Source of the DNA: an uncultured Holophagales bacterium
GTDB taxonomy: Bacteria > Acidobacteriota > Thermoanaerobaculia > Multivoradales > UBA5704
Direction: 5' to 3'
Length of the DNA: 64,000 nucleotides
NCBI GenBank assembly: GCA_963741305.1
Contig: CAVUHL010000003.1
Span: 1,434,260-1,498,259 of the forward strand
Shown: piece after piece, positions 1 to 64,000 of the stretch
Layout: each line of letters starts with the position of its first letter
Position numbering within the stretch: position 1 is the stretch's first letter
Notes under the pieces: model-generated
Told to the model about the DNA's origin: nothing
The model's input: the letters and a program-made list of their open reading frames with translations, nothing else
Databases searched by the model: none
Program-made: the position numbers and the translations under genes

Positions 1-200
1 TTAGAAGAAGTAATCTCTGGTGCGACGATTTTGCAGATATCGATGGCCACTCCAAGATTCTCCGTTCCGGTCGCTTTGGAGTTGGGGCACTCGCAAGCTT
101 CCTGCTGGGAGACGAAATTGAGGTTTCTACGCGACATATTACGGCCCGACCCGATCACGGACTTTTCTTTACCGCAAGACTAGACACGCATGCGATCGAA

Positions 201-1571
201 ATGCGGTACACGAATCGCCCGGTCGGCACAACGGTCCGGGTTAGAGTAACTGATGCTGTCGCGCGCGAACTGATTAAGAAGCCCGAAGCCTGGGACTGGT
301 ATTGCTTGGGCCACCCCAGGGTTGTCCGCCTCGTCGGAATCGAAGCGGCCGAGATTAAACAAAAAGTTTTTTTCGAAAAACCTGGACAAGAGCTTTCCGC
401 TGGATGGCGTCGTGCGCATGACGCTCGATTTGAAGATATTCACTGGACCTTTGACGACGACTACCCTTATAGCCTTCCTTGCCTAACCTGCAACGGCATT
501 ATCATTCAGAAGAATTGGGCTAAGGTACCTCAGGCCCGTTGGCAGGGGATGAATAAGATCCCGATGTCATTCCCCTGTGTCTCTGTTTTTGACCGAGATA
601 TGTTGATGCCGCTTAGCCTTACCAGGGACGGACTGGACGGCGACTCATACCCCTTCGCCGATGCCTTGTTGAAATCAGTCATGATCGACATCATCTCATT
701 TTTATTGGCCGACCCGCAGATTACTATCGGACATCCAGATGAATACTACTATCCGTATCCTAAACGTAATTCTTCGCCGTCACCGAATTCTCTGAGGAAT
801 AGTAAAAGCCATTTTTTTTCGACGAATATGGGATTTGCGCCTGTCACTCCAAGCCTTCTTCGCCAAGCGGGTGCAGGTGTTATTCGCTTATTATTCGGCG
901 GGGGATTCTACCCTCAGGCAATGTGTGCAAAATTGAATATGTCCCCCGGGGAGATTCCAATGCTCCACTGGTGCGCAAACTGGAGTCCACTCGACCCCGA
1001 GTCAAGCAATGATGATGATGACAAGGACACGCCTTTGAGGCAAATGCTGTGCACCATAGCGGCATCATTGGGGCTCCAGATAGCAAGCAGCAATTACGGC
1101 AGCTTTTTTGGCTGCCGATACAATGGCATGAGAATTCTTTCTAGTGAAGCGACTACTCCTCTCATGCCAGATTGGCTGAATCGTCTACCAGAAATCGCTG
1201 TTCGACGCGAACGCGCACAAGAGCGATTTGATGTCTTTGCCGTCGGAGACTGCCCTTCGACATTCACCGATTGGAACTCAATCGTCTCCGTCTTGGCTGG
1301 GGACAGCGATCTGAGATTGCTATGGGGAAGGCCGTTTGATGATGGCGTCTGCAATAGGGAGGGCCAGCAATTTTGCGTGGTAATTGAGCTTTACCTCGAT
1401 GAGTCAACCCCCCTTGAAGAGGATAGATTCAGCGAGCTTTGGCTAGAAATTTTGGGGGTTCCCCTGGTGCCGTTTGATGAAAATCAGCGTCGAACACGGC
1501 TAGACGAAGTTCTCAGTCGACTGCGAGGGTGTGACGTCGCCAATCGGAATAATGCACGTGCCTCCGAATAA
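201..1571 (+). CDS. hypothetical protein (456 aa) in low-GC accessory segment
   Basis: Long ORF with no antisense competitor; GC clearly lower than rest of window (about 50%); no domain I can recognise; adjacent to transposase. Confidence 0.5.
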   Translation: MRYTNRPVGTTVRVRVTDAVARELIKKPEAWDWYCLGHPRVVRLVGIEAAEIKQKVFFEKPGQELSAGWRRAHDARFEDIHWTFDDDYPYSLPCLTCNGIIIQKNWAKVPQARWQGMNKIPMSFPCVSVFDRDMLMPLSLTRDGLDGDSYPFADALLKSVMIDIISFLLADPQITIGHPDEYYYPYPKRNSSPSPNSLRNSKSHFFSTNMGFAPVTPSLLRQAGAGVIRLLFGGGFYPQAMCAKLNMSPGEIPMLHWCANWSPLDPESSNDDDDKDTPLRQMLCTIAASLGLQIASSNYGSFFGCRYNGMRILSSEATTPLMPDWLNRLPEIAVRRERAQERFDVFAVGDCPSTFTDWNSIVSVLAGDSDLRLLWGRPFDDGVCNREGQQFCVVIELYLDESTPLEEDRFSELWLEILGVPLVPFDENQRRTRLDEVLSRLRGCDVANRNNARASE

Positions 1572-1576
1572 GTTCC

Positions 1577-2410
1577 CCGAATACGTTCCGCTTCCGAATA
1601 CGTTCCAGGGGAGTGTAGCGGGAATGTAGAAGAGAACCAGGAAAATCAATCCCACACGTAGTCATGCGCGGTCCTGCTGCGTTTTTCTGGCGGCGTTTTG
1701 GGGCGCTCGGCGCGTAGATTCACCCTGAACGTGGACTCCCATACAAGTTTTTCGAGCTCATTCTCGGCACTTGGACGTAACCTCTCCCTTCCTGGAGTCG
1801 TCCAGCCCTCAAAAGCCTTGACCAGAATCGCTCGGTGACGCCGATCACCGCCTGCTGCGGTGCGGTCGCTCACGCACGGACGAATGGCAGGCCCGGCGGA
1901 AAGCAGCCGTTAGGAAATCTCGCCGTGCGATCGCCGGCTTTGAGCCTCTCCGCGGCTTCACGGAAGGCCGCAAGGAAGAGGCCGTAGGCCTTCAGCCCGA
2001 ATACGTTCCAGGGGAGTGTAGAAGGAATGTAGAAGAGAAACCAGGAAATCAATCCCACACGTAGTCATGCGCGGTTCTGCTGCGCCTTTCAGGCGGCGTT
2101 TTGGGGCACTCGGCACGTAGATTCGCCCTGCACGTGGACTCCCATCCAAGTTTTTGGAGCTCTTTCTCAGCATTCGGACGTACCTCTCCCTCCTGGAGTC
2201 GTCCAGCCCTCGAAAACCTTGATGAGTATCGCTCGGCGACGGCGATCACGGCCTGCTGCGGTGCAGTCGCTCACACACGGACGAAGGGCAGACCCGGCGG
2301 AAAGCAGCCGTTGGGGAATCTCGCAGTGCGATCGCCGGCCTTGAGCCTCTCCGCGGCTTCACGGAAGGCCGCAAGGAAGAGGCCGTAGGCCTTTCGAAAG
2401 GCCTCGCGGG
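1577..2410. repeat. tandem direct duplication, two units of about 415 bp, including the 3' end of the transposase gene
   Basis: Sequence ccgaatacgttccaggggagtgtag...gaatgtagaagagaaccagg at 1578 recurs at 1997; ORF pairs 1646-1873/2049-2249 and 1870-2058/2271-2388 encode near-identical peptides (KAYGLFLAAFREAAERLKAGDRTARFPNGCFPPGLPFVR). Confidence 0.85.
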
Positions 2411-3191
2411 CTGCCTTGCTGGCTGCATGGAAGCGCGGAGCGGGTGACTTCTTCGTCTTGTTGGGACAGGTATGCGGGTGTTGGCGCAGGATGGCCGTCG
2501 TGCCGAGTGGCTCACGGCCTGTGCGCTTCCGTTCCGCCGCGGCATCGGCATCGATCTCGTTCACCAGCCCTGCAACCAGCTCCCGGTACACCTCCGGGCT
2601 GAGGTGACGCCAGCAAGGGAGCTGCGAGAGCACGACGGTCTCCTCCGTCGCATAGCGCCGAGGCTCGAAGTCCTCTCCCCGAAGCCGGGCCCGGTATTCT
2701 GCGGTCCGGTTGAACCAGGTGCCGCGAACGGGCTCGCCGCTGAGCACGGACTTCACCAAGCTGATGCCCGGCCAGTCCTCGACTCGGGCCACCAGCCCTT
2801 CCTTGACCCCGTTGGCCAGCACATAGCGCAGGCGGTCGACCTGCGCCGCGGGCTCGTCGCTGATCACGATCGCCTCGTAGCGCCGCGACCAGATCTTGTC
2901 CCGCCACTTCCTCAGACGGGCGACCTCGCGGGCCACGTTGGTCTGGAAGTAGCCCATGAAGTCGGCCATGCGCTCGGCGTCCGGAACCCGGATCAGGAGA
3001 TGGTAGTGGTTCGAGGCGACAAAGAAGGCCGAGATCTCGACCGGGTGGAGCCGCTGAGCCTGGCCGAGGACGCCGAGCAGGATCTCATTCAGCACTGGGT
3101 CGGGCCGGAGAAGGTAACGGCTCTGGATGGTGCGGCAGGTGATGTCGACGAGGGAGCCTTCTTCTGGGATGAAGCGGGGTGGTCTTGACAT
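2271..3191 (-). CDS. IS200/IS605-family Y1 (HUH) transposase, long RAYT-like form
   Basis: 306 aa; HYHLL (HuH) motif, conserved Y-containing C-terminal region; size and architecture of REP-associated tyrosine transposases; low-GC context. Confidence 0.7.
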   Translation of the reverse strand: MSRPPRFIPEEGSLVDITCRTIQSRYLLRPDPVLNEILLGVLGQAQRLHPVEISAFFVASNHYHLLIRVPDAERMADFMGYFQTNVAREVARLRKWRDKIWSRRYEAIVISDEPAAQVDRLRYVLANGVKEGLVARVEDWPGISLVKSVLSGEPVRGTWFNRTAEYRARLRGEDFEPRRYATEETVVLSQLPCWRHLSPEVYRELVAGLVNEIDADAAAERKRTGREPLGTTAILRQHPHTCPNKTKKSPAPRFHAASKAAREAFRKAYGLFLAAFREAAERLKAGDRTARFPNGCFPPGLPFVRV

Positions 3192-3493
3192 GATGCCCGG
3201 GTAGAGACGGAAAACGGGTCCAAAATGTCATTCCTGGAAATTCTTCAGGATACATCTGACCTGATGAAAGATTGGCCGGAGCTTTGACAGCGCTGGTTTT
3301 CCGCCAGCAGGGCCAGGAGTGGACCGCTGTCAAGGTTCCCTAGACCCGGTTGCGCACGGTAGAATCAGCCGGCAGACCGGAGGGCGACCCGATTCCCTCC
3401 CAACGAAGAAAAGCGTAAACTAGACGTTAGGCTGAAGCTGGTCTTGTTTCGGGTGCCCGCTCGTTGTCGCGCCCCCACGGAGATTTTCCCATC

Positions 3494-4618
3494 ATGAAGA
3501 AACGGATGTTCTTGATGCTGTTGGCCACGGCCATCTTCATTGCCGCCATTGGCGTGGTGAAGATGCGCCAGATCAAGACGGCCAGCGCGCAGGGGGCTTC
3601 GTTCCAGCCGCCCCCTGAAGCCGTGACCACGGTCGTCGCCAAGCAGGATGTCTGGCCGGCGACGCTGCGCTCCATCGGCACCGTGGTCGCCTCCCAGGGA
3701 GTCATGGTCAGCGCCGACACGCCCGGCATCGTCGAGAGGATTTCGTTCACCTCCGGTAGGGCGGTGCGCGCCGGCGAGGTGCTGGTCGTGCTCGACACCA
3801 GCCAGGAGCGGGCGCAGCTCACCGCCGCCGAATCGCAGCGCGACCTCGCCAAGCTGAACCTCGACCGCATGCGCGACCTGTCGGAGAAAGGGATCATCTC
3901 GCGCTCGGAGTACGACCGGGCCGCCGCCGAGTCCGCCCAGGGCGTAGCCCGGGTGGGCGAGATCCGCGCCACGATCGACCGCAAAGTCATCCGGGCGCCG
4001 TTCTCCGGCGTCCTGGGCATCCGCAAGGTCAACCTCGGCCAATATCTGGCGGGCGGCGACCCGGTCGTCTCCCTTCAGTCCCTGCGCCCGGTCTTCGTGA
4101 ACTTCTCCGTGCCGCAGCAGGCCGTGGGCCGGCTGCAGATGGGCACCGAAGTGAGCGTGACCGCCGAGGGCCAGCCTCTCCTGGAGTCGGGGAAGATCAC
4201 CGCCGTCGACGCCGTCGTCGACGAGGCCACCCGCAACATCCAGGTCCAGGCCACGTTCGCGAACCAGGACGGGCGGCTGCGTCCGGGCATGTTCGTAGAG
4301 GTGCAGGCCAGCCAGGGCGAGAGCACTCCGGTGATCGCGCTGCCGGCTTCCGCGATCAGCTACTCGCCCTACGGCGACTCGGTCTTCATCGTCGAAAACG
4401 TCAAGGGGCCGGACGGCAAGAGCTTCCGCGGCGTCCGCCAGCAGTTCGTCAAGCTGGGCGGCGCGCGCGGCGATCAGGTCGCGGTGGTCACGGGGGTCAA
4501 GCCCGGTGAAGAGGTGGTCAGCTCGGGCGTGTTCAAGCTCAGGAACAACGCCCCCGTCCAGGTCAACAACAAGATCCAGCCAGCGAACAGCGCCACGCCC
4601 CGGCCGGAGGACAGTTAA
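3494..4618 (+). CDS. efflux RND transporter periplasmic adaptor subunit (HlyD/AcrA family membrane fusion protein)
   Basis: N-terminal TM anchor, coiled-coil and beta-barrel regions typical of MFP; stop TAA immediately followed by GTG start of RND pump. Confidence 0.85.
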   Translation: MKKRMFLMLLATAIFIAAIGVVKMRQIKTASAQGASFQPPPEAVTTVVAKQDVWPATLRSIGTVVASQGVMVSADTPGIVERISFTSGRAVRAGEVLVVLDTSQERAQLTAAESQRDLAKLNLDRMRDLSEKGIISRSEYDRAAAESAQGVARVGEIRATIDRKVIRAPFSGVLGIRKVNLGQYLAGGDPVVSLQSLRPVFVNFSVPQQAVGRLQMGTEVSVTAEGQPLLESGKITAVDAVVDEATRNIQVQATFANQDGRLRPGMFVEVQASQGESTPVIALPASAISYSPYGDSVFIVENVKGPDGKSFRGVRQQFVKLGGARGDQVAVVTGVKPGEEVVSSGVFKLRNNAPVQVNNKIQPANSATPRPEDS

Positions 4619-7600
4619 GTGAAAATCACTGACATCTTCATCCGCCGGCCCGTGCTGGCGGTGGTCGTCAACCTGATCATCCTGATCGGCGGCCTGCAAT
4701 CCGTCCGCTCGCTCAGCATCCGCCAGTACCCGCGCAGCGACGTCGCGGTGATCAACGTGACCACTGCCTATGTCGGAGCCAACGCCGACCTCGTGCGCGG
4801 CTTCATCACCACGCCGCTCGAGCGGGTGATCGCGAGCGCCGACGGCATCGACTTCGTGGAGTCCTCGAGCGCCCAGAGCCTGAGCACGATCACGGTCCAC
4901 CTGAAGCTCAACTACGACACCAACGCCGCCCTCACCCAAATCCAGTCCAAGGTGGCGCAGGTGCGCAACACGCTGCCGCCGGAGGCGGAAGCGCCGGTCA
5001 TCAACCTCGCGACGGCGGACAGCGACTTCGCGGCCATGTACATCGGCTTCTCGTCGCCCGACCTCGATGCGAACCAGGTCACCGACTACCTCACGCGCGT
5101 GGTGCAGCCCAAGCTCACCGCGATCAGCGGGGTGCAGCGCGCCGACATCTTCCCCGAGCGCGCATTCGCCATGCGGATCTGGCTCAAGCCCGAGCAGATG
5201 GCCGCTCACGGCATCGCGCCTTCCGCGGTGCGCGACGTGCTGGCGTCGAACAACTACCTCTCCGCCCTTGGCAGCACCAGGGGGTCGATGGTCTCGGTCA
5301 ACCTGACCGCCAACACCGACCTGCAGACGGTGGAGGAGTTCCGCCAGCTCGTGGTCAAGGAAGAGGACGGCGTGGTCGTCCGGCTCGGCCAGATCGCGGA
5401 CGTGGTGCTCGGTGCCGAGAGTTACGACACGGACGTCCGCTTCAACGGCGAGAACGCCACCTTCATGGGCCTCTGGGTGCTGCCCACGGCCAACACCCTG
5501 GACGTGATGGACCGGGTGCACGCGGCCATCCCTGAAATCGAGGCGCAGCTCCCGGCAGGGATGAAGGTCGGCGTCCCCTACGACTCGACGGTGTACATCC
5601 GGGATTCCATCCGCGAAGTCCTGAAGACGCTCACGGAGACGCTGCTCATCGTCATCGTGGTCATCTTCCTCTTCCTGGGCTCGGTGCGCTCGGTGATCAT
5701 CCCGGTGGTGGCCATCCCGATTTCGCTCGTCGGCGCGATCTTCCTCATGCAGACCGCGGGCTTCACGATCAACCTCCTGACCCTCCTTGCCATCGTGCTC
5801 TCGGTCGGCCTGGTCGTGGACGATGCGATCGTGATGGTGGAGAACGTCGAGCGCCACCTGCACGAGGGCAAGAGCCCGTTCCAGGCTGCGATCGATGCGG
5901 CGCGCGAGCTGGTGGGCCCGATCATCGCCATGACGATCACGCTCGCGGCGGTCTACACGCCGGTGGCGATCCAGGGCGGCCTGACCGGCTCGCTCTTCCG
6001 CGAGTTCGCCTTCACGCTCGCCGGCGCGGTTCTCGTCTCCGGCGTGGTGGCGCTGACCCTCTCGCCGATGATGAGCTCGAAGCTGCTGCGCGAGGGTGAC
6101 ACCGAGCGCGGCTTCGCTGGCTTCGTCAACCGGCGGTTCGAGACCGTGCGCAACGTCTACTCGCGCATCCTGGAAGGGACGCTGGCCTACCGGCCGGTCG
6201 TGATCACGCTATGGGTGATCGTCCTGCTGATGATCGTGCCGCTCTACATGTTCTCGCAGAAGGAGCTGGCTCCGGCCGAGGATCAGGGCATCGTCTTCGG
6301 GTTCATCCAGGCTTCCGCGAACTCGACGATCGACCAGACGCGGCTCTTCACGGACGAGATCTACAAGGTCTTCCACTCGTTCCCGGAGACGGACGCCTCC
6401 TTCCTGATCACCTTCCCGACGGGCGGGTTCGCGGGCATGACCATCAAGCCTTGGAGCGAGCGCGAGAAGAGCAGCGCGGAGCTTCAGATGGCAGTGGGGG
6501 CGGAGCTGTCGAAGATCGCGGGCGTGCGGGTCATCCCGATCACGCCGCCTGCCCTCCCGGGCGGGGGAGGAGGGATGCCGGTCGACTTCGTGATCGCCTC
6601 GACGGCCGAGCCCCAGCAGCTCATCGAGATCGGTAATCAATTCGTGCAGAAGGCTTTCGCGAGCGGCAAGTTCATGTTCGCGGACGCCGACCTGAAGTTC
6701 GACCAGCCGCAGACGGAAGTGGTCTTCGATCACGACAAGCTGCGCTCGCAGGGAGTCGACCTGGCGCAGGCCGGCCGCGACCTCTCGGCGCTCCTGGGCG
6801 GCAACTACGTGAACCGCTTCAGCATCCAGGGCCGGAGCTACAAGGTCATCCCGCAGCTCAAGCGCAGCGAGCGCCTGACGGCGGACCAACTGTCCGACAT
6901 CTACGTCACGGGGCCGGAGGGGAGGCTGGTGCCGCTCTCGACCTTCGCGACGCTGAGGACCACGACCGAGCCGCGCGAGGTGAAGCGGTTCCAGCAGCTC
7001 AACGCGGTGCGCATCCAGGGTGTGCCGATGGTCCCGCTCGACGAGGCGCTGACCTTCCTGGAGGACGAGGCGAAGCGCAGCCTGCCCCAGGGTTTCACCT
7101 ACGATTACGCTGGCGAGTCGCGGCAGCTCCGCACCGAGGGCGGCAAGTTCCTGGGCACGTTCCTGCTGTCTGCAATCCTGATCTACCTGGTGCTCGCGGC
7201 GCAGTTCGAGAGCTTCCGCGATCCGTTCATCATCCTGGCCGGCTCGGTGCCGCTGGCGCTGGCCGGAGCGCTGGTCTTCTCCTTCCTGGGCTTCACGACG
7301 CTCAACGTCTACAGCCAGGTGGGGCTGATCACCCTGGTCGGCCTGGTGGCGAAGAACGGCATCCTCATCGTCCAGTTCGCGAACGAGCTGCAGCAGACGG
7401 GGATGGACAAGATCCGCTCGGTCATGGAGGCGTCGTCGACCCGTCTGCGCCCGATCCTGATGACCACCGCGGCCACGGTGATGGGCCACATGCCGCTGAT
7501 CTTCGCGAAGGGGCCGGGAGCCGGCGCGCGCAACAGCATCGGTATCATGCTGGTTAGCGGCATGATCATCGGCACGGTCTTCACGCTCTTCGTGGTGCCC

Positions 7601-7684
7601 TCGATCTACGTGCTCGTGGCGCGGACGCACCGGCCCGAGCAGGTCGAAGGGGAGGTAGGGGAGGGCGAGGCGGTCCCGGCTTAG
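4619..7684 (+). CDS. efflux RND transporter permease subunit (AcrB/HAE1 family)
   Basis: 1021 aa, N-terminus MKITDIFIRRPVLAVVVNLIILIGG..., 12-TM/two large periplasmic loops pattern characteristic of AcrB family. Confidence 0.9.
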   Translation: MKITDIFIRRPVLAVVVNLIILIGGLQSVRSLSIRQYPRSDVAVINVTTAYVGANADLVRGFITTPLERVIASADGIDFVESSSAQSLSTITVHLKLNYDTNAALTQIQSKVAQVRNTLPPEAEAPVINLATADSDFAAMYIGFSSPDLDANQVTDYLTRVVQPKLTAISGVQRADIFPERAFAMRIWLKPEQMAAHGIAPSAVRDVLASNNYLSALGSTRGSMVSVNLTANTDLQTVEEFRQLVVKEEDGVVVRLGQIADVVLGAESYDTDVRFNGENATFMGLWVLPTANTLDVMDRVHAAIPEIEAQLPAGMKVGVPYDSTVYIRDSIREVLKTLTETLLIVIVVIFLFLGSVRSVIIPVVAIPISLVGAIFLMQTAGFTINLLTLLAIVLSVGLVVDDAIVMVENVERHLHEGKSPFQAAIDAARELVGPIIAMTITLAAVYTPVAIQGGLTGSLFREFAFTLAGAVLVSGVVALTLSPMMSSKLLREGDTERGFAGFVNRRFETVRNVYSRILEGTLAYRPVVITLWVIVLLMIVPLYMFSQKELAPAEDQGIVFGFIQASANSTIDQTRLFTDEIYKVFHSFPETDASFLITFPTGGFAGMTIKPWSEREKSSAELQMAVGAELSKIAGVRVIPITPPALPGGGGGMPVDFVIASTAEPQQLIEIGNQFVQKAFASGKFMFADADLKFDQPQTEVVFDHDKLRSQGVDLAQAGRDLSALLGGNYVNRFSIQGRSYKVIPQLKRSERLTADQLSDIYVTGPEGRLVPLSTFATLRTTTEPREVKRFQQLNAVRIQGVPMVPLDEALTFLEDEAKRSLPQGFTYDYAGESRQLRTEGGKFLGTFLLSAILIYLVLAAQFESFRDPFIILAGSVPLALAGALVFSFLGFTTLNVYSQVGLITLVGLVAKNGILIVQFANELQQTGMDKIRSVMEASSTRLRPILMTTAATVMGHMPLIFAKGPGAGARNSIGIMLVSGMIIGTVFTLFVVPSIYVLVARTHRPEQVEGEVGEGEAVPA

Positions 7685-9534
7685 GTCTGGCCGAGCAGCT
7701 CACGAAGGATCCGTCCGCGCCGCTCGTCCAGCATCATGCGGCGGCAGCGGTCCCCCGTGTCCCAGGCCTCTTCCCGCTTGGCCAGGGCGATCTGGACCCG
7801 CACCAGATCAAGGCAGGCATTGGGCAATGCCGGCATTTCCTCCAGGGCATCCTGGAGGAAAGCCTCGGCGTCCGGCAGGTTGTTGCGGGCGATCTCCCGC
7901 CGTGCCAAGGCCAGCGAGCGGTGAGCCGACGGCCGGGTTGCCGTCATCGGCTGCGGAGGGCGGACATCCGAGCGCGCCAGCAGCACCGAGACGGAGTCGC
8001 CGTAGAGGAAGCGCCACCGGCCCGAGCCCAGCAACGTGGAGATGAGCCTGCGCCAGTTCTCCTGGTCGTGGGGCCACAGGACGTAGTCCGCCCCCGCCGC
8101 GTCGATCACGCCTTCCCATCCCGGCCGCAGCCCGTGGACCTGCATGTAGCTCATCTGGGTCTGCGGCGTGAACACCGTCTCGGAGCGTGGGTCGATGTAG
8201 ACCTGAAGACGGCCCTCCGTGCGGTAGTCGACGTAGCCGGCCCAGAGGAAGTAGGAGAAGACCCGTCCCTCGAGCCGGTTCACCTCCGTGAAGTTGAGCA
8301 CCTCCACCGGGATGTTCTCCATGCGGACGAGGAGGGGAAAGGCACGGGGCGTGAGGGGATGGGGAGCCAGCCGGACGAGCCCGGCTGCCAGCGCGAGCAA
8401 CGGCACGGCGATCCGCAACCAGCGCCGCTCCGCAAGCCGGCGCAGGAGCGGCCACTGCAGAAGCCGGGCTCCGGCCAAGCCCAGGAGCAGGGTGTGCGAT
8501 ATGGCGAAGAGAGGGATGAACCGGCGGCTCTGGAGCGACATGGCCAGGGTCAGCGCTCCCAGGGCAAGGCTCAGCCAGGCGGTCCGCTGTGGCGGCTTCC
8601 GAAACAGGACCAGGGCCGAGACGGCGAAGAGCCCGATGGCCAGGGGGTACAGGGGTGACTGGATACCGCCGGGCATGAACGGCGGCAGCCACTCCGTCAG
8701 GGTGGTCCGCGAAGGGGAGTCCGCTTCCAGGGCCAGCTTGAAGGGGTAGAGCAGGGCATCCAATCCGAAGGGGTTGACCAGGCAGGCCAGGAGGCAGGCG
8801 GCCCAGATCCCTGCGAGCTCCAGGAGATGGGTCCTCCTCGCCTGCTGCCCGGGCGGCCCGGGCTCCAAGTCGGGGCCGGGGCTTGGCAGGAGGGCGCAGC
8901 TCGCCAGGCCCAGGGTCAGCACCATCAGGCCGAACACCGCACCGCCGTGCAGGTTGATCCAGAGCAGGAAGAGCAGCGGCAGCGCGCGCGAAGGAGACCG
9001 GCGCAGGAGCATCTGCTGGAGGAGGACGGCATAGAAGAGGAGCGAATACAGGTGCGGCCGGGTGTCGAAGAAGGGGGCTGCGACCACGGCGGCGAACGCC
9101 GTCAGCAGGAAGCTGGTCGGGAAGCTGCCGGACAGCCGCGCCAGGATCCGGAACAGGAGCAGGAAGGTCGCGACGGTGAGCCCCCACTGCCAATAGACCA
9201 GGGAATCGACGCCGAACGCTTGCGCCCAGGAGTGATAGACGACGTCGGAGAGCCACTCGTGATTGTGCCAAGGCTGCCCCGCGGCGGTGAACGACCAGGA
9301 GTCCACGCTGGGGATGGCGCGGTCCGCCAGGATCAGGCGGCCCGCGGCCAGATGGAACCACAGGTCGCTGTTGAGCATGACCGTGAAGCCGGCCAGGCAC
9401 AGGGCCGCGATCCCTGCCGCCAGGTACCAGACCCAGGCCAGCGCCGGCGGAGGGAGCGTGGCCGAGACGGACGGGCGGCCTCCGGCCTGGATGTCAGGGC
9501 CTGCCTGCTTCCGCCGCTCCTTTCGTGGCTTCAC
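7681..9534 (-). CDS. polytopic membrane protein with C-terminal soluble/TPR-like region (possible glycosyltransferase-39/83-like)
   Basis: 617 aa; >10 predicted TM helices in N-terminal 400 aa, C-terminal helical repeat region; 4-nt convergent overlap with RND pump. Confidence 0.45.
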   Translation of the reverse strand: MKPRKERRKQAGPDIQAGGRPSVSATLPPPALAWVWYLAAGIAALCLAGFTVMLNSDLWFHLAAGRLILADRAIPSVDSWSFTAAGQPWHNHEWLSDVVYHSWAQAFGVDSLVYWQWGLTVATFLLLFRILARLSGSFPTSFLLTAFAAVVAAPFFDTRPHLYSLLFYAVLLQQMLLRRSPSRALPLLFLLWINLHGGAVFGLMVLTLGLASCALLPSPGPDLEPGPPGQQARRTHLLELAGIWAACLLACLVNPFGLDALLYPFKLALEADSPSRTTLTEWLPPFMPGGIQSPLYPLAIGLFAVSALVLFRKPPQRTAWLSLALGALTLAMSLQSRRFIPLFAISHTLLLGLAGARLLQWPLLRRLAERRWLRIAVPLLALAAGLVRLAPHPLTPRAFPLLVRMENIPVEVLNFTEVNRLEGRVFSYFLWAGYVDYRTEGRLQVYIDPRSETVFTPQTQMSYMQVHGLRPGWEGVIDAAGADYVLWPHDQENWRRLISTLLGSGRWRFLYGDSVSVLLARSDVRPPQPMTATRPSAHRSLALARREIARNNLPDAEAFLQDALEEMPALPNACLDLVRVQIALAKREEAWDTGDRCRRMMLDERRGRILRELLGQT

Positions 9535-9623
9535 TAGAGGCTATTTTAGCAAAATTCCAGTACGAAGAGCCGGCCTCGCCGTATCCTGCCCCGGCTTGTT
9601 TATAAGTTAAGATAGGGTCAGAA

Positions 9624-12600
9624 ATGACCCGATTTGTGTTGGTTCGTTGGCAGGCTGCGAAGCCGGGCTGGCTGGGGGCTCTTCTGCTCCTCTGCCCGAT
9701 CCTCGCGGCGGCGCTCAATCCGTCGCTCGCGGTCACCCAATACCGCCACGACCACTGGACCCGCCGTGAAGGTCTGCCGCAGATGAGCGTGAACGCCGTG
9801 CTGCAGGACCGCGCCGGCTTCCTCTGGCTCGGCACCCAGGAGGGGCTCGCCCGCTTCGACGGCGTCTCGTTCCGTGCGTTCAAGTTCGAAGACACTCCGG
9901 CGCTCGGCAACAGCTTCGTCGGGGCTCTCTTCGAGGACCGCCGCGGCCGGCTCTGGATCGGCGCGGGCGCGGGAAACATCTCCTGGTTCGACGGGGAGAC
10001 CATCGTCGGGCTCCCGCGCGGCGGCACGCTGCGCGGGGTCGCCTTCGGCTTTGCAGAGGGGTCAGAGGGCGAGCTGTTCGTGGTATTCCGCGGCGCCGGG
10101 CTCCACCGCATCGTGGGAGACCGGCTCGAAGCGGTCGTGGACCGCGACGGACGTCCGCTCGGCCAGATCGGCTCTCTCCTGCAGGGCCGGAACGGCGAGG
10201 TCTGGGCGGGCGGGGAAGGCAGGCTGTTCCGCTATCACCAGGGAGGTTGGACCCGCTACGACTTTCCGGGGTTGCCGGAGAGGCGTGTGACCGCCCTCGC
10301 CGTCCACCCGGATGGCGAGGTCCTGTTCAGCGAGGAGACCCAGACCGTGCGCCGGATGCGTGTGAAGGGCCGCTCCCTCGAGGACTCACTGGAGGAGATA
10401 CAGCCGGGCTGGCAGCTTCCCGCCGCCGTGCGCACGCTCTTCGTCGACCGCGACCGGACGGTCTGGATCGGCACCGAGAGCGGCGTGGCGCGCCGGCGCG
10501 CCGATCCTAAAGGCAGTATGGAGCTCTGGCCCCAAGGGCCGAGATCGACGGCCAACACCTTTTTCGAAGACCGGGAGGGAGGGCTCTGGGTCGGCACGAA
10601 CCTGGAGGGCCTCCAACGGTTGCGGGCGGACGAGGTCGTCCCCCTCGGCGCCAAGGAGGGCCTTCCGGACGACAAGGCCTGGAACGTCATGGCGGCTTCC
10701 GACGGCGCGCTCTGGGTGACCACCGACGGCGGTCTGGCACGGATCGTCGACGGCCGCATCGAGCGCGTCTCGGTGCCGGGGCTGCCGGGTGGGGACGGGG
10801 TCGCCCTGGGCGAGCGGCGCGACGGCTCGGTCTGGGTCGGAACCTACCGCTATGGGTTGTTCCGGCTGCCCCGTGACGATCGCGACGATGAGCCGCTCCT
10901 CCGGTTCACGGCTGATGAAGGGGTGCCGCCCGGGCCGGTCACCGTGGTCTTCGAGGATTCGCGGGGCAGGCTCTGGGTCGGCAGCCGCGAGGGCCTGGCG
11001 GTCGAGACAGGCAGACGATTCCAGGCGGTGCCTCTGGTCAAAGGCGGTACCCAGCCGTACATCTCGGCGATGGTCGAGGATCGGAAAGGGACGCTCTGGA
11101 TCGCCACCAACGTCGGCCTGTTCGCACAAAGTCCCGCGGGCGGGATCCGGCGCTACGGCCACGTCGATGGTTTGGCGAGCACGGCGATCTACGCGTTACT
11201 GCTCGACCGCGACGGCCGGCTCTGGATCGCGACCGGCGGCCAGGGGGTCCAGATCCTCGACGCCGGCCGGTTCCTGACGGTCGACCGCCGCCACGGCCTG
11301 CCCACCGGCTCGGTGACCTGGATGGTGGAGGACGACCGCGGCGGGCTCTGGTTCTCCTCGAACTTGGGCCTTTTCAGTGCCGGCCGGCAGGCTCTGCTGC
11401 GGACCGCGAGGGGGGAGACGAAGAGTGTCGAGTTCCGGCGCTTCGGCCTTGGCGATGGCATGCTCGAGGAGGAGTGCGCCGGCACCGGTCAGCCAGCCGG
11501 AGCGCGGACCCGCGACGGCCGCGTCTGGTTCCCGACCGCGGCCGGGTTGGTCTCCGTCGATCCCTCGCGGCTCACGCAGCCCGTCCCGCCCCCGGCCGTC
11601 TTCAAGGCCCTCGTCGTGGATGGCCGCTCGGCGCCGCTTCACCGGGGCCTGGGGGAGATACCGATCGAGCTCGCGCCTGGCCGCGGCGACATCGAGGTCC
11701 GCTTCACCGCGCTCGGCCTCGACGAGGCCCAGGGTACGCGGTTCCGCTACCGGCTGGACGGCTACGACGACACCTGGATCGAGGCCGGCCAGCGCCGGTC
11801 GGCGTTCTACACCCGCCTCGCCCCCGGCTCTTACGGTTTCGAGGTCCAGGCGCTCCACGACGACGGCGGCGCCTGGAGCGCTCCGGCATTGCTCGCGTTC
11901 CGGTTGCGCCCTCATTTTTTTGAGACGGCCTGGTTCCGCTCGCTCCTCGCGGCCGCCGCCGTTCTGGTGCTGTACGGCGGCATGCGCTGGCGGAGCCGGC
12001 GCCTTGAACGGCGGGCGGACGAGCTGTCGCTGGCCAACCGGAGCCTCGCGGAGGCGGCCGAGCGGCAGACGGCGCTGAGGCAGGAGGCCGAGGGCGCGCG
12101 GCGGCGGGCCGAGCAGGCGCAGCTCGAGGCCGAGCATCACGCGCGCGAGGCGCGCCGCGCCGAGGAGGCAAAGGGCGCGTTCCTGGCCACGATGAGCCAC
12201 GAGCTGCGGACGCCGCTCAACGGCGTTCTGGGCTTCTCCAGCCTGTTGCTCGATTCGACGCTCGATCCGCGCCAGCGCGAGTTCATCGAGATCATCCGGA
12301 CCAGCGGCCAGACCCTGCTGTCGCTCGTCAACCAGGTCCTCGACCTCTCGCAGAGCGACCGGGGCAAGCTCACGCTCGCGGCCGAGCCGTTCTGGGTGCC
12401 CGACTGTTTCGAGGAAGCCGTGGAGCTGGTGGCGCCCGCCGCCGCCGAAAGGGGGCTCGACCTCGCGCTCGCGATCGATACGGACGCCTGCCGCTTCGCG
12501 GTCGGCGACCGGACCCGCGTGCGCGAGATCGCCACCAACCTGCTCGCCAATGCGGTCAAGTTCACCGAGTCGGGCGGGGTCCTGGCCAAGGTCTCCGCGC

Positions 12601-13568
12601 GCATCGAGGAGAGCCGTCTCGCCGTCATCCTGGAGGTCTCCGATACCGGCATCGGCATCGCTGCCGAGAACCTCTCGCGGATCTTCCAGCCGTTCGAGCA
12701 GGTGGATGCGAGGCTCGCGCGGCGTTACGGCGGCGCCGGGCTCGGCCTGGCGATCGCCAGCCGGCTCTGCTCGTGGATGCAGGGGACGCTGACCGTGGAC
12801 AGCGAGCCGGGCAAGGGCTCGACCTTCACGGCCACGGTCCGGCTCGACCTCGACTCTGCGGCCGACGCACCTGTGGGCATCCGTCTGGACGGCCGGGCCG
12901 TCCTGCTCGCCGGCCTTTCCTGCCAGACCCTGGAGGCGCTCGAGCGGCAGCTCCGATCCTGGGGCGCCGTGGTTTCGCCGTCCTCTGGGGAAGCGGACTT
13001 TGGCATCACTGCCGCGGAGCATGGGAATGAGATCCCCTGGATACGGCTGGTGCCGCAGGACGCGCCGCCCGTCTCCTCGGAAACCGTCCTGCGCCGCCCC
13101 CTCCGGCCGAGCCGCCTCGCGGCCGCGGTCCTTGACGTTCTCGCACCGGCCCCGGAGGCCGTGCCTGCCGGCTCGCCCGCGATGTCTACCTCCATCCTTC
13201 CCTCCATCCTGATCGTGGAGGACGATCCGGTGAGCCGGCAGTTGGTGCATGCATGCCTCGTCGGCCTCGGCTGCATCCCCGACGCCGTCGAAAGCGGCGA
13301 GGCTGCGCTGGAGGCCCTCGAAACCAAGCGGTACGACCTCCTCCTGCTCGACATCCAGATGCCGGGAATGGACGGCTACGAGGTGGCGCGCCGGGTGCGG
13401 GCCCGGTTCGGGAGCCATCCCTGGATGGTCGCCCTCACCGCGGCGACCAGGGAAGGGGACCGCGAGCGCTGCCTCGCGGCGGGGATGGACGACTACCTGA
13501 GCAAACCCATGCGCTTCGAAGAGCTCGCCGCGGTGGTGGCGGAGCGCAGCGAGTGGGCAGCGCATTGA
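9624..13568 (+). CDS. hybrid sensor histidine kinase/response regulator with periplasmic two-component-regulator-propeller (Reg_prop) and Y_Y_Y domains
   Basis: Signal/TM N-terminus; repeated W..G..GL..FDG motifs; TM helix about aa 770; coiled coil; HisKA ([15 protein letters not shown]), HATPase_c, C-terminal REC ([13 protein letters not shown]...[14 protein letters not shown]). Confidence 0.85.
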
Positions 13569-16500
13569 AGTTTATCAAGCCAGGCTGGCTGTGGATTCTT
13601 CTGCTCCTCTGCCCGGTCCTGGCGGCGGCGCTCGATCCGTCGCGCGCGATCACCCAGTACCGCGCCGACCGGTGGACCCGCCGCGAAGGCCTGCCCCAGA
13701 TGAGCGTGCTCTGTGGGCTGCAGGACCGCGCCGGCTATCTCTGGCTCGGCCTGCAGGAAGGCCTCGCCCGTTTCGACGGCATCTCGTTCCGCACGTTCAA
13801 GGTCGAGGACACTCCGGCGCTCGCCAGCAATTATGTCTCGGCGCTGTTCGAGGACCGCCGCGGCCGGATCTGGGTCGGCAGCGACACGGGAGACCTCTCT
13901 TACTTCGATGGCGAGGCGCTCGTCGCACTGCCGCGCAGCAAAGTGCTGCGCGGGCTCGTCGTCGGTTTCGCGGAGAGCCCCGGCGGCGACCTCTTCGTCG
14001 CATTTCGCGGCGCCGGGCTCCAGCGCCTCGCAGGAGACCGGCTCGAACCGGTTGCGGACCGCGGCGGAGGCCAGATCGACAACCTCAGCTCTCTGGCGCA
14101 GGGCCGGGACGGCGAGGTCTGGGCCGGTGGGGAAGGCGAGCTCTTCCGTTTTCTCCGCGGCGGTTGGACCCGATTCGACCTGCCCGGGACGTCGGGACGG
14201 CCGGTGACGGCCCTCGCCGTCCATCCGGACGGCGAGCTCCTGTTCAGCGAGGACGGCCAGACGGTGCGCCGTGTACGCCTGAAGGGCCTCTCCCTGGAGC
14301 CGGTGCAGCCGGACTGGCAGTTGCCCGCTCGCGTGCTCGCACTCTTCCTCGACCGCGAACGGACGCTCTGGATCGGCACCGGGAGCGGCGTGGCGCGCCT
14401 GCGCGCAGAGGCAGGCATCGCCGGCATCGAGCCCTGGAGCGCCGGACCGCGCTCGGCGGTCGCCGGCTTTTTCCAGGACCGCGAGGGCGGGCTCTGGATC
14501 GGCACGAACCTGGAAGGGCTCCTGCGGCTGCGGGCGGACGAGGTCGTCCCCTTCGGGACCGCGGAAGGCCTGCCGGACGACAAGACCTGGAATGTCATGG
14601 CGGCCTCCGGCGGCGGGCTCTGGGTGACGACCGAGAGCGGCCTCGCGCGGATCGCCGGCGGCCGCGTCGAGCGCATCTCGGTGCCGGGGCTGCCGGGCGG
14701 GGACGGGGTCGCCCTGGGCGAGCGGCGGGACGGCTCTATCTGGGTCGGGACCTACAGTTACGGGCTGTTCCGCCTGCCCCGCCACGATCGCGACGATGAG
14801 CCGCTCCGCCGGTTTACGGCCGCCGAAGGGCTGGCGGCCGGGCCGATCGCCGTGGTGTTCGAGGATTCACGGGGCAGGCTCTGGGTCGGCAGCCGCGACG
14901 GCCTGGCCCGCGAAAGTGAAACGCATTTCCAGGGTGTCCCCCTGGTCGAAGGAGACGTTCAGCCGTACATCGGGTCGATCATCGAAGACCGGGAGGGGAC
15001 GGTCTGGATTGCCACCAGCGCCGGCCTGTTCGCGCAGGGCTCAAGAGGTAAATGGCGCCGCTACGGCGACAGCGACGGCCTGGCGAGCGCGTCGCTCAAC
15101 GCTCTCCTGCTCGACCGGGATGGACGGCTCTGGATCGCCACCAACGGCCAGGGGCTCCAGGTGCTCGACGGCGGCCGCTTCCTCACGGTTGACCGCCGCC
15201 ATGGACTGCCGACGGGCACGCTGTCCTGGATCGTGGAGGACGACCGCGGCGGGCTCTGGATCTCCTCGAACCTGGGCCTTTTCCGTGCAGACCGGAGGGC
15301 GTTGCTGCGGGCCGCGAAGGGCGTCGCGCAGCGCGTCGAGCTGCGGCGCTTCGGCATCGGAGACGGCATGGGCGAGGGGGAGGCTGCCGGCACCGGGCAG
15401 CCTTCCGGAACGCGGACCCGCGACGGGCGCGTCTGGTTCGCGACCGGCTCCGGCCTGGTCTCGGTCGATCCCGCACGGCTCGTGCGGCCCATCCCGCCCA
15501 AATCCGCCCTCGAGACGGTCGTCGTGGACGGCCGCTCCTCGCCGCTCACCCGGAAGACGCCGCTCGTTTTCGCGCCCGGCCGCGGCAACGTCGAGATCCG
15601 GTTCACCGCGCTCGGCCTCGACGAAGCCGCGGGCACGCGCTTCCGCTATCGGCTGGACGGTTACGACAAGGCCTGGATCGAGGCCGGCCAACGCCGGTCG
15701 GCCTTCTACACCCGTCTCGCCCCTGGCTCATACCGTTTCGAGGTCCAGGCCCTCCACGACGACGGCGGGGCCTGGAGCTCGCCGGCAACGGCCGTGTTCC
15801 GGCTGCGCGCCGATTTCTACGAGACGGCCTGGTTCCGCTCGCTCCTCGCGGCCGCCGCCCTTCTGGCGCTGTACGCTGGCGTCCGCAGGCGGAGCCGGAG
15901 CCTCGAACGGCGGGCGGCCGAGCTGTCGCTGGCCAACCGGAGCCTCGCAGAGGCAGCGCAACGGCAGGCGTCCCTTCGGGAAGAGGCCGAGGGCGCGCGC
16001 CGGCGGGCGGAGCAGGCGCAGCTCCAGGCCGAGCAGGCGCAGATCCAGGCGGAGCAGGCGCAGCTCCAGGCCGAGCACCACGCTCGCGAGGCGCGCCGCG
16101 CCGCGGAGGCCAAGGGAGCGTTCCTGGCCACCATGAGCCACGAGCTGCGTACGCCGCTCAACGGCGTTCTGGGCTTCTCCAGCCTCCTGCTCGATTCATC
16201 GCTCGATCCGCGCCAGCGCGAGTTCATCGGAATCATCCGGAGCAGCGGCGAGACCCTGCTGTCGCTCGTCAACCAGGTCCTCGACCTCTCGCAGAGCGAC
16301 CGGGGCAAGCTCACGCTCGCGGCCGAGCCGTTCTGGGTGCCCGACTGTTTCGAGGAAGCCGTCGAGCTGGTGGCTCCCGTGGCCGCCGAAAAGGGCCTCG
16401 ACCTCGCGCTCGCGATCGACACCGAGGCCTGCCGCCTCGCGGTCGGAGACCGGACCCGAATGCGCGAGATCGCCACCAACCTGCTCGCCAACGCCGTCAA

Positions 16501-17521
16501 GTTCACCGAGTCGGGGGGCGTCCTCGCCAAGGTTGGCGCACGCATCGAGGAGAGCCGCCTCACCGTCGTCCTTGAGGTCTGCGACACCGGCATCGGCATT
16601 GCTGCCGAGAACCTCTCACGGATCTTCCAGCCGTTCGAGCAGGTGGACGCGAGGCTTGCGAGGCGTTACGGCGGCGCCGGGCTCGGTCTGGCGATCGCCA
16701 GCCGGCTCTGCTCGTGGATGCAGGGGACGCTGAGCGTGGAGAGCGAGCCGGGAAAGGGCTCGACCTTCACGGCCACGGTCCGGCTCGACCTCGACTCTGA
16801 GGGCGACGCACCCACGGGCATCCGTCTGGACGGCCGGCTCGTCCTGCTCGCCGGCCTTTCCGGCCAGACCCTGGAGGCGGTCGAGCAGCAGCTTCGATCG
16901 TGGGGAGCCGTGGTTTCGTCGTCCTCCGGGCCTTCAGGGGAGGCCGACCAGGACTTCACGTTCGGAATCGTTGCGGATGCCGTGGAGCACGGAGGCGCGA
17001 TCCCGTGGATACGGCTCGTATCCCAGGACGCGACCCCTGCCTCAGCGGAGCCCGTCCTGCTCCGTCCGGTCCGGCCGAGCCGGCTTGCGGCCGCGGTCCT
17101 GCGCGTACTCGCGCCCGTCACCGAGGCCGCCGGCTCGCCCGCGGGATCCACCTCCATCCTTCCCTCCATCCTGATCGTGGAGGACGACCCGGTGAGCCGT
17201 CAGCTGCTGCGCGCATGCCTGGTCGGCCTCGGCTACACCCCCGATACCGCCGAAAGCGGCGAGGCGGCGCTCGAGGCCCTCGAAGCCCGGCGCTACGACC
17301 TCCTCCTGCTCGACATCCAGATGCCGGGAATGGACGGCTACGAGCTGGCGCGCCGGGTGCGGGCCCGGTTCGGGAGCCGTCCCCGGATGGTCGCCCTCAC
17401 CGCGGCGACCATGGAAGGGGACCGCGAACGCTGTCTCGCGGCGGGGATGGATGCCTACCTGAGCAAGCCCATGCGCTTCGAAGAGCTCGCCGCGGTGGTG
17501 GCGGAGCGCACTCTCCGATGA
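13565..17521 (+). CDS. hybrid sensor histidine kinase/response regulator, tandem paralogue of preceding gene
   Basis: Same architecture, about 75-80% identical protein; probable TTG start at 13565 overlapping stop of upstream gene (ATTGA); contains expanded QAEQAQ coiled-coil repeat. Confidence 0.85.
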
Positions 17522-17566
17522 GAGCCGATGCTTGTGGTATGTTCCCGCGCCGGGATCATCTCTCTT

Positions 17567-18277
17567 ATGTCTCCGAAAACTCAGGGCTTGGCTGTAGTTA
17601 GCGGCGGCGGGACCGGCATTGGCCGCGAGATCGCGCTGGAGCTTGGACGCCGCGGGTTTGACCTCGCTCTGCTCGGCCGGCGCGAGGAGCCGCTCCGCCA
17701 GACCCTGGAGGAGTCCGGAGCCGATGGCCTCGCCCTGGTCTGCGACGTGCGCGACGCTTCCCGGCTCCACCAGGCCGCGGATCAAATCCACTCCCGCTGG
17801 GCGGCAGCCGAGGTGATCGTCCCGGCCGCCGGGGTCGCTCACATCTCCCCTTTGACGGATCTGACGGCAGAGGCTTTCGCGGAGACCGTGGACGTGAACC
17901 TCACCGGCACGGCGCTCCTGGTCCGCGCCTTCCTGCCCGGCATGAAGGGGAGGGGACGGGGATGGATCTTCCCTCTCCTCTCCGTGGCGGCCCGCCGGGG
18001 CTTTCCAGGGTGGTCTGCATATTGCGCCAGCAAGTGGGGACTGGCTGGGCTCGTGGCCGCCCTGCGGGAAGAGCTGGCCGGGACGGGCATCCGCATCACC
18101 GCGCTCTACCCGGGGGCCACCGACACTCCCATCTGGGACACGGCTCCGGGCAAGTGGGACCGCTCCAGGATGGTGCCGCCGCACGAGGTCGCCCGCGCCG
18201 TGGGCTTCGCCCTCGACGCCGATCCTTCCACCTTGGTGGAGGAGATCCACCTCGGCCCCGCGGGAGGCGCGCTGTGA
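17567..18277 (+). CDS. SDR-family short-chain dehydrogenase/reductase
   Basis: TGxxxGIG Rossmann motif (VVSGGGTGIGREIA), YxxxK catalytic motif (YCASK); alternative start 17528. Confidence 0.75.
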   Translation: MSPKTQGLAVVSGGGTGIGREIALELGRRGFDLALLGRREEPLRQTLEESGADGLALVCDVRDASRLHQAADQIHSRWAAAEVIVPAAGVAHISPLTDLTAEAFAETVDVNLTGTALLVRAFLPGMKGRGRGWIFPLLSVAARRGFPGWSAYCASKWGLAGLVAALREELAGTGIRITALYPGATDTPIWDTAPGKWDRSRMVPPHEVARAVGFALDADPSTLVEEIHLGPAGGAL

Positions 18278-18987
18278 AGAAGACCTGGCTCCTGCTCCTG
18301 ACTCCCTTCCTGCCGCTCCTGGTGCTGCTGCCGGGCGGCGGCTGGCTGCTGGGCCTGCTCTCGCCGCTGACGGTCTATCCCGGGTTCGCAGCCCGGGTGC
18401 GGGAGCGCGACTACTGGGGCGCCTGGCGGCTCGGCATCTTCTGGGCGCTGCTCCTGAGCATGGGGGTGATCCTCCTGGTCTTCCTGATGCCGGAGGCGGC
18501 GCGCGACGGGATCGTCGCGGGCGAGCGCTACCGCCAGGAGATGTTCGGCTGGATCGCGACCGGCGAGGGCAAGGAGAACGAGTGGCGCCAGTTCCTCCCC
18601 GAGCACCTGCTTCATCTGGCGGTCTTCCTGCTCCTCACCTGGGCGAGCGGCGGCTACCTCGGGCTGGTCCTGGGCGCGGTCCTCACCGCCTACATGAGCT
18701 ACTTCGTCGGGAGCTACGCCGCGGCGAGCGGGCATCCGCTGCTGGGGTCCTTTGCCGCCTGGGTCCCGTGGTCCGTGATCCGGGTGTGCGCGTTCGTCCT
18801 GTTCGGCGCGGTGTTCGCCCGGCCGCTCCTGGTCCGCAAGGCGTGGCCGTTCGATAGGTTAGAGTACCGGCTGATGGCTGTGGCCGCGTCCGGCATTGCG
18901 GCGGATATCCTGATCAAAATCATCGTCGCCCGTCCCTACGGGCTCTTCCTGCGGCAGATGGCCCGGAGCATGATGGCCCTGCTTTAG
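18274..18987 (+). CDS. hypothetical integral membrane protein
   Basis: GTG start overlapping SDR stop (GTGA); about 6 predicted TM helices; no recognised family. Confidence 0.45.
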   Translation: MKKTWLLLLTPFLPLLVLLPGGGWLLGLLSPLTVYPGFAARVRERDYWGAWRLGIFWALLLSMGVILLVFLMPEAARDGIVAGERYRQEMFGWIATGEGKENEWRQFLPEHLLHLAVFLLLTWASGGYLGLVLGAVLTAYMSYFVGSYAAASGHPLLGSFAAWVPWSVIRVCAFVLFGAVFARPLLVRKAWPFDRLEYRLMAVAASGIAADILIKIIVARPYGLFLRQMARSMMALL

Positions 18988-18999
18988 AGGACCCATCCC

Positions 19000-19476
19000 A
19001 TGAGCGAGATTCGAGAGATCCAGGGATCGTTGAGCGCGGCCGGCCGCCGGTTCGCGGTCGTGGCGTCGCGCTTCAACTCCCGCGTCGTCGAGCTGCTGGT
19101 CTCCGGCGCGGTCGACTGCCTGCGCCGGCACGGGGCCGACGACATCACCATCGTCCGGGTGCCCGGCGCGTGGGAAATCCCGCAGGCGGCCGAGGAGCTG
19201 GCTGCCGGCGAGCCGAGGTACGACGCCATCGTCGCCCTCGGGGTGGTGATCCGCGGCGAGACCCCGCACTTCGACTACATCTGCTCCTCGTGCAGCCGCG
19301 GCCTCGCGTCGCTCTCCAAGCGCCACCGCATCCCGGTCGGCTTCGGCGTCCTCACCTGCGACACCTCCCAGCAAGCGGAGGAGCGGGCCGGCGGCAAGGC
19401 CGGGAACAAGGGGTGGGAAGCGGCCCTCGCGGCCCTGGAGATGGCCGATCTTTTCGCCCAGCTGCATTCCTCCTAG
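19000..19476 (+). CDS. ribH: 6,7-dimethyl-8-ribityllumazine synthase
   Basis: 158 aa; conserved lumazine synthase sequence ([10 protein letters not shown]..., [21 protein letters not shown]); followed by nusB as in canonical ribH-nusB pair. Confidence 0.9.
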
Positions 19477-19552
19477 CGGAGCGGTCCCGGGCCGGCTATG
19501 ATTGCCGGCTCTTGAGACCCCCATCCCCCCGGGGTCCTTTTGAGGCGAGGCA

Positions 19553-20062
19553 ATGAATCCGGCACGACGTCGTATATCCCGCGAGATGGCGGTCCAGATG
19601 CTCTATCAGAGCGATCTGGGCGGCAGTACGCTTCCCCAGATCTTCCATAACTTCGACCTGGCCGAGTACCTGGCGCGGGAAGAGCTGGGCAGCGAGCAAA
19701 GGGTTTTGACCCGCGAGGAGGAGCGCGCCGAGCACCAGCGCCGCAAGCGCCAGGCCGAGGAGGCGTTCGCCTTCGCCCAGGGGCTGGTGACGGGCACCAT
19801 CGACCACCGCGAGCAGGTCGATGCCCTCATCCGCGAGCAGGCCGACAACTGGCGCCTGGAGCGCATGCCGCCGGTGGACCGCAACGTCCTGCGCCTGGCT
19901 GTCTTCGAGATGCTTTACGAGACCGACACGCCCAAGCTCGTGATCGTGGACGAGGCCATCGAGCTGGCCAAGAAGTTCGGCTCCGAGCAGTCCGGGCGGT
20001 TCGTCAACGGCCTCCTCGACGGGCTCCTCAAGCAGCACACCTTCCCCGGCAGCCTCACATGA
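19553..20062 (+). CDS. nusB: transcription antitermination factor NusB
   Basis: 169 aa; NusB family sequence and position after ribH. Confidence 0.85.
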
Positions 20063-22446
20063 CCCACTATGACCATAAGGCCGTCGAGGCCAAATGGCAG
20101 GACCGGTGGGAGAAGCAGCGGACCGCCGAGGTAGACCTCCGCCAGGCGCGGCAGAAGTACTACATGCTCATGATGTTCCCCTACCCCTCGGGGGACCGCC
20201 TCCACGTCGGGCACGGGCGCAACTACATCCTCGGCGACGCCCTTTACCGCTACCTGCGCATGAACGGCAAGCGGGCCTTCAACCCGATGGGCTGGGACGC
20301 CTTTGGCCTGCCCGCCGAGAACGCCGCCATCCAGCGCGGAGTCCATCCCAAGGACTGGACCTTCGGCAACATCAAGGTCATGAAGGAGCAGTTCAAGCGC
20401 TGGGGGATCCTCTTCGACTGGAGCAAGGAGCTCGCCTCCTGCACCCCCGAGTACTACCGCTGGAACCAGTGGCTCTTCCTGCGCATGCTGGAGAAGGGGC
20501 TGGCCTACAAGAAGAAGGCCCCGGTCAACTGGTGCCCGAGCTGCCAGACCGTGCTCGCCAACGAGCAGGTGGTCGAGGGCGCCTGCGAGCGCTGCGGCAC
20601 CCCGGTCGTCCAGCGCGACCTGGAGCAGTGGTTCTTCCGCATCACCGGGCACGCCGACCGCCTGATCGCCGGGCTCGACGGCCTCGAGGGCTGGCCCGAG
20701 AAGGTCAAGGTGATGCAGCGCAACTGGATCGGCCGCTCCGAGGGCGCCGAGATCGACTTTGCCGTCCAAGGCCTCAAGAAGAAGATCACCGTCTTCACCA
20801 CCCGGCCGGACACGCTCCACGGCGCCACCTTCCTGGTCCTCGCACCCGAGCACCCGCTGGTCCCGAAGCTGATCGAGAAGCACCCCGGCCTGCCGGAGCT
20901 GGAGGAGTGGATCGAGATGACCCGCAATACCCCCCGCATTCAGCGGGAAGGGGAGGGGACTCCGAAGGAGGGCAGGGACACCGGGCGCAAGGCGATCAAC
21001 CCCGCGACCGGCGAGCCGATCCCGATCTGGATCGCCAACTACGTCCTGCCCGACTACGGGACCGGCGCGGTCATGGGCGTGCCTGCCCACGACGACCGGG
21101 ACCTGGCCTTCGCCCAGCAGGAGGGGCTCGCCATCCGCCAACTCGACGAGCTGGAGTCCTCGCCCGAGGCGGTGGGGAAGTTCATCCAGTGGATCGAGGA
21201 GAAGGGCTTCGGCCGGGCCAAGGTGACCTACCGGCTGCGCGACTGGCTGATCTCCCGCCAGCGCTACTGGGGGACGCCGATCCCGGTGGTCTACTGCGAG
21301 AAGTGCGGCGTGGTGCCGGTTCCCGACGACCAGCTTCCGGTCGAGCTGCCCTATGACGTGGAGCTGACCGGCCGCGAGGGCAACCCGCTCGCCCGCCACA
21401 AGGGATTCGTCGAGACCGCCTGCCCGAAGTGCAAGAAGCCGGCGCGGCGGGAGACGGACACGATGGACACCTTCGTGGACAGCTCCTGGTACTACCTGCG
21501 CTTCCTCTCGGCCAAGGACCCCAACCGCATCTTCGATCCCGAGCTGGCGGAGAAGTGGGCGCCGGTGGACCAGTACATCGGCGGCATCGAGCACGCCATC
21601 CTCCACCTGCTTTACGCCCGCTTCATCTGCCGGGTGCTCCACGACATGGGTTTGGTCGGCTTCGAGGAGCCGTTCAAGAACCTCTTCAACCAGGGGATGA
21701 TCACCCGCCTCTCGGAGAAGTCCGGGCGGATCGAGAAGATGTCCAAGTCGCGGGGGAACACGGTCTCGCCGGACGAGCTGATCGAGGAGATGGGCGCGGA
21801 CACGGAGCGCGTCTATACCCTGTTCCTCGGCCCGCCGGAAAAGGAAGCCGAGTGGAGCGACGACGCGGTCGCGGGTGCCTGGCGCTTCCTCCTGCGTGTC
21901 TGGCGGATCGCGGAGAAGATCCCCGGCGCGCCGCCGATCGGGCCCTCCGACGCCGAGCTGGAGCGCGAGCGCCACGCCACGATCCAGCGGGTGACGCACA
22001 GCTTCGAGCGCTTCTCGTTCAACACCGCGGTGGCGGCGCTGATGGAGCTGTCCAACTCCCTGGCCCGGGCGCTGGACGACCTGACCGCGACGCGCCTGCA
22101 GTGCGAGAGGACCTATGAGACCCTGCTCCAGCTCCTGCACCCCATGGCTCCGCACATGACCGAGGAGCTCTGGGAGCGGATGAATCACGTCGAGGGGCTC
22201 CTCGATACGTCCTGGCCGGAGTACGATGAAGCGAAGCTCCGCCGCGCGCGCATCGAGCTCGTGGTGCAGGTGGACGGCAAGCTCCGCGACCGGGTCGAAG
22301 TCGATGCCGGCGCGGGGGACCGCGAGGTGAGGGAGGCCGCCCTGGCGAGCGCCAAGGTGCGGGAGCATCTGGCCGGCCGCGAGCTGGCCAAGGCCGTGGT
22401 GGTCCCCGGCCGGTTGATCAACCTGGTGACCCGGAGGTCCGCATGA
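20059..22446 (+). CDS. leuS: leucine--tRNA ligase
   Basis: 795 aa; HIGH motif ([16 protein letters not shown]), KMSKS (KMSKSRGN), CP1 editing domain; ATGA overlap with nusB. Confidence 0.95.
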
Positions 22447-22964
22447 ACCCCAAGCGCTCGGCCGCCCTCGGCCTTCTACTTTTAACTCTTACCGGCTGCG
22501 GCTACGCCCTGGTGGGGCGGGCTAGCAGCAACGTCCCGGAGGACGTCCGCGAGGTCTACATCCGCCCGCTGGTGAACCAGACCCAGCGCACACAGGTGGA
22601 GCAGGCCCTGACCCGCGCCATCGCGGACGAGATGGTGACGCGCAACCGCTTCTCGGTAGTGGGAACTGCCGAAGGGGCGGACGCCGAGCTCTCCGGCACG
22701 GTGGTTGGCTTCGACGTCCGTCCGGTGACCTTCGATGCCTCCGGCCGCGCCACGCAGTACGAGATCGTGGTCCTGGCCCAGATCGCCTTCAAGCGCGTGG
22801 GCTCCGACGATGTGATCTGGAGCAACGACCGCTACGTCTTCCGCGAGAGCTACGAGGTCGAGGCCACCGAGACCGCCTACTTCGACCGTGAGGACACTGC
22901 CATCGAGGAAGCCGCGGAGAAGTTCGCGGAGACGATGGTGAGCGATCTGCTGGAGGGGTTCTAG
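22443..22964 (+). CDS. lptE: LPS-assembly lipoprotein LptE
   Basis: 173 aa lipoprotein (lipobox LTGC) directly after leuS with ATGA overlap, the conserved leuS-lptE arrangement. Confidence 0.7.
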
Positions 22965-22972
22965 GGAGAGCC

Positions 22973-23150
22973 CCCCGCAGGGGGCGGCATGTAATAGCCC
23001 GGCACGTGAGTGCCGGGTTTGGGAGATCCAACGCAGTCCAGCCCCGTAGGGGCGGCATACCCGGCATGCCGCCCCTACGGGGCTGGACTCTGTTCCTGCG
23101 CAACGACCCGGCGCTCACGCGCCGGGCTATTTCATGTCGCCCCTGCGGGG
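22973..23150. repeat. compound nested palindrome containing a GTAGGGGCGGC REP-type element; probable bidirectional terminator region between convergent lptE and rpsT
   Basis: Outer 30-bp inverted repeat ccccgcagggggcggcatgtaatagcccggc / gccgggctatttcatgtcgcccctgcgggg; inner hairpins cccggcacgtgagtgccggg, cccggcgctcacgcgccggg; central perfect palindrome ccagccccgtaggggcggcatacccggcatgccgcccctacggggctgg. Confidence 0.8.
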
Positions 23151-23161
23151 CTTAAGACGGC

Positions 23162-23434
23162 TTACGCCGCCTGCTTCATCTCGGCGACGCGCTTGGCGAG
23201 GCGGGCCTTGTAGCGCGAGGCGGCGTTCCGGTGGATGATCTTCTTCTGGGCAATCTTGTCGATCACGCTGAAGGTCGTGGGCAGCAGGGCCTCTGCCGCC
23301 GAAGCGTCGCCACTGGACACGGCGATGCGGAGGTTCTTGATCGCGGTGCGGAGGCGCGAGCGGTGAGCCCGGTTGCGTGCCCGTTGCTGCAGGTTCTGAC
23401 GGTGCCGCTTCTCGGCAGACTTCGTGTTCGCCAT
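23162..23434 (-). CDS. rpsT: 30S ribosomal protein S20
   Basis: 90 aa, MANTKSAEKRHRQNLQQRARNRAHRSRLRTAIKN... is canonical S20. Confidence 0.9.
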   Translation of the reverse strand: MANTKSAEKRHRQNLQQRARNRAHRSRLRTAIKNLRIAVSSGDASAAEALLPTTFSVIDKIAQKKIIHRNAASRYKARLAKRVAEMKQAA

Positions 23435-23453
23435 AGTTCCTCGATGCTGTTCT

Positions 23454-23490
23454 GTTGAAAAAACGAAGTCGCACCGCGCAGAGGTGCGAC
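23454..23490 (-). terminator. intrinsic terminator of the tol-pal-cpoB operon
   Basis: Minus-strand hairpin gtcgcacctctgcgcggtgcgac followed by TTCGTTTTTTCAAC immediately after cpoB stop. Confidence 0.6.
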
Positions 23491-23511
23491 GGGAATTTAT
23501 ACCACCAGGGG

Positions 23512-24402
23512 CTAGGTCGCGTCAACTCCGATTTCGCGCAGGCGCTGGCGGGCCAGGTTCGCCTCGTCGCTCGTCGGGTACTGCCGGATCACGTGCCGGA
23601 GCTGGACCACGCCCTGGGAGCGCTCGCCCAGCTCGAGGTGGGCGTAGCCCTTCTTGAGCGTGGCCGCCGCCACCTTGTCGCTGCGCGGGTAGCGCTTCAG
23701 CACCGCGTCGAACTGGTCGACCGCCTGCCGGAACCGCCGTTGGCGGTAGTAGCACTCGCCGATCCAGTACGTCGCGTTGTCGGCCAGGTCGGTCGCCGGG
23801 AAGTTGTCCAGGTACTCCTGGAACTCCCGCAGAGCGATGTCGTAGCTGCCCTTCAGGTAGTCGTTGTAGGCGGAGTTGTAGAGCGTCTGGGGATCGGCCC
23901 CGGAGCCGGCGCCGGGGTTCTGCTGCTGCTGCGGCGGCGTCTGGGCCGGCGGCTGCGGATCCCCTCCAACCCCGCCGGTCCCTTCAGGGACGGTGGCCGG
24001 CGGCAGCGATGGCATCGAACGGAACGTCTTCAGCTCCTGGTTCGTGGCCGCGATCTGCTGGGAGAGCTGCGCCAGGCGGTAGTTCGTGTCCTCGAGCTTC
24101 GCCTGGAGCTCGTCGATCTGGCTCGACAGGTCCTGCAGCTTGACCTGCATGTCGGCCTCGGTCTTGAGGAGGGACTCCATCTGCCGGCCCATGTTGCTAC
24201 CCAGGGTCGTCATCTGGCTGGAGACTTCCTCCTTGCTCGGGGCCTGTTTCTGGATCTGCAGGACCTGGCGCTGGATGTCGGCGAGCTGCGTGTTCAGCCC
24301 CTCGATGTCCTGCGGGGTGACGCACCCCGTGACGAGTATCGCCACGGGGGCCACGAGGCAAACGGCGAAGGAGAGGGTGCGGCGCAGCATGTTCCGGCTC
24401 AA
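23512..24402 (-). CDS. cpoB: Tol-Pal system protein CpoB/YbgF (coiled-coil plus TPR)
   Basis: 296 aa; lipoprotein-like signal, long Q-rich coiled coil, C-terminal TPR (YNDYLKGSYDIALREFQEYL...); position after pal. Confidence 0.8.
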   Translation of the reverse strand: MSRNMLRRTLSFAVCLVAPVAILVTGCVTPQDIEGLNTQLADIQRQVLQIQKQAPSKEEVSSQMTTLGSNMGRQMESLLKTEADMQVKLQDLSSQIDELQAKLEDTNYRLAQLSQQIAATNQELKTFRSMPSLPPATVPEGTGGVGGDPQPPAQTPPQQQQNPGAGSGADPQTLYNSAYNDYLKGSYDIALREFQEYLDNFPATDLADNATYWIGECYYRQRRFRQAVDQFDAVLKRYPRSDKVAAATLKKGYAHLELGERSQGVVQLRHVIRQYPTSDEANLARQRLREIGVDAT

Positions 24403-24992
24403 CCGACGTTGGCCCGTCCGGTGATGATCATGTGGGCGCGGCGGTTCTGCGACCAGCAGCTATCCGCGGACTCGGTGCAGACCGGGCGCTCCTCGCCGTA
24501 GGTGATGATGCGCAGGCGGCCGCTGTCGACACCCAGGGAACCCAGGTAGTCGCGGACCGCATTGGCGCGCCGGTCGCCCAGGGCCAGGTTGTACTCATTG
24601 GTGCCGCGCTCGTCGGCGTGGCCTTCGATCGTCACCTGGAACGTGGTCTGCGCCTTGAGCAGCTCGGCATTGCGGGCCAGCCGCTCGCGGGTCTCGTCCG
24701 AGAGCGAGATCTCGTCATACTCGAAGAACACGTCCGGGCTGAATCCGCGGCGCCGCAGCTCGTCGTTCACGACCTGCAGGTCGGCGGACAGCATCGGGTC
24801 CTCGGTCTCGTCCTCGGTCGCCGCCGCCGGGGTCTGCACGACCTCCTCGACGATCGTGGTCGGCGGCGGCTGCACGACTTCGGTCTCGACCGGAAGGTCG
24901 GTCGGCGGCGTTGCCGGCTTCTTCTTCGGGCAACCGGTCAGGAACGTCACCAGAAACGGGACCACCATCCATATCATCAGCTTGCGGTTCAT
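24399..24992 (-). CDS. pal: peptidoglycan-associated lipoprotein Pal (OmpA-family)
   Basis: Lipobox LTGC, OmpA C-terminal domain (TIEGHADERGTNEYNLALGDRRANAVRDYL); RBS GGAGAGG upstream of ATG at 24992. Confidence 0.85.
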   Translation of the reverse strand: MNRKLMIWMVVPFLVTFLTGCPKKKPATPPTDLPVETEVVQPPPTTIVEEVVQTPAAATEDETEDPMLSADLQVVNDELRRRGFSPDVFFEYDEISLSDETRERLARNAELLKAQTTFQVTIEGHADERGTNEYNLALGDRRANAVRDYLGSLGVDSGRLRIITYGEERPVCTESADSCWSQNRRAHMIITGRANVG

Positions 24993-25044
24993 GCTCTTCC
25001 TCTCCATGTCAAAACAACGGGACCTCTCGGGGTTTTTCACTTTA

Positions 25045-26406
25045 TCACGGCTCAACCGGGATTCTCGACCAGTCGGGCATGTCGTTGTTGCCTTCCTGGG
25101 TTACCTGCTGCACGTTTCCGCCTGTGACGTCCATGACATAGATCTGTTTGCGCCCGCTGCGGCGCGAGACGAAAGCGATCTTTCGCGCATCCGGCGAGAA
25201 GGTCGGCGCCTCGTTGTCACCCGGCCCGGAGGTCAGCACCCGGGTGGCCAGGGTAACCACGTTGGTGACGGCGATCTGGAAGCGTCCGCCGCGCCGGCTG
25301 CTGTAGACGACCAGGTCCCCCTCGGGGCTCCAGGACGCGCCGTCGTTGTAATCCCCGTCGAAGGTCAGGCGCCGCTGGTCCGTCCCCTCGGGGTCCATGA
25401 CATAGATGTGCGGGTTGCCCCCCCGGCCCGAGGTAAAGGCGATCTGGCTGCCGCGCGGGCTCCAGGCCGGGTTCGTGTCGATCGCGTTCGAGTGGGTCAA
25501 CCGCCGCATGCCCTTACCGCTCCGGTCGGTGCTGAAGATCTCCACGTTCCCCTCCACCGAGCGGGCGAAGGCCACGCGGCCGCCATCCGGCGAAAAGCTG
25601 GGGGTGGTGTTCATCGAGCCGGAGGTCACCACGGGCTGCTTGCGGTTCGTGGCCATGTCGGCCACGTAGATCGAGGGTGGGCCGTTGAAGAAAGAGGTGT
25701 AGGCCAGGGCGTCGCCGCTCGGGCTCCAGGCCGGGGACATGGAGGTCGAACGGTGGCCGGTGATCCGGCGCTGGTTCTGGCCGTCGTAGTCCATGACCCA
25801 GATCTCCTTGTGGCCGGAGCGGTCGCTGGTGAAGGCGATGCTCGACAGCGAGATCCCGGGCCTGCCGACCAGGTAGCGGATGACCTCGTCGGCGAAGGTA
25901 TGTCCGATGCGGCGCGACACGGTGACGCTGCCTCGGTAACGCTTGGCCAGGATCGGCTGGGCGCTGGCGATGTCGAACAGCCGGCCCTCGAAGACGATCC
26001 TGTCCCCCTCGGCGCGGATGTCGCCGAGGAGAAGGGTCTCGGCGCCCAGGGCGCGGAACGGCTCGACGTCGCGCTGCATGTCGCCGCTCCACTTGACCGC
26101 GCCGATCCGGTCAGGGCCGATGATCTCGAAGTAGCCCGAGTTCTCCAGGTCCCGGCGCACGGTCTGCTCCATCTCGCGGGCCGCGGTGGCCGCCGGGCCG
26201 GAGAGGGTCTGGGTGCCGCGGAAAGGCGGCATCGCCAGCTTCATGGGCGGCCGCTGGCCCCGGTTCAGCTCCAGGGTGACCTCGGGGGCCTGCTCAGGCG
26301 GGTTACCGGTAGGAGGAGGCTCCTGGGCGAAGATCCGCGGCAGGGAGAGGCCTGCCACGAAGAGGACGGCGGAGGCGGTCAGGGCCAGGGCTTTCGATTT
26401 CATCAT
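25045..26406 (-). CDS. tolB: Tol-Pal system beta-propeller protein TolB
   Basis: 453 aa; signal peptide, TolB N-domain then repeated ...SPDG..IAF.S.R.G...IY.M propeller blades. Confidence 0.9.
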   Translation of the reverse strand: MMKSKALALTASAVLFVAGLSLPRIFAQEPPPTGNPPEQAPEVTLELNRGQRPPMKLAMPPFRGTQTLSGPAATAAREMEQTVRRDLENSGYFEIIGPDRIGAVKWSGDMQRDVEPFRALGAETLLLGDIRAEGDRIVFEGRLFDIASAQPILAKRYRGSVTVSRRIGHTFADEVIRYLVGRPGISLSSIAFTSDRSGHKEIWVMDYDGQNQRRITGHRSTSMSPAWSPSGDALAYTSFFNGPPSIYVADMATNRKQPVVTSGSMNTTPSFSPDGGRVAFARSVEGNVEIFSTDRSGKGMRRLTHSNAIDTNPAWSPRGSQIAFTSGRGGNPHIYVMDPEGTDQRRLTFDGDYNDGASWSPEGDLVVYSSRRGGRFQIAVTNVVTLATRVLTSGPGDNEAPTFSPDARKIAFVSRRSGRKQIYVMDVTGGNVQQVTQEGNNDMPDWSRIPVEP

Positions 26407-26428
26407 TCCCCTAGAGTCATCGGATGGT

Positions 26429-27283
26429 TTAGCGGACGATCAGGTGTACGCCGAGGTCCTCGTTCTTGTAGGCCCTCGGCAGAGGAGGAAACGGAGCGGC
26501 GTTCTGCACGGCGCGGAGGGCTGCGAGGTCGAACGAATTGTACCCGGAAGACTGCTCGACGGTCAGGTCGGTCATGGCGCCGTCGCGGCTGATACGGAAG
26601 AAGACCACCGCCTTGACGCCGCTGCCCATGGACGGGCGCGTCCACTGGGCGTCGATGAGCGACAGCATCCGGTCCAGGTAGTAGGCGTAGGTGAAGTCCG
26701 GGTTGTCGAGGCCGCCCACCTCGGAGCCGAAGGCGGTGGTGCCGAGCGGGTTGCCCTGGGGACCGCCCCGCCGGCCGAGCTGGTCGCCCGTCTCTCCCGG
26801 AGCGGTGCCGGAGGTTCCTTCCTCGGTCTTTCCCGATCCTGCGCGCGAAGTCGCCCCCTTGTCCGGGGTCGGGCTGGACGCTTCAGGAGGCTTGGGCGTC
26901 GGCTTGACCGGCTCCGGCTTCTTTTTCTTGTCGCTTTCCGGATCTGGGAGGCTGGGCACGTCGTCCGCGGGCTCCGGCTTCGGGGGAGCGGCTTCCGGTT
27001 CGGGCGGTGTCTCAGGGGTGGGCGCCGGGGTCTCGGCCGCGGGCGCGGGGGGTGTCTTGCGCCGCGGCGGAGCGGGGCGGCGGACGCCCAGCGCCTGGGC
27101 CGGGATGATCTGCACCGGCACGAACTCCAACGGCGGCGGGGGGGTCTTGAGGCGCGGCGCCAGCAGGACGACCGCGAGCAGAAGCCCGTGCAGCGCCAGG
27201 GCGGCCAGGAAGCTGCGCGCCGCGGCGTTGCGCCCAAATTGCCTGGAGCGGTCGGCCAGGACTCCGTTCACCTCGCGGCTCAC
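26429..27283 (-). CDS. tolA: TolA (TonB-family C-terminal domain) protein
   Basis: N-terminal TM anchor, Pro/Lys/Glu-rich linker, TonB_C-like C-terminal domain; located between tolR and tolB. Confidence 0.65.
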   Translation of the reverse strand: MSREVNGVLADRSRQFGRNAAARSFLAALALHGLLLAVVLLAPRLKTPPPPLEFVPVQIIPAQALGVRRPAPPRRKTPPAPAAETPAPTPETPPEPEAAPPKPEPADDVPSLPDPESDKKKKPEPVKPTPKPPEASSPTPDKGATSRAGSGKTEEGTSGTAPGETGDQLGRRGGPQGNPLGTTAFGSEVGGLDNPDFTYAYYLDRMLSLIDAQWTRPSMGSGVKAVVFFRISRDGAMTDLTVEQSSGYNSFDLAALRAVQNAAPFPPLPRAYKNEDLGVHLIVR

Positions 27284-27284
27284 G

Positions 27285-27719
27285 TCAGCTCCGTCCCTCC
27301 TGAGGAGGCCGCTCGGTGATCATCCCCACGCGGACGATCCCGCCGCGGTGGAGGATGTCGAGCACCTCGATGATCTTGCCGTACGGCACTTCTCGGTCCC
27401 CTTTGAGGAAGACGCTCTCGTCCCCCCGGCTCTTGATCTGGTCGCTGACCCGCTCCACGAGGTCCTCGGTCGCGACCCGGCTCTCCTGGAGATAGACGTT
27501 GCCATCCCGGTCAATGGAAACCACGAGCGGATCCTCGACCCGCATCGGCAGGTTCGTGGCATCGGCGCGGGGGAGGGCGACCTCGACCCCCTGGTGGAGC
27601 ATGGGCGCCGCGATCATGAAGATGATGAGGAGCACCAGCATCACGTCCACCAGGGGCGTGACGTTGATGTCCGCCAGCACCGGATCGTCGTCATCTCCTC
27701 CGCCTATATTGAAGGCCAT
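27285..27719 (-). CDS. tolR: TolR (ExbD/TolR family)
   Basis: 144 aa; INVTPLVDVMLVLLIIFM motif typical of ExbD/TolR. Confidence 0.85.
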   Translation of the reverse strand: MAFNIGGGDDDDPVLADINVTPLVDVMLVLLIIFMIAAPMLHQGVEVALPRADATNLPMRVEDPLVVSIDRDGNVYLQESRVATEDLVERVSDQIKSRGDESVFLKGDREVPYGKIIEVLDILHRGGIVRVGMITERPPQEGRS

Positions 27720-27728
27720 ACCATCCTC

Positions 27729-28445
27729 CTAGGTGAAGTTCCGCTCGGCCAGGTTGAGGAACTCCAGGATGAAGTCCTCCAGCCGTCCGCGGAGCACGCG
27801 CACCCGGTGCGAGAAGTAGTTGTAGCCGATCAGGGCGGGGATGGCGGCGGCCAGTCCCGCGGCGGTGTTGATGAGCGCCTCGGAGATGCCGGGGGCCACG
27901 GCCACAATGGAGGTCGAGCCGGTGAGGCCGATGTCGCCGAAGGCGCCCATGATGCCCCAGACCGTGCCGAAGAGGCCGATGAACGGGGTCGCGGCGGCGG
28001 TGGTGGCGAGGAACGTGGTCCAGGCGGCGATGTTCTGCAGCTCCACATGGGCGGAGCGGCCGAGGGTGCGCTGCAGCGCCGGAATTGAGGTAATGCGGTA
28101 GACCTTGCGGTCGCCCTCGGGAGCCTGGGCCTTGATCTGGCTGTCGATCTCGGCGTAGCCGGCCTGGAAGATGCCCACCAGGGGAGAGGCCCGGAGCTTG
28201 CCCGCCTGGGCGTTGACCTCGCTGAAGCGCTGGCTGCGGTGGAAGGCCTCCAGGAACTTCTCGCTCTGCTGGTCGGCGCGGCGGAGCTGGACAAGCTTGC
28301 CGATCATGACGGCCCAGGAGCCGAGGGAAAAGAAGACCAGGATGGCGAGGATGACCTTCGCCATGGGCCCGGCATCCCAGAAGCGGTCGAGCAGGCTCTG
28401 GCCCTGCTCGGGGCCGAGCTGAAACATGAATGCAATCAAACCCAT
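27729..28445 (-). CDS. tolQ: TolQ (MotA/TolQ/ExbB proton channel)
   Basis: 3-TM protein with conserved ExbB/TolQ C-terminal helices (TVWGIMGAF...LINTAAGL); alternative start 28472. Confidence 0.85.
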   Translation of the reverse strand: MGLIAFMFQLGPEQGQSLLDRFWDAGPMAKVILAILVFFSLGSWAVMIGKLVQLRRADQQSEKFLEAFHRSQRFSEVNAQAGKLRASPLVGIFQAGYAEIDSQIKAQAPEGDRKVYRITSIPALQRTLGRSAHVELQNIAAWTTFLATTAAATPFIGLFGTVWGIMGAFGDIGLTGSTSIVAVAPGISEALINTAAGLAAAIPALIGYNYFSHRVRVLRGRLEDFILEFLNLAERNFT

Positions 28446-28458
28446 CACTCTCTCTTCC

Positions 28459-29295
28459 TTATACGGAGCCAAGCGGCTGATTGTCCACCGCCGCCGGCTC
28501 TTCGGCGACCGGGGGCAGGATGACTTTGTGGCGGCGGAGGAAATCGTCCCGCGCGGCCTCGACGACCGCGAGGGCCTCGTCCAGGGTATCCACCCAGACA
28601 GCCGCGTCGATGTCCGCGGGGGAGGCGTAGCCTCGGGCGATGATCTCGTGCTCGATGAAGCTGCGCAGGCCGCGCCACATGGGGCCGACGAAGATCAGGG
28701 GCCGGTCCTTGAGCATCTTGACCTGGAGGAGCTGGAACACCATCAGGGCTTCCAGGGTGGTGCCGATGCCGCCGTCCACGACGAGATAGGCATGGGAGAG
28801 CCGGATGAACTGGTGGAGCCGGGAGAAGAACGTGCTGTGCTGGGCGACCTCGTCCAGGAACGGGTTGGGTTGCTCCTCCATGGGGAGGAGGATGGTGAGG
28901 CCGAACGACCGCGTCTTGTAGCGGTAGGCGCCGGCGCGGGCCCCTTCGTTGGCGGCGCGCATGAGCCCGGGCCCGCCGCCGGTCACGATGTCGCACCCCA
29001 TGTAGGACAGGCGCCGGGCTAGCTCCTTGACCTCGCCGTACATGGCGTCGCTCTCCTGCAGGCGGGCGGACCCGAAGATGGCCACCCGGAAGTACCGGCG
29101 TTCCATGGGGGCCCTGCGGTCGAGCCAGTTGATGATCCTGTAGGCCGCGAGGATGCTGCGGTCGAACGCGCGCAGGGCATAGGTCCGGCCTTTGCGGCGC
29201 CACCTCTGGGCCGGGGTTTCGCCCTGGGGGGCGGCCGGCTGGGGGTAGGCGAGAGGACGGCGCTGAGGCGGAGTTTTGGGGGTCGGCGGCATCAC
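28459..29295 (-). CDS. LOG-family protein (cytokinin riboside 5'-monophosphate phosphoribohydrolase-like, TIGR00730)
   Basis: Motifs VAIFGSARL, IVTGGGPGLM, GGIGTTLEAL typical of LOG/YvdD; GC3-rich N-terminal extension suggests the long start, alternative ATG at 29106. Confidence 0.7.
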   Translation of the reverse strand: MMPPTPKTPPQRRPLAYPQPAAPQGETPAQRWRRKGRTYALRAFDRSILAAYRIINWLDRRAPMERRYFRVAIFGSARLQESDAMYGEVKELARRLSYMGCDIVTGGGPGLMRAANEGARAGAYRYKTRSFGLTILLPMEEQPNPFLDEVAQHSTFFSRLHQFIRLSHAYLVVDGGIGTTLEALMVFQLLQVKMLKDRPLIFVGPMWRGLRSFIEHEIIARGYASPADIDAAVWVDTLDEALAVVEAARDDFLRRHKVILPPVAEEPAAVDNQPLGSV

Positions 29296-29312
29296 GTTGT
29301 AAATCGAGGCGC

Positions 29313-29594
29313 TCAGCGCGAGGGAATCCAGATCTTCTGCGCCGCCACGATTTCGGCGCCTTCGGGGAGGGTCAGGGGCTTGGGGGAGTTGGTGAAAAAG
29401 CCGATCCCCTTGTAGCTGGTGAGGTAGTCGTGCCCGCCGGACAGGTATCCACCGAGGGCGGAGATCACCAGGGGATCCGTGCTCCGTCCCAGGATCTTGA
29501 GGAAGTCGTCCGGCTCCACCCGCACGATCGTACCCGAAGCCTTGATGGCCTGGACAACCTGCTCTGCCACAACCGCCGCCCCTTCTGGACCCAT
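29313..29594 (-). CDS. small conserved hypothetical protein (93 aa)
   Basis: Clean ORF with high GC3, occupying the slot upstream of tolQ where ybgC usually lies; no family recognised. Confidence 0.4.
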   Translation of the reverse strand: MGPEGAAVVAEQVVQAIKASGTIVRVEPDDFLKILGRSTDPLVISALGGYLSGGHDYLTSYKGIGFFTNSPKPLTLPEGAEIVAAQKIWIPSR

Positions 29595-29718
29595 CGCCCC
29601 ATTCTCCTTTTCAGCCGCGCCCCGACACCGGGCCGTCCCGGGTATCTTATTGGATTTGTTGGATGAGTGCAGGTGGGCGGTGTCCTGCTAGACTATGCGG
29701 CATAGGAGCTCCGCCATC

Positions 29719-30141
29719 ATGGTGACCCGAAAAGTCGAGCTGACCGAAGAACAGAACGAGACGCTCGAGCAGATCGCTGCCTCTCAGGGCCGGTCCGTCG
29801 CGGACCTGATCCGGACCGGCGTGGACGTGCTGCTCAAGGACGTGACCAGGAGCGGCTCCGGGCGGGCACGAAGCCTTTCCCAGAGAGAGTCCGAGCTCCT
29901 GCTCGGCATCAACCGGGGTCTGCCCGGCGACCAGGAGGAGAGATACCGGGAGCTCATGACCCGGCGCCGGACCGGCAGCCTGGCTGCCGAGGAACACCAG
30001 GAGCTTCTACGGCTGACTGACGAAGCGGAGCGGTTGCAGGCCGAGCGCATCGAACGTCTTGCCGAGCTTGCGCGCCTCCGGGCCAAGCCGCTCGTCGCCT
30101 TGATGGAGGAGTTGGGGGTCCAACCCTCTCCGAATGCCTGA
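29719..30141 (+). CDS. ribbon-helix-helix-like small protein (possible antitoxin/transcription regulator)
   Basis: N-terminus VELTEEQNETLEQIAASQGRSVADLIRTGV fits RHH beta-strand/helix pattern; coiled C-terminus; no partner toxin adjacent. Confidence 0.4.
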   Translation: MVTRKVELTEEQNETLEQIAASQGRSVADLIRTGVDVLLKDVTRSGSGRARSLSQRESELLLGINRGLPGDQEERYRELMTRRRTGSLAAEEHQELLRLTDEAERLQAERIERLAELARLRAKPLVALMEELGVQPSPNA

Positions 30142-30301
30142 GGGCCGCCCCGGGAGCGAGCAGAGGGAGGCGGTCCGGCTGAACCGGCCCGGGCTCGTCA
30201 ACCTCCGTCGGGCTCTTGTCCGATGCGGCGAGCACCCGCCCCGGGAGCTTGCCGCCCCGGGCTAGTACCTCGTCAGAGTCCGAGTGACGGATAGCGTTCA
30301 T

Positions 30302-30359
30302 GTAGGGGCGGCCCTTGTGGCCGCCCTCCGGAAGGGCACCCACAAGGGGCGCCCCTACA
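30302..30359. repeat. REP-type palindrome (GTAGGGGCGGC family)
   Basis: gtaggggcggcccttgtggccgccc ... ccacaaggggcgcccctac, near-perfect inverted repeat beginning with GTAG. Confidence 0.7.
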
Positions 30360-30404
30360 GAGGGACGATCCATCTTTTCCGGCGTGACAGGGTACTAGGG
30401 TGCG

Positions 30405-30680
30405 CATGGCGCTCCCCGGCGTGCGCACGCCGTTTTCGTCGGGGAGAAGACGCCCCCCTGCGTTGACGACGCGCTCCCCGATGTCCGCATGCAGCCAACG
30501 CAGGGGAGAGAGGCTTTCCCCCACGCCTACGGCGCGCTCCCTGACGTCCGCGGGCCGCCAACACTGGGGAGAGGCTCCTCCCCGCGAGGGAGAACACCGC
30601 TCCCGTACGTGTGCAAGCCGCCAGCTCGGGGGCTGGCGCGCTCCCCGACGTGCCCGAGCTGCCCGCCTGGGCCTCTCACC
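30405..30680. repeat. tandem degenerate repeats (about 60-100 bp units, four copies) sharing GCGCTCCCYGAYGTSCGC
   Basis: Units begin at about 30405, 30470, 30533, 30636 with shared gcgctccccgatgtccgc / gcgctccctgacgtccgc / gcgctccccgacgtgccc and ggggagag segments. Confidence 0.6.
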
Positions 30681-30865
30681 CAACCCGCGGGTAGAACGTT
30701 GCAACCCGGCTCCGGAATGTTTCAACCGGCGGGTTGAACGTTGTAACCCGCCGGTTGGCCGTCCCAACCCGCGGGTTGAATCATTCCAGCCGGCTCCCGA
30801 ATGATTCCGGAACGTTCGCGAATGATTCCACCCGGCGGTTTGCCTCCTCAACCCGCGGGGGGAAT
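30680..30865. promoter_or_regulatory. array of at least five AACCCGCGGGTT-like palindromes upstream of the EamA/GNAT-aminotransferase operon
   Basis: caacccgcgggtagaacgttgcaacccgg, caaccggcgggttgaacgttgtaacccgccggttgg, caacccgcgggttgaatcattcc, cacccggcggtttg, caacccgcggggggaatgttgcc; spacing about 28-45 bp. Confidence 0.4.
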
Positions 30866-30917
30866 GTTGCCGGTCCCGGGTTTGGCGTCCCGCGGACACG
30901 GTAGAATGCTTCCCCGG

Positions 30918-31832
30918 ATGTCCATAGCCAATCCCGAGCCGGGTCGCTCGCGCGCCGGGGCGATCCTGGCGGCGCTGTTCGCGGTCGTGGTGTGGGGCGC
31001 CTCGTTCATTGCGACCAAGATCGCGGTGGGGGAGGCCGCCCCGCTCACGGTCGTGTGGCTGCGCTTTGGAATGGGCGTGGCGGTGATGGGAGTCGTCGTG
31101 CTCGCCCGCCGGCAGCTCTCCCTGCCCGCGAAGGGGGACCTCGCCTACTTCGCCCTGCTCGGCTTCCTCGGGATCGCCTTCCACCAATGGCTCCAGTCCA
31201 ACGGGCTGGTGACCTCCCAGGCGAGCACGACTTCCTGGATCGTGGCCTCGACTCCGATCTTCATGGCCATCCTGGGCTGGATGGTGCTGGGTGAGGGGGT
31301 GAAGCCTCTGGCCGCCGTGGGGATCGCGGTGGCGGCCTTCGGAGTGCTGGTGGTGGCCACGCGCGGCAACCTCTCCTCGCTGGCTGCGGGCCGCCTCGGC
31401 GCGCCGGGGGACTGGCTGATCGTTGCCAGCGCTCCCAACTGGGCGGTCTTCTCGGTGCTCTCCCGGCGGGGGCTCAAGCGCTACCCCTCGGCGGGCATGA
31501 TGTTCTGGGTGATGACGTTCGGCTGGCTGCTGAGCGGTTTCCTTTTTTTGGCCGGTCCGGGGATCTCGGACATTTCGCGGCTGACCACACGCGGGTGGAT
31601 GGCCGTGGTCTTCCTTGGCGTTTTCTGCTCGGGGCTGGCCTACGTCTTCTGGTACGACGCGCTCAGCCGGCTGCCTTCCTCGCAGGTAGGGACCTTCCTC
31701 TACATCGAGCCGCTGGTCACGGTCGCGATCGCCGCCTCGATGCTCGGCGAGAAGCTGACCGTCCCCACCCTGGCCGGCGGCCTCGCGATCTTGATAGGAG
31801 TATGGATGGTGAGCTTGCGGAGCCCGTCATGA
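30918..31832 (+). CDS. EamA/DMT-family transporter (metabolite exporter)
   Basis: 10-TM protein with duplicated EamA domains; ATG at 30918 (M40 of longer ORF) preceded by the repeat region. Confidence 0.8.
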   Translation: MSIANPEPGRSRAGAILAALFAVVVWGASFIATKIAVGEAAPLTVVWLRFGMGVAVMGVVVLARRQLSLPAKGDLAYFALLGFLGIAFHQWLQSNGLVTSQASTTSWIVASTPIFMAILGWMVLGEGVKPLAAVGIAVAAFGVLVVATRGNLSSLAAGRLGAPGDWLIVASAPNWAVFSVLSRRGLKRYPSAGMMFWVMTFGWLLSGFLFLAGPGISDISRLTTRGWMAVVFLGVFCSGLAYVFWYDALSRLPSSQVGTFLYIEPLVTVAIAASMLGEKLTVPTLAGGLAILIGVWMVSLRSPS

Positions 31833-33400
31833 CTGCCATTCGGTTCAAAATTGCGAGCGAGGCGTCCGAGCTCGAGCAGATCCACCGGCTCAACCACGCC
31901 ACGTTCGCCGAGGAGATCCCGCAGCACCCCCGCAACGGCGACGGGGTCCTGATCGACAGGTTCCACGACCAGAACACATACGTGATCGCCCTCGACGGAG
32001 ACCAGCTGTCCGGCATGCTCGCGGTGCGGACGAACCGCCCGTTTTCGCTCGACACGAAGGTCCCGGAGCTCGACAGCCATCTTCCCGAAGGCCGTTCCGT
32101 TTGCGAGGTCCGGCTCCTTGCCGTCGCGAGCGAGCGCCGGAGGGGGTCCGTGTTCCGCGGGCTGATGCGCCTCGTGACGCAGCACTGCCTCAGCCAGGGT
32201 TTCGACACGGCCGTGATCTCCGCGACGGTCCGCCAGCTCAAGCTGTATGGCCACATGGGCTTCAAGCCATTCGGTCCCCTGGTGGGCACGCCGGAGGCGC
32301 AGTTCCAGCCGATGTACCTGACGCTCGAGGACGCGCGGGAGCGCTGGCGTGCCTTCGAGCCCGCAAGGGTGCGGCTCCTGCCCGGCCCTTTGAGCGTCCA
32401 TCCCACCGTCCGGCGGGCTCTCGCAAGGCCATCCATCCCGCACCGCTGCGGCGAGTTCGCCGCGATGCTGCGCGAGGTGAAGGCGCGGCTGCGCGAGCTG
32501 GCTGGAACGGAGCGGGTCAGCCTGCTCTTCGGCAGCGGCACCCTCGCGAACGACGCCGTGGCCGCACAGATCTCGCGGGAGGGCCGTATCGGAGACATTG
32601 GCTTGATCCTCGTCAACGGCGAGTTCGGCGAACGGCTGTGCGACCACGCCCGCCGCTTCGGGCTCGCTCATTCGGCCCTGCGGACGGAGTGGGGGAGCGT
32701 GTTCGACTATGAGCACGTGGACGACCTCGTGGCACAGGCGGATTGCGGCTGGGTCTGGGCCGTCCACTGCGAGACGTCGACCGGGGTCCTCAACGATCTC
32801 GACATCCTGAGGAGCATCTGCCGGCACCGGGGCAAGCGGCTGTACCTGGACTGCATCAGCTCGATCGGCACGGTGCCCGTGAATCTTTCCGGCGTCCGTC
32901 TCGCCTCGGGCGTCAGCGGCAAAGGGCTCGGGTCCTTCGCCGGGGTGTCGATGGTGTTTCACGACCACGCGATCGAGCCCGCGCCGGACCTGCCCAGGTA
33001 CCTGGACCTCGGCTGTTATGGACAGGAGGACGAAGTCCCGTACACCGTCTGCTCGAACCTGATCGCAGCGCTGCGGGCGGCGCTCGACCGCCAACGGTTC
33101 GAAGAAAGGTTCTCCCACGTCGCTGGCCTGGCGTCATGGCTCCGCGCCTCTCTTCGGGACCGAGGCCTGTGCATCCTGGCTCCGGACGCCCATGCCTCAC
33201 CGGCGGTCACGACGATCGTGCTCCCTCCCGAGGTGCGGTCGTGCCGGGTCGGCAGCGCTCTGGAGGAAAGGGGGTACGAGCTCAGCTACTCCAGCTCCTA
33301 CCTCCGCGAGCGGAACTGGATCCAGATCTGTCTCATGGGAGAGCACGGGCGCGAGGAGCTCGCGTCCTTGCCCCGGCTTCTGAAGGCCGCGGCAGAATGA
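31829..33400 (+). CDS. fusion protein: N-terminal GNAT-like acyltransferase domain plus C-terminal class V (PLP-dependent) aminotransferase
   Basis: ATGA overlap with EamA gene; residues 1-170 acyl-CoA N-acyltransferase-like, residues 180-524 aminotransferase class V fold (SLLFGSGTLANDAV..., lysine region SGVSGKGLGSFAGVSMV). Confidence 0.7.
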   Translation: MTAIRFKIASEASELEQIHRLNHATFAEEIPQHPRNGDGVLIDRFHDQNTYVIALDGDQLSGMLAVRTNRPFSLDTKVPELDSHLPEGRSVCEVRLLAVASERRRGSVFRGLMRLVTQHCLSQGFDTAVISATVRQLKLYGHMGFKPFGPLVGTPEAQFQPMYLTLEDARERWRAFEPARVRLLPGPLSVHPTVRRALARPSIPHRCGEFAAMLREVKARLRELAGTERVSLLFGSGTLANDAVAAQISREGRIGDIGLILVNGEFGERLCDHARRFGLAHSALRTEWGSVFDYEHVDDLVAQADCGWVWAVHCETSTGVLNDLDILRSICRHRGKRLYLDCISSIGTVPVNLSGVRLASGVSGKGLGSFAGVSMVFHDHAIEPAPDLPRYLDLGCYGQEDEVPYTVCSNLIAALRAALDRQRFEERFSHVAGLASWLRASLRDRGLCILAPDAHASPAVTTIVLPPEVRSCRVGSALEERGYELSYSSSYLRERNWIQICLMGEHGREELASLPRLLKAAAE

Positions 33401-33406
33401 GCGGCA

Positions 33407-33542
33407 TTTTTCCTGGGACCGCCGGCATCCTGCCGGCATTGTCCGGAGGAATCAGCCGGAACGGCCGACAATGCAAGAAGGACGGGCCTTCGGCCCGATG
33501 TCTCAAGAATGCCGGCAGGATGCCGGCGGTCCCAGGAAAAAA
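33407..33542. repeat. hairpin element: 34-bp perfect inverted repeat flanking a conserved AAGAAGGNCGGGCCTTCGGCCCNATGT core
   Basis: tttttcctgggaccgccggcatcctgccggcatt ... aatgccggcaggatgccggcggtcccaggaaaaaa; second family member at 58057-58160. Confidence 0.8.
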
Positions 33543-33569
33543 CCCCTGGTTTGCCATAAAGGTCAGTCT

Positions 33570-34412
33570 ATGAATCGCCGCCAGTTCCTCCGCTTGAGTG
33601 CCACCGCGGCCGCCGCCGCGGCCGGGGTCGGGATGTATACGTGGCAGGTCGAGCCGCATTGGGTGGAAGTCGTGAAGCGGGATCTCCCGATCGGCGGGCT
33701 GCCGCCGGAGCTGGCCGGGGCGCGCATGGTGCAGATCAGCGACATTCACGTGGGGCCGCGAGTCAGCGACGAATACCTGATCGATTGCCTCCGGAGGGTG
33801 GCGGACCTCCGGCCTGACTTGCTTGTGATCACCGGCGACTTCCTCAGCTACAGCCATGAGGCGGGGGAGGCTCAGTACGAGCAGCTCCGGCGCGTGCTCT
33901 CGCATCTTCCTCATGGACGTCTGGGGACGGTGGGAATCCTCGGCAATCACGATTACGGCCGGGCGTGGTCCGAGCCCGATGTGGCTTTGCGCGTGATGGC
34001 CGAGGCGGAGCGGGCGGGGATCCGGATGCTCCGCAACTCGTGCGCCACGGTGCAGGGGCTCGACCTCATCGGCGTCGACGACCTCTGGGCGGAGCATTCC
34101 GACACAAGGCGGGCCTTGGAGCAGCGCCGCAGCGAGGCGGCGGTAGTCCTCTGCCACAACCCCGACGCCATGGACGAGCTGGACTGGGGCGGCTACCGCG
34201 GCTGGATTCTCGCCGGCCATACTCACGGCGGGCAGTGCAAGCCGCCCTTCCTACCGCCGCCCATGCTTCCGGTCCGGAACGCCCGCTACACCGCGGGCGA
34301 GATTCCCCTCTCCGAAGGCCGCCGCCTTTACATCAACCGCGGGCTCGGGCATCTCCTCCAGGTGCGTTTCAACGTGCGCCCGGAGATCACGGCGTTCACG
34401 CTGGTGAAATAG
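33570..34412 (+). CDS. Tat-signal metallophosphoesterase (calcineurin-like phosphoesterase)
   Basis: MNRRQFLRLSATAAAAAAG twin-arginine signal; motifs DIHVG, GDF, GNHD, GHTH of metallophosphatases. Confidence 0.75.
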   Translation: MNRRQFLRLSATAAAAAAGVGMYTWQVEPHWVEVVKRDLPIGGLPPELAGARMVQISDIHVGPRVSDEYLIDCLRRVADLRPDLLVITGDFLSYSHEAGEAQYEQLRRVLSHLPHGRLGTVGILGNHDYGRAWSEPDVALRVMAEAERAGIRMLRNSCATVQGLDLIGVDDLWAEHSDTRRALEQRRSEAAVVLCHNPDAMDELDWGGYRGWILAGHTHGGQCKPPFLPPPMLPVRNARYTAGEIPLSEGRRLYINRGLGHLLQVRFNVRPEITAFTLVK

Positions 34413-34534
34413 ATCTGTCAATCCTTCCGTAGGGAATACTCGCTTTTGCGGAAACGTTGATTGGAGCGAGCCGCCGGGAAGGTCTGCGGCTCTCATTCGA
34501 ACAACGAAGCACTTCTCAGAAGGAGAGCAACTCC

Positions 34535-35512
34535 ATGAAGAGACTCCTTGGGCGAAAGCTCGCCCTGACGGCTGTCCTCTGTGCCTCCCTGCCCGGCGCG
34601 CTCCACGCCGGTACCCCCTACACCGACACGCTCGACGCCAACCGCAACCGGCTCTTCGCTGATTGGGCTGCCCGGCACGGCCAGTCCGGAAACCTTTGCC
34701 AAGCGTGGGAAAACATGAACTGTACCGCCAAGGGCGCCTTCCTCACTCTCACGCACCGTCTCCAGGTCTCTTACATGCCGGACAACAAGACACCGCTCGA
34801 TCATGTGGATGGCATGTATGGCATCGTCGGCTACGACGGCCAGTGCCACGGCGATGGAAACCGGATCTTCGTGTCCACGGACGACTACCTCTGGTACGCC
34901 ATGGCCTACGCCAACATGGGTTACGTCATGCACCTTGACCAGAACGGCAACAATTACTGGACGGTCAGCGACGACATCATGGGGCCTCACGATCCGTTCG
35001 ATGCCAGCAACATGACGTCCTACGGCCACCCGCGGGGCCAGCTGCACTTCTGGGGCTCCGATTACGGCTTCTGGGTGGAGGTCCAGCGCGACGGTGTTCC
35101 CCCCGGCGTCGTCGACGAAAACATGATGGAGTTCGATCAGGACTACGACTGGAACCATCCGTCGAGCACCGAGTGCACCTACGACACGGACGGTTGCGAC
35201 ACTTGCGAGTCGGGGTACAACAAAGCCGGCTTCTCGGATGGAACGGGGCGGATGATCTATGCCCGGCAGCATCCCCACATCGAGGGCTGGTTCGCCGGTC
35301 CCGATTACGAGTGGGCTCCCGCGGGCTGCGAGCGCAAGTGGTGCGGCGGCTGCGGAAGCTGCGAGGCACAGACTTCCTGGGGATATCAGGCGGGACACCC
35401 GGCCTGGACCTGCTCGCAGGTCCCCTGTGGCCCGAACACCAATTACTCCTGCACGCTGGACGGCTACAAACAGCGCTGCGACTATCCCAACGGCTGGGTC
35501 CCGGCCAACTGA
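34535..35512 (+). CDS. secreted cysteine-rich hypothetical protein
   Basis: RBS AGGAGAG 8 nt upstream; signal peptide MKRLLGRKLALTAVLCASLPGALHA; about 20 Cys, Trp/Tyr/Asp-rich, no family recognised. Confidence 0.55.
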   Translation: MKRLLGRKLALTAVLCASLPGALHAGTPYTDTLDANRNRLFADWAARHGQSGNLCQAWENMNCTAKGAFLTLTHRLQVSYMPDNKTPLDHVDGMYGIVGYDGQCHGDGNRIFVSTDDYLWYAMAYANMGYVMHLDQNGNNYWTVSDDIMGPHDPFDASNMTSYGHPRGQLHFWGSDYGFWVEVQRDGVPPGVVDENMMEFDQDYDWNHPSSTECTYDTDGCDTCESGYNKAGFSDGTGRMIYARQHPHIEGWFAGPDYEWAPAGCERKWCGGCGSCEAQTSWGYQAGHPAWTCSQVPCGPNTNYSCTLDGYKQRCDYPNGWVPAN

Positions 35513-35605
35513 TCAATCAGCCCCGGCGCCCAACGCCCATGCCAAGCCGCGTTCATGCTGTAGCGAAGTGCAGGCATGAACGCGGCTTGAGCGCCTTGTC
35601 AGGTG

Positions 35606-36292
35606 TCATTTATTCGCGTGTGGGTGAGGAAGATCTTGCACCCACCATGTCGGGTGCTGAGGCCAGCCGGGTGGTGAGTCCGCCCAGCCTTCCTGACGCC
35701 CGAATGGCAACAGGTCTCGCATGGTGTTGGCGAAGACCAGCCGGTCAACCCCGCGTTGCGAGGTGGTGTAGGTGCGGTAAACCTCGTCGCCATCGCGGAG
35801 GAACACGCTAAGCAGGAAGCCGTCGCCAGCTCCACAGTCGGCGGAGAACGTCGTGCCTCGCGAGGACGCGAACGGCACGTGCATCCAACCCTGCCGCTCC
35901 CACACCCTCCGCAACTGCTCCAGCTGCATGTCGGACACTGTTGCCCAACTCACGCCAGCTTGGGCGAGCCGTGTGAGGCCATTCGCCGGGATGCCGTCGG
36001 TGACCCACGTGCAACCTGGACAAAGGTGGTCCGGGCCGAGGTCCATGAACTGGTAAAGCAGCAACTGGTCATGCCCGGCGAAGAGGTCGAGTAACGAGAC
36101 CGGGCCGCTCGGAGCCGCGAACGCGTAGTCGGATCGAAACCGAACCATCGGCAACCGGCGACGCTGAGCCGCCACTGCGTCCTCGGCGTGGGTAACCTTC
36201 TTCTCGGCGGCAAGGAGTTCCGCGTGGGCCTGAGCCCACTCTTCGGCACTGACGACGTTTGGCTTCGCGCCCGTAGCATGTGGTGTGTTCAT
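35606..36292 (-). CDS. DUF899 thioredoxin-like family protein
   Basis: Pattern EEWAQAHAELLAAEKKVTHAEDAVAAQRRRLPMVR...YAF..PSGPVSLLDLF.G...LLLYQFM.....CPGC matches DUF899; alternative start 36331. Confidence 0.6.
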   Translation of the reverse strand: MNTPHATGAKPNVVSAEEWAQAHAELLAAEKKVTHAEDAVAAQRRRLPMVRFRSDYAFAAPSGPVSLLDLFAGHDQLLLYQFMDLGPDHLCPGCTWVTDGIPANGLTRLAQAGVSWATVSDMQLEQLRRVWERQGWMHVPFASSRGTTFSADCGAGDGFLLSVFLRDGDEVYRTYTTSQRGVDRLVFANTMRDLLPFGRQEGWADSPPGWPQHPTWWVQDLPHPHANK

Positions 36293-36482
36293 AGTTCTCT
36301 TCTCAATCAGCGGAAACGCCCGCGATGACACCTACGCCTGGGGGCCTGCAGCGCGCACCTGGGCACGCGCCCAGCCGTCCTGTGCAGCGCACGACCGAAC
36401 TAAAGCTTCCTACATGGAACATGCCTATGACTCTACTCTGCCGTCTCTACCGTTGTACAGTGGGTTCTTTCCCAATGGCGCC

Positions 36483-37085
36483 CTACTGACTAGCGCCTAG
36501 GTAAGTTCCAAATAGCTGAAGACTGAACCCTGCAACAAGAAGAAGAAAGCCGAGAACGCCGACCGTGCCATCGGGCGTGCGAGCCTCGACAAACTCAAGA
36601 ACGCGAATTGGCAACTTGATCGTACCGGTAATCAGCATGTGCACCAGTTCCCCGAGGCCCCATAGCCCGATACCACCTCCAAAAAGCAACGCGAATAACA
36701 CTAATGGTATGCTGAAGTATAGGGGCTTTTCCCAGAGCCATATACCAGCCTGCGATAGCCACGCAACGAGACGCCCGTCAAACAGTTGATTAGCAAGTAC
36801 AAGCACGAAAAAGCCAGCGACGTAATGTAGGGTTATGAAGAGACCTGCATACCTTTCGCTGGGTATTTCACCATCTTCCCAAGCTTCCGGAGGAGTTGCC
36901 TCTGTCTCCTCATCGACAACCCGAATGCGCCGAATGCGTGGCGAGAGAGTATATCTGTAGGCACTCCGAAATACTCTCTCGCGTAGCACACGGAGGTTTT
37001 CGAGTTTGATCGCCTCGACAGCTACAAAGAAAGCTCCAATGATATCCAGCACTAGCCCAATCATCGTGAAGTGGTACGACTCCAT
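36483..37085 (-). CDS. hypothetical 4-TM membrane protein (200 aa), lower-GC islet
   Basis: ORF with four hydrophobic segments, GC about 52%. Confidence 0.45.
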   Translation of the reverse strand: MESYHFTMIGLVLDIIGAFFVAVEAIKLENLRVLRERVFRSAYRYTLSPRIRRIRVVDEETEATPPEAWEDGEIPSERYAGLFITLHYVAGFFVLVLANQLFDGRLVAWLSQAGIWLWEKPLYFSIPLVLFALLFGGGIGLWGLGELVHMLITGTIKLPIRVLEFVEARTPDGTVGVLGFLLLVAGFSLQLFGTYLGASQ

Positions 37086-37119
37086 AGATGTCGCTCAAGA
37101 CGGCCAACGGAGGTGCTGC

Positions 37120-37434
37120 TCAGCGGCCGTAAAGCGAAGCTTTTCGGTCCGCTAGAGCTGCCGGGCTGTTAGGCTCATCCCCTACGGACGTCGGCGGGAT
37201 AAGCACCCAAGCGTCTTGCTGGGCCACCGGTAACGCTTGCGTGCCCGGGGGATCACCAACATGCAAGAGTATGTAAGTCGGTTCTTCGTGCCTGTTGGTG
37301 ACCTGAGAAACCTCGTAAGAGACTCGAGTCTCGCCGACGCGGCGAATCCGATCGCCCTTCTTAAACTTCGGTGTGAACACTTCGGCCATATGCGTGCCCC
37401 CTGAGTTACTGTCGTGATGGTAACCGAATGTCAT
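37120..37434 (-). CDS. hypothetical small protein (89-104 aa)
   Basis: ORF in lower-GC islet, possible start at MAEVFTPKFKKGDRIRR. Confidence 0.35.
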   Translation of the reverse strand: MTFGYHHDSNSGGTHMAEVFTPKFKKGDRIRRVGETRVSYEVSQVTNRHEEPTYILLHVGDPPGTQALPVAQQDAWVLIPPTSVGDEPNSPAALADRKASLYGR

Positions 37435-37481
37435 AGTTTAAGAAACGTTACACAGGTCACCTAAGACGTTGAAATGATGAA

Positions 37482-37871
37482 CTATCTAATGAACGCCAAG
37501 GCGAGTGCAGTGAAGAGCATAGCACCAAGAAGCTGGTGACCCTTAAGCGCCAACTCAGGTGCTTCAGGGACGCGCCCCCGGACAAAGACGTCGGCGAGAA
37601 TCGCGCCGAACCCAGCAATTAGGTACAGCAGCATCATGCCCAAGTACGCTCCGAGAATGCTGGCGACGTGCCCGAGTAATCCAGGAACTTCAGGCTCCAG
37701 CTCCGCTCGGAAGACACCGTAAAGGACGATACCAGCTACCAACCAAAGGATCACTTTCCTCCCGGTTGTGGGCGTGCGTCCGTGGTAACCGTCCAAGGCA
37801 ACTCTGAGCGTGGGACTTGGCTCAGGTGTACTGTAGAGATGCTTGTTCAGGAGACGAGTGAGCAGGTTCAT
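37482..37871 (-). CDS. hypothetical 3-TM membrane protein (129 aa)
   Basis: ORF in lower-GC islet, hydrophobic segments. Confidence 0.4.
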   Translation of the reverse strand: MNLLTRLLNKHLYSTPEPSPTLRVALDGYHGRTPTTGRKVILWLVAGIVLYGVFRAELEPEVPGLLGHVASILGAYLGMMLLYLIAGFGAILADVFVRGRVPEAPELALKGHQLLGAMLFTALALAFIR

Positions 37872-38005
37872 CGGAGGTTCTCCATACTAGAGCCTGATCA
37901 ACAGCTAGCCATTGTTGCCAGACGCCTAACGGTGTATGAGTTCAGATGCAACACGAGCGCGAACGCGCGAGTGTTGTCCGCTACGACGAGGAGTTAGGCG
38001 ACCAG

Positions 38006-38584
38006 TCAATTCCGGGCCGACTGAGCTTCTTGTGGACAGGGAATGTTTCGCCAGCGACTCGGCGGACGGTAGAGGTCGGCGTTGACGTAGTAATCTGTCA
38101 GGAAGCCGAGGGATGTAATGACCACGATGTTGGCGCAGAGCGCTTCGTCGGGCACTTGACTTTCGTCGAGGGCTGCAACAAAGACCTCGACTTGCTTTGG
38201 CGCAAGCCTGATGGCTCCCTCTGGAGGTGGCTTCACTTGAATCCCGCCGTCGCGAAGCGTATTGCCCCGCTCATCAATGAAATTAATTCGTATGGCGCGC
38301 AACCAAATTTCCTTGCGGCTCGTGTTGACAATTCCTACGGACACCTCGGCTACACCGCTGGTGGGTTGTACCTCGACCGACTCCGCGTCTTCCCTGAGCC
38401 TGTCGTTGAGCTGAATGCCTAGCGATAGCACGGCGAGTAGCAGGCCTGCGGTGGCCACGATGCTATTGAGCACCTCGTGGGAAGATGCCTTCCTCTTGTC
38501 CGGTTCTTCGGGCATCGGGTTCGCTCCGATGGGCGCCTCTAGATCAGGATTCGACGAATTTCTGCCTTGCCGACAATCGAGCAT
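38006..38584 (-). CDS. hypothetical single-pass membrane protein (192 aa)
   Basis: ORF in lower-GC islet; one TM helix (VLNSIVATAGLLLAVLSLGI). Confidence 0.4.
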   Translation of the reverse strand: MLDCRQGRNSSNPDLEAPIGANPMPEEPDKRKASSHEVLNSIVATAGLLLAVLSLGIQLNDRLREDAESVEVQPTSGVAEVSVGIVNTSRKEIWLRAIRINFIDERGNTLRDGGIQVKPPPEGAIRLAPKQVEVFVAALDESQVPDEALCANIVVITSLGFLTDYYVNADLYRPPSRWRNIPCPQEAQSARN

Positions 38585-38885
38585 GCCCGGTGACTTATGA
38601 GAGCATGTCGATAAGCTTTTCGTTTCTGCACTTTAGCCTATGGTACGCCTAAGCCATGATCAGGTCAACTCAGCCAGGGTGTCGCGTAAGCCTTCTCCCT
38701 TTCGGAACGGGGCAGGACGCTTATGCGGCGTACTTCGGCCTGAGTCGCGGTCGTAAGTGGCTGATTCGAGAGCGGTGGCCCTGGAGCGGGCCATCCTTGC
38801 AGAAAGACGAGATCCCTGTCGCGGAGCCCGAAGGTGCGGCGACTTCTGCGTCAGAAGCGTGACAGATAAGCTGCCGGAGGCCTCG

Positions 38886-39404
38886 TCACGAATGGCTCTC
38901 TTTCTTCCTGGCAGGCGGCGGCTCCTTGGTGTAGAGGGCCTCTTGGTTCGCCTTGCCCGCCCGGACTTGATGGATGCGCCGCGCGGCGCTCATGCGGCGG
39001 AGGATCAAGGAGACGGCGGGCGGCTCTGCCGGCTGGCGCAGCGCCTGGGGGAAGCGGCGGTTGACCTCGTTGACCACGAGCCTCGTACCGAACCGCTCTC
39101 CGTCCGGACGGTCGGCCACGACCCGCTCCACCATCCCGGCCAGCGTCGGATGGCGTCCGAGGTCCTCTGCCGGTGGAGGCGCGGCCGATACCGGGACCGG
39201 AAAGTCGAGATCCGCCGCCACTGCCGCTACCGACCGGAACGACTCGAGGTGCGTCGTCGCATGCTCGAGCTCGGCCTCGCGCAGAGCCCGCTGCTCCCGG
39301 TGGTGCTCCTCCTGCCGGGCGTGCAACCCTATCTGCTCCTGCAGGGACTCGATTTGTCTCTCCAGGTTGACCAGAATCTCGGACAGCGAAAGGTTCAGGG
39401 CCAT
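38886..39404 (-). CDS. hypothetical coiled-coil protein (172 aa)
   Basis: ORF with heptad-like N-terminus (LSEILVNLERQIESLQEQIGLHARQEEHHREQRALREAELE); directly downstream of the 21-bp array. Confidence 0.4.
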   Translation of the reverse strand: MALNLSLSEILVNLERQIESLQEQIGLHARQEEHHREQRALREAELEHATTHLESFRSVAAVAADLDFPVPVSAAPPPAEDLGRHPTLAGMVERVVADRPDGERFGTRLVVNEVNRRFPQALRQPAEPPAVSLILRRMSAARRIHQVRAGKANQEALYTKEPPPARKKESHS

Positions 39405-39529
39405 CGTCCATCCTCATCGTCGAGACAGCCAGCCGGAACGCTACCCGTCAGGAGCCGCAAGTCGCGTCATCCTTTCCGATAAGCTCCACAGGCCGGGGGT
39501 TTCTGATGCGACGATAGCACAGGACGCGC

Positions 39530-40125
39530 GGTGGACCCTATCGGTGATGCGACCAGGAGCTGCGCGCGCGAGACAAACCCATCGCCGTCGCGGCAATCCC
39601 CATTCTGCCGCGACTTTGCCTTAAGTCGCGTCAGAAAGACCCATGGTGCCGCGACTTCAGCCAAAGTCGCGTCACCACAGCCTATCGGTGCCGCGACGAA
39701 ACCTGGAGTCGCGTCAGCAAAAGGATTCGTGACGCGACTATACCCTTCGTCGCGTCACTGTAATTCATCGTCGCGTCACCAAAGCCTATAGTCGCGTCAC
39801 GAAGCTTATGGTCGCGTCAGAAAAGCCTTGAGTCGCGTCATCAATGCTTATGGTCGCGTCGGCAAAGTCTTGAGTCGCGGCAGGAAAACCCGTAGTCGCG
39901 TCGCGAAGCTTATCGCTGACGCGACGATGGGTTGGGTCGCGGCAAAAAAGTCCAGAGTCGCGTCGGCAAAGGCCGGAGTCGCGTCAAAATGCCTTTCGGC
40001 GGGACGCCGAAGCTCTTGCGGCAGACGGCGAAGCCTTGGGTCGCGGCAGAAATGGCCCGGGTCGCATCACGAGAGCTTCGCGCAAGGCGGCGAAGCGTTG
40101 AGTCGCGACAGAAAAGCTCGTTGGC
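39530..40125. repeat. tandem array of about 27 copies of a 21-bp unit with conserved core AGTCGCGTCA (consensus GTCGCGTCANNAAAGCNTTNN)
   Basis: gtcgcgtcaccaaagcctata gtcgcgtcacgaagcttatg gtcgcgtcagaaaagccttga gtcgcgtcatcaatgcttatg gtcgcgtcggcaaagtcttga ...; constant 21-bp period, variable 3' half. Confidence 0.85.
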
Positions 40126-40132
40126 CTGGAGG

Positions 40133-41821
40133 TCAGTTCTTTTTCCAGCCCGTCCAACCCGGTCCCCGAACCACCCGTCCCGGCTTGGCGCCCGTGTGCT
40201 CGCCATCCTTGAGCACCTGCACGCCGTTGACCCAGACGTGGCGGACGCCCGTCGAGTACTGGTGCGGCTTTTCATAGGTGGCGTGGTCCTGCACCTTGGC
40301 CGGATCGAACACGGCGAGGTCCGCGAAAAACCCTTCCTTGAGCGTGCCACGCTCGCGGATCTTCAGGTTCTCGGCGGGCAGGGAGGTGAGCTTGCGCACG
40401 GCTTCTTCCAAGGGGATCACCTTCTCGTCGCGCACGTACTTGCCGAGCATGCGGGCGAAGTTGCCGTAGGCCCGCGGGTGCGGGTTGGACTTGAGGAAGG
40501 GGCCCTCGGGTGCCAGCGCTTCGCCGTCGGAGCCAAAGCTCATGTAGGGGAGCGCGACCTGGCGCTTGACGTTCTCCTCGGACATCACGAAGTAGATCGT
40601 TCCCACCCGGCTGTCGTCCTCGATGACCAGGTCCATGGCGGTCTCCTCGGGCGACTTGCCGCGCATCTTGGCGATCTCAGCGAGGGACTTGCCCGTGAGC
40701 GGCTTGAGCTTGTCGTTCTTGAAGGCCACCAGCAGGGTGTTCTCCGGCCCCGCGGCAAGAAAAAGGTTTTCCCACTCGTTGGTCGGGGTGGACATTTCCT
40801 TCTTCAGGCGCTCGCGGATGGCGGGGTCCTGCATGCGCTCTTTCCAGGCCTTGAGGCCGCCTTCCTGGACCCACGGCGGCATGGCGGCGTCGAGCCCGGT
40901 CGCGCCGGCCGTGTAGGTGTACATGTCCGTGGTGATCCGCATGCCGTTGGCGCGTGCCTTCTCGATCTTCTCGAGCACCTGGTCGAGCTTGCCCCAGTTC
41001 TGTTTGCCGGCTGCCTTGAGGTGGTAGATCTCGGCCGGGATCCGCGCCCGCCGCGAGATGTCGATGAGCTCGTCCACGGCTTCGAGCAGGCGGTTGCCTT
41101 CGCTGCGCATGTGGGAGATGTACATGCCGCCGTACGGGGAGGCCTCCTGGCACAGGGCCACGAGCTCCTCGGTGCCGGCGTAGAAGGCGGGCGCGTAGAT
41201 CAGGGAGGAGCCCACGCCCAGGGCGCCCTCTTCCATGGCCTGCCGCACCAGGGCCCGCATGCGCTGCAGCTCGTCGGGCGTGGGGGGCCGGTTCTCGTAG
41301 CCCAGCTCGTGGACGCGCACGGTGGTCGCTCCCACGAAGCTGGCCACGTTCGGCGAGGTCCCGCGCTTTTCCAGGTGCTCCAGGTACTCGCCGAGGGTGG
41401 TCCAGGTGATGGGAAACTTGATGTCCCCCTGCTGCTCGACGTACTCCTTCTTCATGGCCTCGTTGAGCGGTCCCATGGACCAGCCCTCGCCCATGACTTC
41501 CAGGGTCACGCCCTGCCGGATGTCGCTCTGGCCGCGCCCGTCGTGGATCAGGGAGTCGGTGGCCCAGCTCAGCATGTTGATGAAGCCGGGCGCCACGGCC
41601 AGGCCTTTGACGTCGACCTCGCTCTTGCCTGTGGCTTTGCCCAGGTCTCCGACCTTGGCGATGCGGTCGCCCTTGATGGCGACGTCGCCCACGTAGGGCT
41701 TACCGCCGCTGCCGTCGTAAATCGTGCCGCCGCGGAGGATCACGTCGTACTCTTCAGCGGCGAGGGGGAGGGCGAAAAGGACCAAGGCGAGAGATAGGCG
41801 GCTTAAGAGGCGGATTGTCAT
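40133..41821 (-). CDS. D-aminoacylase (N-acyl-D-amino-acid deacylase), amidohydrolase family, secreted
   Basis: Signal peptide; YDVILRGGTIYDGSG...VAIKGDRIAKVG...GLAVAPGFINMLSW metal-binding HxH-type start and overall length typical of D-aminoacylases. Confidence 0.8.
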   Translation of the reverse strand: MTIRLLSRLSLALVLFALPLAAEEYDVILRGGTIYDGSGGKPYVGDVAIKGDRIAKVGDLGKATGKSEVDVKGLAVAPGFINMLSWATDSLIHDGRGQSDIRQGVTLEVMGEGWSMGPLNEAMKKEYVEQQGDIKFPITWTTLGEYLEHLEKRGTSPNVASFVGATTVRVHELGYENRPPTPDELQRMRALVRQAMEEGALGVGSSLIYAPAFYAGTEELVALCQEASPYGGMYISHMRSEGNRLLEAVDELIDISRRARIPAEIYHLKAAGKQNWGKLDQVLEKIEKARANGMRITTDMYTYTAGATGLDAAMPPWVQEGGLKAWKERMQDPAIRERLKKEMSTPTNEWENLFLAAGPENTLLVAFKNDKLKPLTGKSLAEIAKMRGKSPEETAMDLVIEDDSRVGTIYFVMSEENVKRQVALPYMSFGSDGEALAPEGPFLKSNPHPRAYGNFARMLGKYVRDEKVIPLEEAVRKLTSLPAENLKIRERGTLKEGFFADLAVFDPAKVQDHATYEKPHQYSTGVRHVWVNGVQVLKDGEHTGAKPGRVVRGPGWTGWKKN

Positions 41822-41830
41822 CCGCGGAGC

Positions 41831-43654
41831 TTACCACTCGCCGGAAAGGGGGATGCGGCCTGCCGCGGGCGGGCCGAAATGGATTTCCCAGTCGGCTGGG
41901 CCCTGGTCGAAGGCGTCCTTGAGGAGGAACACGGAGGTGGCGGGGATGTAGAGGCCAATGCCGTCCTTGCCGTCACCGTCCCAATCGCCGGCGATCGGAA
42001 TCCAGCCGGCCTTGGGCAGGCCGAAGCGGACGAAGATGTCCGCGTCTCCACTCATGAGCTGGTTCTTCAGACGGAAGGCGCCCCGGGCCGGATCGTAGAA
42101 GCCGGCGCTGTCCCGGCCGTCACCATCCCAATCGCCCGTGACCGGCAGCAAGCGGCTGTGCGGCGGGCCGAAGCGGAAGGAGAGCTCGGTCCCATCCCCC
42201 TGCATCCGAAAGGTCGAGGTGGCGCGCTCGTAAAAGCCGACCGTGTCCCGGCCGTCGCCGTCCCAGTCGCCGGTCAGGGGCACCGCTCCCTGCTTCGTCG
42301 ATTTCCGCGCATCGTACAGCTTGACCGTGGTGCGTCCATCGCCGTCCCAGTCGCCCGCGAGCGGGAGCCAGCCTTTTCCTGGGAGGCCCATCTTCACGGT
42401 GCGGTCCTCGGGTCCGGAGAGGTGGAGGTCTTTGACCAGGAGGCGCGCGGCAGAGGGCTCATAGAGCGCCACCGTATCGACCGGGTGAGCCGGGGCGAGG
42501 CGGAGCAGGCGGCCGGCCAGGGTGGTCAAGACCAGCTCGCCGTGCGAGTCCTCCCCGAAGGAGGTGACGTAATCGGCCCGCACTGGCAGCTCGCGCACCT
42601 GCCATTGATCGGATTTCCGCTCCGCTGCCCAGAGCTGGCCATTGCAAGTGTCACCGAAGATGTAGGCCCCGTGGAGGTGGGGGAGGGCGGTGCCGCGGTA
42701 CACATAGCCGCCCGTGATCGAGTAGCACGGGTCGTCCTCGTGGGCGTACTCCAGGATTGGAGAGGTGTAGAGCGGCGAGTCGCAGGGGGGCGTGTCCTCG
42801 GGGCAGCCTTCGGAGGTGTAGCAGACGGTCCCCTCGAGGACGTTCCAGCCGTAGTTGCGCCCTCCGGGGCTCCCCGCCGGCTCGAAGTCGATCTCCTCCC
42901 GCAGCTCTTCCCCTACGTCGCCGATGTAGAGGTCGCCGGTCTGCCGGTCGAAGGAGAAGCGCCAGGGGTTGCGCAGGCCCGTGGCCCAGACTTCCTCCCT
43001 CATGGATGTACTGCCGCGGAAGGGATTGCTGGGCGGGATGGCATACGGGGATCCGGAGTCCACGTCGAGGCGCAGGATCTTGCCGAACAGCGTCGCGCCT
43101 TGCTGGGCAAAGCACATCGGATCGCCGCCTACATGCCCTTCGCTGCCGCCGTCTCCGATGCTGGCATAGAGGTAGCCGTCCGGCCCGAACTGGAGCTGCC
43201 CGCCGTTGTGCTCCTGGTAGGTCTTGGGAACGCGGAGCAGGATCTCGCCGCTCGCGGGGTCGGCCCGGTTGGGATCGGGGGACACCCGGTAGCGGGCGAT
43301 GACCACCGCGCCTTCGAGGTCCGTGTAGCAGACGAAGAAGAGGCCGTTGTGCCCATAGTCCGGATGGAAGGCAAGGCTCAGGAGGCCGCGCTCGCCGCCG
43401 GTGCTGACCAGGGCTTGGAGGTCCAGGAAGGGCTCGGAGCGGAGCGCGCCTCCGGAGAAGACATGGATCACGCCCTTCTGCTGTGTAAGAAAGAGACGAT
43501 CATCATCAGCGCTCGTGACCGAGGTGAGCCGGAACAGGTCGGTGCCCAGGTCGATCAATGCTGCAGCCGGCGGCGGCCCCACCGGCTGGAAGACCGCCGC
43601 CGTGGAAGTTAGAGGCAAAAGCCAGAGCAGCGCCGCAGCGCAGAGCTTACCCAT
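41831..43654 (-). CDS. PQQ-dependent sugar dehydrogenase (soluble glucose/sorbosone dehydrogenase beta-propeller) with C-terminal FG-GAP/VCBS-like GDWDGDG repeats
   Basis: Signal peptide; GSDH-like segment (RGLLSLAFHPDYGHNGLFFVCYTD, HNGGQLQFGPDGYLYASIGDGG); four GDWDGDG repeats at C-terminus. Confidence 0.7.
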   Translation of the reverse strand: MGKLCAAALLWLLPLTSTAAVFQPVGPPPAAALIDLGTDLFRLTSVTSADDDRLFLTQQKGVIHVFSGGALRSEPFLDLQALVSTGGERGLLSLAFHPDYGHNGLFFVCYTDLEGAVVIARYRVSPDPNRADPASGEILLRVPKTYQEHNGGQLQFGPDGYLYASIGDGGSEGHVGGDPMCFAQQGATLFGKILRLDVDSGSPYAIPPSNPFRGSTSMREEVWATGLRNPWRFSFDRQTGDLYIGDVGEELREEIDFEPAGSPGGRNYGWNVLEGTVCYTSEGCPEDTPPCDSPLYTSPILEYAHEDDPCYSITGGYVYRGTALPHLHGAYIFGDTCNGQLWAAERKSDQWQVRELPVRADYVTSFGEDSHGELVLTTLAGRLLRLAPAHPVDTVALYEPSAARLLVKDLHLSGPEDRTVKMGLPGKGWLPLAGDWDGDGRTTVKLYDARKSTKQGAVPLTGDWDGDGRDTVGFYERATSTFRMQGDGTELSFRFGPPHSRLLPVTGDWDGDGRDSAGFYDPARGAFRLKNQLMSGDADIFVRFGLPKAGWIPIAGDWDGDGKDGIGLYIPATSVFLLKDAFDQGPADWEIHFGPPAAGRIPLSGEW

Positions 43655-43682
43655 ACGGATGCTGAATTTATAAGCAATTCTC

Positions 43683-45604
43683 TCACCAGGGGAAGCTGCC
43701 GAAGGCTTTCTCTTTTGGCCATAGCTCGTCGAGGGTGTCCGCCTCGTAGAGCCGGCCTCCCTTCATCACCCAGCGCAGGCTGGTGGTGTTGAGGATGTCC
43801 TCCAGCGGGTTCTTCTCCAGGACGAGCAGGTCGGCGAGCTTGCCGGCGGCAGCCAGCGGCGGAGCTTGCGCTGGTCCTCGGGCCTGAGGCGCGAGAGGAA
43901 GAGCTCCTTGTTGGCCGTCCCCGGGCCGCTGACGCCGAGGGTCGGCGAGTAGAAGTAGCCGGCCTGGCCAAGGAGAAGACCGGGTCGCCGCTGGTGAAGA
44001 CACGCGGCCCGGTCATCCCTCCGGCCTCGAGCGTCTCGGAGGAGGAGAACGTGTTCTGCGAGCCGGAGTCCGGATCGAAGGTGGTCGTCACTCCATAGGC
44101 GAGGTACGCCGCCGCCTCGTAGTTGTGCCAGGGGATGATCTCGGCCTGCCCTTCGTTGTGGTGAGCATGCATGTCGACGAAGCCCGGGATCACGGTCGTC
44201 CCGGCCGCGTCGAGGACGCGGTCCACCCCTCGGACGTCGCAGTCTCCGAGGCAGGAGATGCGTCCGTCGCGCACGACCACGGTCCCCTTCTCGATGACCT
44301 TGCGGCCCTCCAGGGTGACGAGCCGCGCTCCGGTGAGAGCGATGCTTCCCCGGGCGCGGGCTCGCGGGCTCTCCAGCCTCACGTCTCGCGCCTCCAACTT
44401 GCAGTTCGGAGGATTCCTGCAGAGGTAGAACCGGTCGCCATCGCCAATCCCAAGGGTGGTGGAGTCGATCCAGCGCGGGGAAAGGCCGCCGTCGGTTGTG
44501 AGCCGCCGGCCGGCGAAACCCTCGGCCTCGTAGTCGAGGAACGGCGGCTTGCCATCCGGCCCGGGCTGCGGGAAGGCATGGACGAATACCTCGTCCCCCT
44601 CTTCCCAGGCGAGCCAGCGGCCATCGGGCGAAGGGGTGACCTCGTCGGCGTTGCGGAAGGCCGCATGCACCCGCCGATCGCCGCCATTGCGGTCGACCGA
44701 CACCAGGTCGGTGAGGAACCAGCCCTCCTCTTCACGGTGCTCGGGGAAGTAGATCCTTCCCTCGGGGCCGAACGAGGGGCGGACGATCTCGCGCCGGTGG
44801 CTGTAGGGCTCGTAGACGAACCGCGGCCGGCTGACTTTGGTTAGAAGACGGGGTTTTCCTCCATCAGAAGGGAGCAGGGCGATCTCGTAGCCGGTATTGT
44901 CCGCCCAGGTGAGCGCGGAACCTTCCCGATTACCGCGAACGATCAGCAGCTCGCGGCCATCGGGGGTCCAGACCGGGTGCAGGTACGGCCGTCCAGCAGG
45001 TCGCCGCGGATTTCATTGGAGTCTTCGAGCGGAGTCAGGGCCTGGTAATAAAGATAGCGGCGTCCCGGGAAGGGGAGGGCCACTCCACCGTCCCCTCCAC
45101 CAGCAGCTCCTCTTTTGCGTCTTTCGCGTCGGGACCGTCGAGCGGGATCCGGAACAGGCCATCCCCGCGCTTGGCAAAGAGGTGCTTGCCGTCGGTGCTC
45201 CAGGCAGGCTGGAGGAGGCGGTATCGGGGATCGGTGGGGACCCGCCGGGGGGCCGAGCCGTCCGCGTTCATGATCCAGAGGTGGGGATGGCCGGCGCGGT
45301 CGGAGACGAAGGCGATGCGCTTGCCGTCCGGGGAGAAGCGGGGATGGATGTTGAGCGCCACTCCGCTCGACTGAGTCAGGCACTCGGCCTCGCCTCCGGA
45401 GGCCGGAAGGCGGTAGACGTGGCCAAGCAGGTCGAAGACGATCCACTTGCCATCCGGGGATAGGTCGAGGGACATCCAGGTCCCTTCGCGGGTGGTGAAG
45501 TCGATCTTCCGGACCTTGCCGCGGGGCTGAGACACGTCCCAGGGCGATTCCGCCATTGCTGGGGCTGCAAGCAGGGCAATCAGGGCGAGCGCTTTCAAGG
45601 TCAT
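43683..45604 (-). pseudogene. amidohydrolase with N-terminal TolB-like beta-propeller, disrupted by at least four frameshifts
   Basis: Protein-like translation continues across four reading frames (45035-45604 ...EELLVEGTVEWPSP | FPGRRYLYYQALTPLEDSNEIRGDLLDG | RPYLHPVWTPDGRELLIV...GFVDMHAHHNEG...VFTSGDPVFS | GQAGYFYSPTLGVSGPGTANKELFLSRLRPEDQRKL | AAAGKLADLLVLEKNPLEDI...); signal peptide present. Confidence 0.55.
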
Positions 45605-45624
45605 CTGCTAAAGTCTCCCCATCG

Positions 45625-46440
45625 ATGAGAAAGATCGTCCTGATCGCTCTCGGGATTTTGGCCGCCTTCCTATTACTCCTGAACATGCTCGACGGTTTCG
45701 TTCGTCAATCCATCTATCCGGCCCCTCGGGTGAGGGTGCCTCCGGCTCCGGCGCCGCTGGAAGAGGTGGTCTTCGACCTCGCCACGGGTGAGCGGATCGT
45801 GGCCTGGGCCCACTCCGATCCGGCGCTGCCGCCCGGCCGGCCGGCGGTGGTTTTCTTCCATGGCAACGGGGAGAACCTGGAGACGATGAGGATGTCCGGG
45901 ACCTTCGACGAGCTCGCCCGGCTGCGGGTCGCCTGGATCGCCGTGGATTACCCGGGCTACGGCCGTTCCACCGGAGACCCATCCGAACAGGGGGTGATGG
46001 CGGGAGCTGACGCCGCGGTCGCTTGGCTGAGGGAGCGTCACCCCAGCCGGCCGCTGGTCCTCTGCGGCTGGTCGCTCGGCGCGGCAACGGCCATCGGCAC
46101 GGCGGCGCGGCATCCGGAGGAGCACATCCGCGGACTGATCGCCCTGAGCCCGTGGACCTCGCTGCCCGACGTGGCCCGCATCCACTTCCCCGGCATCATG
46201 GTCAAGTCGATCCTGAAGGAGAAGTACGACTCCCGGGCCGCGGCGAAGAAGGTCCGGGTGCCCTCTCTGGTGATCCACGGCGAGCTGGACAACCTGATCC
46301 CGGCGGAGCAGGGCAAGGAGGTCGCCGCCGCTCTCTCGGCGCGGTGGGTGCCTGTCCCCTCGGCCGGGCACAACGATCTGCTGGCCAAGGACGAGGTGTG
46401 GATGGAGATGGAGCGGTTTTTGGATGGGTTGGTGAAGTAG
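45625..46440 (+). CDS. alpha/beta-fold hydrolase
   Basis: N-terminal TM/signal, GWSLG nucleophile elbow, HG oxyanion motif (VVFFHGNGEN), C-terminal D/H. Confidence 0.7.
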   Translation: MRKIVLIALGILAAFLLLLNMLDGFVRQSIYPAPRVRVPPAPAPLEEVVFDLATGERIVAWAHSDPALPPGRPAVVFFHGNGENLETMRMSGTFDELARLRVAWIAVDYPGYGRSTGDPSEQGVMAGADAAVAWLRERHPSRPLVLCGWSLGAATAIGTAARHPEEHIRGLIALSPWTSLPDVARIHFPGIMVKSILKEKYDSRAAAKKVRVPSLVIHGELDNLIPAEQGKEVAAALSARWVPVPSAGHNDLLAKDEVWMEMERFLDGLVK

Positions 46441-46653
46441 CCCTCACCCCCGACCCCTCTCCCGGCCGCACACCCGGACCCCCGGGAGAGGGGAGGCCTC
46501 GAGATCCACCGGCGTCGCCATCCGTGGCTTGTAGCAGGGGATAACCTGGTTCACCAGCCACGTATGGCCACGTATGGCGATGACGCTGGATCTTGCGCGC
46601 CCCCCTCTCCCGGGGGTCCGGGTGTGCGGCTGGGAGAGGGGCTGGGGGTGAGG
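46441..46653. mobile_element. MITE-like element copy A (about 210 bp, 53-bp terminal inverted repeats)
   Basis: Left arm ccctcacccccgacccctctcccggccgcacacccggacccccgggagaggggag, right arm cccctctcccgggggtccgggtgtgcggctgggagaggggctgggggtgaggg; internal about 100 bp bounded by gagatccac / ggatct. Confidence 0.75.
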
Positions 46654-46656
46654 GTT

Positions 46657-47373
46657 TTACCCAACCAGCCGTAGCCCCGCCCGCACATACTCCCGCACCC
46701 GCTCCGAATCCAACCGGTCTTCCTCATCCCGCAGACAGGTCTCCGCGTCGAAGCTCAGCTCCGGGAACTCGGCGAGCAGAGGCTCGAGAAGGTGGAGGTT
46801 CGAGGCGCTCAGCCCTCCAGCCACGCCGAGCCCGAGCCCCGTGTCCGCCAAGGCGCGCAGGAAGGGGAGGAGGGCCGCGGGATCGAGCGGGCGGCCCTGG
46901 CCTCCGCTCGCGTCGAGGAGGAGATCATCGGCCAGGCCGGCGATCTCCCTCGCACGGCGGGCGGCTTCTTCCGGCGGGCCCGCCAGCATGCCGGCGTCCA
47001 TCTGGATCACGATCCGCAGCCCTCGGAGGGCCTCAAGATCGTCCCGCGAAGGCCAGACCCCGTTGATCTGGAAGCCGTGGAGGTTCGGCCCGCATCTCTC
47101 GGCCACAGCGGCGAGCTGGCGGCCGAGCGTGGCGGGCTCGTCGGTGTAGTAGTGGACGAGGTTGAGGGCGATCGGATGGTCCGGGAAGATCTCCGGGATC
47201 GCCTCCACCGTAGGAAGGCGCCTGGGGCTCCTCTCCGGCAGGCCCGCGCAGGTCCGCCGGCTCGCGAGCACGCCCACCATGAGGAGACGGCGCGAGGTGA
47301 GAGGGACGAGAGCGAGGGCCTCGCTCACCTGGGCCGCGGTGGTGAAGCCCGTCACTCCGATGTAGGGACTCAT
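46657..47373 (-). CDS. hypothetical protein, possibly phosphoribosylanthranilate-isomerase-like TIM barrel; last gene of cytochrome operon
   Basis: 238 aa; MSPYIGVTGF... N-terminus and Gly-rich phosphate-binding-like C-terminus; 4-nt overlap with upstream gene. Confidence 0.35.
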   Translation of the reverse strand: MSPYIGVTGFTTAAQVSEALALVPLTSRRLLMVGVLASRRTCAGLPERSPRRLPTVEAIPEIFPDHPIALNLVHYYTDEPATLGRQLAAVAERCGPNLHGFQINGVWPSRDDLEALRGLRIVIQMDAGMLAGPPEEAARRAREIAGLADDLLLDASGGQGRPLDPAALLPFLRALADTGLGLGVAGGLSASNLHLLEPLLAEFPELSFDAETCLRDEEDRLDSERVREYVRAGLRLVG

Positions 47374-48680
47374 GAACCTCCGAAGCGCACGCCGAGCTTC
47401 TTGAGGAAGTCGAACGGGGGGACGCCGCCGGCGAAGACGAAGACCCAGTCGTTGGGGAGCTCGACCTCCTGCTCCTTGACCTTGAGCTTGACGCGGCCGG
47501 GGCCGATCTCGACCGGCTGCGAGCCGAAGAGCGGCTTGACCTTGCCGGCGGCGAGGAGCGCGTCAAGGGCGTCCTGGTTCTTCTTCTTGAGCCGCACGAG
47601 CTTGTCCCGGCGATAGGAGAGGGTCACCACGTTTCCTGTCTGGCAGCTCAGGCCGATGGCGGCTTCCGCGGCGCTGTCCCCGCCTCCCACCACCAGGATT
47701 TTCTGTCCCCGGTACCCCTCGGCATCGATGAGACGATACATCACCTTCGACAGCTCCTCTCCGGGCACTCCGAGCTTGCGCGGCGTGCCGCGGCGGCCCA
47801 GGGCGAGCACGACCGCCCGCGTCCGGACTTCCTCCCCGCGCGCCGTGCGCAGGGTAAATATACCGTCCTCCTCTCTTTGCACTTCCCTCCGGATGTCAAT
47901 AACCGCCTCGCCGAAGCGCACATCCAGAGTGTGGTCGCGGACCAGCCCTTCGAAGAGATCGAGGAGGACTTCCTTGCTGTACTCCTCCCGGTCCAGCGCT
48001 CCCCAGGGCGGAAGCTCGACCTTTTGAGTGAGGACCATCTTGCGCCGCGGGTAATGGAGGAGGCTCCCGCCGAGAGTCTCCTCGCGCTCGAAGACGGCGT
48101 AGGAGAGGCCGGAGGTCGCGGCGGTGAGGCCGGCGCTCAGCCCGGCTGGTCCGGCTCCGACGATCGCGACATCCAGGATGCCGGGCGTCTTCTCGGTCCG
48201 TGGCAGATGCTCGATAACCCGGCGTCCCTGGAAAGCCGCGTTGCGGACGAGGGAGAGGCCGCCTAGCTCGCCTACGATGTAGATACCGGAGACGGTGGTC
48301 TGGTAATGATCGTCGAGGAGGGGAACGTCCTCCCTCGATTTGAGGTCGCCGAGGCCGACCTGGATGGCGCCGACCGGGCAGGCTTCTTCGCAGCGGCCAT
48401 GCCCCACACAGCGCAGGCCATTGACCACCACCGCCGTGCCCCCTACGACTCCGAGCACATCCCCCTCAGGGCAGGCTTTGACGCAGGCTCCGCAGCCGAT
48501 GCAGCGGCTCGGATCGATGTAGGGGAACTGGGCCGCGGGCTTGTCGATGCCCAGGGCCGCGGCTTCCTCCTTGCGCTCGCGGTCCAGCTTCACCCGCCGA
48601 CGGAAACGGAGCAGGTAGGGGAGGACGATCAGGCCCGCGATCAGGAGGGCCGCGCCCCAGACGAGGACCGGCTCCGTCAA
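47370..48680 (-). CDS. membrane-anchored FAD/NAD(P)-binding oxidoreductase with 4Fe-4S dicluster ferredoxin domain
   Basis: Probable TTG start overlapping upstream stop; N-terminal TM; two CxxCxxCxxxCP motifs (CIGCGACVKACPEG, CVGHGRCEEACPVG); GxGxxG dinucleotide motifs (VAIVGAGPAG, ILVVGGGDSAAE). Confidence 0.7.
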   Translation of the reverse strand: MTEPVLVWGAALLIAGLIVLPYLLRFRRRVKLDRERKEEAAALGIDKPAAQFPYIDPSRCIGCGACVKACPEGDVLGVVGGTAVVVNGLRCVGHGRCEEACPVGAIQVGLGDLKSREDVPLLDDHYQTTVSGIYIVGELGGLSLVRNAAFQGRRVIEHLPRTEKTPGILDVAIVGAGPAGLSAGLTAATSGLSYAVFEREETLGGSLLHYPRRKMVLTQKVELPPWGALDREEYSKEVLLDLFEGLVRDHTLDVRFGEAVIDIRREVQREEDGIFTLRTARGEEVRTRAVVLALGRRGTPRKLGVPGEELSKVMYRLIDAEGYRGQKILVVGGGDSAAEAAIGLSCQTGNVVTLSYRRDKLVRLKKKNQDALDALLAAGKVKPLFGSQPVEIGPGRVKLKVKEQEVELPNDWVFVFAGGVPPFDFLKKLGVRFGGS

Positions 48681-50428
48681 AATCGGTATCCCAGCCCCAG
48701 GGTCATGCGCTGCCCTTCGATCTCGTCTCCGGTGAGGACTTCCAGCTCGGCCTGGCCGAAGAGGTCCAACGGTAGCTCCAGCCAGAGCGAGGCGCGGGCC
48801 CATTGGGTGGTGGTCTCCTCGTCGACGAGCAGCGACTGCCGCGACAGGGTACCGCCCAGGCCGAGGCTCAGTTCGTGCCCGCCGCCGAAACGCCGGCCGA
48901 CCCGAGTGGTGACGAGCAGGCCGTCGGTGGTCGGATTGGTGAAGCCAAGCACGTCGGCGCCCACGAACAGCTTCAAGCCGGACAGCTCCGGGTGCCAGGC
49001 GCCCACGCCGAGGGAGAAGCTCGTCTCGGAGTCGGCGCCCTCGATCCCCTCATCGCGGGCATCCAGGGCATGCGCGCCCGCGGTCACGGAGAAGTTGAGC
49101 CCCCGCGCCGGACCGGTCTGATAGCTGACCCGCAGCCCCTGCCGCGTCAGGTCGTCGAACAGCTCCGTGGGGATGAAGCGGCTCTCCTCGGTGAGGAAGC
49201 GCTCGAAACGGTCGTAGGAGATCACCAGGCGGCTGCGCTCCGAAAGGCGACCCAGGGCGGTGAGCGAGAGTTGGGAGAGCTGCGAGGTGCTGCCGGCGGC
49301 CTCCTCCCTCCAGCCGGTGTTGAGGTCCAGCTCGGCGTGCTGAAAGAAGGTCCAGCGCTGGCCGGGGTCGTAACGGGTCTCGATGGCCACGAACTCGCGG
49401 CTGATGTCGGTCTCTCCCTCTTCGCGGACTCCGGCCACGAAAAGCTCGAGTCCGTTCGACTCCGGGGCGATGCGGACGAAGGCGCCGTACTTGGATCCGG
49501 AGCCGTCGAAGCCCAGCTCCTCGATGTTGGGCCGGCGGCCGTAGAAGCCGCCCACCTCGAGCGGTCCGAGGACGCGCACCTTGCCGAGGCCGCCATCCAG
49601 GTAGCCGATGCCCACGAACGGGCCAGCGCCGAGGCGGCCGACCCGGAAGCCATAGCGGGCGTCCTCCGGCTCATAGATCAAGGACAGCTCGTAGAGCCGG
49701 TCGCGGCTCGTGGATTCGGGAATGCCGCCGATACTGCTCACGAGCCGACGCTCGCGCTCCTCGTCGAGGCTGCGCATCCGGAGCCGGAGTTGGAGCGGAG
49801 TACCGACGATGTCCCGCACCCGCACGTTGAGCCGTGCGGCCGTGCGGTTGAAGTCGCGGCGGCTCTCGGTGCCATCCGAAAAGACCTCGCTCTCCAGGGA
49901 GACCGCGCCGGTCACGCGGGTCCGGGTTGGACGCGGGCTTTCCGTTCGCGGGATGGGCTTCTCGGTCCGAGGAGCTTCCGCCGGCGGGGGAGCAGGAACG
50001 GGAGCGGGAGCCGCCTCGCCGATCCGCCGCACGCGGTCATCCGCCTGGATTGCCTTGCGTTCGTTCAGGACGCGGCAGGAAGCCGAGTGCTCCGCCGTGA
50101 AGAGAACCTCGATCTCCGCGATGACTTCACTCCCGCGGACGACCTCCAGCCGGTCTCCCACCTCGATCCCCGAAGCCCGGCCATTGTTCAGATAAATCGT
50201 ATCCGCGGACCTGTAGCGCACCGCGAGGGGGTTCTGAGCCATCAACGGCACGGCAATCAGCAGGAAAATGTAGGGGCGGGTCTTGTGCCCGCCCGGGAGG
50301 GGGAAGATCCCGCTCCAAGATCCTGCCGAATTTCGTTCCCGGACGTTTCCCCCACCCGGGCGGGCACAAGACCCGCCCCTACAGACGAGGGCCACGAGAT
50401 GGACGAGATAAAAGAAGTGCCTTTTCAT
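48677..50428 (-). CDS. outer-membrane beta-barrel (porin-like) protein
   Basis: 583 aa, alternating amphipathic beta-strand pattern, C-terminal ...LGLGYRF (terminal Phe); N-terminal region reads through a REP palindrome so true start may lie near 50270. Confidence 0.55.
   Translation of the reverse strand: MKRHFFYLVHLVALVCRGGSCARPGGGNVRERNSAGSWSGIFPLPGGHKTRPYIFLLIAVPLMAQNPLAVRYRSADTIYLNNGRASGIEVGDRLEVVRGSEVIAEIEVLFTAEHSASCRVLNERKAIQADDRVRRIGEAAPAPVPAPPPAEAPRTEKPIPRTESPRPTRTRVTGAVSLESEVFSDGTESRRDFNRTAARLNVRVRDIVGTPLQLRLRMRSLDEERERRLVSSIGGIPESTSRDRLYELSLIYEPEDARYGFRVGRLGAGPFVGIGYLDGGLGKVRVLGPLEVGGFYGRRPNIEELGFDGSGSKYGAFVRIAPESNGLELFVAGVREEGETDISREFVAIETRYDPGQRWTFFQHAELDLNTGWREEAAGSTSQLSQLSLTALGRLSERSRLVISYDRFERFLTEESRFIPTELFDDLTRQGLRVSYQTGPARGLNFSVTAGAHALDARDEGIEGADSETSFSLGVGAWHPELSGLKLFVGADVLGFTNPTTDGLLVTTRVGRRFGGGHELSLGLGGTLSRQSLLVDEETTTQWARASLWLELPLDLFGQAELEVLTGDEIEGQRMTLGLGYRF
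50269..50390. repeat. REP-type palindrome (GTAGGGGCGGG ... CCCGCCCCTAC) with about 65-bp loop, inside 5' end of the beta-barrel ORF
   Basis: gtaggggcgggtcttgtgcccgcccgg ... ccgggcgggcacaagacccgcccctac; arms closely resemble the REP at 30302. Confidence 0.7.
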
Positions 50429-50430
50429 CT

Positions 50431-51300
50431 CTACTCCCTCCCCTGCGGATGGCAGGACAGACAGGCGTTGCTCTCATAGCGGTAGCCGCGGACGTCGTCG
50501 TCGTCGTGCTCCTCGTCCATCTCTCTCCGATTGTGCTCGTGGCAGTTGAGGCAGGAGAAATTCTGGAAGCTCCCCTGGTTGACCGACGTGTGGCAGTCCG
50601 AGCAACTGTTCCAGACCCCGCGGTGCGGGCCGGAGAAGATGGGGAAGAACCGCGCGTCGTGCGCCCGGAAGTCCGCGTCCGAGAAGTCCGAGGTGGTGTG
50701 ACAGGTCTCGCAAGTCGTCGGGAACCCGGAGCGGACGTGGTCGGGCTGCGCCCGGCGGTAATCCTCGGCGTGGCAGGAGAAGCAATCCATCGGCGTGCCG
50801 CGGAACTCGAAGGGCGGGCTCCCCCGGTGGCAGGAGCCGCAATCCACCGCCGCGTGGGCTCCGGTCAGCGGGAACAGGCTCGCGTTGTGGATCTCGAACA
50901 CCCGGCGCCGGCTGTCCCAGCCATGCGGCGAGTGGCAGCTCTCGCACGAGAGCCCCAACTCGCCCTGGTGCGGGTCGCGGTGGCAGTCCGCGCACGCCGA
51001 GGCCACGCGCTGGAACCGGAGATCCTGGTGGCACCCCAAGCAGGCGACCTTCTGGTGGCTCTTGATCAGGGCGAACCCGGTCTCCTTGCCATGATCGAAG
51101 GGCAGGGGCTCGCGCAGCGGGCGCCATCCCTCGGGGGAATGGCAGTGCTCGCAGCCCCAGCGCAACGGGCCATGCGGATTGCCGCCGGTGGTCTCCTGGC
51201 CCTGAGCCCGGCCTCGAGTCTGGCCCTGCGCCGTTCCCAGGATGGCTGCGGTCAGGAATCCGGCAGCCAGCAGGAGTTGTAGGAGCAGCCGTTTCTTCAT
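50431..51300 (-). CDS. decahaem c-type cytochrome (periplasmic/secreted)
   Basis: Signal peptide MKKRLLLQLLLAAGFLTAAILGTAQG; ten CxxCH motifs (CEHCH, CLGCH, CADCH, CESCH, CGSCH, CFSCH, CETCH, CSDCH, CLNCH, CLSCH) in 290 aa. Confidence 0.85.
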   Translation of the reverse strand: MKKRLLLQLLLAAGFLTAAILGTAQGQTRGRAQGQETTGGNPHGPLRWGCEHCHSPEGWRPLREPLPFDHGKETGFALIKSHQKVACLGCHQDLRFQRVASACADCHRDPHQGELGLSCESCHSPHGWDSRRRVFEIHNASLFPLTGAHAAVDCGSCHRGSPPFEFRGTPMDCFSCHAEDYRRAQPDHVRSGFPTTCETCHTTSDFSDADFRAHDARFFPIFSGPHRGVWNSCSDCHTSVNQGSFQNFSCLNCHEHNRREMDEEHDDDDVRGYRYESNACLSCHPQGRE

Positions 51301-52973
51301 GTGGTTCTCCCGTGACAACCTTCGCAGGTGATCGGAAGCGGTTTGAAGCGGACGACCCGGCCTTCAGATCGATGACACGCGCTACAGGGCAGGCGGGCGT
51401 GGGCTCCCACCAGCTTGAAGCGCGAGTGCCGGTCGTGATCGAACGTGACGCGGGCCCAGCTCTGCACCGAGTGGCACGATTGGCAGCCCGCCTGGACGAG
51501 CTGCCCCTCATGGGGATCGCCATGGCAGGCATTGCAGGCTTTGGGAGTGCCTTGAAACTTCCCCTGCTTGTGGCATTGGCCGCAGGACACCTTCTGATGC
51601 CCGCCTTCCAAGGGGAAGCCGGTCTTCGTGTGATCGAAGGCCGCGAGATGCGTCCAGCCCTCGATCGAGTGGCACGTCCGGCACCCCTGCGGACCCTGGA
51701 CGCGGCTCACCTGCCCTTTGTGGGGATCGCCGTGACAGGCCTGGCACTCGGTGGACTCCCACTTGAAGCGGATCACCCCGGAGGCGTTCTTCTTGTGACA
51801 GGAGATGCAGGGCACCGCGAGGTGAGCCCCCTGAAGAGGGAAGCGGGTCTTCTGGTGCCGCTCCAGGGGGAAGGTCGAGGGAGAGAAGCCCGACAGCGTG
51901 TGGCAGCTCTCGCAGGCCGAGCTTGCGATCTGTCCCGCGTGGACGTTCTTGTGACAATCCGCGCACGCCTGGAACTTTGCGAAGCGCAGGCTCCGGCCAG
52001 AGGTGTGGCAAGACTGGCAGCTCACCTTCTGATGCTGCCCGCGCAGGGGGAAGCGGGTCTTGTCGTGATCGAACTTTGCGCTGCTCCCCACCTTCCATCC
52101 GGCGGTGGAGTGGCACTGCTGGCAAGTCGTGCCGAGCCGCCCCTGGTGCGGGTCCTTGTGGCAATCGGTGCACCGCTGGTGCGCCAGCTTCGTGAACTTT
52201 CCCGATTTGTGACAGCTCGCGCAGGCCACGGCCTTGTGCTGGCCGGTGAGCGGGAAGCCGGTGCGGTCGTGATTGAAATTGGCCATGGCACCCGTCTTCC
52301 ACCCGGCAGTGGAGTGGCACTGCTGACAGGTAGCTCCGAAGCGTCCCTGGTGCGGGTCCTGGTGGCAGCTCGCGCAGCTCTGGTGCTGGATTCCCTTAAA
52401 CTGCCCGCTCGGGTGACAGCTCGCGCAAGCGACCTTCTGATGCAGTCCGGTGAGAGGAAAGACCGAATGGTCGAGCTTCGCAAGCGGCTTCCAAGCCACC
52501 GTCGTGTGGCAGGAGACGCAGGCCTTTTGAGCGAACTGGCCGCGGTGCTCGTCCCGGTGGCAGGAACGGCAGGTGGGGGAGAGCCCGAGAAAGGTTTTCT
52601 TCGGCGGACGGTGGCAGGACTGGCAAGCCTGCTTCGCGTGCGCTCCTTGCAGCGGCCATCCGGTCGAGCGGTGATCGAATCCAGCCTGTCCCTTCTTCCC
52701 CCAATCGATGAGCTTGAACTCCCGTCCGTGGTGCTCGATGTGGCAGGTCTGGCAGGCGCGGTACTCGGGCCGGGCGTGAAGCCGGCTGGACTTGATGGCG
52801 GTGTGGCAGTCGAGGCACTTCGAGGGCGCCACACCCTGGCCGGCCTGGTGGCACTTCAGGCAGTTGGCGCTCCCTTCCAGCTTGGCGTGCGGCTGGCTGA
52901 GCTTGCCGGGGGAGAGCTGGGCCGCGAGGGGGGCCGAAGCGAGGAACAGCGCCAGGATGATCCCCTTTCGCAT
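51297..52973 (-). CDS. large multihaem c-type cytochrome (about 23 CxxCH motifs)
   Basis: Signal peptide MRKGIILALFLASAPLAAQ; CxxCH repeated about every 22-25 residues through 558 aa. Confidence 0.85.
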   Translation of the reverse strand: MRKGIILALFLASAPLAAQLSPGKLSQPHAKLEGSANCLKCHQAGQGVAPSKCLDCHTAIKSSRLHARPEYRACQTCHIEHHGREFKLIDWGKKGQAGFDHRSTGWPLQGAHAKQACQSCHRPPKKTFLGLSPTCRSCHRDEHRGQFAQKACVSCHTTVAWKPLAKLDHSVFPLTGLHQKVACASCHPSGQFKGIQHQSCASCHQDPHQGRFGATCQQCHSTAGWKTGAMANFNHDRTGFPLTGQHKAVACASCHKSGKFTKLAHQRCTDCHKDPHQGRLGTTCQQCHSTAGWKVGSSAKFDHDKTRFPLRGQHQKVSCQSCHTSGRSLRFAKFQACADCHKNVHAGQIASSACESCHTLSGFSPSTFPLERHQKTRFPLQGAHLAVPCISCHKKNASGVIRFKWESTECQACHGDPHKGQVSRVQGPQGCRTCHSIEGWTHLAAFDHTKTGFPLEGGHQKVSCGQCHKQGKFQGTPKACNACHGDPHEGQLVQAGCQSCHSVQSWARVTFDHDRHSRFKLVGAHARLPCSACHRSEGRVVRFKPLPITCEGCHGRTT

Positions 52974-52974
52974 C

Positions 52975-53802
52975 CTATTGCCAGGCGTAGCCGGTCATGA
53001 TCGCGACCGCGATGTGGAGGATCATGAAGACGTACATCACGACCGCGAAGGGTTTGTGCAGGACGTGCCAGTGATGAAACAGCTCCTGAAGCCGGCTCCA
53101 CAGCAACAGCCGCCGCTGGAGGAGCGCCTTCTGGCGGATTGTCCGCAGCAGCTCGGCGGATCCCCGATGGCGGGACAATCGGTGGAACGAGCGCAGCCGC
53201 CAGCGCAGGCGGATCCCGTCCAGAGGCATGCGGAAGAGGGACGGCGACAGGTCCGCCGCGAGAGCCTCCAGCTCCTTGAGCGGCCCCTCTCCCAGCTCTT
53301 CTTTCAGCCGCAGGGAGAGCTCCGCATTCAGCTCCTCGACCTCCTTGAGGCTGAGCTGATCGCCGGCCCGCGTGCGTGGGATCTGGAGGTAGAGGTAGCG
53401 CCCAAGGACCCCCGAGAGCGCCACCACCACCATCGACCAGAAGCTGAGCGCCACCAGCCCGTGCACCTTGAACGAGCTGTGGAGCACCACCAGCAGCGGC
53501 CCGATCACGCCGCAGAAGATGTGGAAGTCGAGCCAGTCGCGGAGCTTGCCCGCGCCGCGTAGCGCCTTGGTCCGCTTGCGCACCGAGTAGACGAGCATCA
53601 CGACCATCAGCGACGAGCCCACGATGCCGAGCAGGTGCCCGCGCGAGCCGCCGGGCTTGAGCGTCCAATAGTCCTCGTGCCGCGGACGCTCGATCAGGGG
53701 GGTGCCGTAGTACGAGCTGCCCTCCCACGCGAGGACGGCAATGACCGCCAGCGCGGCGGCGTAGACCGTGGTCAGGACGAGCTTGCGGACGGGCAGCTTC
53801 AT
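52975..53802 (-). CDS. integral membrane protein with intramembrane histidines, putative dihaem cytochrome b (quinol-interacting)
   Basis: 5 TM helices with His in helices (DFHIF, VVLHSS, HHWHVLH, MILHIA); first gene of the cytochrome operon. Confidence 0.45.
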   Translation of the reverse strand: MKLPVRKLVLTTVYAAALAVIAVLAWEGSSYYGTPLIERPRHEDYWTLKPGGSRGHLLGIVGSSLMVVMLVYSVRKRTKALRGAGKLRDWLDFHIFCGVIGPLLVVLHSSFKVHGLVALSFWSMVVVALSGVLGRYLYLQIPRTRAGDQLSLKEVEELNAELSLRLKEELGEGPLKELEALAADLSPSLFRMPLDGIRLRWRLRSFHRLSRHRGSAELLRTIRQKALLQRRLLLWSRLQELFHHWHVLHKPFAVVMYVFMILHIAVAIMTGYAWQ

Positions 53803-53844
53803 ACCAATAGAGGTAAGACAGGCGCGGGGGGCGGTTTGGAACAG

Positions 53845-54054
53845 GCCTCACCCCCGGCCCCTCTCCCGGCCGCACACCCGGACCCCCGGGAGAGGGGAGC
53901 GCGCGAGATCCACAGACATCGCCATATATCGCTCGCCCGGTAGAAACCCGGTCCTGCTGTGGACAAGCCACTTATGGAGTTGCGGTTGGATCTGGAGGCC
54001 TCCCCTCTCCCGGGGGTCCGGGTGTGCGGCGGGAGAGGGGCTGGGGGTGAGGGG
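53845..54054. mobile_element. MITE-like element copy B (internal segment inverted relative to copies A and C)
   Basis: Same 53-bp terminal inverted repeats; internal gcgcgcgagatccac...ggatctggaggcc is reverse complement arrangement of copy A. Confidence 0.75.
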
Positions 54055-54092
54055 CCGCGGAAGGTCCGGTCTAAACCAGGTCTAAACCGGAC

Positions 54093-54488
54093 CTAAACCG
54101 GCTTCGGAGCCCACGCGTGGAAGAAGCTGACGATCTCGGCCACGGAGAGCAGCGCATTGGCATTCCGGAACTCGCCGTCCGTCTGCGCCTTGACGAGCGT
54201 GCCATCGGGCTCCAAGATCGCAATCGCCGGGATGCCGCGCACGACGTCCATGCCGTAGTCGGCCATGATGTCGAGGTTCTGGTTGCGGTTGCCCACCGTG
54301 ATCTTCACCACGATGTAGCTCGGTTCGAGGATGGGCGTGACGAGCCGGTGGGTGAGCGCCCGGTTCAGGGCGTAGCAGTCGGGGCACCAGTCGGCGCCGA
54401 ACACGACCGCCACGCGCTTGCCCTCCCTACCGGCAAGCTTCAAGGCGGCGTCGATGGCCGCGTGGGCATCGGCCTCGTAATCGTTCAT
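54093..54488 (-). CDS. thioredoxin-fold protein (WCPDC active site)
   Basis: CxxC motif WCPDC about 40 residues from N-terminus, length 131 aa. Confidence 0.7.
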   Translation of the reverse strand: MNDYEADAHAAIDAALKLAGREGKRVAVVFGADWCPDCYALNRALTHRLVTPILEPSYIVVKITVGNRNQNLDIMADYGMDVVRGIPAIAILEPDGTLVKAQTDGEFRNANALLSVAEIVSFFHAWAPKPV

Positions 54489-54502
54489 GCTGTCTTCCTC
54501 CC

Positions 54503-55411
54503 TCATTCATAGGATCGGATGGTGGCCAGGGTCAGGCGCCCGGCCCAGTCCAGGGTCTCCGGAGTGACTTTCTCCGGAGTATCCAAAGGTGAATGATAGG
54601 ACGGTTCGACGCCGGTCCAAAGCCAGCCCGTCTCGATCCCCCGGCTGGCGAAGGGCACGGAGTCCGAGATCTGGGGGGTGAAATGCTCCCGCACAGGCAC
54701 GCCGAGCCCGCTGGCGAGGCCGAGCATCCGCTGGTGGACGCCGCGCTTCATGTTGATGCGAAGGGTGGAGAGAAGAGCATCCCCGCGGCCGATCATGTCC
54801 AGGTTGATCATGGACACGAGGTTGCGCGCCGCCTCGGGAGAGAGGCTCTGGGCATAGTACCGGGAGCCGACGACGGACTGTTGCTGAGGCCCGGGCCGCC
54901 CCTCCTCGGCCCCGAACGCCACGAACACCACCGGCAGCCGGGCAGGGCGAGCCGCCAGCACCCGGGCCAGCTCCAGGAGGACCGCCACACCCGAAGCGTT
55001 GTCATTGGCCCCCGGGCTCCCCACGACCGTGTCGTAGTGCGCGCCGACCAGGAGGTAGCGGTCCACCGCCGGATCGAATTCCGGGCCGGAGGGCAGAGCC
55101 ACGACATTGGCGGAATCCCCGCCGCCGGGAAGGGGCACCGGCTGGCGCTCGACCCGGTAGCCCGCCGCCGCCAGGGCCTTTTCGACATAGGCCGCAGCGC
55201 GAGCCTCCGCAGGGCTGCCGGTGGGCCGGGGACCTGACGCGAGCGCCCGCAGGTGGGCCATGGCCTTTTGGAGGTCGATCGCCTCCCCTTGGACACGCAC
55301 CACGGGCCGGGGGGTTGGGGGCGGCGGGGGCTCAGGCTGCTCGCGGCAGGCGGCGAGCAGCAGGGAGACCGTTAGGACGGAAACCCATCGCTTGGACAGG
55401 GCGGAGAGCAT
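54503..55411 (-). CDS. M28-family zinc aminopeptidase lipoprotein
   Basis: Lipobox LLAAC; HxD...D...EE...H metal-ligand pattern (GAHYDTV, NDNASGVAVLLE, GAEEGRPG). Confidence 0.75.
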   Translation of the reverse strand: MLSALSKRWVSVLTVSLLLAACREQPEPPPPPTPRPVVRVQGEAIDLQKAMAHLRALASGPRPTGSPAEARAAAYVEKALAAAGYRVERQPVPLPGGGDSANVVALPSGPEFDPAVDRYLLVGAHYDTVVGSPGANDNASGVAVLLELARVLAARPARLPVVFVAFGAEEGRPGPQQQSVVGSRYYAQSLSPEAARNLVSMINLDMIGRGDALLSTLRINMKRGVHQRMLGLASGLGVPVREHFTPQISDSVPFASRGIETGWLWTGVEPSYHSPLDTPEKVTPETLDWAGRLTLATIRSYE

Positions 55412-55435
55412 TGGGGACAGTTTACCCGCGGAAGG

Positions 55436-55639
55436 CCCTCACCCCCGGCCCCTCTCCCATCCGCACACCCGGGCCCCCGGGAGAGGGGAGGCCTCTAGAT
55501 CCAGCTTCCATCTCCACCTGCGGCTTGCCCTGTCTCGTTTCTCCGGGCGAGCCCCGTACGGTGATGTCGGTGGATCTCGCGCGCCCCCCTCTCCCGGGGG
55601 TCCGGGTGTGCGGCCGGGAGAGGGGTTGGGGGTGAGGGC
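55436..55639. mobile_element. MITE-like element copy C
   Basis: Same terminal inverted repeats (cccctctcccatccgcacacccgggcccccgggagagggg ... cccctctcccgggggtccgggtgtgcggccgggagagggg), internal ggcctctagatcc...ggtggatctcgcgcgc. Confidence 0.75.
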
Positions 55640-55677
55640 CGGTAACTTCCCCCACCCACTTCCGTAAACTACCCCTG

Positions 55678-57759
55678 ATGAAGATTCGCACCCAGCTCGT
55701 CCTGGCCTTCCTGCTGCTCTCCGTATTACCCCTCACCGGGATCGTCCTCTACTCCTACGCCTCCTCCCAGCGGGCCGTGCGCAAGGTGGTGGAGGCCGAG
55801 GCCGAGGAGCTGACGCAGCAGATGAACGGCCGCATGTCCACGATCCGGGCGGAGCTGGGGCGCAGCGCCGAGCGGGTGGGCGAGATGCAGATGGCCTCGC
55901 TGCTGGATCGGCAGACGGAGGAGGAGCTGGAGAAGGATTTCCCCGAAGTGCTCCGGGCCATGGGCGAATCGGCTTCCCTGGTGGACTCCCTGGAATTCAC
56001 GCCGTCCGTGCCCGCCGCCCCGCCCGCGCCTTCAGCAAAAGCTCCTCCCGCTCCCGAGCTTCCCACTCCCCGCGTGTCCGGCGACCCGACAGCTCTTCCC
56101 GCTTCGCCTGCTCCGCCCGCCCCGCCGCCGATGGTCATCGACGTCCGGGAGATCCTGGCAGAAGTCGAGAGGGCCCATGGAGAGGTCGGAGCCATCCAGG
56201 ACGACCCGGAGATCCAGCGGGTGATCGAGCAGGCGAACCGGATCGCAGCCGAGGCGGTGGCTGGCGGCCGGGTCATCGTCCACTCGACGCCGGAAATGCC
56301 GGACACGTCTGAGAAAAGGGCGGAGCTGGAGAGGAAGGTTCGCCAGGCCGAGGCGCGCAACCGGGAGCTGGAGGCCCGGCTCGAGAAGCAGCGCAGGGAG
56401 ACCCGTCTCCTCATCGGCAAGGACATCGGGGCCCCGGTCAAGGAAGAGGGAGGGCGCGTGGTCGGCTGGGTCCGCGTCCAGGTCCGTCCCGAGGAGATCC
56501 TCAGCCGGGTGCTCGGAAGGACCCAACGCGAGCGAGGGGAGATCCCGTTCGCCGTCGACGCCGAGGGCAACGTCCACACCGCGAACGAGGAAGACCTGCA
56601 GAAGATCAAGGCCCTCCCGATCACCCGGAGCCTGGTCGATTCCTCCCGGCAGATCCTCGACGGCTGGGTCGTCGTGACCTCCAACAAGGACGAAGAGAGC
56701 GGGCTCACCCTCGGCGTGGCGCGGCCGATCCGGCAATCCCTCGAAGAGCTCAGGCGCACCGCGGCGCGCAACTTCGGCTACGGCCTGGCCCTGATCGCCT
56801 TCGCCCTGGTTGGCATCCTGCCGCTGTCGAACCGGATGACCCGGGACGTGGGCGTCCTGCAGCAGGGCGCGGAGCGGATCGCGCAAGGGGACCTGGCGAC
56901 GCGGGTCTCCGTGCGGTCGCGCAACGAGATCGGCGCCCTGGCCACGGCGTTCAACCGCATGGCCGGGGACCTGCGCACCAACCAGGAGAAGCTCGTCGAG
57001 CAGGAGACCGAGCAGCGCCTCCTGCGCAGCGAGTACGAGCGCAAGACCCGCGAGCTGGAAGAGGCCCGCACCTTCCAGCTCTCCCTCCTGCCCAAGACCC
57101 TGCCCGCCCATCCGCGCTTCGAGATCGCCGTCTCCATGCAGACCGCGACCGAGGTCGGAGGCGACTACTACGACTTCCACCTGTCCGAGGACGGCATCCT
57201 GACCACCGCGGTGGGGGATGCCACGGGGCACGGCGCCCGGGCCGGGACGATGGTGACGGTGGTGAAGAGCCTGTTCTCCGCCGACTCCGGAAGGTCCGCG
57301 CCGAGGGACTTCCTGGCCGAGGCCGCCGTGGCCGTGAAGCGCATGGAGCTGGAGCGGATGGCCATGAGCCTGACCCTCGCCCGCATGGATGGGAAGACCC
57401 TCACGCTAGCCGCCGCCGGCATGCCCCCCGCCCTGCTGTACCGCGCCGCATCCCAAGAGGTGGAAGAGATCGCCCTGGAGGGGATGCCGCTGGGCGGTCT
57501 CGCCTACGACTACCAGGAGCTGAGCCTGAAAGTGGCCTCTGGAGACACTCTGCTCCTGATGAGCGACGGTCTCCCCGAGCTGCAGGACGAGCAGGGCGAG
57601 CCCTTCGGCTATCCCCGGGTGCGCCAGGGCTTCCAGGAGCTGGGAAGCTGGACTCCGGAAGAGATCATCGCCGGTCTGGGTGACGCAGCGCGCACCTGGA
57701 CCGGCGGAAAACCCCCCAACGACGACGTGACGTTCGTAGTGCTGCGCTTTAGAGCGTAG
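55678..57759 (+). CDS. membrane sensor with HAMP domain and PP2C-type (SpoIIE/RsbU-like) serine phosphatase domain
   Basis: Two TM helices flanking periplasmic region, HAMP (LQQGAERIAQGDLATRVSVRSRNEIGALATAFNRMAGDL), coiled coil, PP2C motifs (GGDYYDF, GDATGHG, SDGLPE, NDDVT). Confidence 0.8.
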   Translation: MKIRTQLVLAFLLLSVLPLTGIVLYSYASSQRAVRKVVEAEAEELTQQMNGRMSTIRAELGRSAERVGEMQMASLLDRQTEEELEKDFPEVLRAMGESASLVDSLEFTPSVPAAPPAPSAKAPPAPELPTPRVSGDPTALPASPAPPAPPPMVIDVREILAEVERAHGEVGAIQDDPEIQRVIEQANRIAAEAVAGGRVIVHSTPEMPDTSEKRAELERKVRQAEARNRELEARLEKQRRETRLLIGKDIGAPVKEEGGRVVGWVRVQVRPEEILSRVLGRTQRERGEIPFAVDAEGNVHTANEEDLQKIKALPITRSLVDSSRQILDGWVVVTSNKDEESGLTLGVARPIRQSLEELRRTAARNFGYGLALIAFALVGILPLSNRMTRDVGVLQQGAERIAQGDLATRVSVRSRNEIGALATAFNRMAGDLRTNQEKLVEQETEQRLLRSEYERKTRELEEARTFQLSLLPKTLPAHPRFEIAVSMQTATEVGGDYYDFHLSEDGILTTAVGDATGHGARAGTMVTVVKSLFSADSGRSAPRDFLAEAAVAVKRMELERMAMSLTLARMDGKTLTLAAAGMPPALLYRAASQEVEEIALEGMPLGGLAYDYQELSLKVASGDTLLLMSDGLPELQDEQGEPFGYPRVRQGFQELGSWTPEEIIAGLGDAARTWTGGKPPNDDVTFVVLRFRA

Positions 57760-57769
57760 GCAGCGAGCG

Positions 57770-58045
57770 GGGCGGGCTCCGCCCCACTTGGGGGAGCATC
57801 CGCCCTAAATGGGGCGGCGTCCGCCCCGTATGGGGGAGCGATTGCCCCACATGGGGCGAGAGTCGCCCAAAAAAGGGCGAACGCTCCCCCAAGTGGGGGA
57901 GTTACTCCCCCAGCTAGGGCGATGACTGCCCCACATGGGGCGAGCGTTGCCCCATCTGGGGGGAGAGCTCCCCTTTTTGGGGCGGACGTTCCCCCATCTG
58001 GGGCGGACGCTGCCCCACAAAGGGCGAAGACCGCCCCAGATTCCC
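57770..58045. repeat. tandem array of about 13 copies of a 21-bp unit, each containing a GCCCC-N4-GGGGC mini-hairpin
   Basis: ccgccccacttgggggagcat ccgccctaaatggggcggcgt ccgccccgtatgggggagcgat tgccccacatggggcgagagt cgcccaaaaaagggcgaacgct ...; strict 21-bp phase. Confidence 0.85.
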
Positions 58046-58056
58046 GAGCTACTCCC

Positions 58057-58160
58057 CTGGGAGCGCCGGCGTCTCGCCGGCCCACGCTCCCCGCCCCCGA
58101 AGAAGGTCGGGCCTTCGGCCCAATGTTTTTTAGGAAGCCGGCGAGACGCCAGCGCTCCCA
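58057..58160. repeat. hairpin element, second member of the GGGCCTTCGGCCC-core family; includes probable intrinsic terminator for the PP2C gene
   Basis: 25-bp inverted repeat ctgggagcgccggcgtctcgccggc / gccggcgagacgccagcgctcccag flanking cgaagaaggtcgggccttcggcccaatgttttttagg. Confidence 0.75.
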
Positions 58161-58205
58161 GGGGGCTCGCGCGAGCAGAGGAGGAGGGCCGATGCGCGTG
58201 ATATC

Positions 58206-60191
58206 TTGAGAGAAACCTACGACGAGCCCGAATCCATGCCCTCCCACCCCTACGCGCCGAGTCGTTCCCAGAGCGCGCGCCTAGCGATCGACTTGGTCGC
58301 CCCCAAACGCTCGGCTCACGCTTCCATCCGAGGCTATCTGTACCAAGCTTGCGTAGGGGTGGAGCGCTGGCTGTCTCTGAAAGAGGGAGAGGTGCTGCTG
58401 TGTGAGGGCGATGAAGACTTGGACAGACTGCTCTTAGAGGAGGGTTTAGGCGTTATTGAGCAGGTAAAGGTGCGATCTCGGCCGGTCGAAGATCGAGTGC
58501 TGAGGGAGAGCTTGCAACGCTTCGCCGAGACCTTTGTGGCCCTGCGCCAGAGGGGGGAGGACCGCCAATTCGTCTTCATCTGCACAGCAGAGCGGGCCCG
58601 AGCGGGCCGTCGCTTCGACGGGATTGATCCAATGTCGTATTGGCTGGAGGGCGGGGAGAAGCGCTCGGAAGTGGAGCAGGAGACCGCCCGGGGAGCGGTG
58701 CGCCGGTGGCTTGCCCTAGAGACGGAATCGGCTACCAAGGACGGCGGTAACCTCCGGCACCTAGAGGGGGCCCTTGCTTGGCTGGACGGAGAGGTGGGGC
58801 GCTGGAGGGCGTTTCTTGACCGAGTTGAGTGGCGCTTCGGAGCGCCGGACATAGACGGAGTACGGGCCGTGATCGAGGAACGCCTGCAGCAGCGCTCCGA
58901 CGCCAACTCCCTACCCTTGGGTGAGGTCTTGGTGGACTGGCTGGTGAGCCGCGTCTTGAAGGCCTCGAGCCATCCCGGGCCAGTGGAGCGGGTGCTCACC
59001 CGGGAGGGGTTGAACGAACTCTTGGTCGAAGTGGCCGGGGAATTGACGGATTGGAGCCGTCGCCAGGGCTTTAACATCCGACAGGCTTTCAAGGAACTCG
59101 CCGGTCTGGGACCTCTCCTCACGCCAGGCGTTGCCTCGCTGCCTCTAGTGCATACAGACCACGGACAAAGTGGCCTTGTGCCCCCCGGCAAGCTACTGAC
59201 CGCCGCCTATGAGGTGGTTCCATTCGAGGAGGAAGCCCGCGCCGGGGAACTGGGTGAGTTAGAGGCTTGGTGCAACGAGAAGCGGTCTCGGATGGCTTGG
59301 TTATGGACGGGCGAACTAGGTGCTGGTAAAACGCGTTTGGCGATTGAGCTCTGTAGACGCCTAGCTGCCATTGGATGGGAGACAGGATTTCTCCGCTTGG
59401 ACGTGAGGACCGACGACTTGGAATCCCTGGTCCGGGGAGTCCTCCCTCGTTTAGTTGTCGTAGACAATGCTCAGACCCGCCTGGAGCTGTTGAAGGCGGT
59501 GCTCACGCGGGTCGGAGAGGCCCAGGGGCCGCCGAAGTTGCGGCTGCTTCTGCTCGCGCGACAGGCGGGCGCTTGGTGGGGGCTGCTCAAGCTAGCTAGT
59601 AGGGATGCAGAAGATTTGCTCTTGAGTTCCCCCATCGCCAGATCTCTGGGTCCCTTGGTGAAGAACGAAAGGGAGATCCTGGAAGCCTATCGACGAGCAC
59701 TCATCTCTTTTCACGAAATAACACACCAAGCAATGCCGGAGGATTTTTCTCCGCCCGTTTTTTCAGCCGAAGAGGCTCGATTGCCCCTTCTCCTTCACAT
59801 GCGGGCACTGGAGTCTAAAGACGTTGGCACCCTTCCGGGTGCTGACGGCTTGCTTTCCCGCCTTGTTAACCGTGAGAGGATGATCTGGGGAGCTGCCCTT
59901 CAAGATCTTAGGATTCTTTATGGCTCTATCCCTGCTTGTGCAGAGGGGATGATCGAGAAAACGATGGCATCTATTACGATGCTAGGTGGAGTGAGCAATC
60001 AAGTAGAGGCGGAGGCCGTTGCGGAGGCGGCGGGGTCGCATTCACCTGCTGAAAGGCGAGTTATCATAGAAGTGCTTCATCGTCTCTATTCTGGTCCAGA
60101 AGTTGGGGGGCAATTTGTGCAGGCGCTTCAACCGGACCGTCTCGGTGAGGAACTAGTCGCCCAGGTTCTGGGAGGACGCCATGACCGATAA
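58206..60191 (+). CDS. STAND-class P-loop NTPase with about 330-aa N-terminal domain of unknown function (possible PD-(D/E)xK-like nuclease effector)
   Basis: Walker A GELGAGKTRLAIELCRR, Walker B RLVVVDNAQ, helical C-terminus; N-domain motif ...VLLCEGDEDLD...VIEQVKV; GC about 58%, lower than backbone. Confidence 0.6.
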   Translation: MRETYDEPESMPSHPYAPSRSQSARLAIDLVAPKRSAHASIRGYLYQACVGVERWLSLKEGEVLLCEGDEDLDRLLLEEGLGVIEQVKVRSRPVEDRVLRESLQRFAETFVALRQRGEDRQFVFICTAERARAGRRFDGIDPMSYWLEGGEKRSEVEQETARGAVRRWLALETESATKDGGNLRHLEGALAWLDGEVGRWRAFLDRVEWRFGAPDIDGVRAVIEERLQQRSDANSLPLGEVLVDWLVSRVLKASSHPGPVERVLTREGLNELLVEVAGELTDWSRRQGFNIRQAFKELAGLGPLLTPGVASLPLVHTDHGQSGLVPPGKLLTAAYEVVPFEEEARAGELGELEAWCNEKRSRMAWLWTGELGAGKTRLAIELCRRLAAIGWETGFLRLDVRTDDLESLVRGVLPRLVVVDNAQTRLELLKAVLTRVGEAQGPPKLRLLLLARQAGAWWGLLKLASRDAEDLLLSSPIARSLGPLVKNEREILEAYRRALISFHEITHQAMPEDFSPPVFSAEEARLPLLLHMRALESKDVGTLPGADGLLSRLVNRERMIWGAALQDLRILYGSIPACAEGMIEKTMASITMLGGVSNQVEAEAVAEAAGSHSPAERRVIIEVLHRLYSGPEVGGQFVQALQPDRLGEELVAQVLGGRHDR

Positions 60192-63100
60192 AAGGCATGA
60201 GGGAGCCACACTCCCGAGTAAGCTCCTCCAGGTTGGAGGTCCGGCTGGCAGAAAACATCTCCTCACTTCTCTCACTCGTCTTGCCGCAAGGCGCCCTGAA
60301 GCGCGAGGTTGGTTGAAGAGCGCTCTATCGGAAAATTTAAAGGAACTAATGGAACCAGCCGTCTTAGTCGCATTCGAGACAGGCGATCCTATAGGCCAAG
60401 TTCTGGCGGAACTGATTGAGGAGCAAGGGGACGAGCAGATTGTTCGACAGCTGCAAGAACTCTGTGATCAGCCGCAATTTGAGAATTCCATACCTCTGCT
60501 CGAATTAGGCGTGATAGTAACAAAGAAGGTCCTAGAGAGTTACGGGTTAGATTTTTCCTCTGAACCTGCCGATAGGGTGCGGGCTTATGCTCATCTCTTG
60601 GAGAATCTTGCTACCCGCCTTGGAGCCCTGGGTCGACTGGAGGAAGCGCTAGAGCACGCTGAGCATGCCGTGGGTCTCTTTCGGGGTCTGCCCCCCGAGA
60701 CTCCTGATGTAGCAGCCGATTTGGGGAGAAGCTTAACCAACTTGGGCCTCCGTCTCAGTGCTTTAGGTCGTGTAGAGGATGCACTTTCAGCGAGCGAGGA
60801 GTCGATAAGTCTGGTTCGGCAGTCGTCTCGCCTTCAGTTCGCAAATCACGTCAATGTTCAGATCCTGGGTGATAACAACGTCGTCCTCATCGGCAGATCC
60901 CGCCTCGACCTTACGCTCTACCGCGGGCGGAGGGGGGCGGCTTTTTCCTCTCCTGGGGAGGCGGGCGAGGCAGCCGAGGTCCTCAGCCCCTATGCCATGG
61001 CGGTCCCTCTCGTAGGCCGGGAGCGGGAATGGTCCGATCTCTGGACTTGGCTGAACAGCGGCTTGTCTGTATCCATCCGTGTCGTCACCGCGCCTGGCGG
61101 TGGCGGCAAGACGCGCCTTGCACTGGAACTCTGCGAGGAGGCTGTCCGCCGGGGGTGGTACGCCGGCTTCGTGAAGACTACAGCGCCCTTGGACTCTGTT
61201 GCAGGAAAGTTGCCGCGCCCGACGCTCGCTGTGGTGGACTACGCCGCCGCCCGGCTCCCCTGGCTGCGGGAGTGGTTGGCCGACCTCGCCAGTTCGCCGC
61301 CCGTCGGCGGTCCGCTGCGCATCTTACTCCTCGAACGGAACGCTGATCCGGCGTTGGGTTGGTGGGCGGAGACGTTCCGGAGGGGGAGTTGTGGAGATGC
61401 AGCAGTCCGGCACCTGCTGGATCCTGCCGATGGTCCCTACCCACTCCCACCACTTCGCCAGGTGGAACAACGGCGGGCTATCCTAGAAGCAACGCTCCGG
61501 AGCATCGGGAGCGATTTACGGCTACCGACGCGCGAGGAGCACCCGGACTTCGACCGCCAGTTGGCGACGCTGAGTTGGGGTGGCGAGCCGCTCTTTCTTA
61601 TGATGGCTGCCCTTACCGGAGCGAAGTGCGGTCTGGGGCACGTCCTCTCCTTGAATCGGGCAGACCTAGCCTTCGAGGTCGCTCAGCGGCGCGAGTTGAA
61701 CCGGATTAGTCAGATCGGGATGAGCCGCCTAATCTCAGAGTCTTTGGTCTGCCACATGGCGGCCTACGTGACCCTCTGCCAAGGACTTACGCGCGAGCAA
61801 GCGGAGGTAGCAATTGTAGTTGAGGACGAGGCATTGCGGCACGATCGTCTCAGTGATCCGCTGGTGATCTACGGGGCTCTGTACAACGCCCTTCCTGGAG
61901 CCGGGAATGCCATCGCGCCCATTCTGCCTGATGTGGTCGGGGAGGCTGCAATCTTGATGGCGCTCGGCGAGATGGATTTGGCAAAGGCTAGCGAGGCGGT
62001 CGTCCGAGCAGCAAACCAGGCACCGGAAAGGGTAGCAGCGACTGTGATGCGGATGGTCCAGGACTTCGGTGATTACGATAGCCGGCCAATAGAATGGCTG
62101 AACCGACTGACCGAAGACGTTATCGATTTAGAGGGATTGAAGAGGCTCGTTGGTCAGTTGCCAGAGAAGACTATAGTATTACGCGAGTTCTCTGCTAAAG
62201 TGATGGCGGCGCTGCTCGAGCGACTCCGTGGGGAAGGCGAAAAGGAAGGCATAGCTCTAGCCAGCAATAATCTTTCTATATATCTGGCCTCCCTTGGCCG
62301 TAGAGAAGAGGCGTTGGAGGCAGTGCAAGAGGCGGTTTTCCTATACCGTGATTTAGAGCAGTTCCGTCCTGATGTGTTCGGCCCCGACCTTGCAACATCG
62401 CTCAACAACCTATCCAATAGTCTGAGCGAACTTGGCCATAGTGAAGAGGCTTTGGTGGCGGTGCAAGAGGCGGCTTCCCTATACCGGAATCTAGCGCAGT
62501 CGCGTCCTGATGCGTTCGGGCCAGACCTCGCAACATCTCTCAACAACCTGTCCAACCGTCTGAGCGATCTCGGACGTCGTGAAGAGGCTTTGGAGTCAGT
62601 GCAAGAGGCGGTTGCCCTATACCGGAATCTAGTGCAGTTCCGTCCTGATGCATTCGGTCCGGATCTCGCGACATCTCTCAGCAACTTGTCCAACCGCCTG
62701 AGCGATCTCGGTAGGCTGGAGGAGGCTTTTAACTCGGTACAGGAGGCTGTAGATCTGTACCGTGAGCTGTCGTTTTTGCGACCCGATGCTTACCGTCCAG
62801 ACTTTGCGACGTCTCTCAACAACCTATCCAACCGCCTAAGCGCCCTTGGCCATCGCGAAGAGGCATTGGCGGTCGTGCAGGAGGCGGTGGATGTGTACCG
62901 CGAGCTTTCGCAGGCTCGTCCCGACGCGTTCTATCCGAATCTTGCGCTATCACTCAACAACCTTTCCAATCATCTGAGCGCTCTTGGCCGTCAAGAAGAG
63001 GCTCTGGAGGCCGTGCAGGAGGCATTAGCTGTATATCGTGAGCTTTCTCAGTCTCGTCCCGACGCGTTCCGTCCGGACACGGCGAAGTCGCTCAACAACT

Positions 63101-63765
63101 TGTCGAATTATCTGCGCGCTCTTGGCCGTCCTGAAGAGGCTCTAAGGGCTGTCGAGGAGTCGGTGGCTGTATACCGTGAGCTTGCGCCATTGCGTCCGGA
63201 GGCATTTCGTCCGTACTTGGCAATTTCGCTCAACAACCTATCTGTTCATCTGAGCGCTCTTGGCCGACGTGAAGAGTCGCTGGAGACAGTAGAGGAGGCA
63301 GTGGATGTCTATCGCGAACTTTCGCGGTCCCGTCCTGATGCGTTCCGGACGGATCTTGCGACGTCGCTCAACAATCTTTCCAATCGGCTGAGCGATCTTA
63401 GCCGCCGTGAAGAGGCTCTGGCGGCAGTGCATGAGTCAGTGGCCATCCGGCGCGAGCTTTCGCAGTCCCGTCCTGATGCGTTCCGGCCGGACCTTGCCTC
63501 CTCTCTCCACAACGTTGCCCTCCGGCTGCAGGAACTTGGCAGGCTTGGTGAAGCGCTGGAGGCCTCGGAAGAGGCCGTCCGCATGCTCCTGCCTTTCTTC
63601 CAAGCGCTTCCGGCAGCTTTTCGGGGCTGGATGACATGGATGACCAGCTTGTATCAGAAGTTATCGGTGGAGAATGGCCGACAACCCGATCCCGAGCTGA
63701 TCCAAGCGATCGCCTCTTCATCGGAGCGAGTCGAGCCTTCTTCTGACCCAGGGAGCCCATCATGA
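60181..63765 (+). CDS. STAND-class P-loop NTPase with two N-terminal and about eleven C-terminal TPR (TPR_10/12-like) repeats
   Basis: ATG overlapping upstream stop by 11 nt; Walker A VVTAPGGGGKTRLALELCEE, Walker B TLAVVDYAA; eleven 42-aa repeats SLNNLSNRLSxLGRxEEALxxVQEAVxLYRELSQSRPDAFRPDLAT. Confidence 0.7.
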   Translation: MTDKRHEGATLPSKLLQVGGPAGRKHLLTSLTRLAARRPEARGWLKSALSENLKELMEPAVLVAFETGDPIGQVLAELIEEQGDEQIVRQLQELCDQPQFENSIPLLELGVIVTKKVLESYGLDFSSEPADRVRAYAHLLENLATRLGALGRLEEALEHAEHAVGLFRGLPPETPDVAADLGRSLTNLGLRLSALGRVEDALSASEESISLVRQSSRLQFANHVNVQILGDNNVVLIGRSRLDLTLYRGRRGAAFSSPGEAGEAAEVLSPYAMAVPLVGREREWSDLWTWLNSGLSVSIRVVTAPGGGGKTRLALELCEEAVRRGWYAGFVKTTAPLDSVAGKLPRPTLAVVDYAAARLPWLREWLADLASSPPVGGPLRILLLERNADPALGWWAETFRRGSCGDAAVRHLLDPADGPYPLPPLRQVEQRRAILEATLRSIGSDLRLPTREEHPDFDRQLATLSWGGEPLFLMMAALTGAKCGLGHVLSLNRADLAFEVAQRRELNRISQIGMSRLISESLVCHMAAYVTLCQGLTREQAEVAIVVEDEALRHDRLSDPLVIYGALYNALPGAGNAIAPILPDVVGEAAILMALGEMDLAKASEAVVRAANQAPERVAATVMRMVQDFGDYDSRPIEWLNRLTEDVIDLEGLKRLVGQLPEKTIVLREFSAKVMAALLERLRGEGEKEGIALASNNLSIYLASLGRREEALEAVQEAVFLYRDLEQFRPDVFGPDLATSLNNLSNSLSELGHSEEALVAVQEAASLYRNLAQSRPDAFGPDLATSLNNLSNRLSDLGRREEALESVQEAVALYRNLVQFRPDAFGPDLATSLSNLSNRLSDLGRLEEAFNSVQEAVDLYRELSFLRPDAYRPDFATSLNNLSNRLSALGHREEALAVVQEAVDVYRELSQARPDAFYPNLALSLNNLSNHLSALGRQEEALEAVQEALAVYRELSQSRPDAFRPDTAKSLNNLSNYLRALGRPEEALRAVEESVAVYRELAPLRPEAFRPYLAISLNNLSVHLSALGRREESLETVEEAVDVYRELSRSRPDAFRTDLATSLNNLSNRLSDLSRREEALAAVHESVAIRRELSQSRPDAFRPDLASSLHNVALRLQELGRLGEALEASEEAVRMLLPFFQALPAAFRGWMTWMTSLYQKLSVENGRQPDPELIQAIASSSERVEPSSDPGSPS

Positions 63766-64000
63766 TCGATCCTGCAATCGTCGCAACAGCCGTCGTATCC
63801 GTACTCTCCCCCTACTTCGTAGAAGCCGCCAAGGCCGGTGCGAAGAAGATCGGGGAGGCGACCTTCGAGGGAGCCGGCAAGCTGTACAAGACGCTCAAGG
63901 AGCGTTTCACCGAGCCCGCCGAGGAGAAGGCCCTGGCCAAGCTGGAGGCCGCGCCCGAGAAGCCGGACGCCCAAGCGGCCTTGCGGCTGTTTCTGGAGGA
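63762..64000 (+). CDS. hypothetical protein, 5' partial (runs off window end), translationally coupled to TPR-NTPase gene
   Basis: ATGA overlap with upstream stop; MIDPAIVATAVVSVLSPYFVEAAKAGAKKIGEATFEG... open to end of window. Confidence 0.4.
   Translation, partial: MIDPAIVATAVVSVLSPYFVEAAKAGAKKIGEATFEGAGKLYKTLKERFTEPAEEKALAKLEAAPEKPDAQAALRLFLE

Follow-up and report, generated by a model that had tools for sequence, protein, structure and literature searches.

REP doublets, a RAYT-like transposase and an Acido-Lenti-1 palindrome in a Thermoanaerobaculia genome are likely to be separate elements

We analyzed a 64-kb stretch (the window) of an 8.38-Mb genome of Thermoanaerobaculia (Acidobacteriota). 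It appears likely that the window holds three unrelated things, linked by a shared 10-mer or by a superfamily name: REP doublets (REPINs) of the type associated with TnpAY1 subclass 2.4, a different, multicopy Acidobacteriota HUH/Y1 enzyme of 306 aa, and a palindrome built from Acido-Lenti-1 copies. The separation is drawn from the anatomy of the elements, their patterns of co-occurrence, residue differences and an insertion polymorphism. Judged from sequence, the 306-aa RAYT-like transposase is probably not the enzyme that moves the REPINs.

As originally predicted, the exact 10-mer GTAGGGGCGG marks three sites. It occurs five times in the window, at 23046 (+), 23069 (-), 30302 (+), 50270 (+) and 50373 (-), against an expectation of 0.19 +/- 0.44 in 100 dinucleotide shuffles, none of which reached five; this is an excess of about 26-fold. 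All three sites are strong palindromes. Site 1, previously placed at 23036-23088, proved to extend over approximately 22975-23150 (-88 kcal/mol, z = -15), the earlier interval being its core only; site 2 spans 30301-30359 (-31.8 kcal/mol, z = -7.7) and site 3 spans 50269-50383 (-54 kcal/mol, z = -10.6). The 11-mer CCCGCCCCTAC, said to be common to the three, is exact at site 3 only, with GCCGCCCCTAC found at site 1 and GGCGCCCCTAC at site 2. Membership of one family holds for sites 2 and 3, which have a whole REP unit in common (TGTAGGGGCGG[CG][CT]CTTGTG[GC]CCGCCC), but not for site 1, which shares the 10-11-mer only. Similarly, sites 2 and 3 are GTAG-initiated, with a TGTAG foot in each arm, whereas at site 1 the GTAG is a hairpin loop. 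A generic scan of the window for hairpins preceded by GT[AG]G gave 37 matches versus 15-32 in Markov-shuffled sequence; the window thus contains no additional population of GTAG-REPs.

Site 1 falls outside the REP family of sites 2 and 3. In this composite palindrome (22969-23152), two full copies of Acido-Lenti-1 (Rfam RF01687; Weinberg et al. 2010, PMC2864571) in inverted orientation are combined with two partial ones; the convergent genes lptE (22443-22964, +) and rpsT (23162-23434, -) flank it. The outer arms, at 22969-23017 (-) and 23107-23152 (+), match the 46-nt two-hairpin model over its full length, with scores of 61.7 and 49 bits versus a gathering score of 37. Alignment of the four copies resolves 23030-23094 into two inverted partial copies of the 3' hairpin. 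In this structure, GTAGGGGCGG is the reverse complement of the CCG-CCCC-UAC segment (linker, stem and loop) of Acido-Lenti-1, and the GTA forms the loop of its CCCC/GGGG hairpin, not the foot of a REP. The arrangement differs from the Rfam family in that the four copies together build a single 180-nt palindrome, placed between convergent genes. One possibility is that Acido-Lenti-1 is a palindromic repeat at the level of DNA and not an sRNA. The idea that the 306-aa family uses it as partner repeat was considered and rejected, with no matches in 130 kb covering the 8 closest loci and none by pattern in 2 Mb of loci.

The evidence supports the assignment of sites 2 and 3 to a known, widespread family as canonical GTAG-tagged REP doublets. 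Each REPIN consists of two inverted REPs, and each REP of TGTAG followed by an 8-bp GC stem with the 5-nt loop CTTGT. Thus, the 5' GT[AG]G stands directly at the foot of a GC-rich hairpin at these two sites, unlike at site 1, and the paired REPs form a larger hairpin with spacers of 5 nt (30301-30359) and 41 nt (50269-50383). REPIN A (30301-30359) comprises REPs at 30302-30326 (+; GTAGGGGCGGCCCTTGTGGCCGCCC) and 30334-30358 (-; GTAGGGGCGCCCCTTGTGGGTGCCC), the right arm having an A/C mismatch within its own stem. It is extragenic, 160 bp downstream of an ORF at 29695-30141 (+) and upstream of an EamA transporter gene. At 84-92% identity and with compensatory stem changes, the full-length doublet matches REPINs of more than 20 metagenome contigs. 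REPIN B (50269-50383) is formed by two inverted copies of TGTAGGGGCGGGTCTTGTGCCCGCCCGGGAGGGGGAA that are 97% complementary (REP units at 50270-50294, +, and 50358-50382, -). These two are the REPINs counted in the window.

REPIN B is inserted in frame in the signal-peptide coding region of an OMP-like gene (48677-50428, -), in whose product MKRHFFYLVHLVALV is followed by 38 aa from REPIN B and then by IFLLIAVPLMAQNP. A protein 100% identical to this product (P0241) represents the same gene call on the 8.38-Mb source contig. Orthologues of the gene were found in three states, carrying a 115-nt REPIN, a 53-nt REPIN or none; the REPs have therefore moved in this lineage. The 115-nt REPIN B is also present in the P0242 lineage, where the host protein is only 87% identical, which makes this insertion old. 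The existence of different REPIN states across lineages, on the other hand, argues for repeated activity and not for one ancient event. The proposal of an active or recently active REP/RAYT system survives as far as REP mobility is concerned, but not in its tie to the transposase of the window.

These data bear on the idea that the palindromes arose locally as structural signals, for example bidirectional terminators, that they are not mobile and that their likeness reflects chance in a GC-rich genome. Location is compatible with such a role, since site 1 separates two convergent genes and sites 2 and 3 are intergenic or coincide with a gene start, and the generic hairpin scan rose barely above background. 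However, chance likeness is at odds with the excess of the 10-mer and with the conservation of full-length REPIN A in unrelated contigs, and immobility with the insertion polymorphism at the orthologous site of 48677-50428; moreover, the stems at the three sites are not followed by a T-run. We give this explanation hardly any credence overall. It is contradicted for sites 2 and 3, and a structural signal is a possible function for the site 1 palindrome.

The distribution of the REP family points to a different class of partner. The pattern GTAGGGGCGGNNCTTGTGNNCGCCC occurs in at least 120 metagenome contigs, whose GC content ranges from 27 to 73%. Among the matches listed, convergent doublets of 28-105 nt dominate the REP-bearing metagenome contigs (50 of 83 adjacent pairs). 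An HMM for subclass-2.4 RAYTs detected five genes in four of the at least 120 REP-bearing contigs, and in all four the REPs flank, or sit in frame within, short classical TnpAY1 subclass 2.4 RAYT genes. The same HMM detected none in the window and none in 82 loci of the 306-aa family, and a search of the window by tblastn and HMM yielded REP-encoded peptides as the only matches. The difference between 4/120 REP contigs and 0/83 loci, counted by loci, is not significant as an enrichment by itself; the partner-class argument rests on the physical REPtron arrangement. At metagenomic locus L120, a RAYT gene is flanked by, and contains, both REP variants of REPIN A (25/25 and 24/25 bases identical); a second RAYT with its own REP family adjoins the first. 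REP-foot peptides lie between the HUH and WQ motifs in 109 of 116 subclass-2.4 homologues, with VGA and APT both present in 42. Such peptides within the RAYT are a published hallmark of subclass 2.4 (PMC6006769). The subclass-2.4 RAYTs also keep the GTAG-contact residues (WQ..EH..R).

The window REPs thus resemble those of subclass 2.4 (Bertels group 4) REPtrons (Quentin et al. 2018, PMC6006769; Di Nocera et al. 2013, PMC3733652) in having a 5' GTAG foot on a long hairpin with three G-C pairs at its base, in forming inverted doublets, in their ability to sit in frame inside genes and in their match to the L120 variants. They differ in that the 64-kb window lacks a RAYT of that class and in that the host belongs to the Thermoanaerobaculia, a group not highlighted for subclass 2.4; among the best 120 subclass-2.4 homologues, few of which carry names, none of those named is from Acidobacteriota. 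The REPINs are non-autonomous elements; by analogy with E. coli TnpAREP, a RAYT recognizing the 5' GTAG foot would bind them as single-stranded hairpins, cleave them and rejoin them. The expected enzyme would be a short RAYT (180-250 aa) bearing NH[IV]H, WQRNYYEH..R and Y..NP motifs (TnpAY1 subclass 2.4, Bertels group 4). As the window contains no such gene, either another part of the 8.38-Mb genome must encode the partner or its gene must have been lost. We infer that a gene of this subclass is present in the genome and mobilizes the REPINs in trans.

Loss of the RAYT from the genome would instead leave subclass-2.4-class REPINs as orphans, inherited relics possibly kept for termination, for mRNA stability or as a tolerated peptide insert. 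Loss of REPtrons is documented in E. coli strains (PMC3733652), and the mismatch in the right-arm stem of REPIN A, the age of the 115-nt insertion, the presence of only two REPINs in 64 kb and the lack of a subclass-2.4 RAYT in the window would all fit relic status. Against this, the arms of REPIN B have remained nearly fully complementary and the three REPIN states among orthologues do not conform to a single ancient event; furthermore, the window is about 1% of the genome, so that orphan status is judged on 64 kb of 8.38 Mb. We consider relics unlikely and favor mobilization in trans by a subclass-2.4 RAYT.

The RAYT-like gene of the window (2271-3191, -) encodes the 306-aa protein, with N61-H62-Y63-H64 and a catalytic Y123 located in RLRYVLANGVKEG. 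H62 and H64 are invariant, and Y123 aligns with Y115 of 4ER8. The protein matches Pfam Y1_Tnp with 31.1 bits (cut-off 23), and the solved structure closest to its AF2 model is that of E. coli TnpAREP (4ER8; subclass 2.2), which fits the fold of the N-terminal ~150 aa (Foldseek E 9.5e-7, TM 0.68 normalized to the target). The two proteins also share a ...GxV...DWP tail, the HUH motif and an equivalently placed helix bearing the catalytic Tyr. The ORF thus has, in a TnpAREP-like fold, the HUH and Tyr whose absence would have counted against the earlier reading. In contrast to the E. coli protein (165 aa), however, it has an extra conserved C-terminal domain of ~150 aa ending in FPxGxFPPxLPFV, for which a fold search found nothing convincing in the PDB apart from the N-terminal Y1 fold. 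It scores 66.3 bits, below the cut-off of 80, with NCBIfam NF047646 REP_Tyr_transpos. Its Tyr motif, Y-V-L-A-N-G, reads Y---NG and not Y---NP; 23/23 aligned family members have Y-V/I-L-A/S-N/Q/H-G/C, departing from the Y---NP signature. Among the GTAG-contact residues W94, Q95, E100, H101 and R104 (E. coli numbering), only the Trp is kept, the equivalents of the other four being R or S, A, I and S in independent HMM and MAFFT alignments, which are remote (E about 3e-4 to 4ER8). Exact-protein look-ups retrieved no record for this product, nor for that of the cytochrome gene. Identity with an IS200/IS605 TnpA (subclass 1.1) was rejected (16.8 bits with NF033573 versus a cut-off of 55, no Y---Q, 306 versus about 150 aa).

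Could this protein still be the cognate transposase mobilizing the GTAGGGGCGG palindromes in this genome? Besides its catalytic residues and its best structural and sequence match, E. coli TnpAREP, such a role is suggested by the name RayT that JGI gives to its homologues, by REPs of the site 2/3 class in some genomes with the 306-aa family (e.g., L024, L064, L065 and L074) and by GTAG-containing strings at both ends of the transposase unit. Yet a REPtron, i.e., a cognate RAYT flanked by the same REPs as at L120, was found at none of 83 loci of the family. In the window and the 82 homologous loci, the 900 bp on either side of the gene contain no GTAGGGGCG; across these 83 loci the nearest REP of the site 2/3 type is 969 bp to 9.5 kb away, and such REPs are absent from the 11 closest relatives. 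The window palindromes themselves lie 20-47 kb from it. Four of five GTAG-contact residues are missing, Y---NG replaces Y---NP, and the gene, unlike that of E. coli TnpAREP, is multicopy and without flanking REPs, having conserved ends of its own. Moreover, the REP family, found in contigs of 27-73% GC, reaches far beyond the named Acidobacteriota hosts of the 306-aa family, the REPs are physically tied to another RAYT class (subclass 2.4), and those subclasses in the literature that have a large C-terminal domain lack an association with REPs (PMC6006769). The claim that the REPs match this RAYT in cis is thus not supported, in view of REP-free flanks, missing contact residues, separate ends and the subclass-2.4 link, and we regard the cognate role as very unlikely.

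The gene sits in a conserved unit of ~1.26 kb. On the left, a conserved end of ~60 bp (3192-3252, -) reads TGAAGAATTTCCAGGAATGACATTTTGGACCCGTTTTCCGTCTCTAC...ATG; on the right, a conserved end of ~275 bp (1997-2270, -) terminates in ...TTCTTCTACACTCCCCTGGAACGTAT and carries TTCCAGG inverted relative to the left end. Paralogue homology breaks off sharply at both boundaries, ~60 bp upstream and ~275 bp downstream of the gene. The last ~120 bp of the gene, together with the right end, are repeated in tandem at 1594-1992 (-) with 89-92% identity to 1997-2393, and similar extra right-end copies are present in L001, L008 and L011. MITE-like solo ends were considered and rejected, as the left end occurs only beside genes and the few extra right ends form no dispersed family. 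When the sequence downstream of the stop codon was folded as a consensus, the hairpins were only weak (-8.6 kcal/mol) and covariation was scarce (3/20 pairs compensatory). The family has 571 matches in species-representative genomes, with at least 5 copies in SMAG_U13441, at least 8 in SMAG_U12414 and at least 4 in each of OY969112 and OY970373, contrary to the RAYT trait of one or few copies per genome. Paralogues within one genome are 75-95% identical to the window protein, unlike the near-identical copies expected of an IS200/IS605 TnpA.

These features recall TnpAY1 subclass 2.3 and the TIRtrons/TIRYTs (long C-terminal domains or flanking inverted repeats): a long NHYH protein, several diverged copies per genome and REPs not nearby. 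The sharp boundaries compare with the definition of a TIRtron as a RAYT-like gene bounded by terminal inverted repeats, and the inverted TTCCAGG is accompanied by GGGGAGTG (7/8) and GGAATGAC (6/8), resembling GGGGWSAS, a motif that TIRtrons often carry. However, the inverted repeat is exact over 7 bp only, and the protein lacks the 55-aa insertion between beta3 and alphaC of subclass 2.3. Nor does the family correspond to the Di Nocera Acidobacteria TIRYT group, whose proteins retain WQ and NP and have a length of about 200 aa. The 306-aa enzyme would most likely act on the ends of its own unit, in an IS-like or TIRtron-like manner, and not on GTAG REPs. Tentatively, and at somewhat less than even odds, it may define a TnpAY1 subclass beyond the 2010-2018 surveys, with NHYH, W-S-R-R-Y, Y---NG and a new ~150-aa FPPxLPFV C-terminal domain, forming an autonomous ~1.26-kb unit that has its own ends, has reached 5-8 or more diverged copies in single Thermoanaerobaculia and Holophagales genomes and has repeatedly given rise to partial right-end duplications.

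In conclusion, a Y1 or "RayT"-annotated gene and a GTAG palindrome in the same region need not be partners. REP-RAYT partnerships are subclass-specific and can be tested by the REPtron arrangement, the GTAG-contact residues and co-occurrence. REPIN B is a clear case from nature of a signal peptide tolerating a REPIN in its reading frame, and orthologues both with and without it exist. The Acidobacteriota appear to harbor an abundant, undescribed Y1-transposase family that automated annotation now labels RayT; if the proposed subclass is real, its way of life would be a third one, intermediate between those of IS200 elements and domesticated RAYTs.

The window contains five copies of the 10-mer GTAGGGGCGG (23046+, 23069-, 30302+, 50270+ and 50373-), against a mean of 0.19 in dinucleotide shuffles, and none of 100 shuffles gave five copies. 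With one mismatch tolerated, there are 17 occurrences in the window against 8.3 expected. A generic scan of the window for GT[AG]G followed by a hairpin returned 37 instances, barely above a background of 15-32; the only recognisable family of GTAG hairpins is that of the three sites which the original prediction had described as REP palindromes served by a cognate RAYT in cis. Strong palindromes are present at all three. The predicted coordinates were accurate for the second and third sites (30301-30359 and 50269-50383), whereas the palindrome at the first is far larger than proposed, spanning approximately 22969-23152 (fold of -88 kcal/mol, z = -15). Likewise, the terminal 11-mer CCCGCCCCTAC, thought to be common to the three sites, has an exact copy at the third but not at the first and second.

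Each arm of the 30301-30359 and 50269-50383 elements consists of TGTAG and, after it, a G+C stem of 8 bp with a CTTGT loop. This is the anatomy of the REPs of TnpAY1 subclass 2.4 (the short, classical RAYT class), which are canonical long REPs with three G-C pairs at the foot (PMC6006769). Since each site comprises two REP arms in inverted orientation, both are REPINs, designated here A and B, respectively. A metagenome scan with GTAGGGGCGGNNCTTGTGNNCGCCC matched at least 120 contigs, whose GC content ranges from 27 to 73%. Among adjacent pairs in the listed REP-bearing contigs, 50 of 83 are convergent doublets of 28-105 nt, more than any other arrangement. REPIN A can be aligned over its full length with REPINs from more than 20 unrelated contigs (84-92% identity), among which the right-hand REP stem shows compensatory changes; no flanks common to the window and these contigs were found.

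REPIN B lies within an ORF (48677-50428, minus strand), directly past a start codon that is itself 2 nt after the upstream cytochrome c gene. In the predicted translation, the element stays in frame and inserts 38 aa into the signal peptide of an OMP-like protein. A protein identical to the 583-aa product is on record (P0241), and two of the loci examined (L203 and L204) match the window at 100% identity. Orthologues P0243-P0248 and P0250-P0252 (80-91% identical to the window protein) start with a plain signal peptide, such as MKIRLFLLLFVLAGPLLAQNP, and none of them has a REP insert. Orthologue P0242 (87% identity) carries the 115-nt REPIN as in the window, and P0249 (79% identity) a 53-nt REPIN positioned a few codons off; the reading frame is kept in every version. 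Thus, the REPIN is polymorphic for both presence and size at one site of this gene, which constitutes direct evidence that these REPs were active in the past in this lineage.

An HMM built from short RAYTs was searched against the 120 listed REP-bearing contigs (743 kb), the window, and 82 loci (1.3 Mb) of the family defined by the 306-aa RAYT-like protein encoded in the window. Five genes were matched, all in four REP-bearing contigs (L120 twice, L146, L177 and L183); no match was obtained in the window or in the 82 loci. REPs adjoin or sit inside the gene in all five cases. L120, a 4.3-kb metagenome contig, is a textbook pair of tandem REPtrons, that is, RAYT genes with their own flanking REPs (positions 1-4324), with one REP family per RAYT (GTAGGGGCACCCC... 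and GTAGGGCCGGGGC...) and in-frame REP inserts in both genes. The first RAYT has REPs on both flanks as well as an in-frame REPIN, and its REPs, GTAGGGGCACCCCTTGTGGGTGCCC and GTAGGGGCGGCCCTTGTGGCCGCCC, are the two REP variants that make up REPIN A of the window (24/25 and 25/25 bases); the second has its own, different family. The short RAYTs of the REP-bearing contigs show the motifs NH[IV]H, WQRN(Y/F)YEH..R and Y..NP and score 70-74 bits with NCBIfam REP_Tyr_transpos, inserts included. Peptides corresponding to REP feet (VGA, APT, RPY, PPL) are found between HUH and WQ in 109 of 116 homologues, and outside that segment in 30. VGA and APT occur together in 42 of the 116, indicating that a whole REPIN is read in frame. 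REP insertion within the gene is a published hallmark of subclass 2.4 (PMC6006769).

The gene proposed as the cognate RAYT, ORF 2271-3191 (minus strand, 306 aa), passes Pfam Y1_Tnp, and its best solved relative, by both sequence and predicted fold, is E. coli TnpAREP (4ER8). H62, H64 and Y123 are invariant across the family, Y123 aligning with the catalytic Y115. The HUH motif and catalytic tyrosine, whose absence would have refuted the original prediction, are therefore present in this transposase, and the RAYT call is correct at the superfamily level. The NCBIfam RAYT score is 66 bits, below the cut-off of 80, and the tyrosine motif reads Y---NG instead of Y---NP. Residues Q95, E100, H101 and R104, which are among the GTAG contacts of TnpAREP (PMC6006769), are replaced by R or S, A, I and S, respectively, in two independent alignments. 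The C-terminal half of the protein is conserved and matched no solved structure; published surveys found no REP association for TnpAY1 subclasses that have large C-terminal domains (PMC6006769).

With one genome scanned per species, 571 relatives of the 306-aa protein were found, almost all of them in Thermoanaerobaculia, Holophagales or other Acidobacteriota. Identity with the Acidobacteria TIRYTs of Di Nocera et al. was considered and rejected, these being a different group. The family is multicopy, with at least 5-8 copies in single genomes (approximately 56 to 95% identity to the window protein). Homology among copies of the unit has sharp limits, about 60 bp before the ATG and about 275 bp past the stop codon, with TTCCAGG inverted at the two ends. 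The closest orthologous locus, L001, is syntenic with the window, and the next ones lie in other contexts. In the window, a 401-bp tandem duplication (1594-1992 and 1997-2393) comprises the last ~120 bp of the gene and the right end. Extra right-end or 3'-gene fragments also accompany other family copies (L001 12819-13218, L003 11194-11361, L008 6535-6569 and L011 8138-8517); in contrast, no extra left ends were found. One copy (L008, SMAG_U13441) has a group II intron domain (9543-9621; RF00029, 63.9 bits) about 380 bp upstream of the gene. In the window and the 82 other loci, the 900 bp on either side of the gene contain no GTAGGGGCG, and the 11 closest loci have none within 10 kb. With no REP nearby at 83 loci, an altered tyrosine motif, replaced GTAG contacts, and REPs that are tied to subclass 2.4, the pairing of these REPs with this RAYT, as originally proposed, is very probably incorrect.

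While the REP assignment stands for REPINs A and B, the first site is made of copies of Acido-Lenti-1 (RF01687), one at 23107-23152 on the plus strand (61.7 bits) and one at 22969-23017 on the minus strand (49 bits), the Rfam gathering score being 37. Between these two copies, the inner part of the palindrome (23030-23094) can be aligned to the 3' half of Acido-Lenti-1, (C/T)ATGCCG-CCCC-TAC-GGGG-CT; hence, GTAGGGGCGG at this site is the reverse complement of that hairpin's linker, stem and loop, and not a REP-type foot and stem. Altogether, two full and two partial copies form a palindrome of ~180 nt between the convergent lptE and rpsT genes, an arrangement pointing to a DNA-level repeat or a bidirectional terminator instead of a free-standing sRNA. 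No function is known for Acido-Lenti-1, and Weinberg et al. noted its proximity to group II introns in Lentisphaerae (PMC2864571). It was not found near the 306-aa genes.

The window contains additional repeats. Three palindromic copies of ~210 bp (46439-46654, 53843-54054 and 55434-55640), with CCCTCACCCCCGRCCCCTCTCCC termini and arms 78-86% complementary, form a distinct family that resembles MITEs or REPINs and lacks the GTAG foot. Mini-hairpins of ~21-22 bp, GGGGCGR...YCGCCCC, with A/T-rich tetranucleotide separators, are densely arrayed downstream of gene 55678-57759 (57770-58040), and a TGACGCGAC(T) array of at least nine copies, in both orientations and with 21-bp periodicity, occupies a lower-GC intergenic region (39606-40048). 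At 33407-33541, the 34-nt arms of a perfect inverted repeat (TTTTTCCTGGGACCGCCGGCATCCTGCCGGCATT) are separated by 67 nt; a GCCGGC-rich inverted repeat at 58045-58173 is related to it. In coding sequences, two adjacent paralogous genes of ~1300-1400 aa (9624-13568 and 13253-17521) share 82-92% DNA identity, their orthologous product in L001 having the hybrid sensor kinase domains Reg_prop/Y_Y_Y, HisKA, HATPase_c and Response_reg (Pfam), and ORF 60181-63765 includes nine tandem 138-bp (46-aa) repeats (62265-63539).

By analogy with E. coli TnpAREP, the REP hairpin would be bound as single-stranded DNA, the WQ..EH..R region would recognise its GTAG foot, and the HUH/Tyr centre would subsequently cut and rejoin nearby. 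REPINs A and B may have followed such a mechanism, served in trans by a RAYT of subclass 2.4, while the 306-aa enzyme would act on the ends of its own unit. In conclusion, the elements found are of known kinds, and two of the three sites are REPs as predicted. The more interesting side lies in the undescribed 306-aa family, the REPIN within a signal peptide and the Acido-Lenti-1 palindrome.

Follow-up and report, generated by a model that had tools for sequence, protein, structure and literature searches.

A low-GC islet of small genes in an acidobacterial chromosome as a probable integron cassette array without its integrase

Why do five small genes of no recognisable family follow one another on a single strand, beside an array of 21-bp repeats, in a GC-rich chromosome? 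The chromosome in question is that of a member of the Acidobacteriota, probably of the Thermoanaerobaculia, and the locus was analysed within a stretch of 64 kb, here called the window, from a replicon of 8.38 Mb. The original prediction took the five genes for a compact, horizontally acquired module and a likely hiding place of a new defence or abortive-infection system. The analysis reported here points to another origin. The low-GC islet, at about 36480–38650, is very probably an array of three integron cassettes on the minus strand from which the integrase has since been lost, that is, a CALIN.

Gene content and composition

Five open reading frames, g1 to g5, lie in a row on the minus strand between 36483 and 39404, and the gene calls agree with the consecutive frames of 89–200 amino acids that had been predicted. 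They comprise g1 (36483–37085, 200 aa), g2 (37120–37434, a 104-aa frame called as 89 aa, 37120–37389, on an identical Logan contig), g3 (37482–37871, 129 aa), g4 (38006–38584, mechanically a frame of 192 aa) and g5 (38886–39404, 172 aa). The homologues of g4 form five related clusters of 160–169 aa, all of which align with the 192-aa frame from its residue 24 onwards. The true start of g4 is therefore placed at 38515 and the real product is taken to be 169 aa (38006–38515). A hydropathy scan gave four transmembrane segments in g1, two clear ones in g3 and one at the N-terminus of g4, where a soluble domain follows, which bears out the predicted three membrane proteins with one to four helices; g2 and g5 are soluble. 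None of the five had a significant match in Pfam, PADLOC, PHROGs or NCBIfam, as had been foreseen. PADLOC-DB v2 yielded no family at E values up to 1 for g1–g5, the neighbouring DUF899 protein and a 351-aa neighbour, PHROGs found no phage families among the islet proteins, and there is no tRNA in the window. Both predicted flanks were found, a DUF899 gene (by Pfam) on one side and the array with a 21-bp period on the other.

The composition of the five genes is not uniform. The GC content is 0.51–0.58 at 36250–38800 only, and about 0.67 in the flanks. Third-position GC (GC3) is 0.52–0.64 in g1–g4 (36483–38584), with g4 at 0.64, and about 0.82–0.95 in the native genes of the window. The low GC content attributed to all five genes thus applies to g1–g4, which are foreign in composition, and not to g5, which has a GC3 of 0.84, lies outside the dip and is native. 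Horizontal acquisition likewise holds for part of the group, given the foreign composition of g1–g4 and the 93% DNA identity of g3 and g2 to a contig of a Pyrinomonadaceae metagenome-assembled genome (MAG), but not for g5. The term orphan fits strictly only g2 and g3, for which a single further source was found (89–95% amino-acid identity), whereas the related clusters number 5 for g4, 45 for g1 and, at 50% identity, 255 for g5. For g3, a single relative was found among 5.8 billion clusters, a 95% identical protein from the Pyrinomonadaceae MAG.

attC sites and cassette boundaries

Sites of the attC type were recognised as imperfect palindromes of 57–141 nt with the outer boxes R'' (RYYYAAC) and R' (GTTRRRY). 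Two covariance models, R1 trained on five attC sites, all from the loci L009 and L013, and R2 trained on 25 hits in loci, were run, with filters off, against both strands of the full 64 kb. The site attC-B (37102–37174, minus strand), which overlaps the 3' end of g2, ranks first in the window with both models, at 44.2 bits with R1 (E=2e-9) and 46.4 bits with R2 (E=1e-8), scores that partly depend on the site itself since a training site from L009 (L009e) has the same inner sequence and R2 includes the L013 orthologue. The opposite strand reaches only 18 bits (R1) and 13 bits (R2). The boxes of attC-B are GCCTAAC...GTTGGCC, with one mismatch to the R' consensus, and in its DNA fold (z=-3.0) an R stem is separated by 4 unpaired nt on either side from a long stem, from whose 3' arm on the plus (bottom) strand two bases bulge out. 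Its inner sequence recurs in L009, in the attC of another cassette (DUF4062).

The second site, attC-A (37924–37999, minus strand), starts 7 nt past the stop codon of g4. It carries the only perfect RYYYAAC...GTTRRRY pair of the islet, GCCTAAC...GTTAGGC, within a perfect 8-bp stem (CGCCTAAC/GTTAGGCG). The score is 16.1 bits with R1 (E=0.065) and 21.8 bits with R2 (E=0.007, second in the whole window), the E-values being rough. The site folds into an R stem and a central or terminal stem, having lost most of its inner (L-box) pairing; the fold is no better than that of shuffled sequences (z=-1.0 to -1.1). A model trained solely on attC sites from unrelated contigs put precisely attC-B and attC-A at the top of the 64-kb window. 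Both sites are on the gene strand, each right at the 3' end of a gene. Across the family the AAC/GTT core hardly varies, and the L-box helix shows compensatory changes in 11 of 12 pairs, with one unpaired column. Pairing is retained in 87% of cells, compared with 70% in shuffles and 28–42% in slid controls. In addition, an attC type of the form 'AGCGGAC...CCGCTGAG' is common to the window, L009, L013 and L035. Only these two sites of the window are statistically supported, attC-A at the borderline.

The two sites separate g1–g4 into three integron-type cassettes, [g4], [g3+g2] and [g1], with attC-A closing the first and attC-B the second. Each cassette has its own relatives, at 75–93% DNA identity, and these always come without the other cassettes. 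Window positions 37991–38536 match L012 at 81% DNA identity over that stretch only, 37099–37935 match L013 (778–1618) at 93% with sharp ends at the R' boxes of both attC sites, and 36494–37109 match L009 at 75%. The L013 block starts 5 nt from the G|TT point of attC-A, and the start of the L009 block is 1 nt away from the G in the R' box of attC-B; overall, the breakpoints of the three blocks fall within 1–9 nt of the R' crossover points, and the closest relatives differ among the blocks. The middle cassette, with a predicted span of 37108–37929, holds g3 as its first and g2 as its second gene. No attC was found between the two, where the fold has z=+0.65 and the covariance models have no match, and g2 adjoins the g3 homologue in L013–L015, called there as 71 aa.

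Elsewhere, the relatives of the cassettes lie in typical and clearly recognisable cassette arrays. Behind every same-strand open reading frame of L008 there is a RYYYAAC...GTTRRRY repeat of about 90 nt, and L009, L013, L011 and L006 are arranged in the same way. Sites of the attC type follow the g1 homologues in L006, L008 and L009, and none was detectable around those in L002–L005; the g4 homologue in L011 shares its contig with four attC sites. A tblastn search with the five proteins against 15 related loci recovered single genes or the g3+g2 pair only, the exception being L001, which is the same strain (100% identity). The six g1-homologue contexts examined (within L002–L009) lack g2–g5, and the three g4-homologue contexts (L010–L012) lack g1, g2, g3 and g5. 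The co-occurrence expected of a five-gene module is thus confined to g3 and g2, the sole pair that travels together, an outcome that the original prediction had itself named as its refutation.

The outer limits of the array are uncertain because neither R1 nor R2 detected the sites presumed to follow g1 and to precede g4. After g1, positions 36325–36400 (minus strand) form a putative decayed attC whose inner part resembles, by eye, the 'GCGCTGCACCCGACGGCTGGGCTCGCGCCCAG' of the L013 attC; its R'' box is lost, its R' box reads GTAGGTG, neither model matches it and it folds no better than shuffles, so that a decayed site is possible there but unproven. The degree of decay differs along the array, from the well-preserved attC-B through attC-A to outermost sites that are barely recognisable. 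On the other side, the GC shift begins at 38640–38740 (minus strand), where a 'GCATAAG...(85 nt)...C|TTAGGCGT' arrangement shows the TTAGGCGT cassette-start motif and suggests the upstream junction of the array; this stretch gave no covariance-model match and no fold signal. A promoter-like match, TTGACC-17-TACCAT at 38668–38640, overlaps it. The DUF899 gene with its hairpin (35528–36333, minus strand; Pfam DUF899 E=1e-50; GC3 0.74, somewhat low) may, on weak evidence, be a fourth cassette. A perfect 18-bp hairpin after its stop codon (35528–35604) scores 15 bits with R2 (E=0.26), but the absence of bulges (z=-5.7) gives it more the look of a terminator. The gene-sized stretch 35605–36333 is 93% identical to L016–L020, in a context without attC sites.

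Integrase loss and competing explanations

No window open reading frame scanned against Pfam matched PF00589, and tblastn with IntI1 found nothing in the 64 kb (best E=0.16). As a positive control, the same query recovered remnants of 43–75 aa in L012 and L027. The L012 remnant (1470–1694) lies just before the g4 homologue, which is downstream of it, and the L027 remnant (8532–8654), an IntI C-terminal piece, lies between the g5 homologue and a cassette. Both match Pfam PF00589, and their best NCBIfam family is TIGR02249 'integron integrase' (E=5e-30 and E=1e-16, respectively). In both contigs the remnant stands immediately ahead of the first cassette. Remnant and cassettes share a strand there, unlike in classical integrons, where intI is divergent.

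With neither an integrase nor a remnant of one in the window, the locus is assigned to the CALIN, a known kind of element. The published definition of a CALIN (PMC4889954, PMC9024848) asks for a minimum of two attC sites on one strand, spaced by less than 4 kb, and for a neighbourhood free of intI; here two minus-strand sites lie about 750 bp apart in a window without intI. Cury et al. (2016, PMC4889954) and Néron et al. (2022, PMC9024848) have reported an average of 5–6 attC sites per CALIN, most having fewer than six. The window array resembles these in being small, with no intI or intI pseudogene nearby, and it stands at the decayed end of their range because just two sites are well supported and one of them lacks L-box pairing. 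It differs from the reported cases in its acidobacterial host, the phylum being unmentioned in the main text of IntegronFinder 2.0 (PMC9024848). The window is not classed as a complete integron because it has no intI and no recognisable attI; for a promoter it offers only the promoter-like match at the junction. Like the sedentary chromosomal integrons, such as the superintegrons of Vibrio and Xanthomonas, the array is chromosomal, its cassettes have no known function and its attC sites are related within the lineage. Unlike them, it has no integrase and no identifiable attI or Pc, and has three cassettes rather than tens to hundreds.

On the favoured reading the three units are cassettes in the usual sense, promoterless coding units each ending in attC, and IntI would most likely have inserted them one at a time by site-specific recombination. 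The reaction would have used the folded bottom strand of attC (the plus strand of the window) and taken the G|TT of the R' box as its crossover point. Later, the neighbourhood would have lost the integrase gene, leaving a CALIN. The cassettes are today probably fixed passengers, transcribed most likely by read-through from g5 or from the promoter-like site at the junction, and could still be mobilised if IntI were provided in trans.

How an integrase first acted here admits a variant, in which the locus never had one of its own and an IntI from elsewhere in the genome used a secondary, non-att site downstream of g5. Insertion of cassettes outside att sites has been documented (bioRxiv 10.1101/2022.09.11.507474) and is one proposed origin of CALIN (PMC4889954), and neither the g5–g4 spacer nor the rest of the window holds a relic of intI. 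However, the IntI C-terminal remnant of L027 lies exactly between the g5 homologue and the cassette, a position that favours loss of a resident intI at such loci, and the order of array, g5 and cassette recurs in L023 and L027. The variant keeps some weight, although it is on the unlikely side. A generic island or a prophage or transposon remnant, with the palindromes as terminators or REP-like repeats, is very improbable. Hairpins are indeed many in GC-rich genomes, the models also have weak matches elsewhere in the window (for example 23036–23088 and the DUF899 hairpin), and attC-A folds no better than its shuffles; yet the window has no tRNA, no integrase by Pfam or tblastn and no phage families. 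The palindromes, moreover, carry RYYYAAC/GTTRRRY boxes, score in a strand-specific manner and coincide with the homology breakpoints, and the same family of sites covaries and adjoins IntI remnants in other contigs.

The idea that all five genes are one horizontally acquired operon, acting jointly as a membrane-targeted defence or abortive-infection system, is scarcely credible. The single strand, the short spacers and the three membrane proteins would suit such an operon, and defence-type genes do occur near g1 homologues, namely SLFN_AlbA_2 and PIN in L002, MmeI-type restriction-modification and Fic in L008, and a DNA methylase and DUF87 in L005. Against this, the attC sites split the genes into independent units, the six g1 and three g4 contexts are without the other genes, g5 is native and has a conserved partner of its own in the repeat array, and PADLOC and PHROGs found nothing, so that the predicted defence role gains no direct support. 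A narrower proposal is that the genes are cassettes of which at least one is a self-contained anti-phage unit, for example g3+g2, in which a membrane effector would be paired with a soluble protein, or g1. Two-gene cassettes are typically toxin-antitoxin-like, and SLFN_AlbA_2, PIN and restriction-modification genes stand beside g1 homologues on some contigs. There is also a precedent, since phage-defence activity has been demonstrated for cassettes of mobile integrons that had no known function (bioRxiv 10.1101/2024.07.02.601719). The window genes resemble those cassette genes in being small and of no recognisable family, but their proteins match no described defence protein. None matches a defence family in sequence, g1, the sole cassette protein modelled, has no structural match to one, and several g1 contexts are without defence genes. 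The prior for any one cassette being anti-phage is low because most cassettes have diverse, unassigned functions, and the proposal is judged quite unlikely.

The g5 gene and its repeat array

Upstream of the cassettes, g5 is a native gene that, judging from its structural model, encodes a winged-helix DNA-binding protein separate from them. The AF2 model (pLDDT 91.4) has a long N-terminal helix (residues 7–65) and a C-terminal winged-helix domain with helices at 88–97, 107–117 and 128–140 and strands at 145–148 and 157–159. Foldseek places this domain with the winged helices of Fur, PadR, MarR and BlaI (probability ~1.0, E ~0.01), and members of the g5 family have weak winged-helix Pfam matches. 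Directly upstream of g5 lies the repeat array (39461–40116, minus strand), in which G[ACT]CGCGAC recurs about 23 times (39468–40109) at a spacing of 21 bp. The sequence GACGCGAC occurs 18 times in the window, compared with 5.7 expected, and 15 of the 18 are in 39461–39985. All close g5 homologues (at least 64% identical) carry 8–14 GMCGCGAC motifs in the 900 bp ahead of the gene and no such motif downstream. The array and g5 form a conserved unit, and g5 most likely binds the array of about 23 copies in its own upstream region.

Arrays of iterons or centromere-like repeats with an adjacent small DNA-binding protein are familiar from plasmid Rep/iteron systems and from TubR/tubC. As in these, the repeats at g5 are direct, about two helical turns apart and upstream of a winged-helix gene, and protein and array are conserved together. 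Unlike these, the unit is chromosomal and has no replication or partition partner nearby; at about 23 copies, the array also far exceeds typical iteron sets.

The unit adjoins attC cassettes in four separate loci. The order of array, g5 and same-strand attC cassettes is found in the window, L023 and L027, and L035 has a truncated g5-like gene with half an attC fused to it. It is conceivable, if rather doubtful, that Thermoanaerobaculia-like Acidobacteriota have a lineage-specific chromosomal integron of which the array–g5 unit is a conserved part, or for which it is a preferred docking site. To our knowledge, no accessory protein with such a repeat array belongs to any described integron platform. 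By coating the array, the g5 protein might govern transcription into the cassettes and so stand in for Pc in a regulated form; alternatively, it might organise the DNA for recombination.

Overall, the reading of this locus as a new five-gene defence module is wrong, and what remains is three independently captured cassettes stranded in an acidobacterial chromosome. Small same-strand clusters of orphan genes in GC-rich soil bacteria can be explained as stranded cassettes of this kind, and a lineage-specific attC model is now available for finding more of them. The 93% DNA identity of the g3+g2 block documents a recent cassette exchange between this genome, apparently Thermoanaerobaculia-like, and the Pyrinomonadaceae MAG. 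The g1 protein represents a well-conserved, cassette-borne family with four transmembrane helices, conserved over its full length in 45 clusters and with D14, E24, H87, E146 and H149 as conserved residues. Its AF2 model is confident (pLDDT 90.5), a structure search returned no informative PDB relative, and it is a reasonable target for a functional screen. The link between the cassettes and the array–g5 unit is the only possibly new lead, and the sole part of the finding that could change thinking.

Gene content and composition of the islet

Five small minus-strand ORFs, g1 to g5, lie between a DUF899 gene (E=1e-50, Pfam) on one flank and a 21-bp-period array on the other, in agreement with the original prediction. 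The ORFs are g1 (36483-37085, 200 aa), g2 (37120-37434, 104 aa, but only 89 aa, 37120-37389, in the gene call of an identical Logan contig), g3 (37482-37871, 129 aa), g4 (38006-38584, a 192-aa ORF), and g5 (38886-39404, 172 aa). The true start of g4 is 38515, because all its homologues are 160–169 aa long and match from residue 24. The description of three of the products as membrane proteins was borne out by a hydropathy scan, which gave four transmembrane (TM) segments in g1, two clear ones in g3, one N-terminal segment in g4, and none in g2 and g5. The same is true of the lack of a recognizable family, as no significant family was found for any of g1–g5 in Pfam, PADLOC, PHROGs, and NCBIfam. 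The sole NCBIfam line for g1, TrbF, scored 19 bits against a cut-off of 144 and was taken as noise. PDB sequence searches with g2 and g4 returned nothing.

Reduced GC had been claimed for all five genes, and holds for g1–g4 but not for g5. The dip spans 36250-38800 (GC 0.51–0.58 vs. about 0.67), which is narrower than claimed, and GC3 cleanly separates g1–g4 (0.52–0.64) from the native genes of the window (~0.82–0.95). With a GC3 of 0.84, g5 is therefore compositionally native and lies outside the islet. Another acquired island may lie at 58206-63765, a second stretch of low GC (0.55–0.64) whose products include a 1194-aa TPR protein and a 661-aa protein that faintly matches STAND NTPases. The start of the window (201-3191) is also low in GC and contains two ORFs, one of 456 aa that matches no Pfam family and one of 306 aa that has an IS200-like Y1 transposase domain. 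In addition, two Acido-Lenti-1 RNA motifs on opposite strands (49 and 62 bits) flank a GC-rich hairpin (23036-23088) at 22969-23152.

The five genes had been read as one horizontally acquired module. The g1 family consists of 45 clusters, all of ~190–200 aa and conserved end to end, and tblastn with all five proteins in six different contexts of g1 homologues (L002–L009 of the loci fetched for comparison) detected g1 only. Five related clusters were found for g4, and three contexts of its homologues (L010–L012) contained none of g1, g2, g3, and g5. Relatives of g4 and g5 occur in Thermoanaerobaculia MAGs, which together with the two Acido-Lenti-1 RNAs places the window on a chromosome of an acidobacterium (8.38-Mb contig). 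Among 5.8 billion clusters, g3 has no relatives beyond its own 90% cluster. The g3 and g2 clusters each hold one further member, from adjacent genes of one Pyrinomonadaceae MAG, and the two genes stand together in that contig (L013–L015), followed by genes different from those in the window. Apart from this g3 and g2 pair the genes were not found together elsewhere; therefore, g1–g5 are not a module, and of the earlier reading only the horizontal origin is retained.

Mosaic structure and attC sites

Comparison of the window with the fetched loci by blastn revealed a mosaic of gene-sized blocks, each with a different partner. Identity to the partner is 81% for the g4 block (37991-38536; L012), 93% for the g3 and g2 block (37099-37935; L013), and 75% for the g1 block (36494-37109; L009). 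The blocks adjoin one another, and their junctions coincide with short palindromes, namely cGCCTAAC...(62 nt)...GTTAGGCg after g4 (37924-37999) and GCCTAAC...GTTGGCC over the end of g2 (37102-37170). The ends of both palindromes correspond to the R'' (RYYYAAC) and R' (GTTRRRY) boxes that bound integron attC sites. The first site, attC-A, closes the g4 cassette, and the second, attC-B, closes the g3 and g2 cassette. The homology with L013 begins 5 nt before the first G|TT crossover point and extends 9 nt past the second, and that with L009 begins 1 nt from the second one, in attC-B. Upstream of the common block, L013 carries a different attC body, yet one ending in the same GTTAGGC. This junction pattern is as expected for cassette exchange at G|TT. 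Homologues of the cassette genes themselves sit in cassette arrays. A ~90-nt repeat (GCCGCCCAACAACGGCATGCACCCGAC...GGGTGATGCCGGGCGTTAGGC) follows each same-strand ORF of L008, the g1 homologue among them, and an attC follows each ORF in L009 and L013 too. The stretch 5400-7530 of L013, an element shared with L014 and L015, encodes a 431-aa reverse transcriptase (RVT_1) after an attC whose 3' half is apparently displaced, as if a group II intron had inserted into the attC in the way described for group IIC-attC introns.

Two covariance models of attC were used to search for such sites. Because spacer length varies, MAFFT alignment misregistered R''; the register was fixed by building the first model, R1, from five in-register sites and realigning the remaining sites by the model. 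The five training sites came from L009 and L013, none from the window, and the model comprises the R stem, the L stem, and one unpaired column. Applied to the loci, R1 recovers 25 sites, each of which lies on the strand of the genes, and the second model, R2, was built from this set after realignment. Both were searched across the whole window, on both strands with filters off. The top match for both models was attC-B at 37102/3-37174 on the minus strand, with 44.2 bits (E=2e-9) for R1 and 46.4 bits (E=1e-8) for R2, against only 18 and 13 bits, respectively, on the opposite strand. The attC-A site (37924-37999, minus strand) ranked second with R2 (21.8 bits, E=0.007) and scored 16.1 bits (E=0.065) with R1; it was also the only site found by a strict regular-expression search. 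Matches to R2 were also obtained in contigs of g4 and g1 homologues: four in L011, ten in L008, one of the ten being an R2 training site, and, in L006, directly after the g1 homologue. Across the attC family the AAC/GTT core is nearly invariant, compensatory changes occur in 11 of the 12 L-stem pairs, and 87% of the cells are paired, vs. 70% in shuffles and 28–42% when the partners were slid.

Folded as single-stranded DNA (z=-3.0), attC-B has an R stem and a long stem, with unpaired spacers of 4 nt, and two bases bulge out of the long stem on the plus-strand 3' arm. In the aadA7 and VCR sites, bulges on this arm identify the bottom strand as the one that recombines. The position of the bulges in attC-B fits the minus-strand orientation of the genes. 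In the fold of attC-A, a perfect 8-bp R stem is kept and L pairing is lost, and the site is probably inactive. Candidate outer sites after g1 (about 36325-36400) and before g4 (about 38640-38740) are visible by eye only; with limits of 36318-36405 and 38640-38745, they have no R1 or R2 match and fold no better than shuffles. No attC was found between g3 and g2. Palindromic RYYYAAC...GTTRRRY matches (62 and 104 nt) also occur at 30678-30781, just upstream of an EamA-family gene (30801-31832); with only 9–10.5 bits in the attC models, they are probably an unrelated hairpin.

DUF899 may be a fourth cassette. The gene is followed by a weak attC-like match (35528-35604; 15 bits, E=0.26), but this match is a perfect 18-bp hairpin (z=-5.7) between the convergent DUF899 and 351-aa genes, and looks more like a bidirectional terminator than an attC. 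DUF899 occupies a sharply bounded 729-bp block (35605-36333) that is 93% identical to five other contigs (L016–L020), where its neighbors are different small same-strand genes (tautomerase, GNAT, GFA, PEP mutase, MAPEG, and cupin) and where no attC sites were detectable. The block itself is a case of gene-sized mosaicism. The 351-aa protein (34457-35512) is cysteine-rich with a signal-peptide-like N-terminus, and searches of Pfam, PADLOC, PHROGs, and NCBIfam returned nothing for it.

Integrase remnants and class of the element

No match to PF00589 was found among the window ORFs scanned against Pfam, and tblastn of the window with an IntI1 sequence, which served only as a probe, yielded nothing (best E=0.16). 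These checks revealed no tyrosine recombinase in the window. The same probe detected integrase remnants of 75 aa in L012, immediately before the g4 homologue, and of 43 aa in L027, a g5-homologue locus. Both remnants match PF00589, and the best NCBIfam match of both is TIGR02249 "integron integrase" (E=5e-30 and E=1e-16, respectively), with the C-terminal end of the model covered. Both lie on the same strand as the cassettes. Six-frame translation of the spacer between g5 and g4, and blastn against L027 and L012, detected no intI relic. The window contains no tRNA, which argues against a tRNA-linked island, and no phage families were found in it. By the published definition, a cluster of attC sites lacking integrase (CALIN) has two or more same-strand attC sites spaced by <4 kb and no integrase nearby (PMC4889954, PMC9024848), and the islet falls within this definition. 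This integron cassette array is small and partly decayed, and lies beside the native winged-helix gene g5 and its repeat array.

The cassettes encode a four-TM helical protein (g1), in which D14, E24, H87, E146, and H149 are conserved in or near the membrane, a membrane protein together with a small soluble protein (g3 and g2), and a membrane-anchored protein with a soluble domain (g4). The confident model of g1 has no informative PDB relative. The suspicion of a five-gene defense or abortive-infection system is not supported. Single cassettes may in principle serve in defense (bioRxiv 10.1101/2024.07.02.601719), but such a role is unsupported here. The cassette proteins matched no defense, phage, or other curated family.

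The g5 gene, its repeat array and neighboring cassettes

The g5 family comprises 255 clusters at 50% identity, with members of ~165 aa conserved over their full length. The AlphaFold model of g5 (pLDDT 91) contains a long helix (residues 7–65) and a C-terminal winged helix that matches Fur, PadR, MarR, and BlaI domains. The 640 bp upstream of the gene hold ~23 G[ACT]CGCGAC motifs, most of them at 21-bp spacing, in an array of GACGCGAC repeats at 39461-40116. Upstream of all close homologues of g5 (≥64% identical; L021/L028, L023–L027, and L029, seven loci besides the window), 8–14 motifs lie within 900 bp, and the downstream side has none; the motif is absent at more distant homologues. Because motifs lie upstream of every close homologue, g5 and the array form a conserved two-part unit. 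No synteny was found between the g5 loci and the genes flanking g5 in the window. We infer that g5 is most likely a DNA-binding protein, with the array as its own multi-site operator.

Cassettes with attC sites also adjoin g5 homologues in L023, L027, and L035. After the g5 homologue of L023 and of L027 come same-strand ORFs of low GC3, together with an attC that scores 43 bits in L023 (9741-9814) and 46 bits in L027 (9638-9708), and the integrase remnant of L027 sits exactly between the g5 homologue and its cassette. In L029, a low-GC3 ORF follows the g5 homologue with no detectable attC, and in L021 neither is present there. L035 contains four attC sites and then a half attC (GCCTAAC-CGGCTGCTCCAGCGGACC). 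At 3990-4288 of this locus, the attC 5' half, with its R'' and L'' boxes, is fused to a g5-like gene from which the first 16 codons and an internal segment are missing; the structure looks like a rearrangement joining the cassette array to g5. The association of g5 with attC is unlikely to be due to chance because attC matches are otherwise rare in the ~190 kb of fetched sequence; the sample is small, and the loci may share ancestry. That the array and g5 belong to a lineage-specific chromosomal integron, or serve as its docking site, appears rather unlikely. Overall, a CALIN is an already known kind of element, and the association of the array and g5 with integrons is the only lead that might be new.

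What the first reader, a model, noticed from the sequence alone, without database searches (positions are those of the whole stretch)
39530..40125. About 600-bp tandem array with strict 21-bp period and AGTCGCGTCA core
About 27 consecutive units each keep a 10-bp core (GTCGCGTCAN) followed by a variable 11 bp, which is loosely AAAGCCTTRNG. There are no spacers, so it is not a CRISPR. A 21-bp period is two helical turns, so the conserved half-sites lie on one DNA face. This is characteristic of iteron or binding-site arrays that nucleate a protein filament. It sits in the upstream region of the coiled-coil orphan gene and at the 3' end of the D-aminoacylase gene. A second, unrelated 21-bp array lies at 57770-58045.
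Basis: seen in the sequence. Interest (0 to 1): 0.6.

Follow-up and report, generated by a model that had tools for sequence, protein, structure and literature searches.

The report
Repeat array paired with its DNA-binding protein
The 650-bp repeat array is real and appears to be the docking platform for the small DNA-binding protein encoded right next to it; this array-plus-binder pair recurs, with matching changes in both partners, across a whole class of soil bacteria and has not been described before.

Summary
The array is real (window 39461-40110). It has about 26 copies of the core GTCGCGKCA in about 31 slots of 21 bp. Two points need correcting: a third of the cores are inverted, and the array starts further left than reported. 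It is non-coding and is not a CRISPR. It shows no sign of being a structured RNA and has no match on plasmids or phages.

The organism is a Thermoanaerobaculia acidobacterium with an 8.4-Mb chromosome. Collinear homologous arrays occur in at least 15 other loci.

The adjacent 172-aa "orphan" (38886-39404, minus strand) belongs to an unannotated family of about 430 clusters. Each member has a 60-residue coiled coil, a disordered linker and a winged-helix DNA-binding domain. All 13 family members I examined have a 20-21-bp periodic array directly upstream, ending 15-60 bp from the start codon. The core sequence changes as the protein diverges, and two paralogues in one genome carry different cores.

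Core centres stay 21 bp apart whichever way they point. Cores are more conserved than neutral sites, and indels come in multiples of 21 bp.

Best reading: a cognate array-plus-binder module that coats one face of the DNA and represses its own gene. Its wider role is unknown. It resembles plasmid centromeres and iterons but fails their membership tests. Some arrays lack the gene in cis.

The parts
39461..40110 (.). Whole repeat array: 26 cores (GTCGCGKCA, at most 1 mismatch) in about 31 slots of 21 bp, non-coding. It fills the gap between the amidohydrolase stop codon and the start of gene A.
   Evidence: Collinear homologues in 15 other loci.
39419..39426 (.). Degenerate last core (GTCGAGAC on + strand, one mismatch from the palindrome GTCGCGAC), 15 nt upstream of the gene A start codon and next to its Shine-Dalgarno sequence. 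It is an intact GTCGCGAC or GACGCGAC in relatives L136, L130 and L120.
   Evidence: Read directly from the sequence.
39461..39553 (.). Gene-proximal sparse cores (39461 +, 39504 -, 39545 -) spaced 41-43 bp. This is the likely promoter/operator zone of gene A.
   Evidence: The arrangement is conserved in the alignments. The promoter position is inferred, not shown.
39587..39757 (.). Alternating-orientation segment: nine cores +,-,+,-,+,-,+,-,+ with 19 / 22-23 bp start-to-start spacing, forming inverted-repeat pairs.
39749..39986 (+). Direct-repeat segment: 12 cores at 21 bp (one at 20), with a single inverted core at 39917-39925.
39987..40110 (.). Distal degenerate segment. Variant units (GGCRRRCGGCGAAGCYYTTG) are conserved between genomes. 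Cores lie at 40040, 40061 and 40102, the last being the perfect palindrome GTCGCGAC at 40102-40109.
38886..39404 (-). Gene A, 172 aa: coiled-coil helix (residues 7-66) with invariant H28, E32, H35, R36, Q38 and R39; a Pro/Ala-rich disordered linker (67-87); and a C-terminal winged helix-turn-helix (88-160). This is the proposed cognate binder of the array.
   Evidence: No Pfam, NCBIfam or PADLOC family, only one marginal PHROG match (E 0.0077, unknown function), and no sequence relative in the PDB.

Best explanation
The array is the cognate DNA docking platform of the protein encoded immediately next to it (gene A, 38886-39404, minus strand). Together they form a conserved two-part chromosomal module.

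Proposed mechanism. Gene A protein self-associates through its 60-residue N-terminal coiled coil. Each winged-helix domain, held on a roughly 20-residue flexible linker, reads one 9-10-bp core (GTCGCGKCA). Core centres lie 21 bp apart, which is two helical turns, so all bound domains sit on the same face of about 0.65 kb of DNA. The flexible tether would explain why a core can point either way without losing phase. The gene-proximal cores flank the promoter and 5' UTR of gene A, and one lies 15 nt from the start codon, so the complex should repress its own gene. The other 20 or more sites are far more than autoregulation needs. I therefore infer that they build a large, sequence-addressed nucleoprotein body: a centromere-like landmark, or a roadblock/insulator between the upstream gene and the variable genes downstream of gene A.

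Shown by computation:
- the array and its phasing;
- selection on the cores;
- the winged-helix fold of gene A;
- the invariable gene-array adjacency in this family;
- co-variation of core sequence with protein sequence;
- orthogonal pairs within one genome.

Inferred, not shown:
- physical binding;
- oligomeric state;
- autorepression;
- the cellular role.
For: (1) Phasing independent of orientation. In 330 cores from 15 homologous arrays, start-to-start spacing is 21/20 for ++ neighbours, 22-23 for +- and 19 for -+. With the site centre shifted by 1 nt, 212 of 317 neighbour distances are 20-21, and 90% lie within +/-1 of a multiple of 21.
(2) Selection on cores. Between the window and a 95%-identical relative (L136), four-fold degenerate sites of the flanking genes are 0.83 identical, cores 0.95-0.96 and spacers 0.85-0.86. 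Their large indels are 21 bp, or 41 bp in one of the two alignments. Other pairs show the same pattern, with some exceptions.
(3) Collinear homologous arrays of 0.45-0.8 kb occur in genome and metagenome loci.
(4) Gene A is a real, conserved gene with 432 clusters at 50% identity, all about 160-175 aa. The AlphaFold2 model (pLDDT 81) shows a long helix, a linker and a winged helix. The best Foldseek matches are the DNA-binding domains of Fur, PadR, MarR, RTP and TubR.
(5) All 13 gene A loci examined have a 20-21-bp periodic array directly upstream.
(6) Co-variation. Close proteins share GACGCGA or GCCGCGA cores. Proteins 30-45% identical have other cores (TGYCGCGAAG, GTCGCRATGT, CAGCGCRTA, GTCGCGTATC, TGCCGCAA), and the pattern follows the protein tree.
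(7) Two paralogues in one MAG (locus tags VGG03_19355 and VGG03_27820) have different cores and periods.
(8) No evidence for RNA. There is no Rfam match. Both strands fold equally well, z = -5.4 each. The variable core position is not compensated in inverted pairs: 23 matched against 24 mismatched, with about 18 matches expected by chance.
Against: - No binding experiment exists; the pairing rests on adjacency and co-variation.
- In nine loci that form four related pairs plus one singleton (L093/L124, L108/L121, L110/L123, L119/L127, L122) a homologous array has no gene A within the sequence held. Four of these loci (L093, L108, L110, L123) have several kb of sequence beyond the gene-proximal end; the rest sit on short contigs. 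In three of these pairs the cores are still better conserved than the spacers (L119/L127 is 0.970 vs 0.967, no difference). So either the binder acts in trans from elsewhere, which I could not check, or the array has a function that does not need gene A.
- Other Thermoanaerobaculia arrays share the GTCGCGTCA core with a different unit (L011, L067, L069, L080, L096) and lack a gene A neighbour.
- No conserved partner gene (motor, initiator, recombinase) points to a cellular role.
- The promoter of gene A was not located.
Confidence: 0.65

Rival explanations
1. It is the iteron-type replication origin, or the partition centromere, of an integrated plasmid-like or mobile element. Gene A would be its initiator or centromere-binding protein.
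For: The form matches. There are phased 20-22-bp repeats next to the gene of a winged-helix protein with a leucine-zipper-like N-terminus. Inverted copies lie nearest the gene and direct copies further away, as in Rep/iteron replicons. In the main subfamily a low-GC, strain-variable gene set lies just downstream of gene A.
Against: No Rep, ParA, ParM, TubZ, relaxase or integrase domain was found within 4-10 kb in any locus. Gene A has one winged helix and 172 aa, not the two-domain Rep architecture, and it hits no Rep family. Array GC is 0.56-0.65 with no AT-rich unwinding stretch. Gene A has the GC content of the host, 0.66-0.74. The loci lie in 7.05- and 8.38-Mb contigs. There is no tblastn or blastn match in 72,556 plasmids, no tblastn match in 50,697 phages, and no pattern match in viral contigs.
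Confidence: 0.1
2. The array is bound by some other host factor, or by several. Gene A sits next to it only because the array is its unusually long regulatory region.
For: Arrays persist under selection without gene A in cis. Arrays with the same core but different spacers occur elsewhere in related genomes without gene A.
Against: This does not explain why the core changes together with gene A's sequence. It also does not explain why two paralogues in one genome have different arrays.
Confidence: 0.1
3. The array is a recombination or integration hot spot, a multi-site attachment region, that captures foreign genes downstream of gene A.
For: In the window, L130, L131 and L136, the 3 kb downstream of gene A has 0.53-0.57 GC, against 0.67-0.69 upstream of the array. 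That region holds non-homologous orphan genes. It differs even between strains whose gene A is 95% identical: four orphans in the window, an orphan plus an Mrr-type nuclease in L136.
Against: No recombinase is nearby. The variable genes lie beyond gene A, not within or next to the repeats. Distant family members (L133, L134, L135, L139) are followed by ordinary genes of normal GC.
Confidence: 0.06
4. The array is transcribed and acts as a structured RNA, either a long leader of gene A or a stand-alone non-coding RNA built of repeated hairpins.
For: Inverted cores can form many hairpins, and the fold is more stable than shuffles (z = -5.4). The array fills the whole gap between two co-directional genes, so read-through transcription is likely.
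Against: The opposite strand folds equally well. There is no Rfam match. The variable core position gives T-C or G-A mismatches as often as matches. Half of this array, and all of the L133, L134 and L137 arrays, are direct repeats that cannot pair locally. Constant 21-bp centre spacing has no rationale in RNA.
Confidence: 0.05
5. It is a neutral minisatellite, a slippage product with no function.
For: Units are gained and lost in 21-bp steps between strains.
Against: The array is collinear and recognisable between genomes whose flanking genes are unrelated. Cores are more conserved than four-fold degenerate sites. The array keeps a fixed position and polarity relative to a conserved gene in 13 of 13 loci.
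Confidence: 0.04

Closest known systems
Plasmid partition centromeres with their centromere-binding proteins: tubC/TubR (type III), parC/ParR of R1 and pSK41 (type II), sopC/SopB of F
   Same: An array of short phased repeats (10-43 bp units; 20 bp in pSK41) lies immediately upstream of the gene for the small DNA-binding protein that coats it and represses the operon. TubR is also a winged-helix protein; it appears in the fold search at rank 49 (3m8e). (Plasmid facts are from my own knowledge.)
   Different: No motor NTPase gene (ParM, ParA or TubZ) lies nearby. The module is chromosomal. There is no sequence homology. The array is longer, at 20-37 slots. Cores occur in both orientations. The protein carries a 60-residue coiled coil.
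Iteron/Rep replication origins (pPS10, F, R6K, P1)
   Same: Repeats of 17-22 bp are spaced about two helical turns apart. Direct copies lie in a block and inverted copies lie at the promoter of the adjacent gene. That gene's product has winged-helix DNA binding and a leucine-zipper-like N-terminus. (Own knowledge; general review PMC4980987 listed, not read.)
   Different: There are no WH1+WH2 Rep domains and no Rep Pfam hit. No DnaA boxes or AT-rich element were seen. There are about 26 sites instead of 3-9. The module is chromosomal and there is no plasmid match.
Omega repressor of pSM19035 and other ribbon-helix-helix proteins that bind runs of 7-8-bp repeats
   Same: The protein reads a short asymmetric repeat that works in direct or inverted orientation, provided the spacing is kept. 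(Own knowledge.)
   Different: The fold is different (ribbon-helix-helix against winged helix). The repeats are contiguous 7-bp units rather than 9-bp cores every 21 bp, and there are fewer of them.
RacA and its ram sites in Bacillus subtilis
   Same: A small protein combines a winged-helix-type DNA-binding domain with a coiled coil and binds GC-rich sites (TGACGCCGGCGTCA, which shares GCGTCA with this core) to build a chromosomal anchoring complex. (Own knowledge.)
   Different: RacA's sites are about 25 copies dispersed over hundreds of kb, not a tandem array. The domain order is reversed. There is no homology. RacA belongs to sporulation in Firmicutes.
Winged-helix recombination directionality factors and excisionases that oligomerise on repeated sites (Cox, Xis, RdfS)
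   Same: Small winged-helix proteins form filaments on short direct repeats. (RdfS paper PMC11963761 was listed; only its abstract was seen.)
   Different: Those act at att sites together with an integrase. No integrase or att context is present here, and this array is much larger.

Membership tests
Iteron/Rep plasmid origin | Tandem 17-22-bp repeats phased about two helical turns apart | tested here: met
   21-bp centre-to-centre phasing.
Iteron/Rep plasmid origin | Adjacent gene encodes a Rep-type initiator (two winged-helix domains, Rep_3/RepA families) | tested here: not met
   No Pfam or NCBIfam hit. The model shows one winged helix plus a coiled coil in 172 aa.
Iteron/Rep plasmid origin | AT-rich unwinding element and DnaA boxes beside the repeats | tested here: not met
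   Array GC is 0.60 and the flanks are coding sequence. No AT-rich stretch is visible in the sequence. DnaA boxes were not searched for formally.
Iteron/Rep plasmid origin | Resides on, or derives from, an extrachromosomal replicon | tested here: not met
   The contigs are 8.38 Mb and 7.05 Mb. There is no match in the plasmid (gene A and array), phage (gene A only) or viral-contig (array core pattern) collections.
Plasmid partition system (types I-III) | Repeat centromere upstream of the gene for its binding protein | tested here: met
   The array ends 15-60 bp before gene A in 13 of 13 loci. Binding itself is inferred.
Plasmid partition system (types I-III) | Cognate NTPase motor gene (ParA, ParM or TubZ) in the same operon | tested here: not met
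   No such Pfam domain among the called genes within 4-10 kb in nine loci with gene tables (L130, L131, L133, L134, L136-L140) or in the window.
CRISPR array | Identical repeats separated by unique spacers of similar length, with cas genes | tested here: not met
   The 12 nt between cores is itself a weakly conserved repeat. Cores occur in both orientations. No cas genes are nearby.
Structured non-coding RNA | Strand-specific conserved secondary structure with compensatory changes | tested here: not met
   No Rfam hit. Both strands have the same z-score. No compensation at the variable core position.
REP/MITE-type dispersed repeat | Many dispersed copies per genome | tested here: inconclusive
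The whole 8.4-Mb genome was not available.
Coding heptad repeat (21 bp = 7 codons) | A conserved open reading frame through the repeats | tested here: not met
   Only short ORFs cross the array (up to 86 aa inside it; 146-149 aa for two that also run into the amidohydrolase gene) and they are not conserved. There are 19-23-bp spacings and inverted units.
Winged-helix DNA-binding proteins (fold level, for gene A) | H1-B1-H2-H3-B2-B3 topology with a recognition helix and wing | tested here: met
   AlphaFold2 model, pLDDT 81-88 over residues 88-160. Foldseek matches the DNA-binding domains of Fur, PadR, MarR, RTP and TubR with probability about 1.0 but weak E-values (5e-3 and above).

The most novel reading that the evidence does not exclude
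Thermoanaerobaculia chromosomes carry a previously unrecognised class of 'satellite-like' landmarks. Each is a 0.45-0.8-kb phased repeat array with its own private coiled-coil/winged-helix binder. Several orthogonal pairs can coexist in one genome, and extra binder-less arrays may be read in trans. The binder's coiled-coil core carries invariant His/Glu/His/Arg at the a/d positions (H28, E32, H35, R39). That pattern suggests a metal- or redox-switchable assembly. On this reading the module would be a new kind of switchable chromosomal body used for chromosome organisation or anchoring, or for insulating or silencing adjacent acquired genes. It would be independent of ParABS and would not derive from plasmid partition or replication systems.
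Probability: 0.3. Interest if true: 0.8.

Novelty: new variant of a known kind. Interest (0 to 1): 0.65.

Why it matters
Arrays of phased protein-binding repeats are well known on plasmids, as centromeres and iterons. A chromosomal array-plus-binder pair with no motor or initiator, spread through a whole bacterial class, has not been described as far as I could find.

If the pairing is real, it has three consequences:
- It gives function to an unannotated protein family of several hundred clusters.
- It explains a class of conspicuous intergenic repeats that fragment metagenome assemblies; most homologues sit on 1-3-kb contigs.
- It offers a natural set of orthogonal DNA-address/reader pairs, with specificity differences already visible between paralogues.

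It also raises a testable question: what does a bacterium do with a 0.6-kb protein-coated DNA body placed next to variable, horizontally acquired genes?

Tried and rejected
- CRISPR. Rejected: no unique spacers, no cas genes, and cores in both orientations.
- Coding heptad repeat. Rejected: no conserved ORF and frame-breaking spacings.
- Known RNA family. No gathering-level hit; only noise at E of 0.2 or above.
- Strand asymmetry of folding. None.
- Compensatory change in inverted pairs. None.
- tRNA or integration site. No tRNA in the window.
- Replication origin or terminus. Cumulative GC skew is monotonic across the window, with no turn at 39.5 kb.
- Sigma-70 promoter and terminator scan. 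One promoter-like site inside the array, created by the repeat itself, and two weak terminator-like hairpins at chance level. Not informative.
- Shared flanking genes between array loci. None besides gene A.
- PHROGs, PADLOC and NCBIfam for gene A and the four downstream orphans. Nothing usable.
- PDB by sequence. Nothing.
- Plasmid and phage collections and viral contigs. Nothing.
- Literature searches for Thermoanaerobaculia tandem repeats, iteron-like repeats in Acidobacteria, and 21-bp repeats with winged helix. Nothing relevant.
- Gene A paralogues near the window's two other 21-bp arrays, or near the L011, L067, L069, L080 and L096 arrays. None.
Full report
**1. The observation**

The sequence at 39300-40400 shows a dense run of the motif GTCGCGKCA. 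GTCGCGNC occurs 46 times in the 64-kb window, and 25 of those lie between 39461 and 40109. Dinucleotide-preserving shuffles of the whole window give 33 +/- 6.6. Tandem Repeats Finder breaks the region into period-21 and period-41/42 pieces at 39599-39697, 39770-39913 and 39936-39989.

Allowing one mismatch, I find 26 cores from 39461 to 40110.
- Nine cores are inverted. They alternate +/- across 39587-39757, and there is one more at 39917.
- Start-to-start spacing is 19-23 bp rather than strictly 21.
- About five slots are degenerate.
- Sparse cores run left to 39461. A one-mismatch core sits at 39419-39426, 15 nt from the start codon of the neighbouring gene.

The array is not coding. Only short, non-conserved ORFs cross it. 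It fills the entire gap between the stop of an Amidohydro_3 gene (40133-41821, minus strand) and the start of a 172-aa gene (38886-39404, minus strand), which I call gene A. The second 21-bp array at 57769-58045 is real and has an unrelated core.

**2. Organism and homologous arrays**

Two Acido-Lenti-1 RNAs and the protein hits place the window in a Thermoanaerobaculia (Acidobacteriota) chromosome. Gene A's exact sequence lies on an 8,381,596-bp contig.

A two-core DNA pattern scan of one genome per species gave mostly chance single hits. It also found true homologous arrays in three Thermoanaerobaculia/Acidobacteriota MAGs: L093, L108 and L110. A three-core pattern scan of metagenomes returned 11 loci, nine of which hold an array of at least five cores. 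The same pattern found nothing in viral contigs.

These arrays are 0.45-0.8 kb long and collinear with the window's array. Mean column identity is 73% for the first three sequences. They share the same layout: an alternating part at one end, a direct part in the middle, and a degenerate part ending in a palindromic GTCGCGAC at the other end. So this is a conserved element, not a locally expanded minisatellite.

**3. DNA-level or RNA-level?**

I analysed 330 cores from 15 arrays.
- Direct neighbours are 21 bp apart (87 cases) or 20 (23 cases).
- Head-to-head neighbours are 22-23 bp apart (44 cases).
- Tail-to-tail neighbours are 19 bp apart (52 cases).

If the true site centre lies 1 nt 3' of the 9-mer's centre, all three classes collapse to 20-21 bp. 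Ninety per cent of all neighbour distances then fall within +/-1 of a multiple of 21. Keeping the centres two helical turns apart whatever the orientation makes sense for proteins bound on one face of duplex DNA. It makes no sense for RNA hairpins.

Four other results agree:
- Both strands fold equally well, z = -5.4 each.
- No Rfam family matches.
- In 47 head-to-head pairs the variable core position (G or T) is matched 23 times and mismatched 24 times, against about 18 matches expected by chance. The mismatches are T-C or G-A, not wobble pairs.
- Several family arrays consist of direct repeats only.

**4. Selection**

The contig behind L136 carries a gene A that is 95% identical and the same amidohydrolase and GSDH neighbours.
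- Four-fold degenerate sites of those two neighbours are 0.83 identical.
- Array cores are 0.95-0.96 identical and spacers 0.85-0.86.
- In the alignment the four large window-L136 indels are each exactly 21 bp; the realignment gives four of 21 and one of 41.
- Most larger indels in the other pairs are near multiples of 21 (20/21, 41/42, 62/63, 84/85), but not all: the diverged pair L130/L131 has gaps of 166 and 37, and a few gaps of 2-5 bp occur elsewhere.

Cores are therefore maintained, and unit gain or loss preserves phase. One caveat: in a repeat, an aligner will always pair cores with cores. The persistence of intact cores in both lineages is the real signal.

**5. The neighbouring gene**

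Gene A has no family in Pfam, NCBIfam or PADLOC, and only one marginal PHROG match (phrog_25447, E 0.0077, unknown function). It has no sequence relative in the PDB. It is nevertheless a real family:
- 58 homologues by single-sequence search;
- at least 389 by profile search;
- 432 clusters at 50% identity in an exhaustive HMMER search, 306 of them at E <= 1e-10.

Nearly all are 160-175 aa and match full-length. Every hit that carries an organism name is from Thermoanaerobaculia or Acidobacteriota.

The alignment and the AlphaFold2 model (pLDDT 81) show three parts:
- one long helix, residues 7-66;
- a Pro/Ala-rich low-confidence linker, residues 67-87;
- a canonical winged helix, residues 88-160, with the recognition-helix/wing signature VSxxLRRMxxxRRIxxVRxGKxxxEALY.

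Foldseek against the PDB returns the DNA-binding domains of Fur, PadR, MarR, RTP and TubR, with probability about 1.0 but weak E-values of 5e-3 and above.

Reading the sequence, the hydrophobic residues of the long helix follow a strict 3-4 spacing: L7, L11, L14, I18, L21, I25 ... L46, A49, L53, F56, A60, A63. The invariant H28, E32, H35 and R39 fall on the a/d core positions. This suggests a polar, possibly metal-binding, layer inside the coiled coil. That last point is inference only.

**6. Gene-array linkage and co-variation**

I looked for arrays next to gene A homologues.
- They sit next to the homologous array in L120, L129 and, truncated, in L128.
- I fetched contigs for homologues from 95% down to 36% identity: P0002, P0010, P0025, P0049, P0051, P0056, P0108, P0110, P0122 and P0132.
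- Every one has a gene-free stretch of 0.45-1.0 kb directly upstream, with a 20- or 21-bp autocorrelation peak.

In total, 13 of 13 loci with DNA show the linkage. One further homologue (P0043), for which no DNA was available, has a 770-bp gap upstream.

The core differs between subfamilies:

| Loci | Core | Period |
|---|---|---|
| window, L136, L130 | GACGCGAC | 21 bp |
| L120, L131 | GCCGCGAC | 21 bp |
| L129 | GACGCGGCA | 20 bp |
| L133 | TGYCGCGAAG | 20 bp |
| L137 | GTCGCRATGT | 20 bp |
| L139 | GTCGCGTATC | 20 bp |
| L134 | CAGCGCRTA | 20 bp |
| L138 | TGCCGCAA | 21 bp |
| L135 | TTCGCNGCA | 21 bp |

A core-by-array count matrix is roughly block-diagonal and tracks identity in the winged-helix region. 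For example, L133 and L137 are 75% identical there, have nearly the same recognition helix, and have similar cores.

Two paralogues with locus tags from one MAG (VGG03_19355 and VGG03_27820) have quite different arrays.

This co-variation is the strongest evidence that gene A's product reads the array. It is still indirect.

**7. What does not fit**

Nine loci, forming four related pairs and one singleton, carry a homologous array but no gene A within the sequence held: L093/L124, L108/L121, L110/L123, L119/L127 and L122. Four of them (L093, L108, L110, L123) have several kb of sequence beyond the gene-proximal end; the others sit on short contigs with under 1 kb there. In L093, L124 and L122 the first 25 nt or so of gene A are still recognisable, which points to deletion. 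In three of these pairs the cores are still better conserved than the spacers, for example 0.984 against 0.882 in L093/L124; in L119/L127 they are equal (0.970 against 0.967).

So either a binder encoded elsewhere acts in trans, or the array has a gene-A-independent role. I could not fetch the rest of those genomes to decide.

Related genomes also hold arrays with the same GTCGCGTCA core but different units, none with a gene A neighbour. Examples are the 21-bp GTCGCGTCACACCTTGAGAGT in L011, L067 and L069, and the 22-bp GTCGCGTCACACGGTGTGTGAC in L080 and L096. L067, L080 and L096 all come from one MAG.

**8. Context and possible role**

No ParA, ParM, TubZ, Rep, relaxase or integrase domain occurs within 4-10 kb of gene A in any locus. 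Gene A and the array have no match in the plasmid or phage collections. Gene A has host-like GC of 0.66-0.74.

Genes on both sides differ between loci. In the main subfamily, the 3 kb downstream of gene A is low-GC (0.53-0.57 against 0.67-0.69) and holds unrelated orphan genes. This region differs even between the window and its 95% relative: four orphans in the window, an orphan plus an Mrr-type nuclease in L136.

In six of eight loci the upstream gene is co-directional, and in most of them the array begins 11-50 bp after its stop codon (205 bp in L137). That leaves no room for a separate terminator. In L133 and L140, gene A is followed 13-44 bp later by an SNF2-family helicase.

These facts are compatible with a roadblock/insulator or a chromosomal landmark. 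They do not prove either.

**9. Conclusion**

The 'iteron' (replication) sense is not.

The best explanation is a cognate array-plus-binder module: coiled-coil/winged-helix protein bound to phased cores, repressing its own gene and building a large nucleoprotein body. My confidence is about 0.65 for the pairing and mechanism. The cellular role remains open.

It works like plasmid centromere/iteron systems but fails their membership tests: no motor, no initiator, chromosomal location, no homology. I file it as a new variant of a known kind. About 0.3 probability remains that it is a genuinely new class of chromosomal landmark.

Noticed in passing
window 57769-58045: Second intergenic array with a 21-bp period and a different, palindromic core (GCCCCAnnTGGGGCG). 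It lies between a HAMP/SpoIIE phosphatase gene and a STAND-NTPase-like gene followed by a TPR gene. No gene A-like protein is nearby.
   Followed up: partly
window 58059-58081 (-) and 58137-58159 (+); L093 522-544: A 23-nt element, GCCGGCGAGACGCCAGCGCTCCC, occurs as an inverted pair just after the second array. The identical sequence sits directly beside the distal end of the homologous array in another genome (L093). It looks like a REP/MITE-type element shared between genomes.
   Followed up: partly
window 30400-30880: Third repeat-rich intergenic region: roughly 60-bp repeats (gcgctccccg...) followed by 21-bp units (CAACCCGCGGGTTGAACGTTG and GAATGATTCCAGCCGGCTCCC). It lies upstream of an EamA transporter gene and downstream of a 148-aa gene with no Pfam hit.
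   Followed up: no
window 36300-38900: Low-GC stretch (0.55-0.59 against about 0.67) downstream of gene A, holding four orphan genes, two of them membrane proteins, with no usable family hit in any library (only a far-sub-threshold TrbF match for one). The 95%-identical relative L136 has different genes at this position: a 289-aa orphan and an Mrr_cat nuclease.
   Followed up: partly
L011, L067, L069, L080, L096 (Thermoanaerobaculia MAGs DATART01 and DASYJF01): Other tandem arrays share the GTCGCGTCA core but have different units (21 bp GTCGCGTCACACCTTGAGAGT; 22 bp GTCGCGTCACACGGTGTGTGAC). In L069 a further 21-bp array follows (GGATCGCGGATCATTCTCGGA). One MAG holds at least three such arrays. 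None has a gene A neighbour, and several end at contig ends.
   Followed up: partly
window 38886-39404 versus L136 5001-5519: Four-fold degenerate sites of gene A are 0.949 identical between the two strains, against 0.83 in the two neighbouring genes. This could mean extra nucleotide-level constraint or recent exchange of this gene.
   Followed up: no
gene A residues 28-39 (window about 39288-39323, minus strand): The invariant residues H28, E32, H35 and R39 fall on the a/d core positions of the predicted coiled coil, and E32-x-x-H35 forms an ExxH motif. This may be a metal-binding layer. It is inferred from the sequence pattern only.
   Followed up: no
L133 5533-8772 and L140 10502-13726: In two distant family members, gene A is followed within 13-44 bp by a roughly 1075-aa SNF2-family helicase (with SNF2_assoc and SWIM domains in L133). 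This suggests an operon in that sub-lineage.
   Followed up: no
window 22969-23017 (-) and 23107-23152 (+): Two copies of the Acido-Lenti-1 small RNA motif in divergent orientation, about 90 bp apart.
   Followed up: no
window 1594-2393; 52092-52461; 62293-63528: Longer tandem repeats: a 401-bp unit x2 (91% identical) near the low-GC start of the window; a 204-bp unit x1.8; and 138-bp units x8.7, which are the TPR_10/TPR_12 repeats of the 1194-aa gene.
   Followed up: no
L108 about 1390-1590 (- strand): In this locus the homologous array lies just downstream of a short Cys-rich ORF (my own unverified translation...FCWCSKTCDCCETATQAR) next to a 415-aa ORF that I did not scan against any family library; it may be a lanthipeptide cluster, but that is a guess from the peptide sequence alone. 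This shows that the array's neighbours are unrelated between genomes.
   Followed up: no
protein hit lists: Most gene A homologues sit on contigs of only 0.7-3 kb, and several arrays end at contig ends (L121, L122, L124, L129). This suggests these arrays routinely break short-read metagenome assemblies.
   Followed up: no
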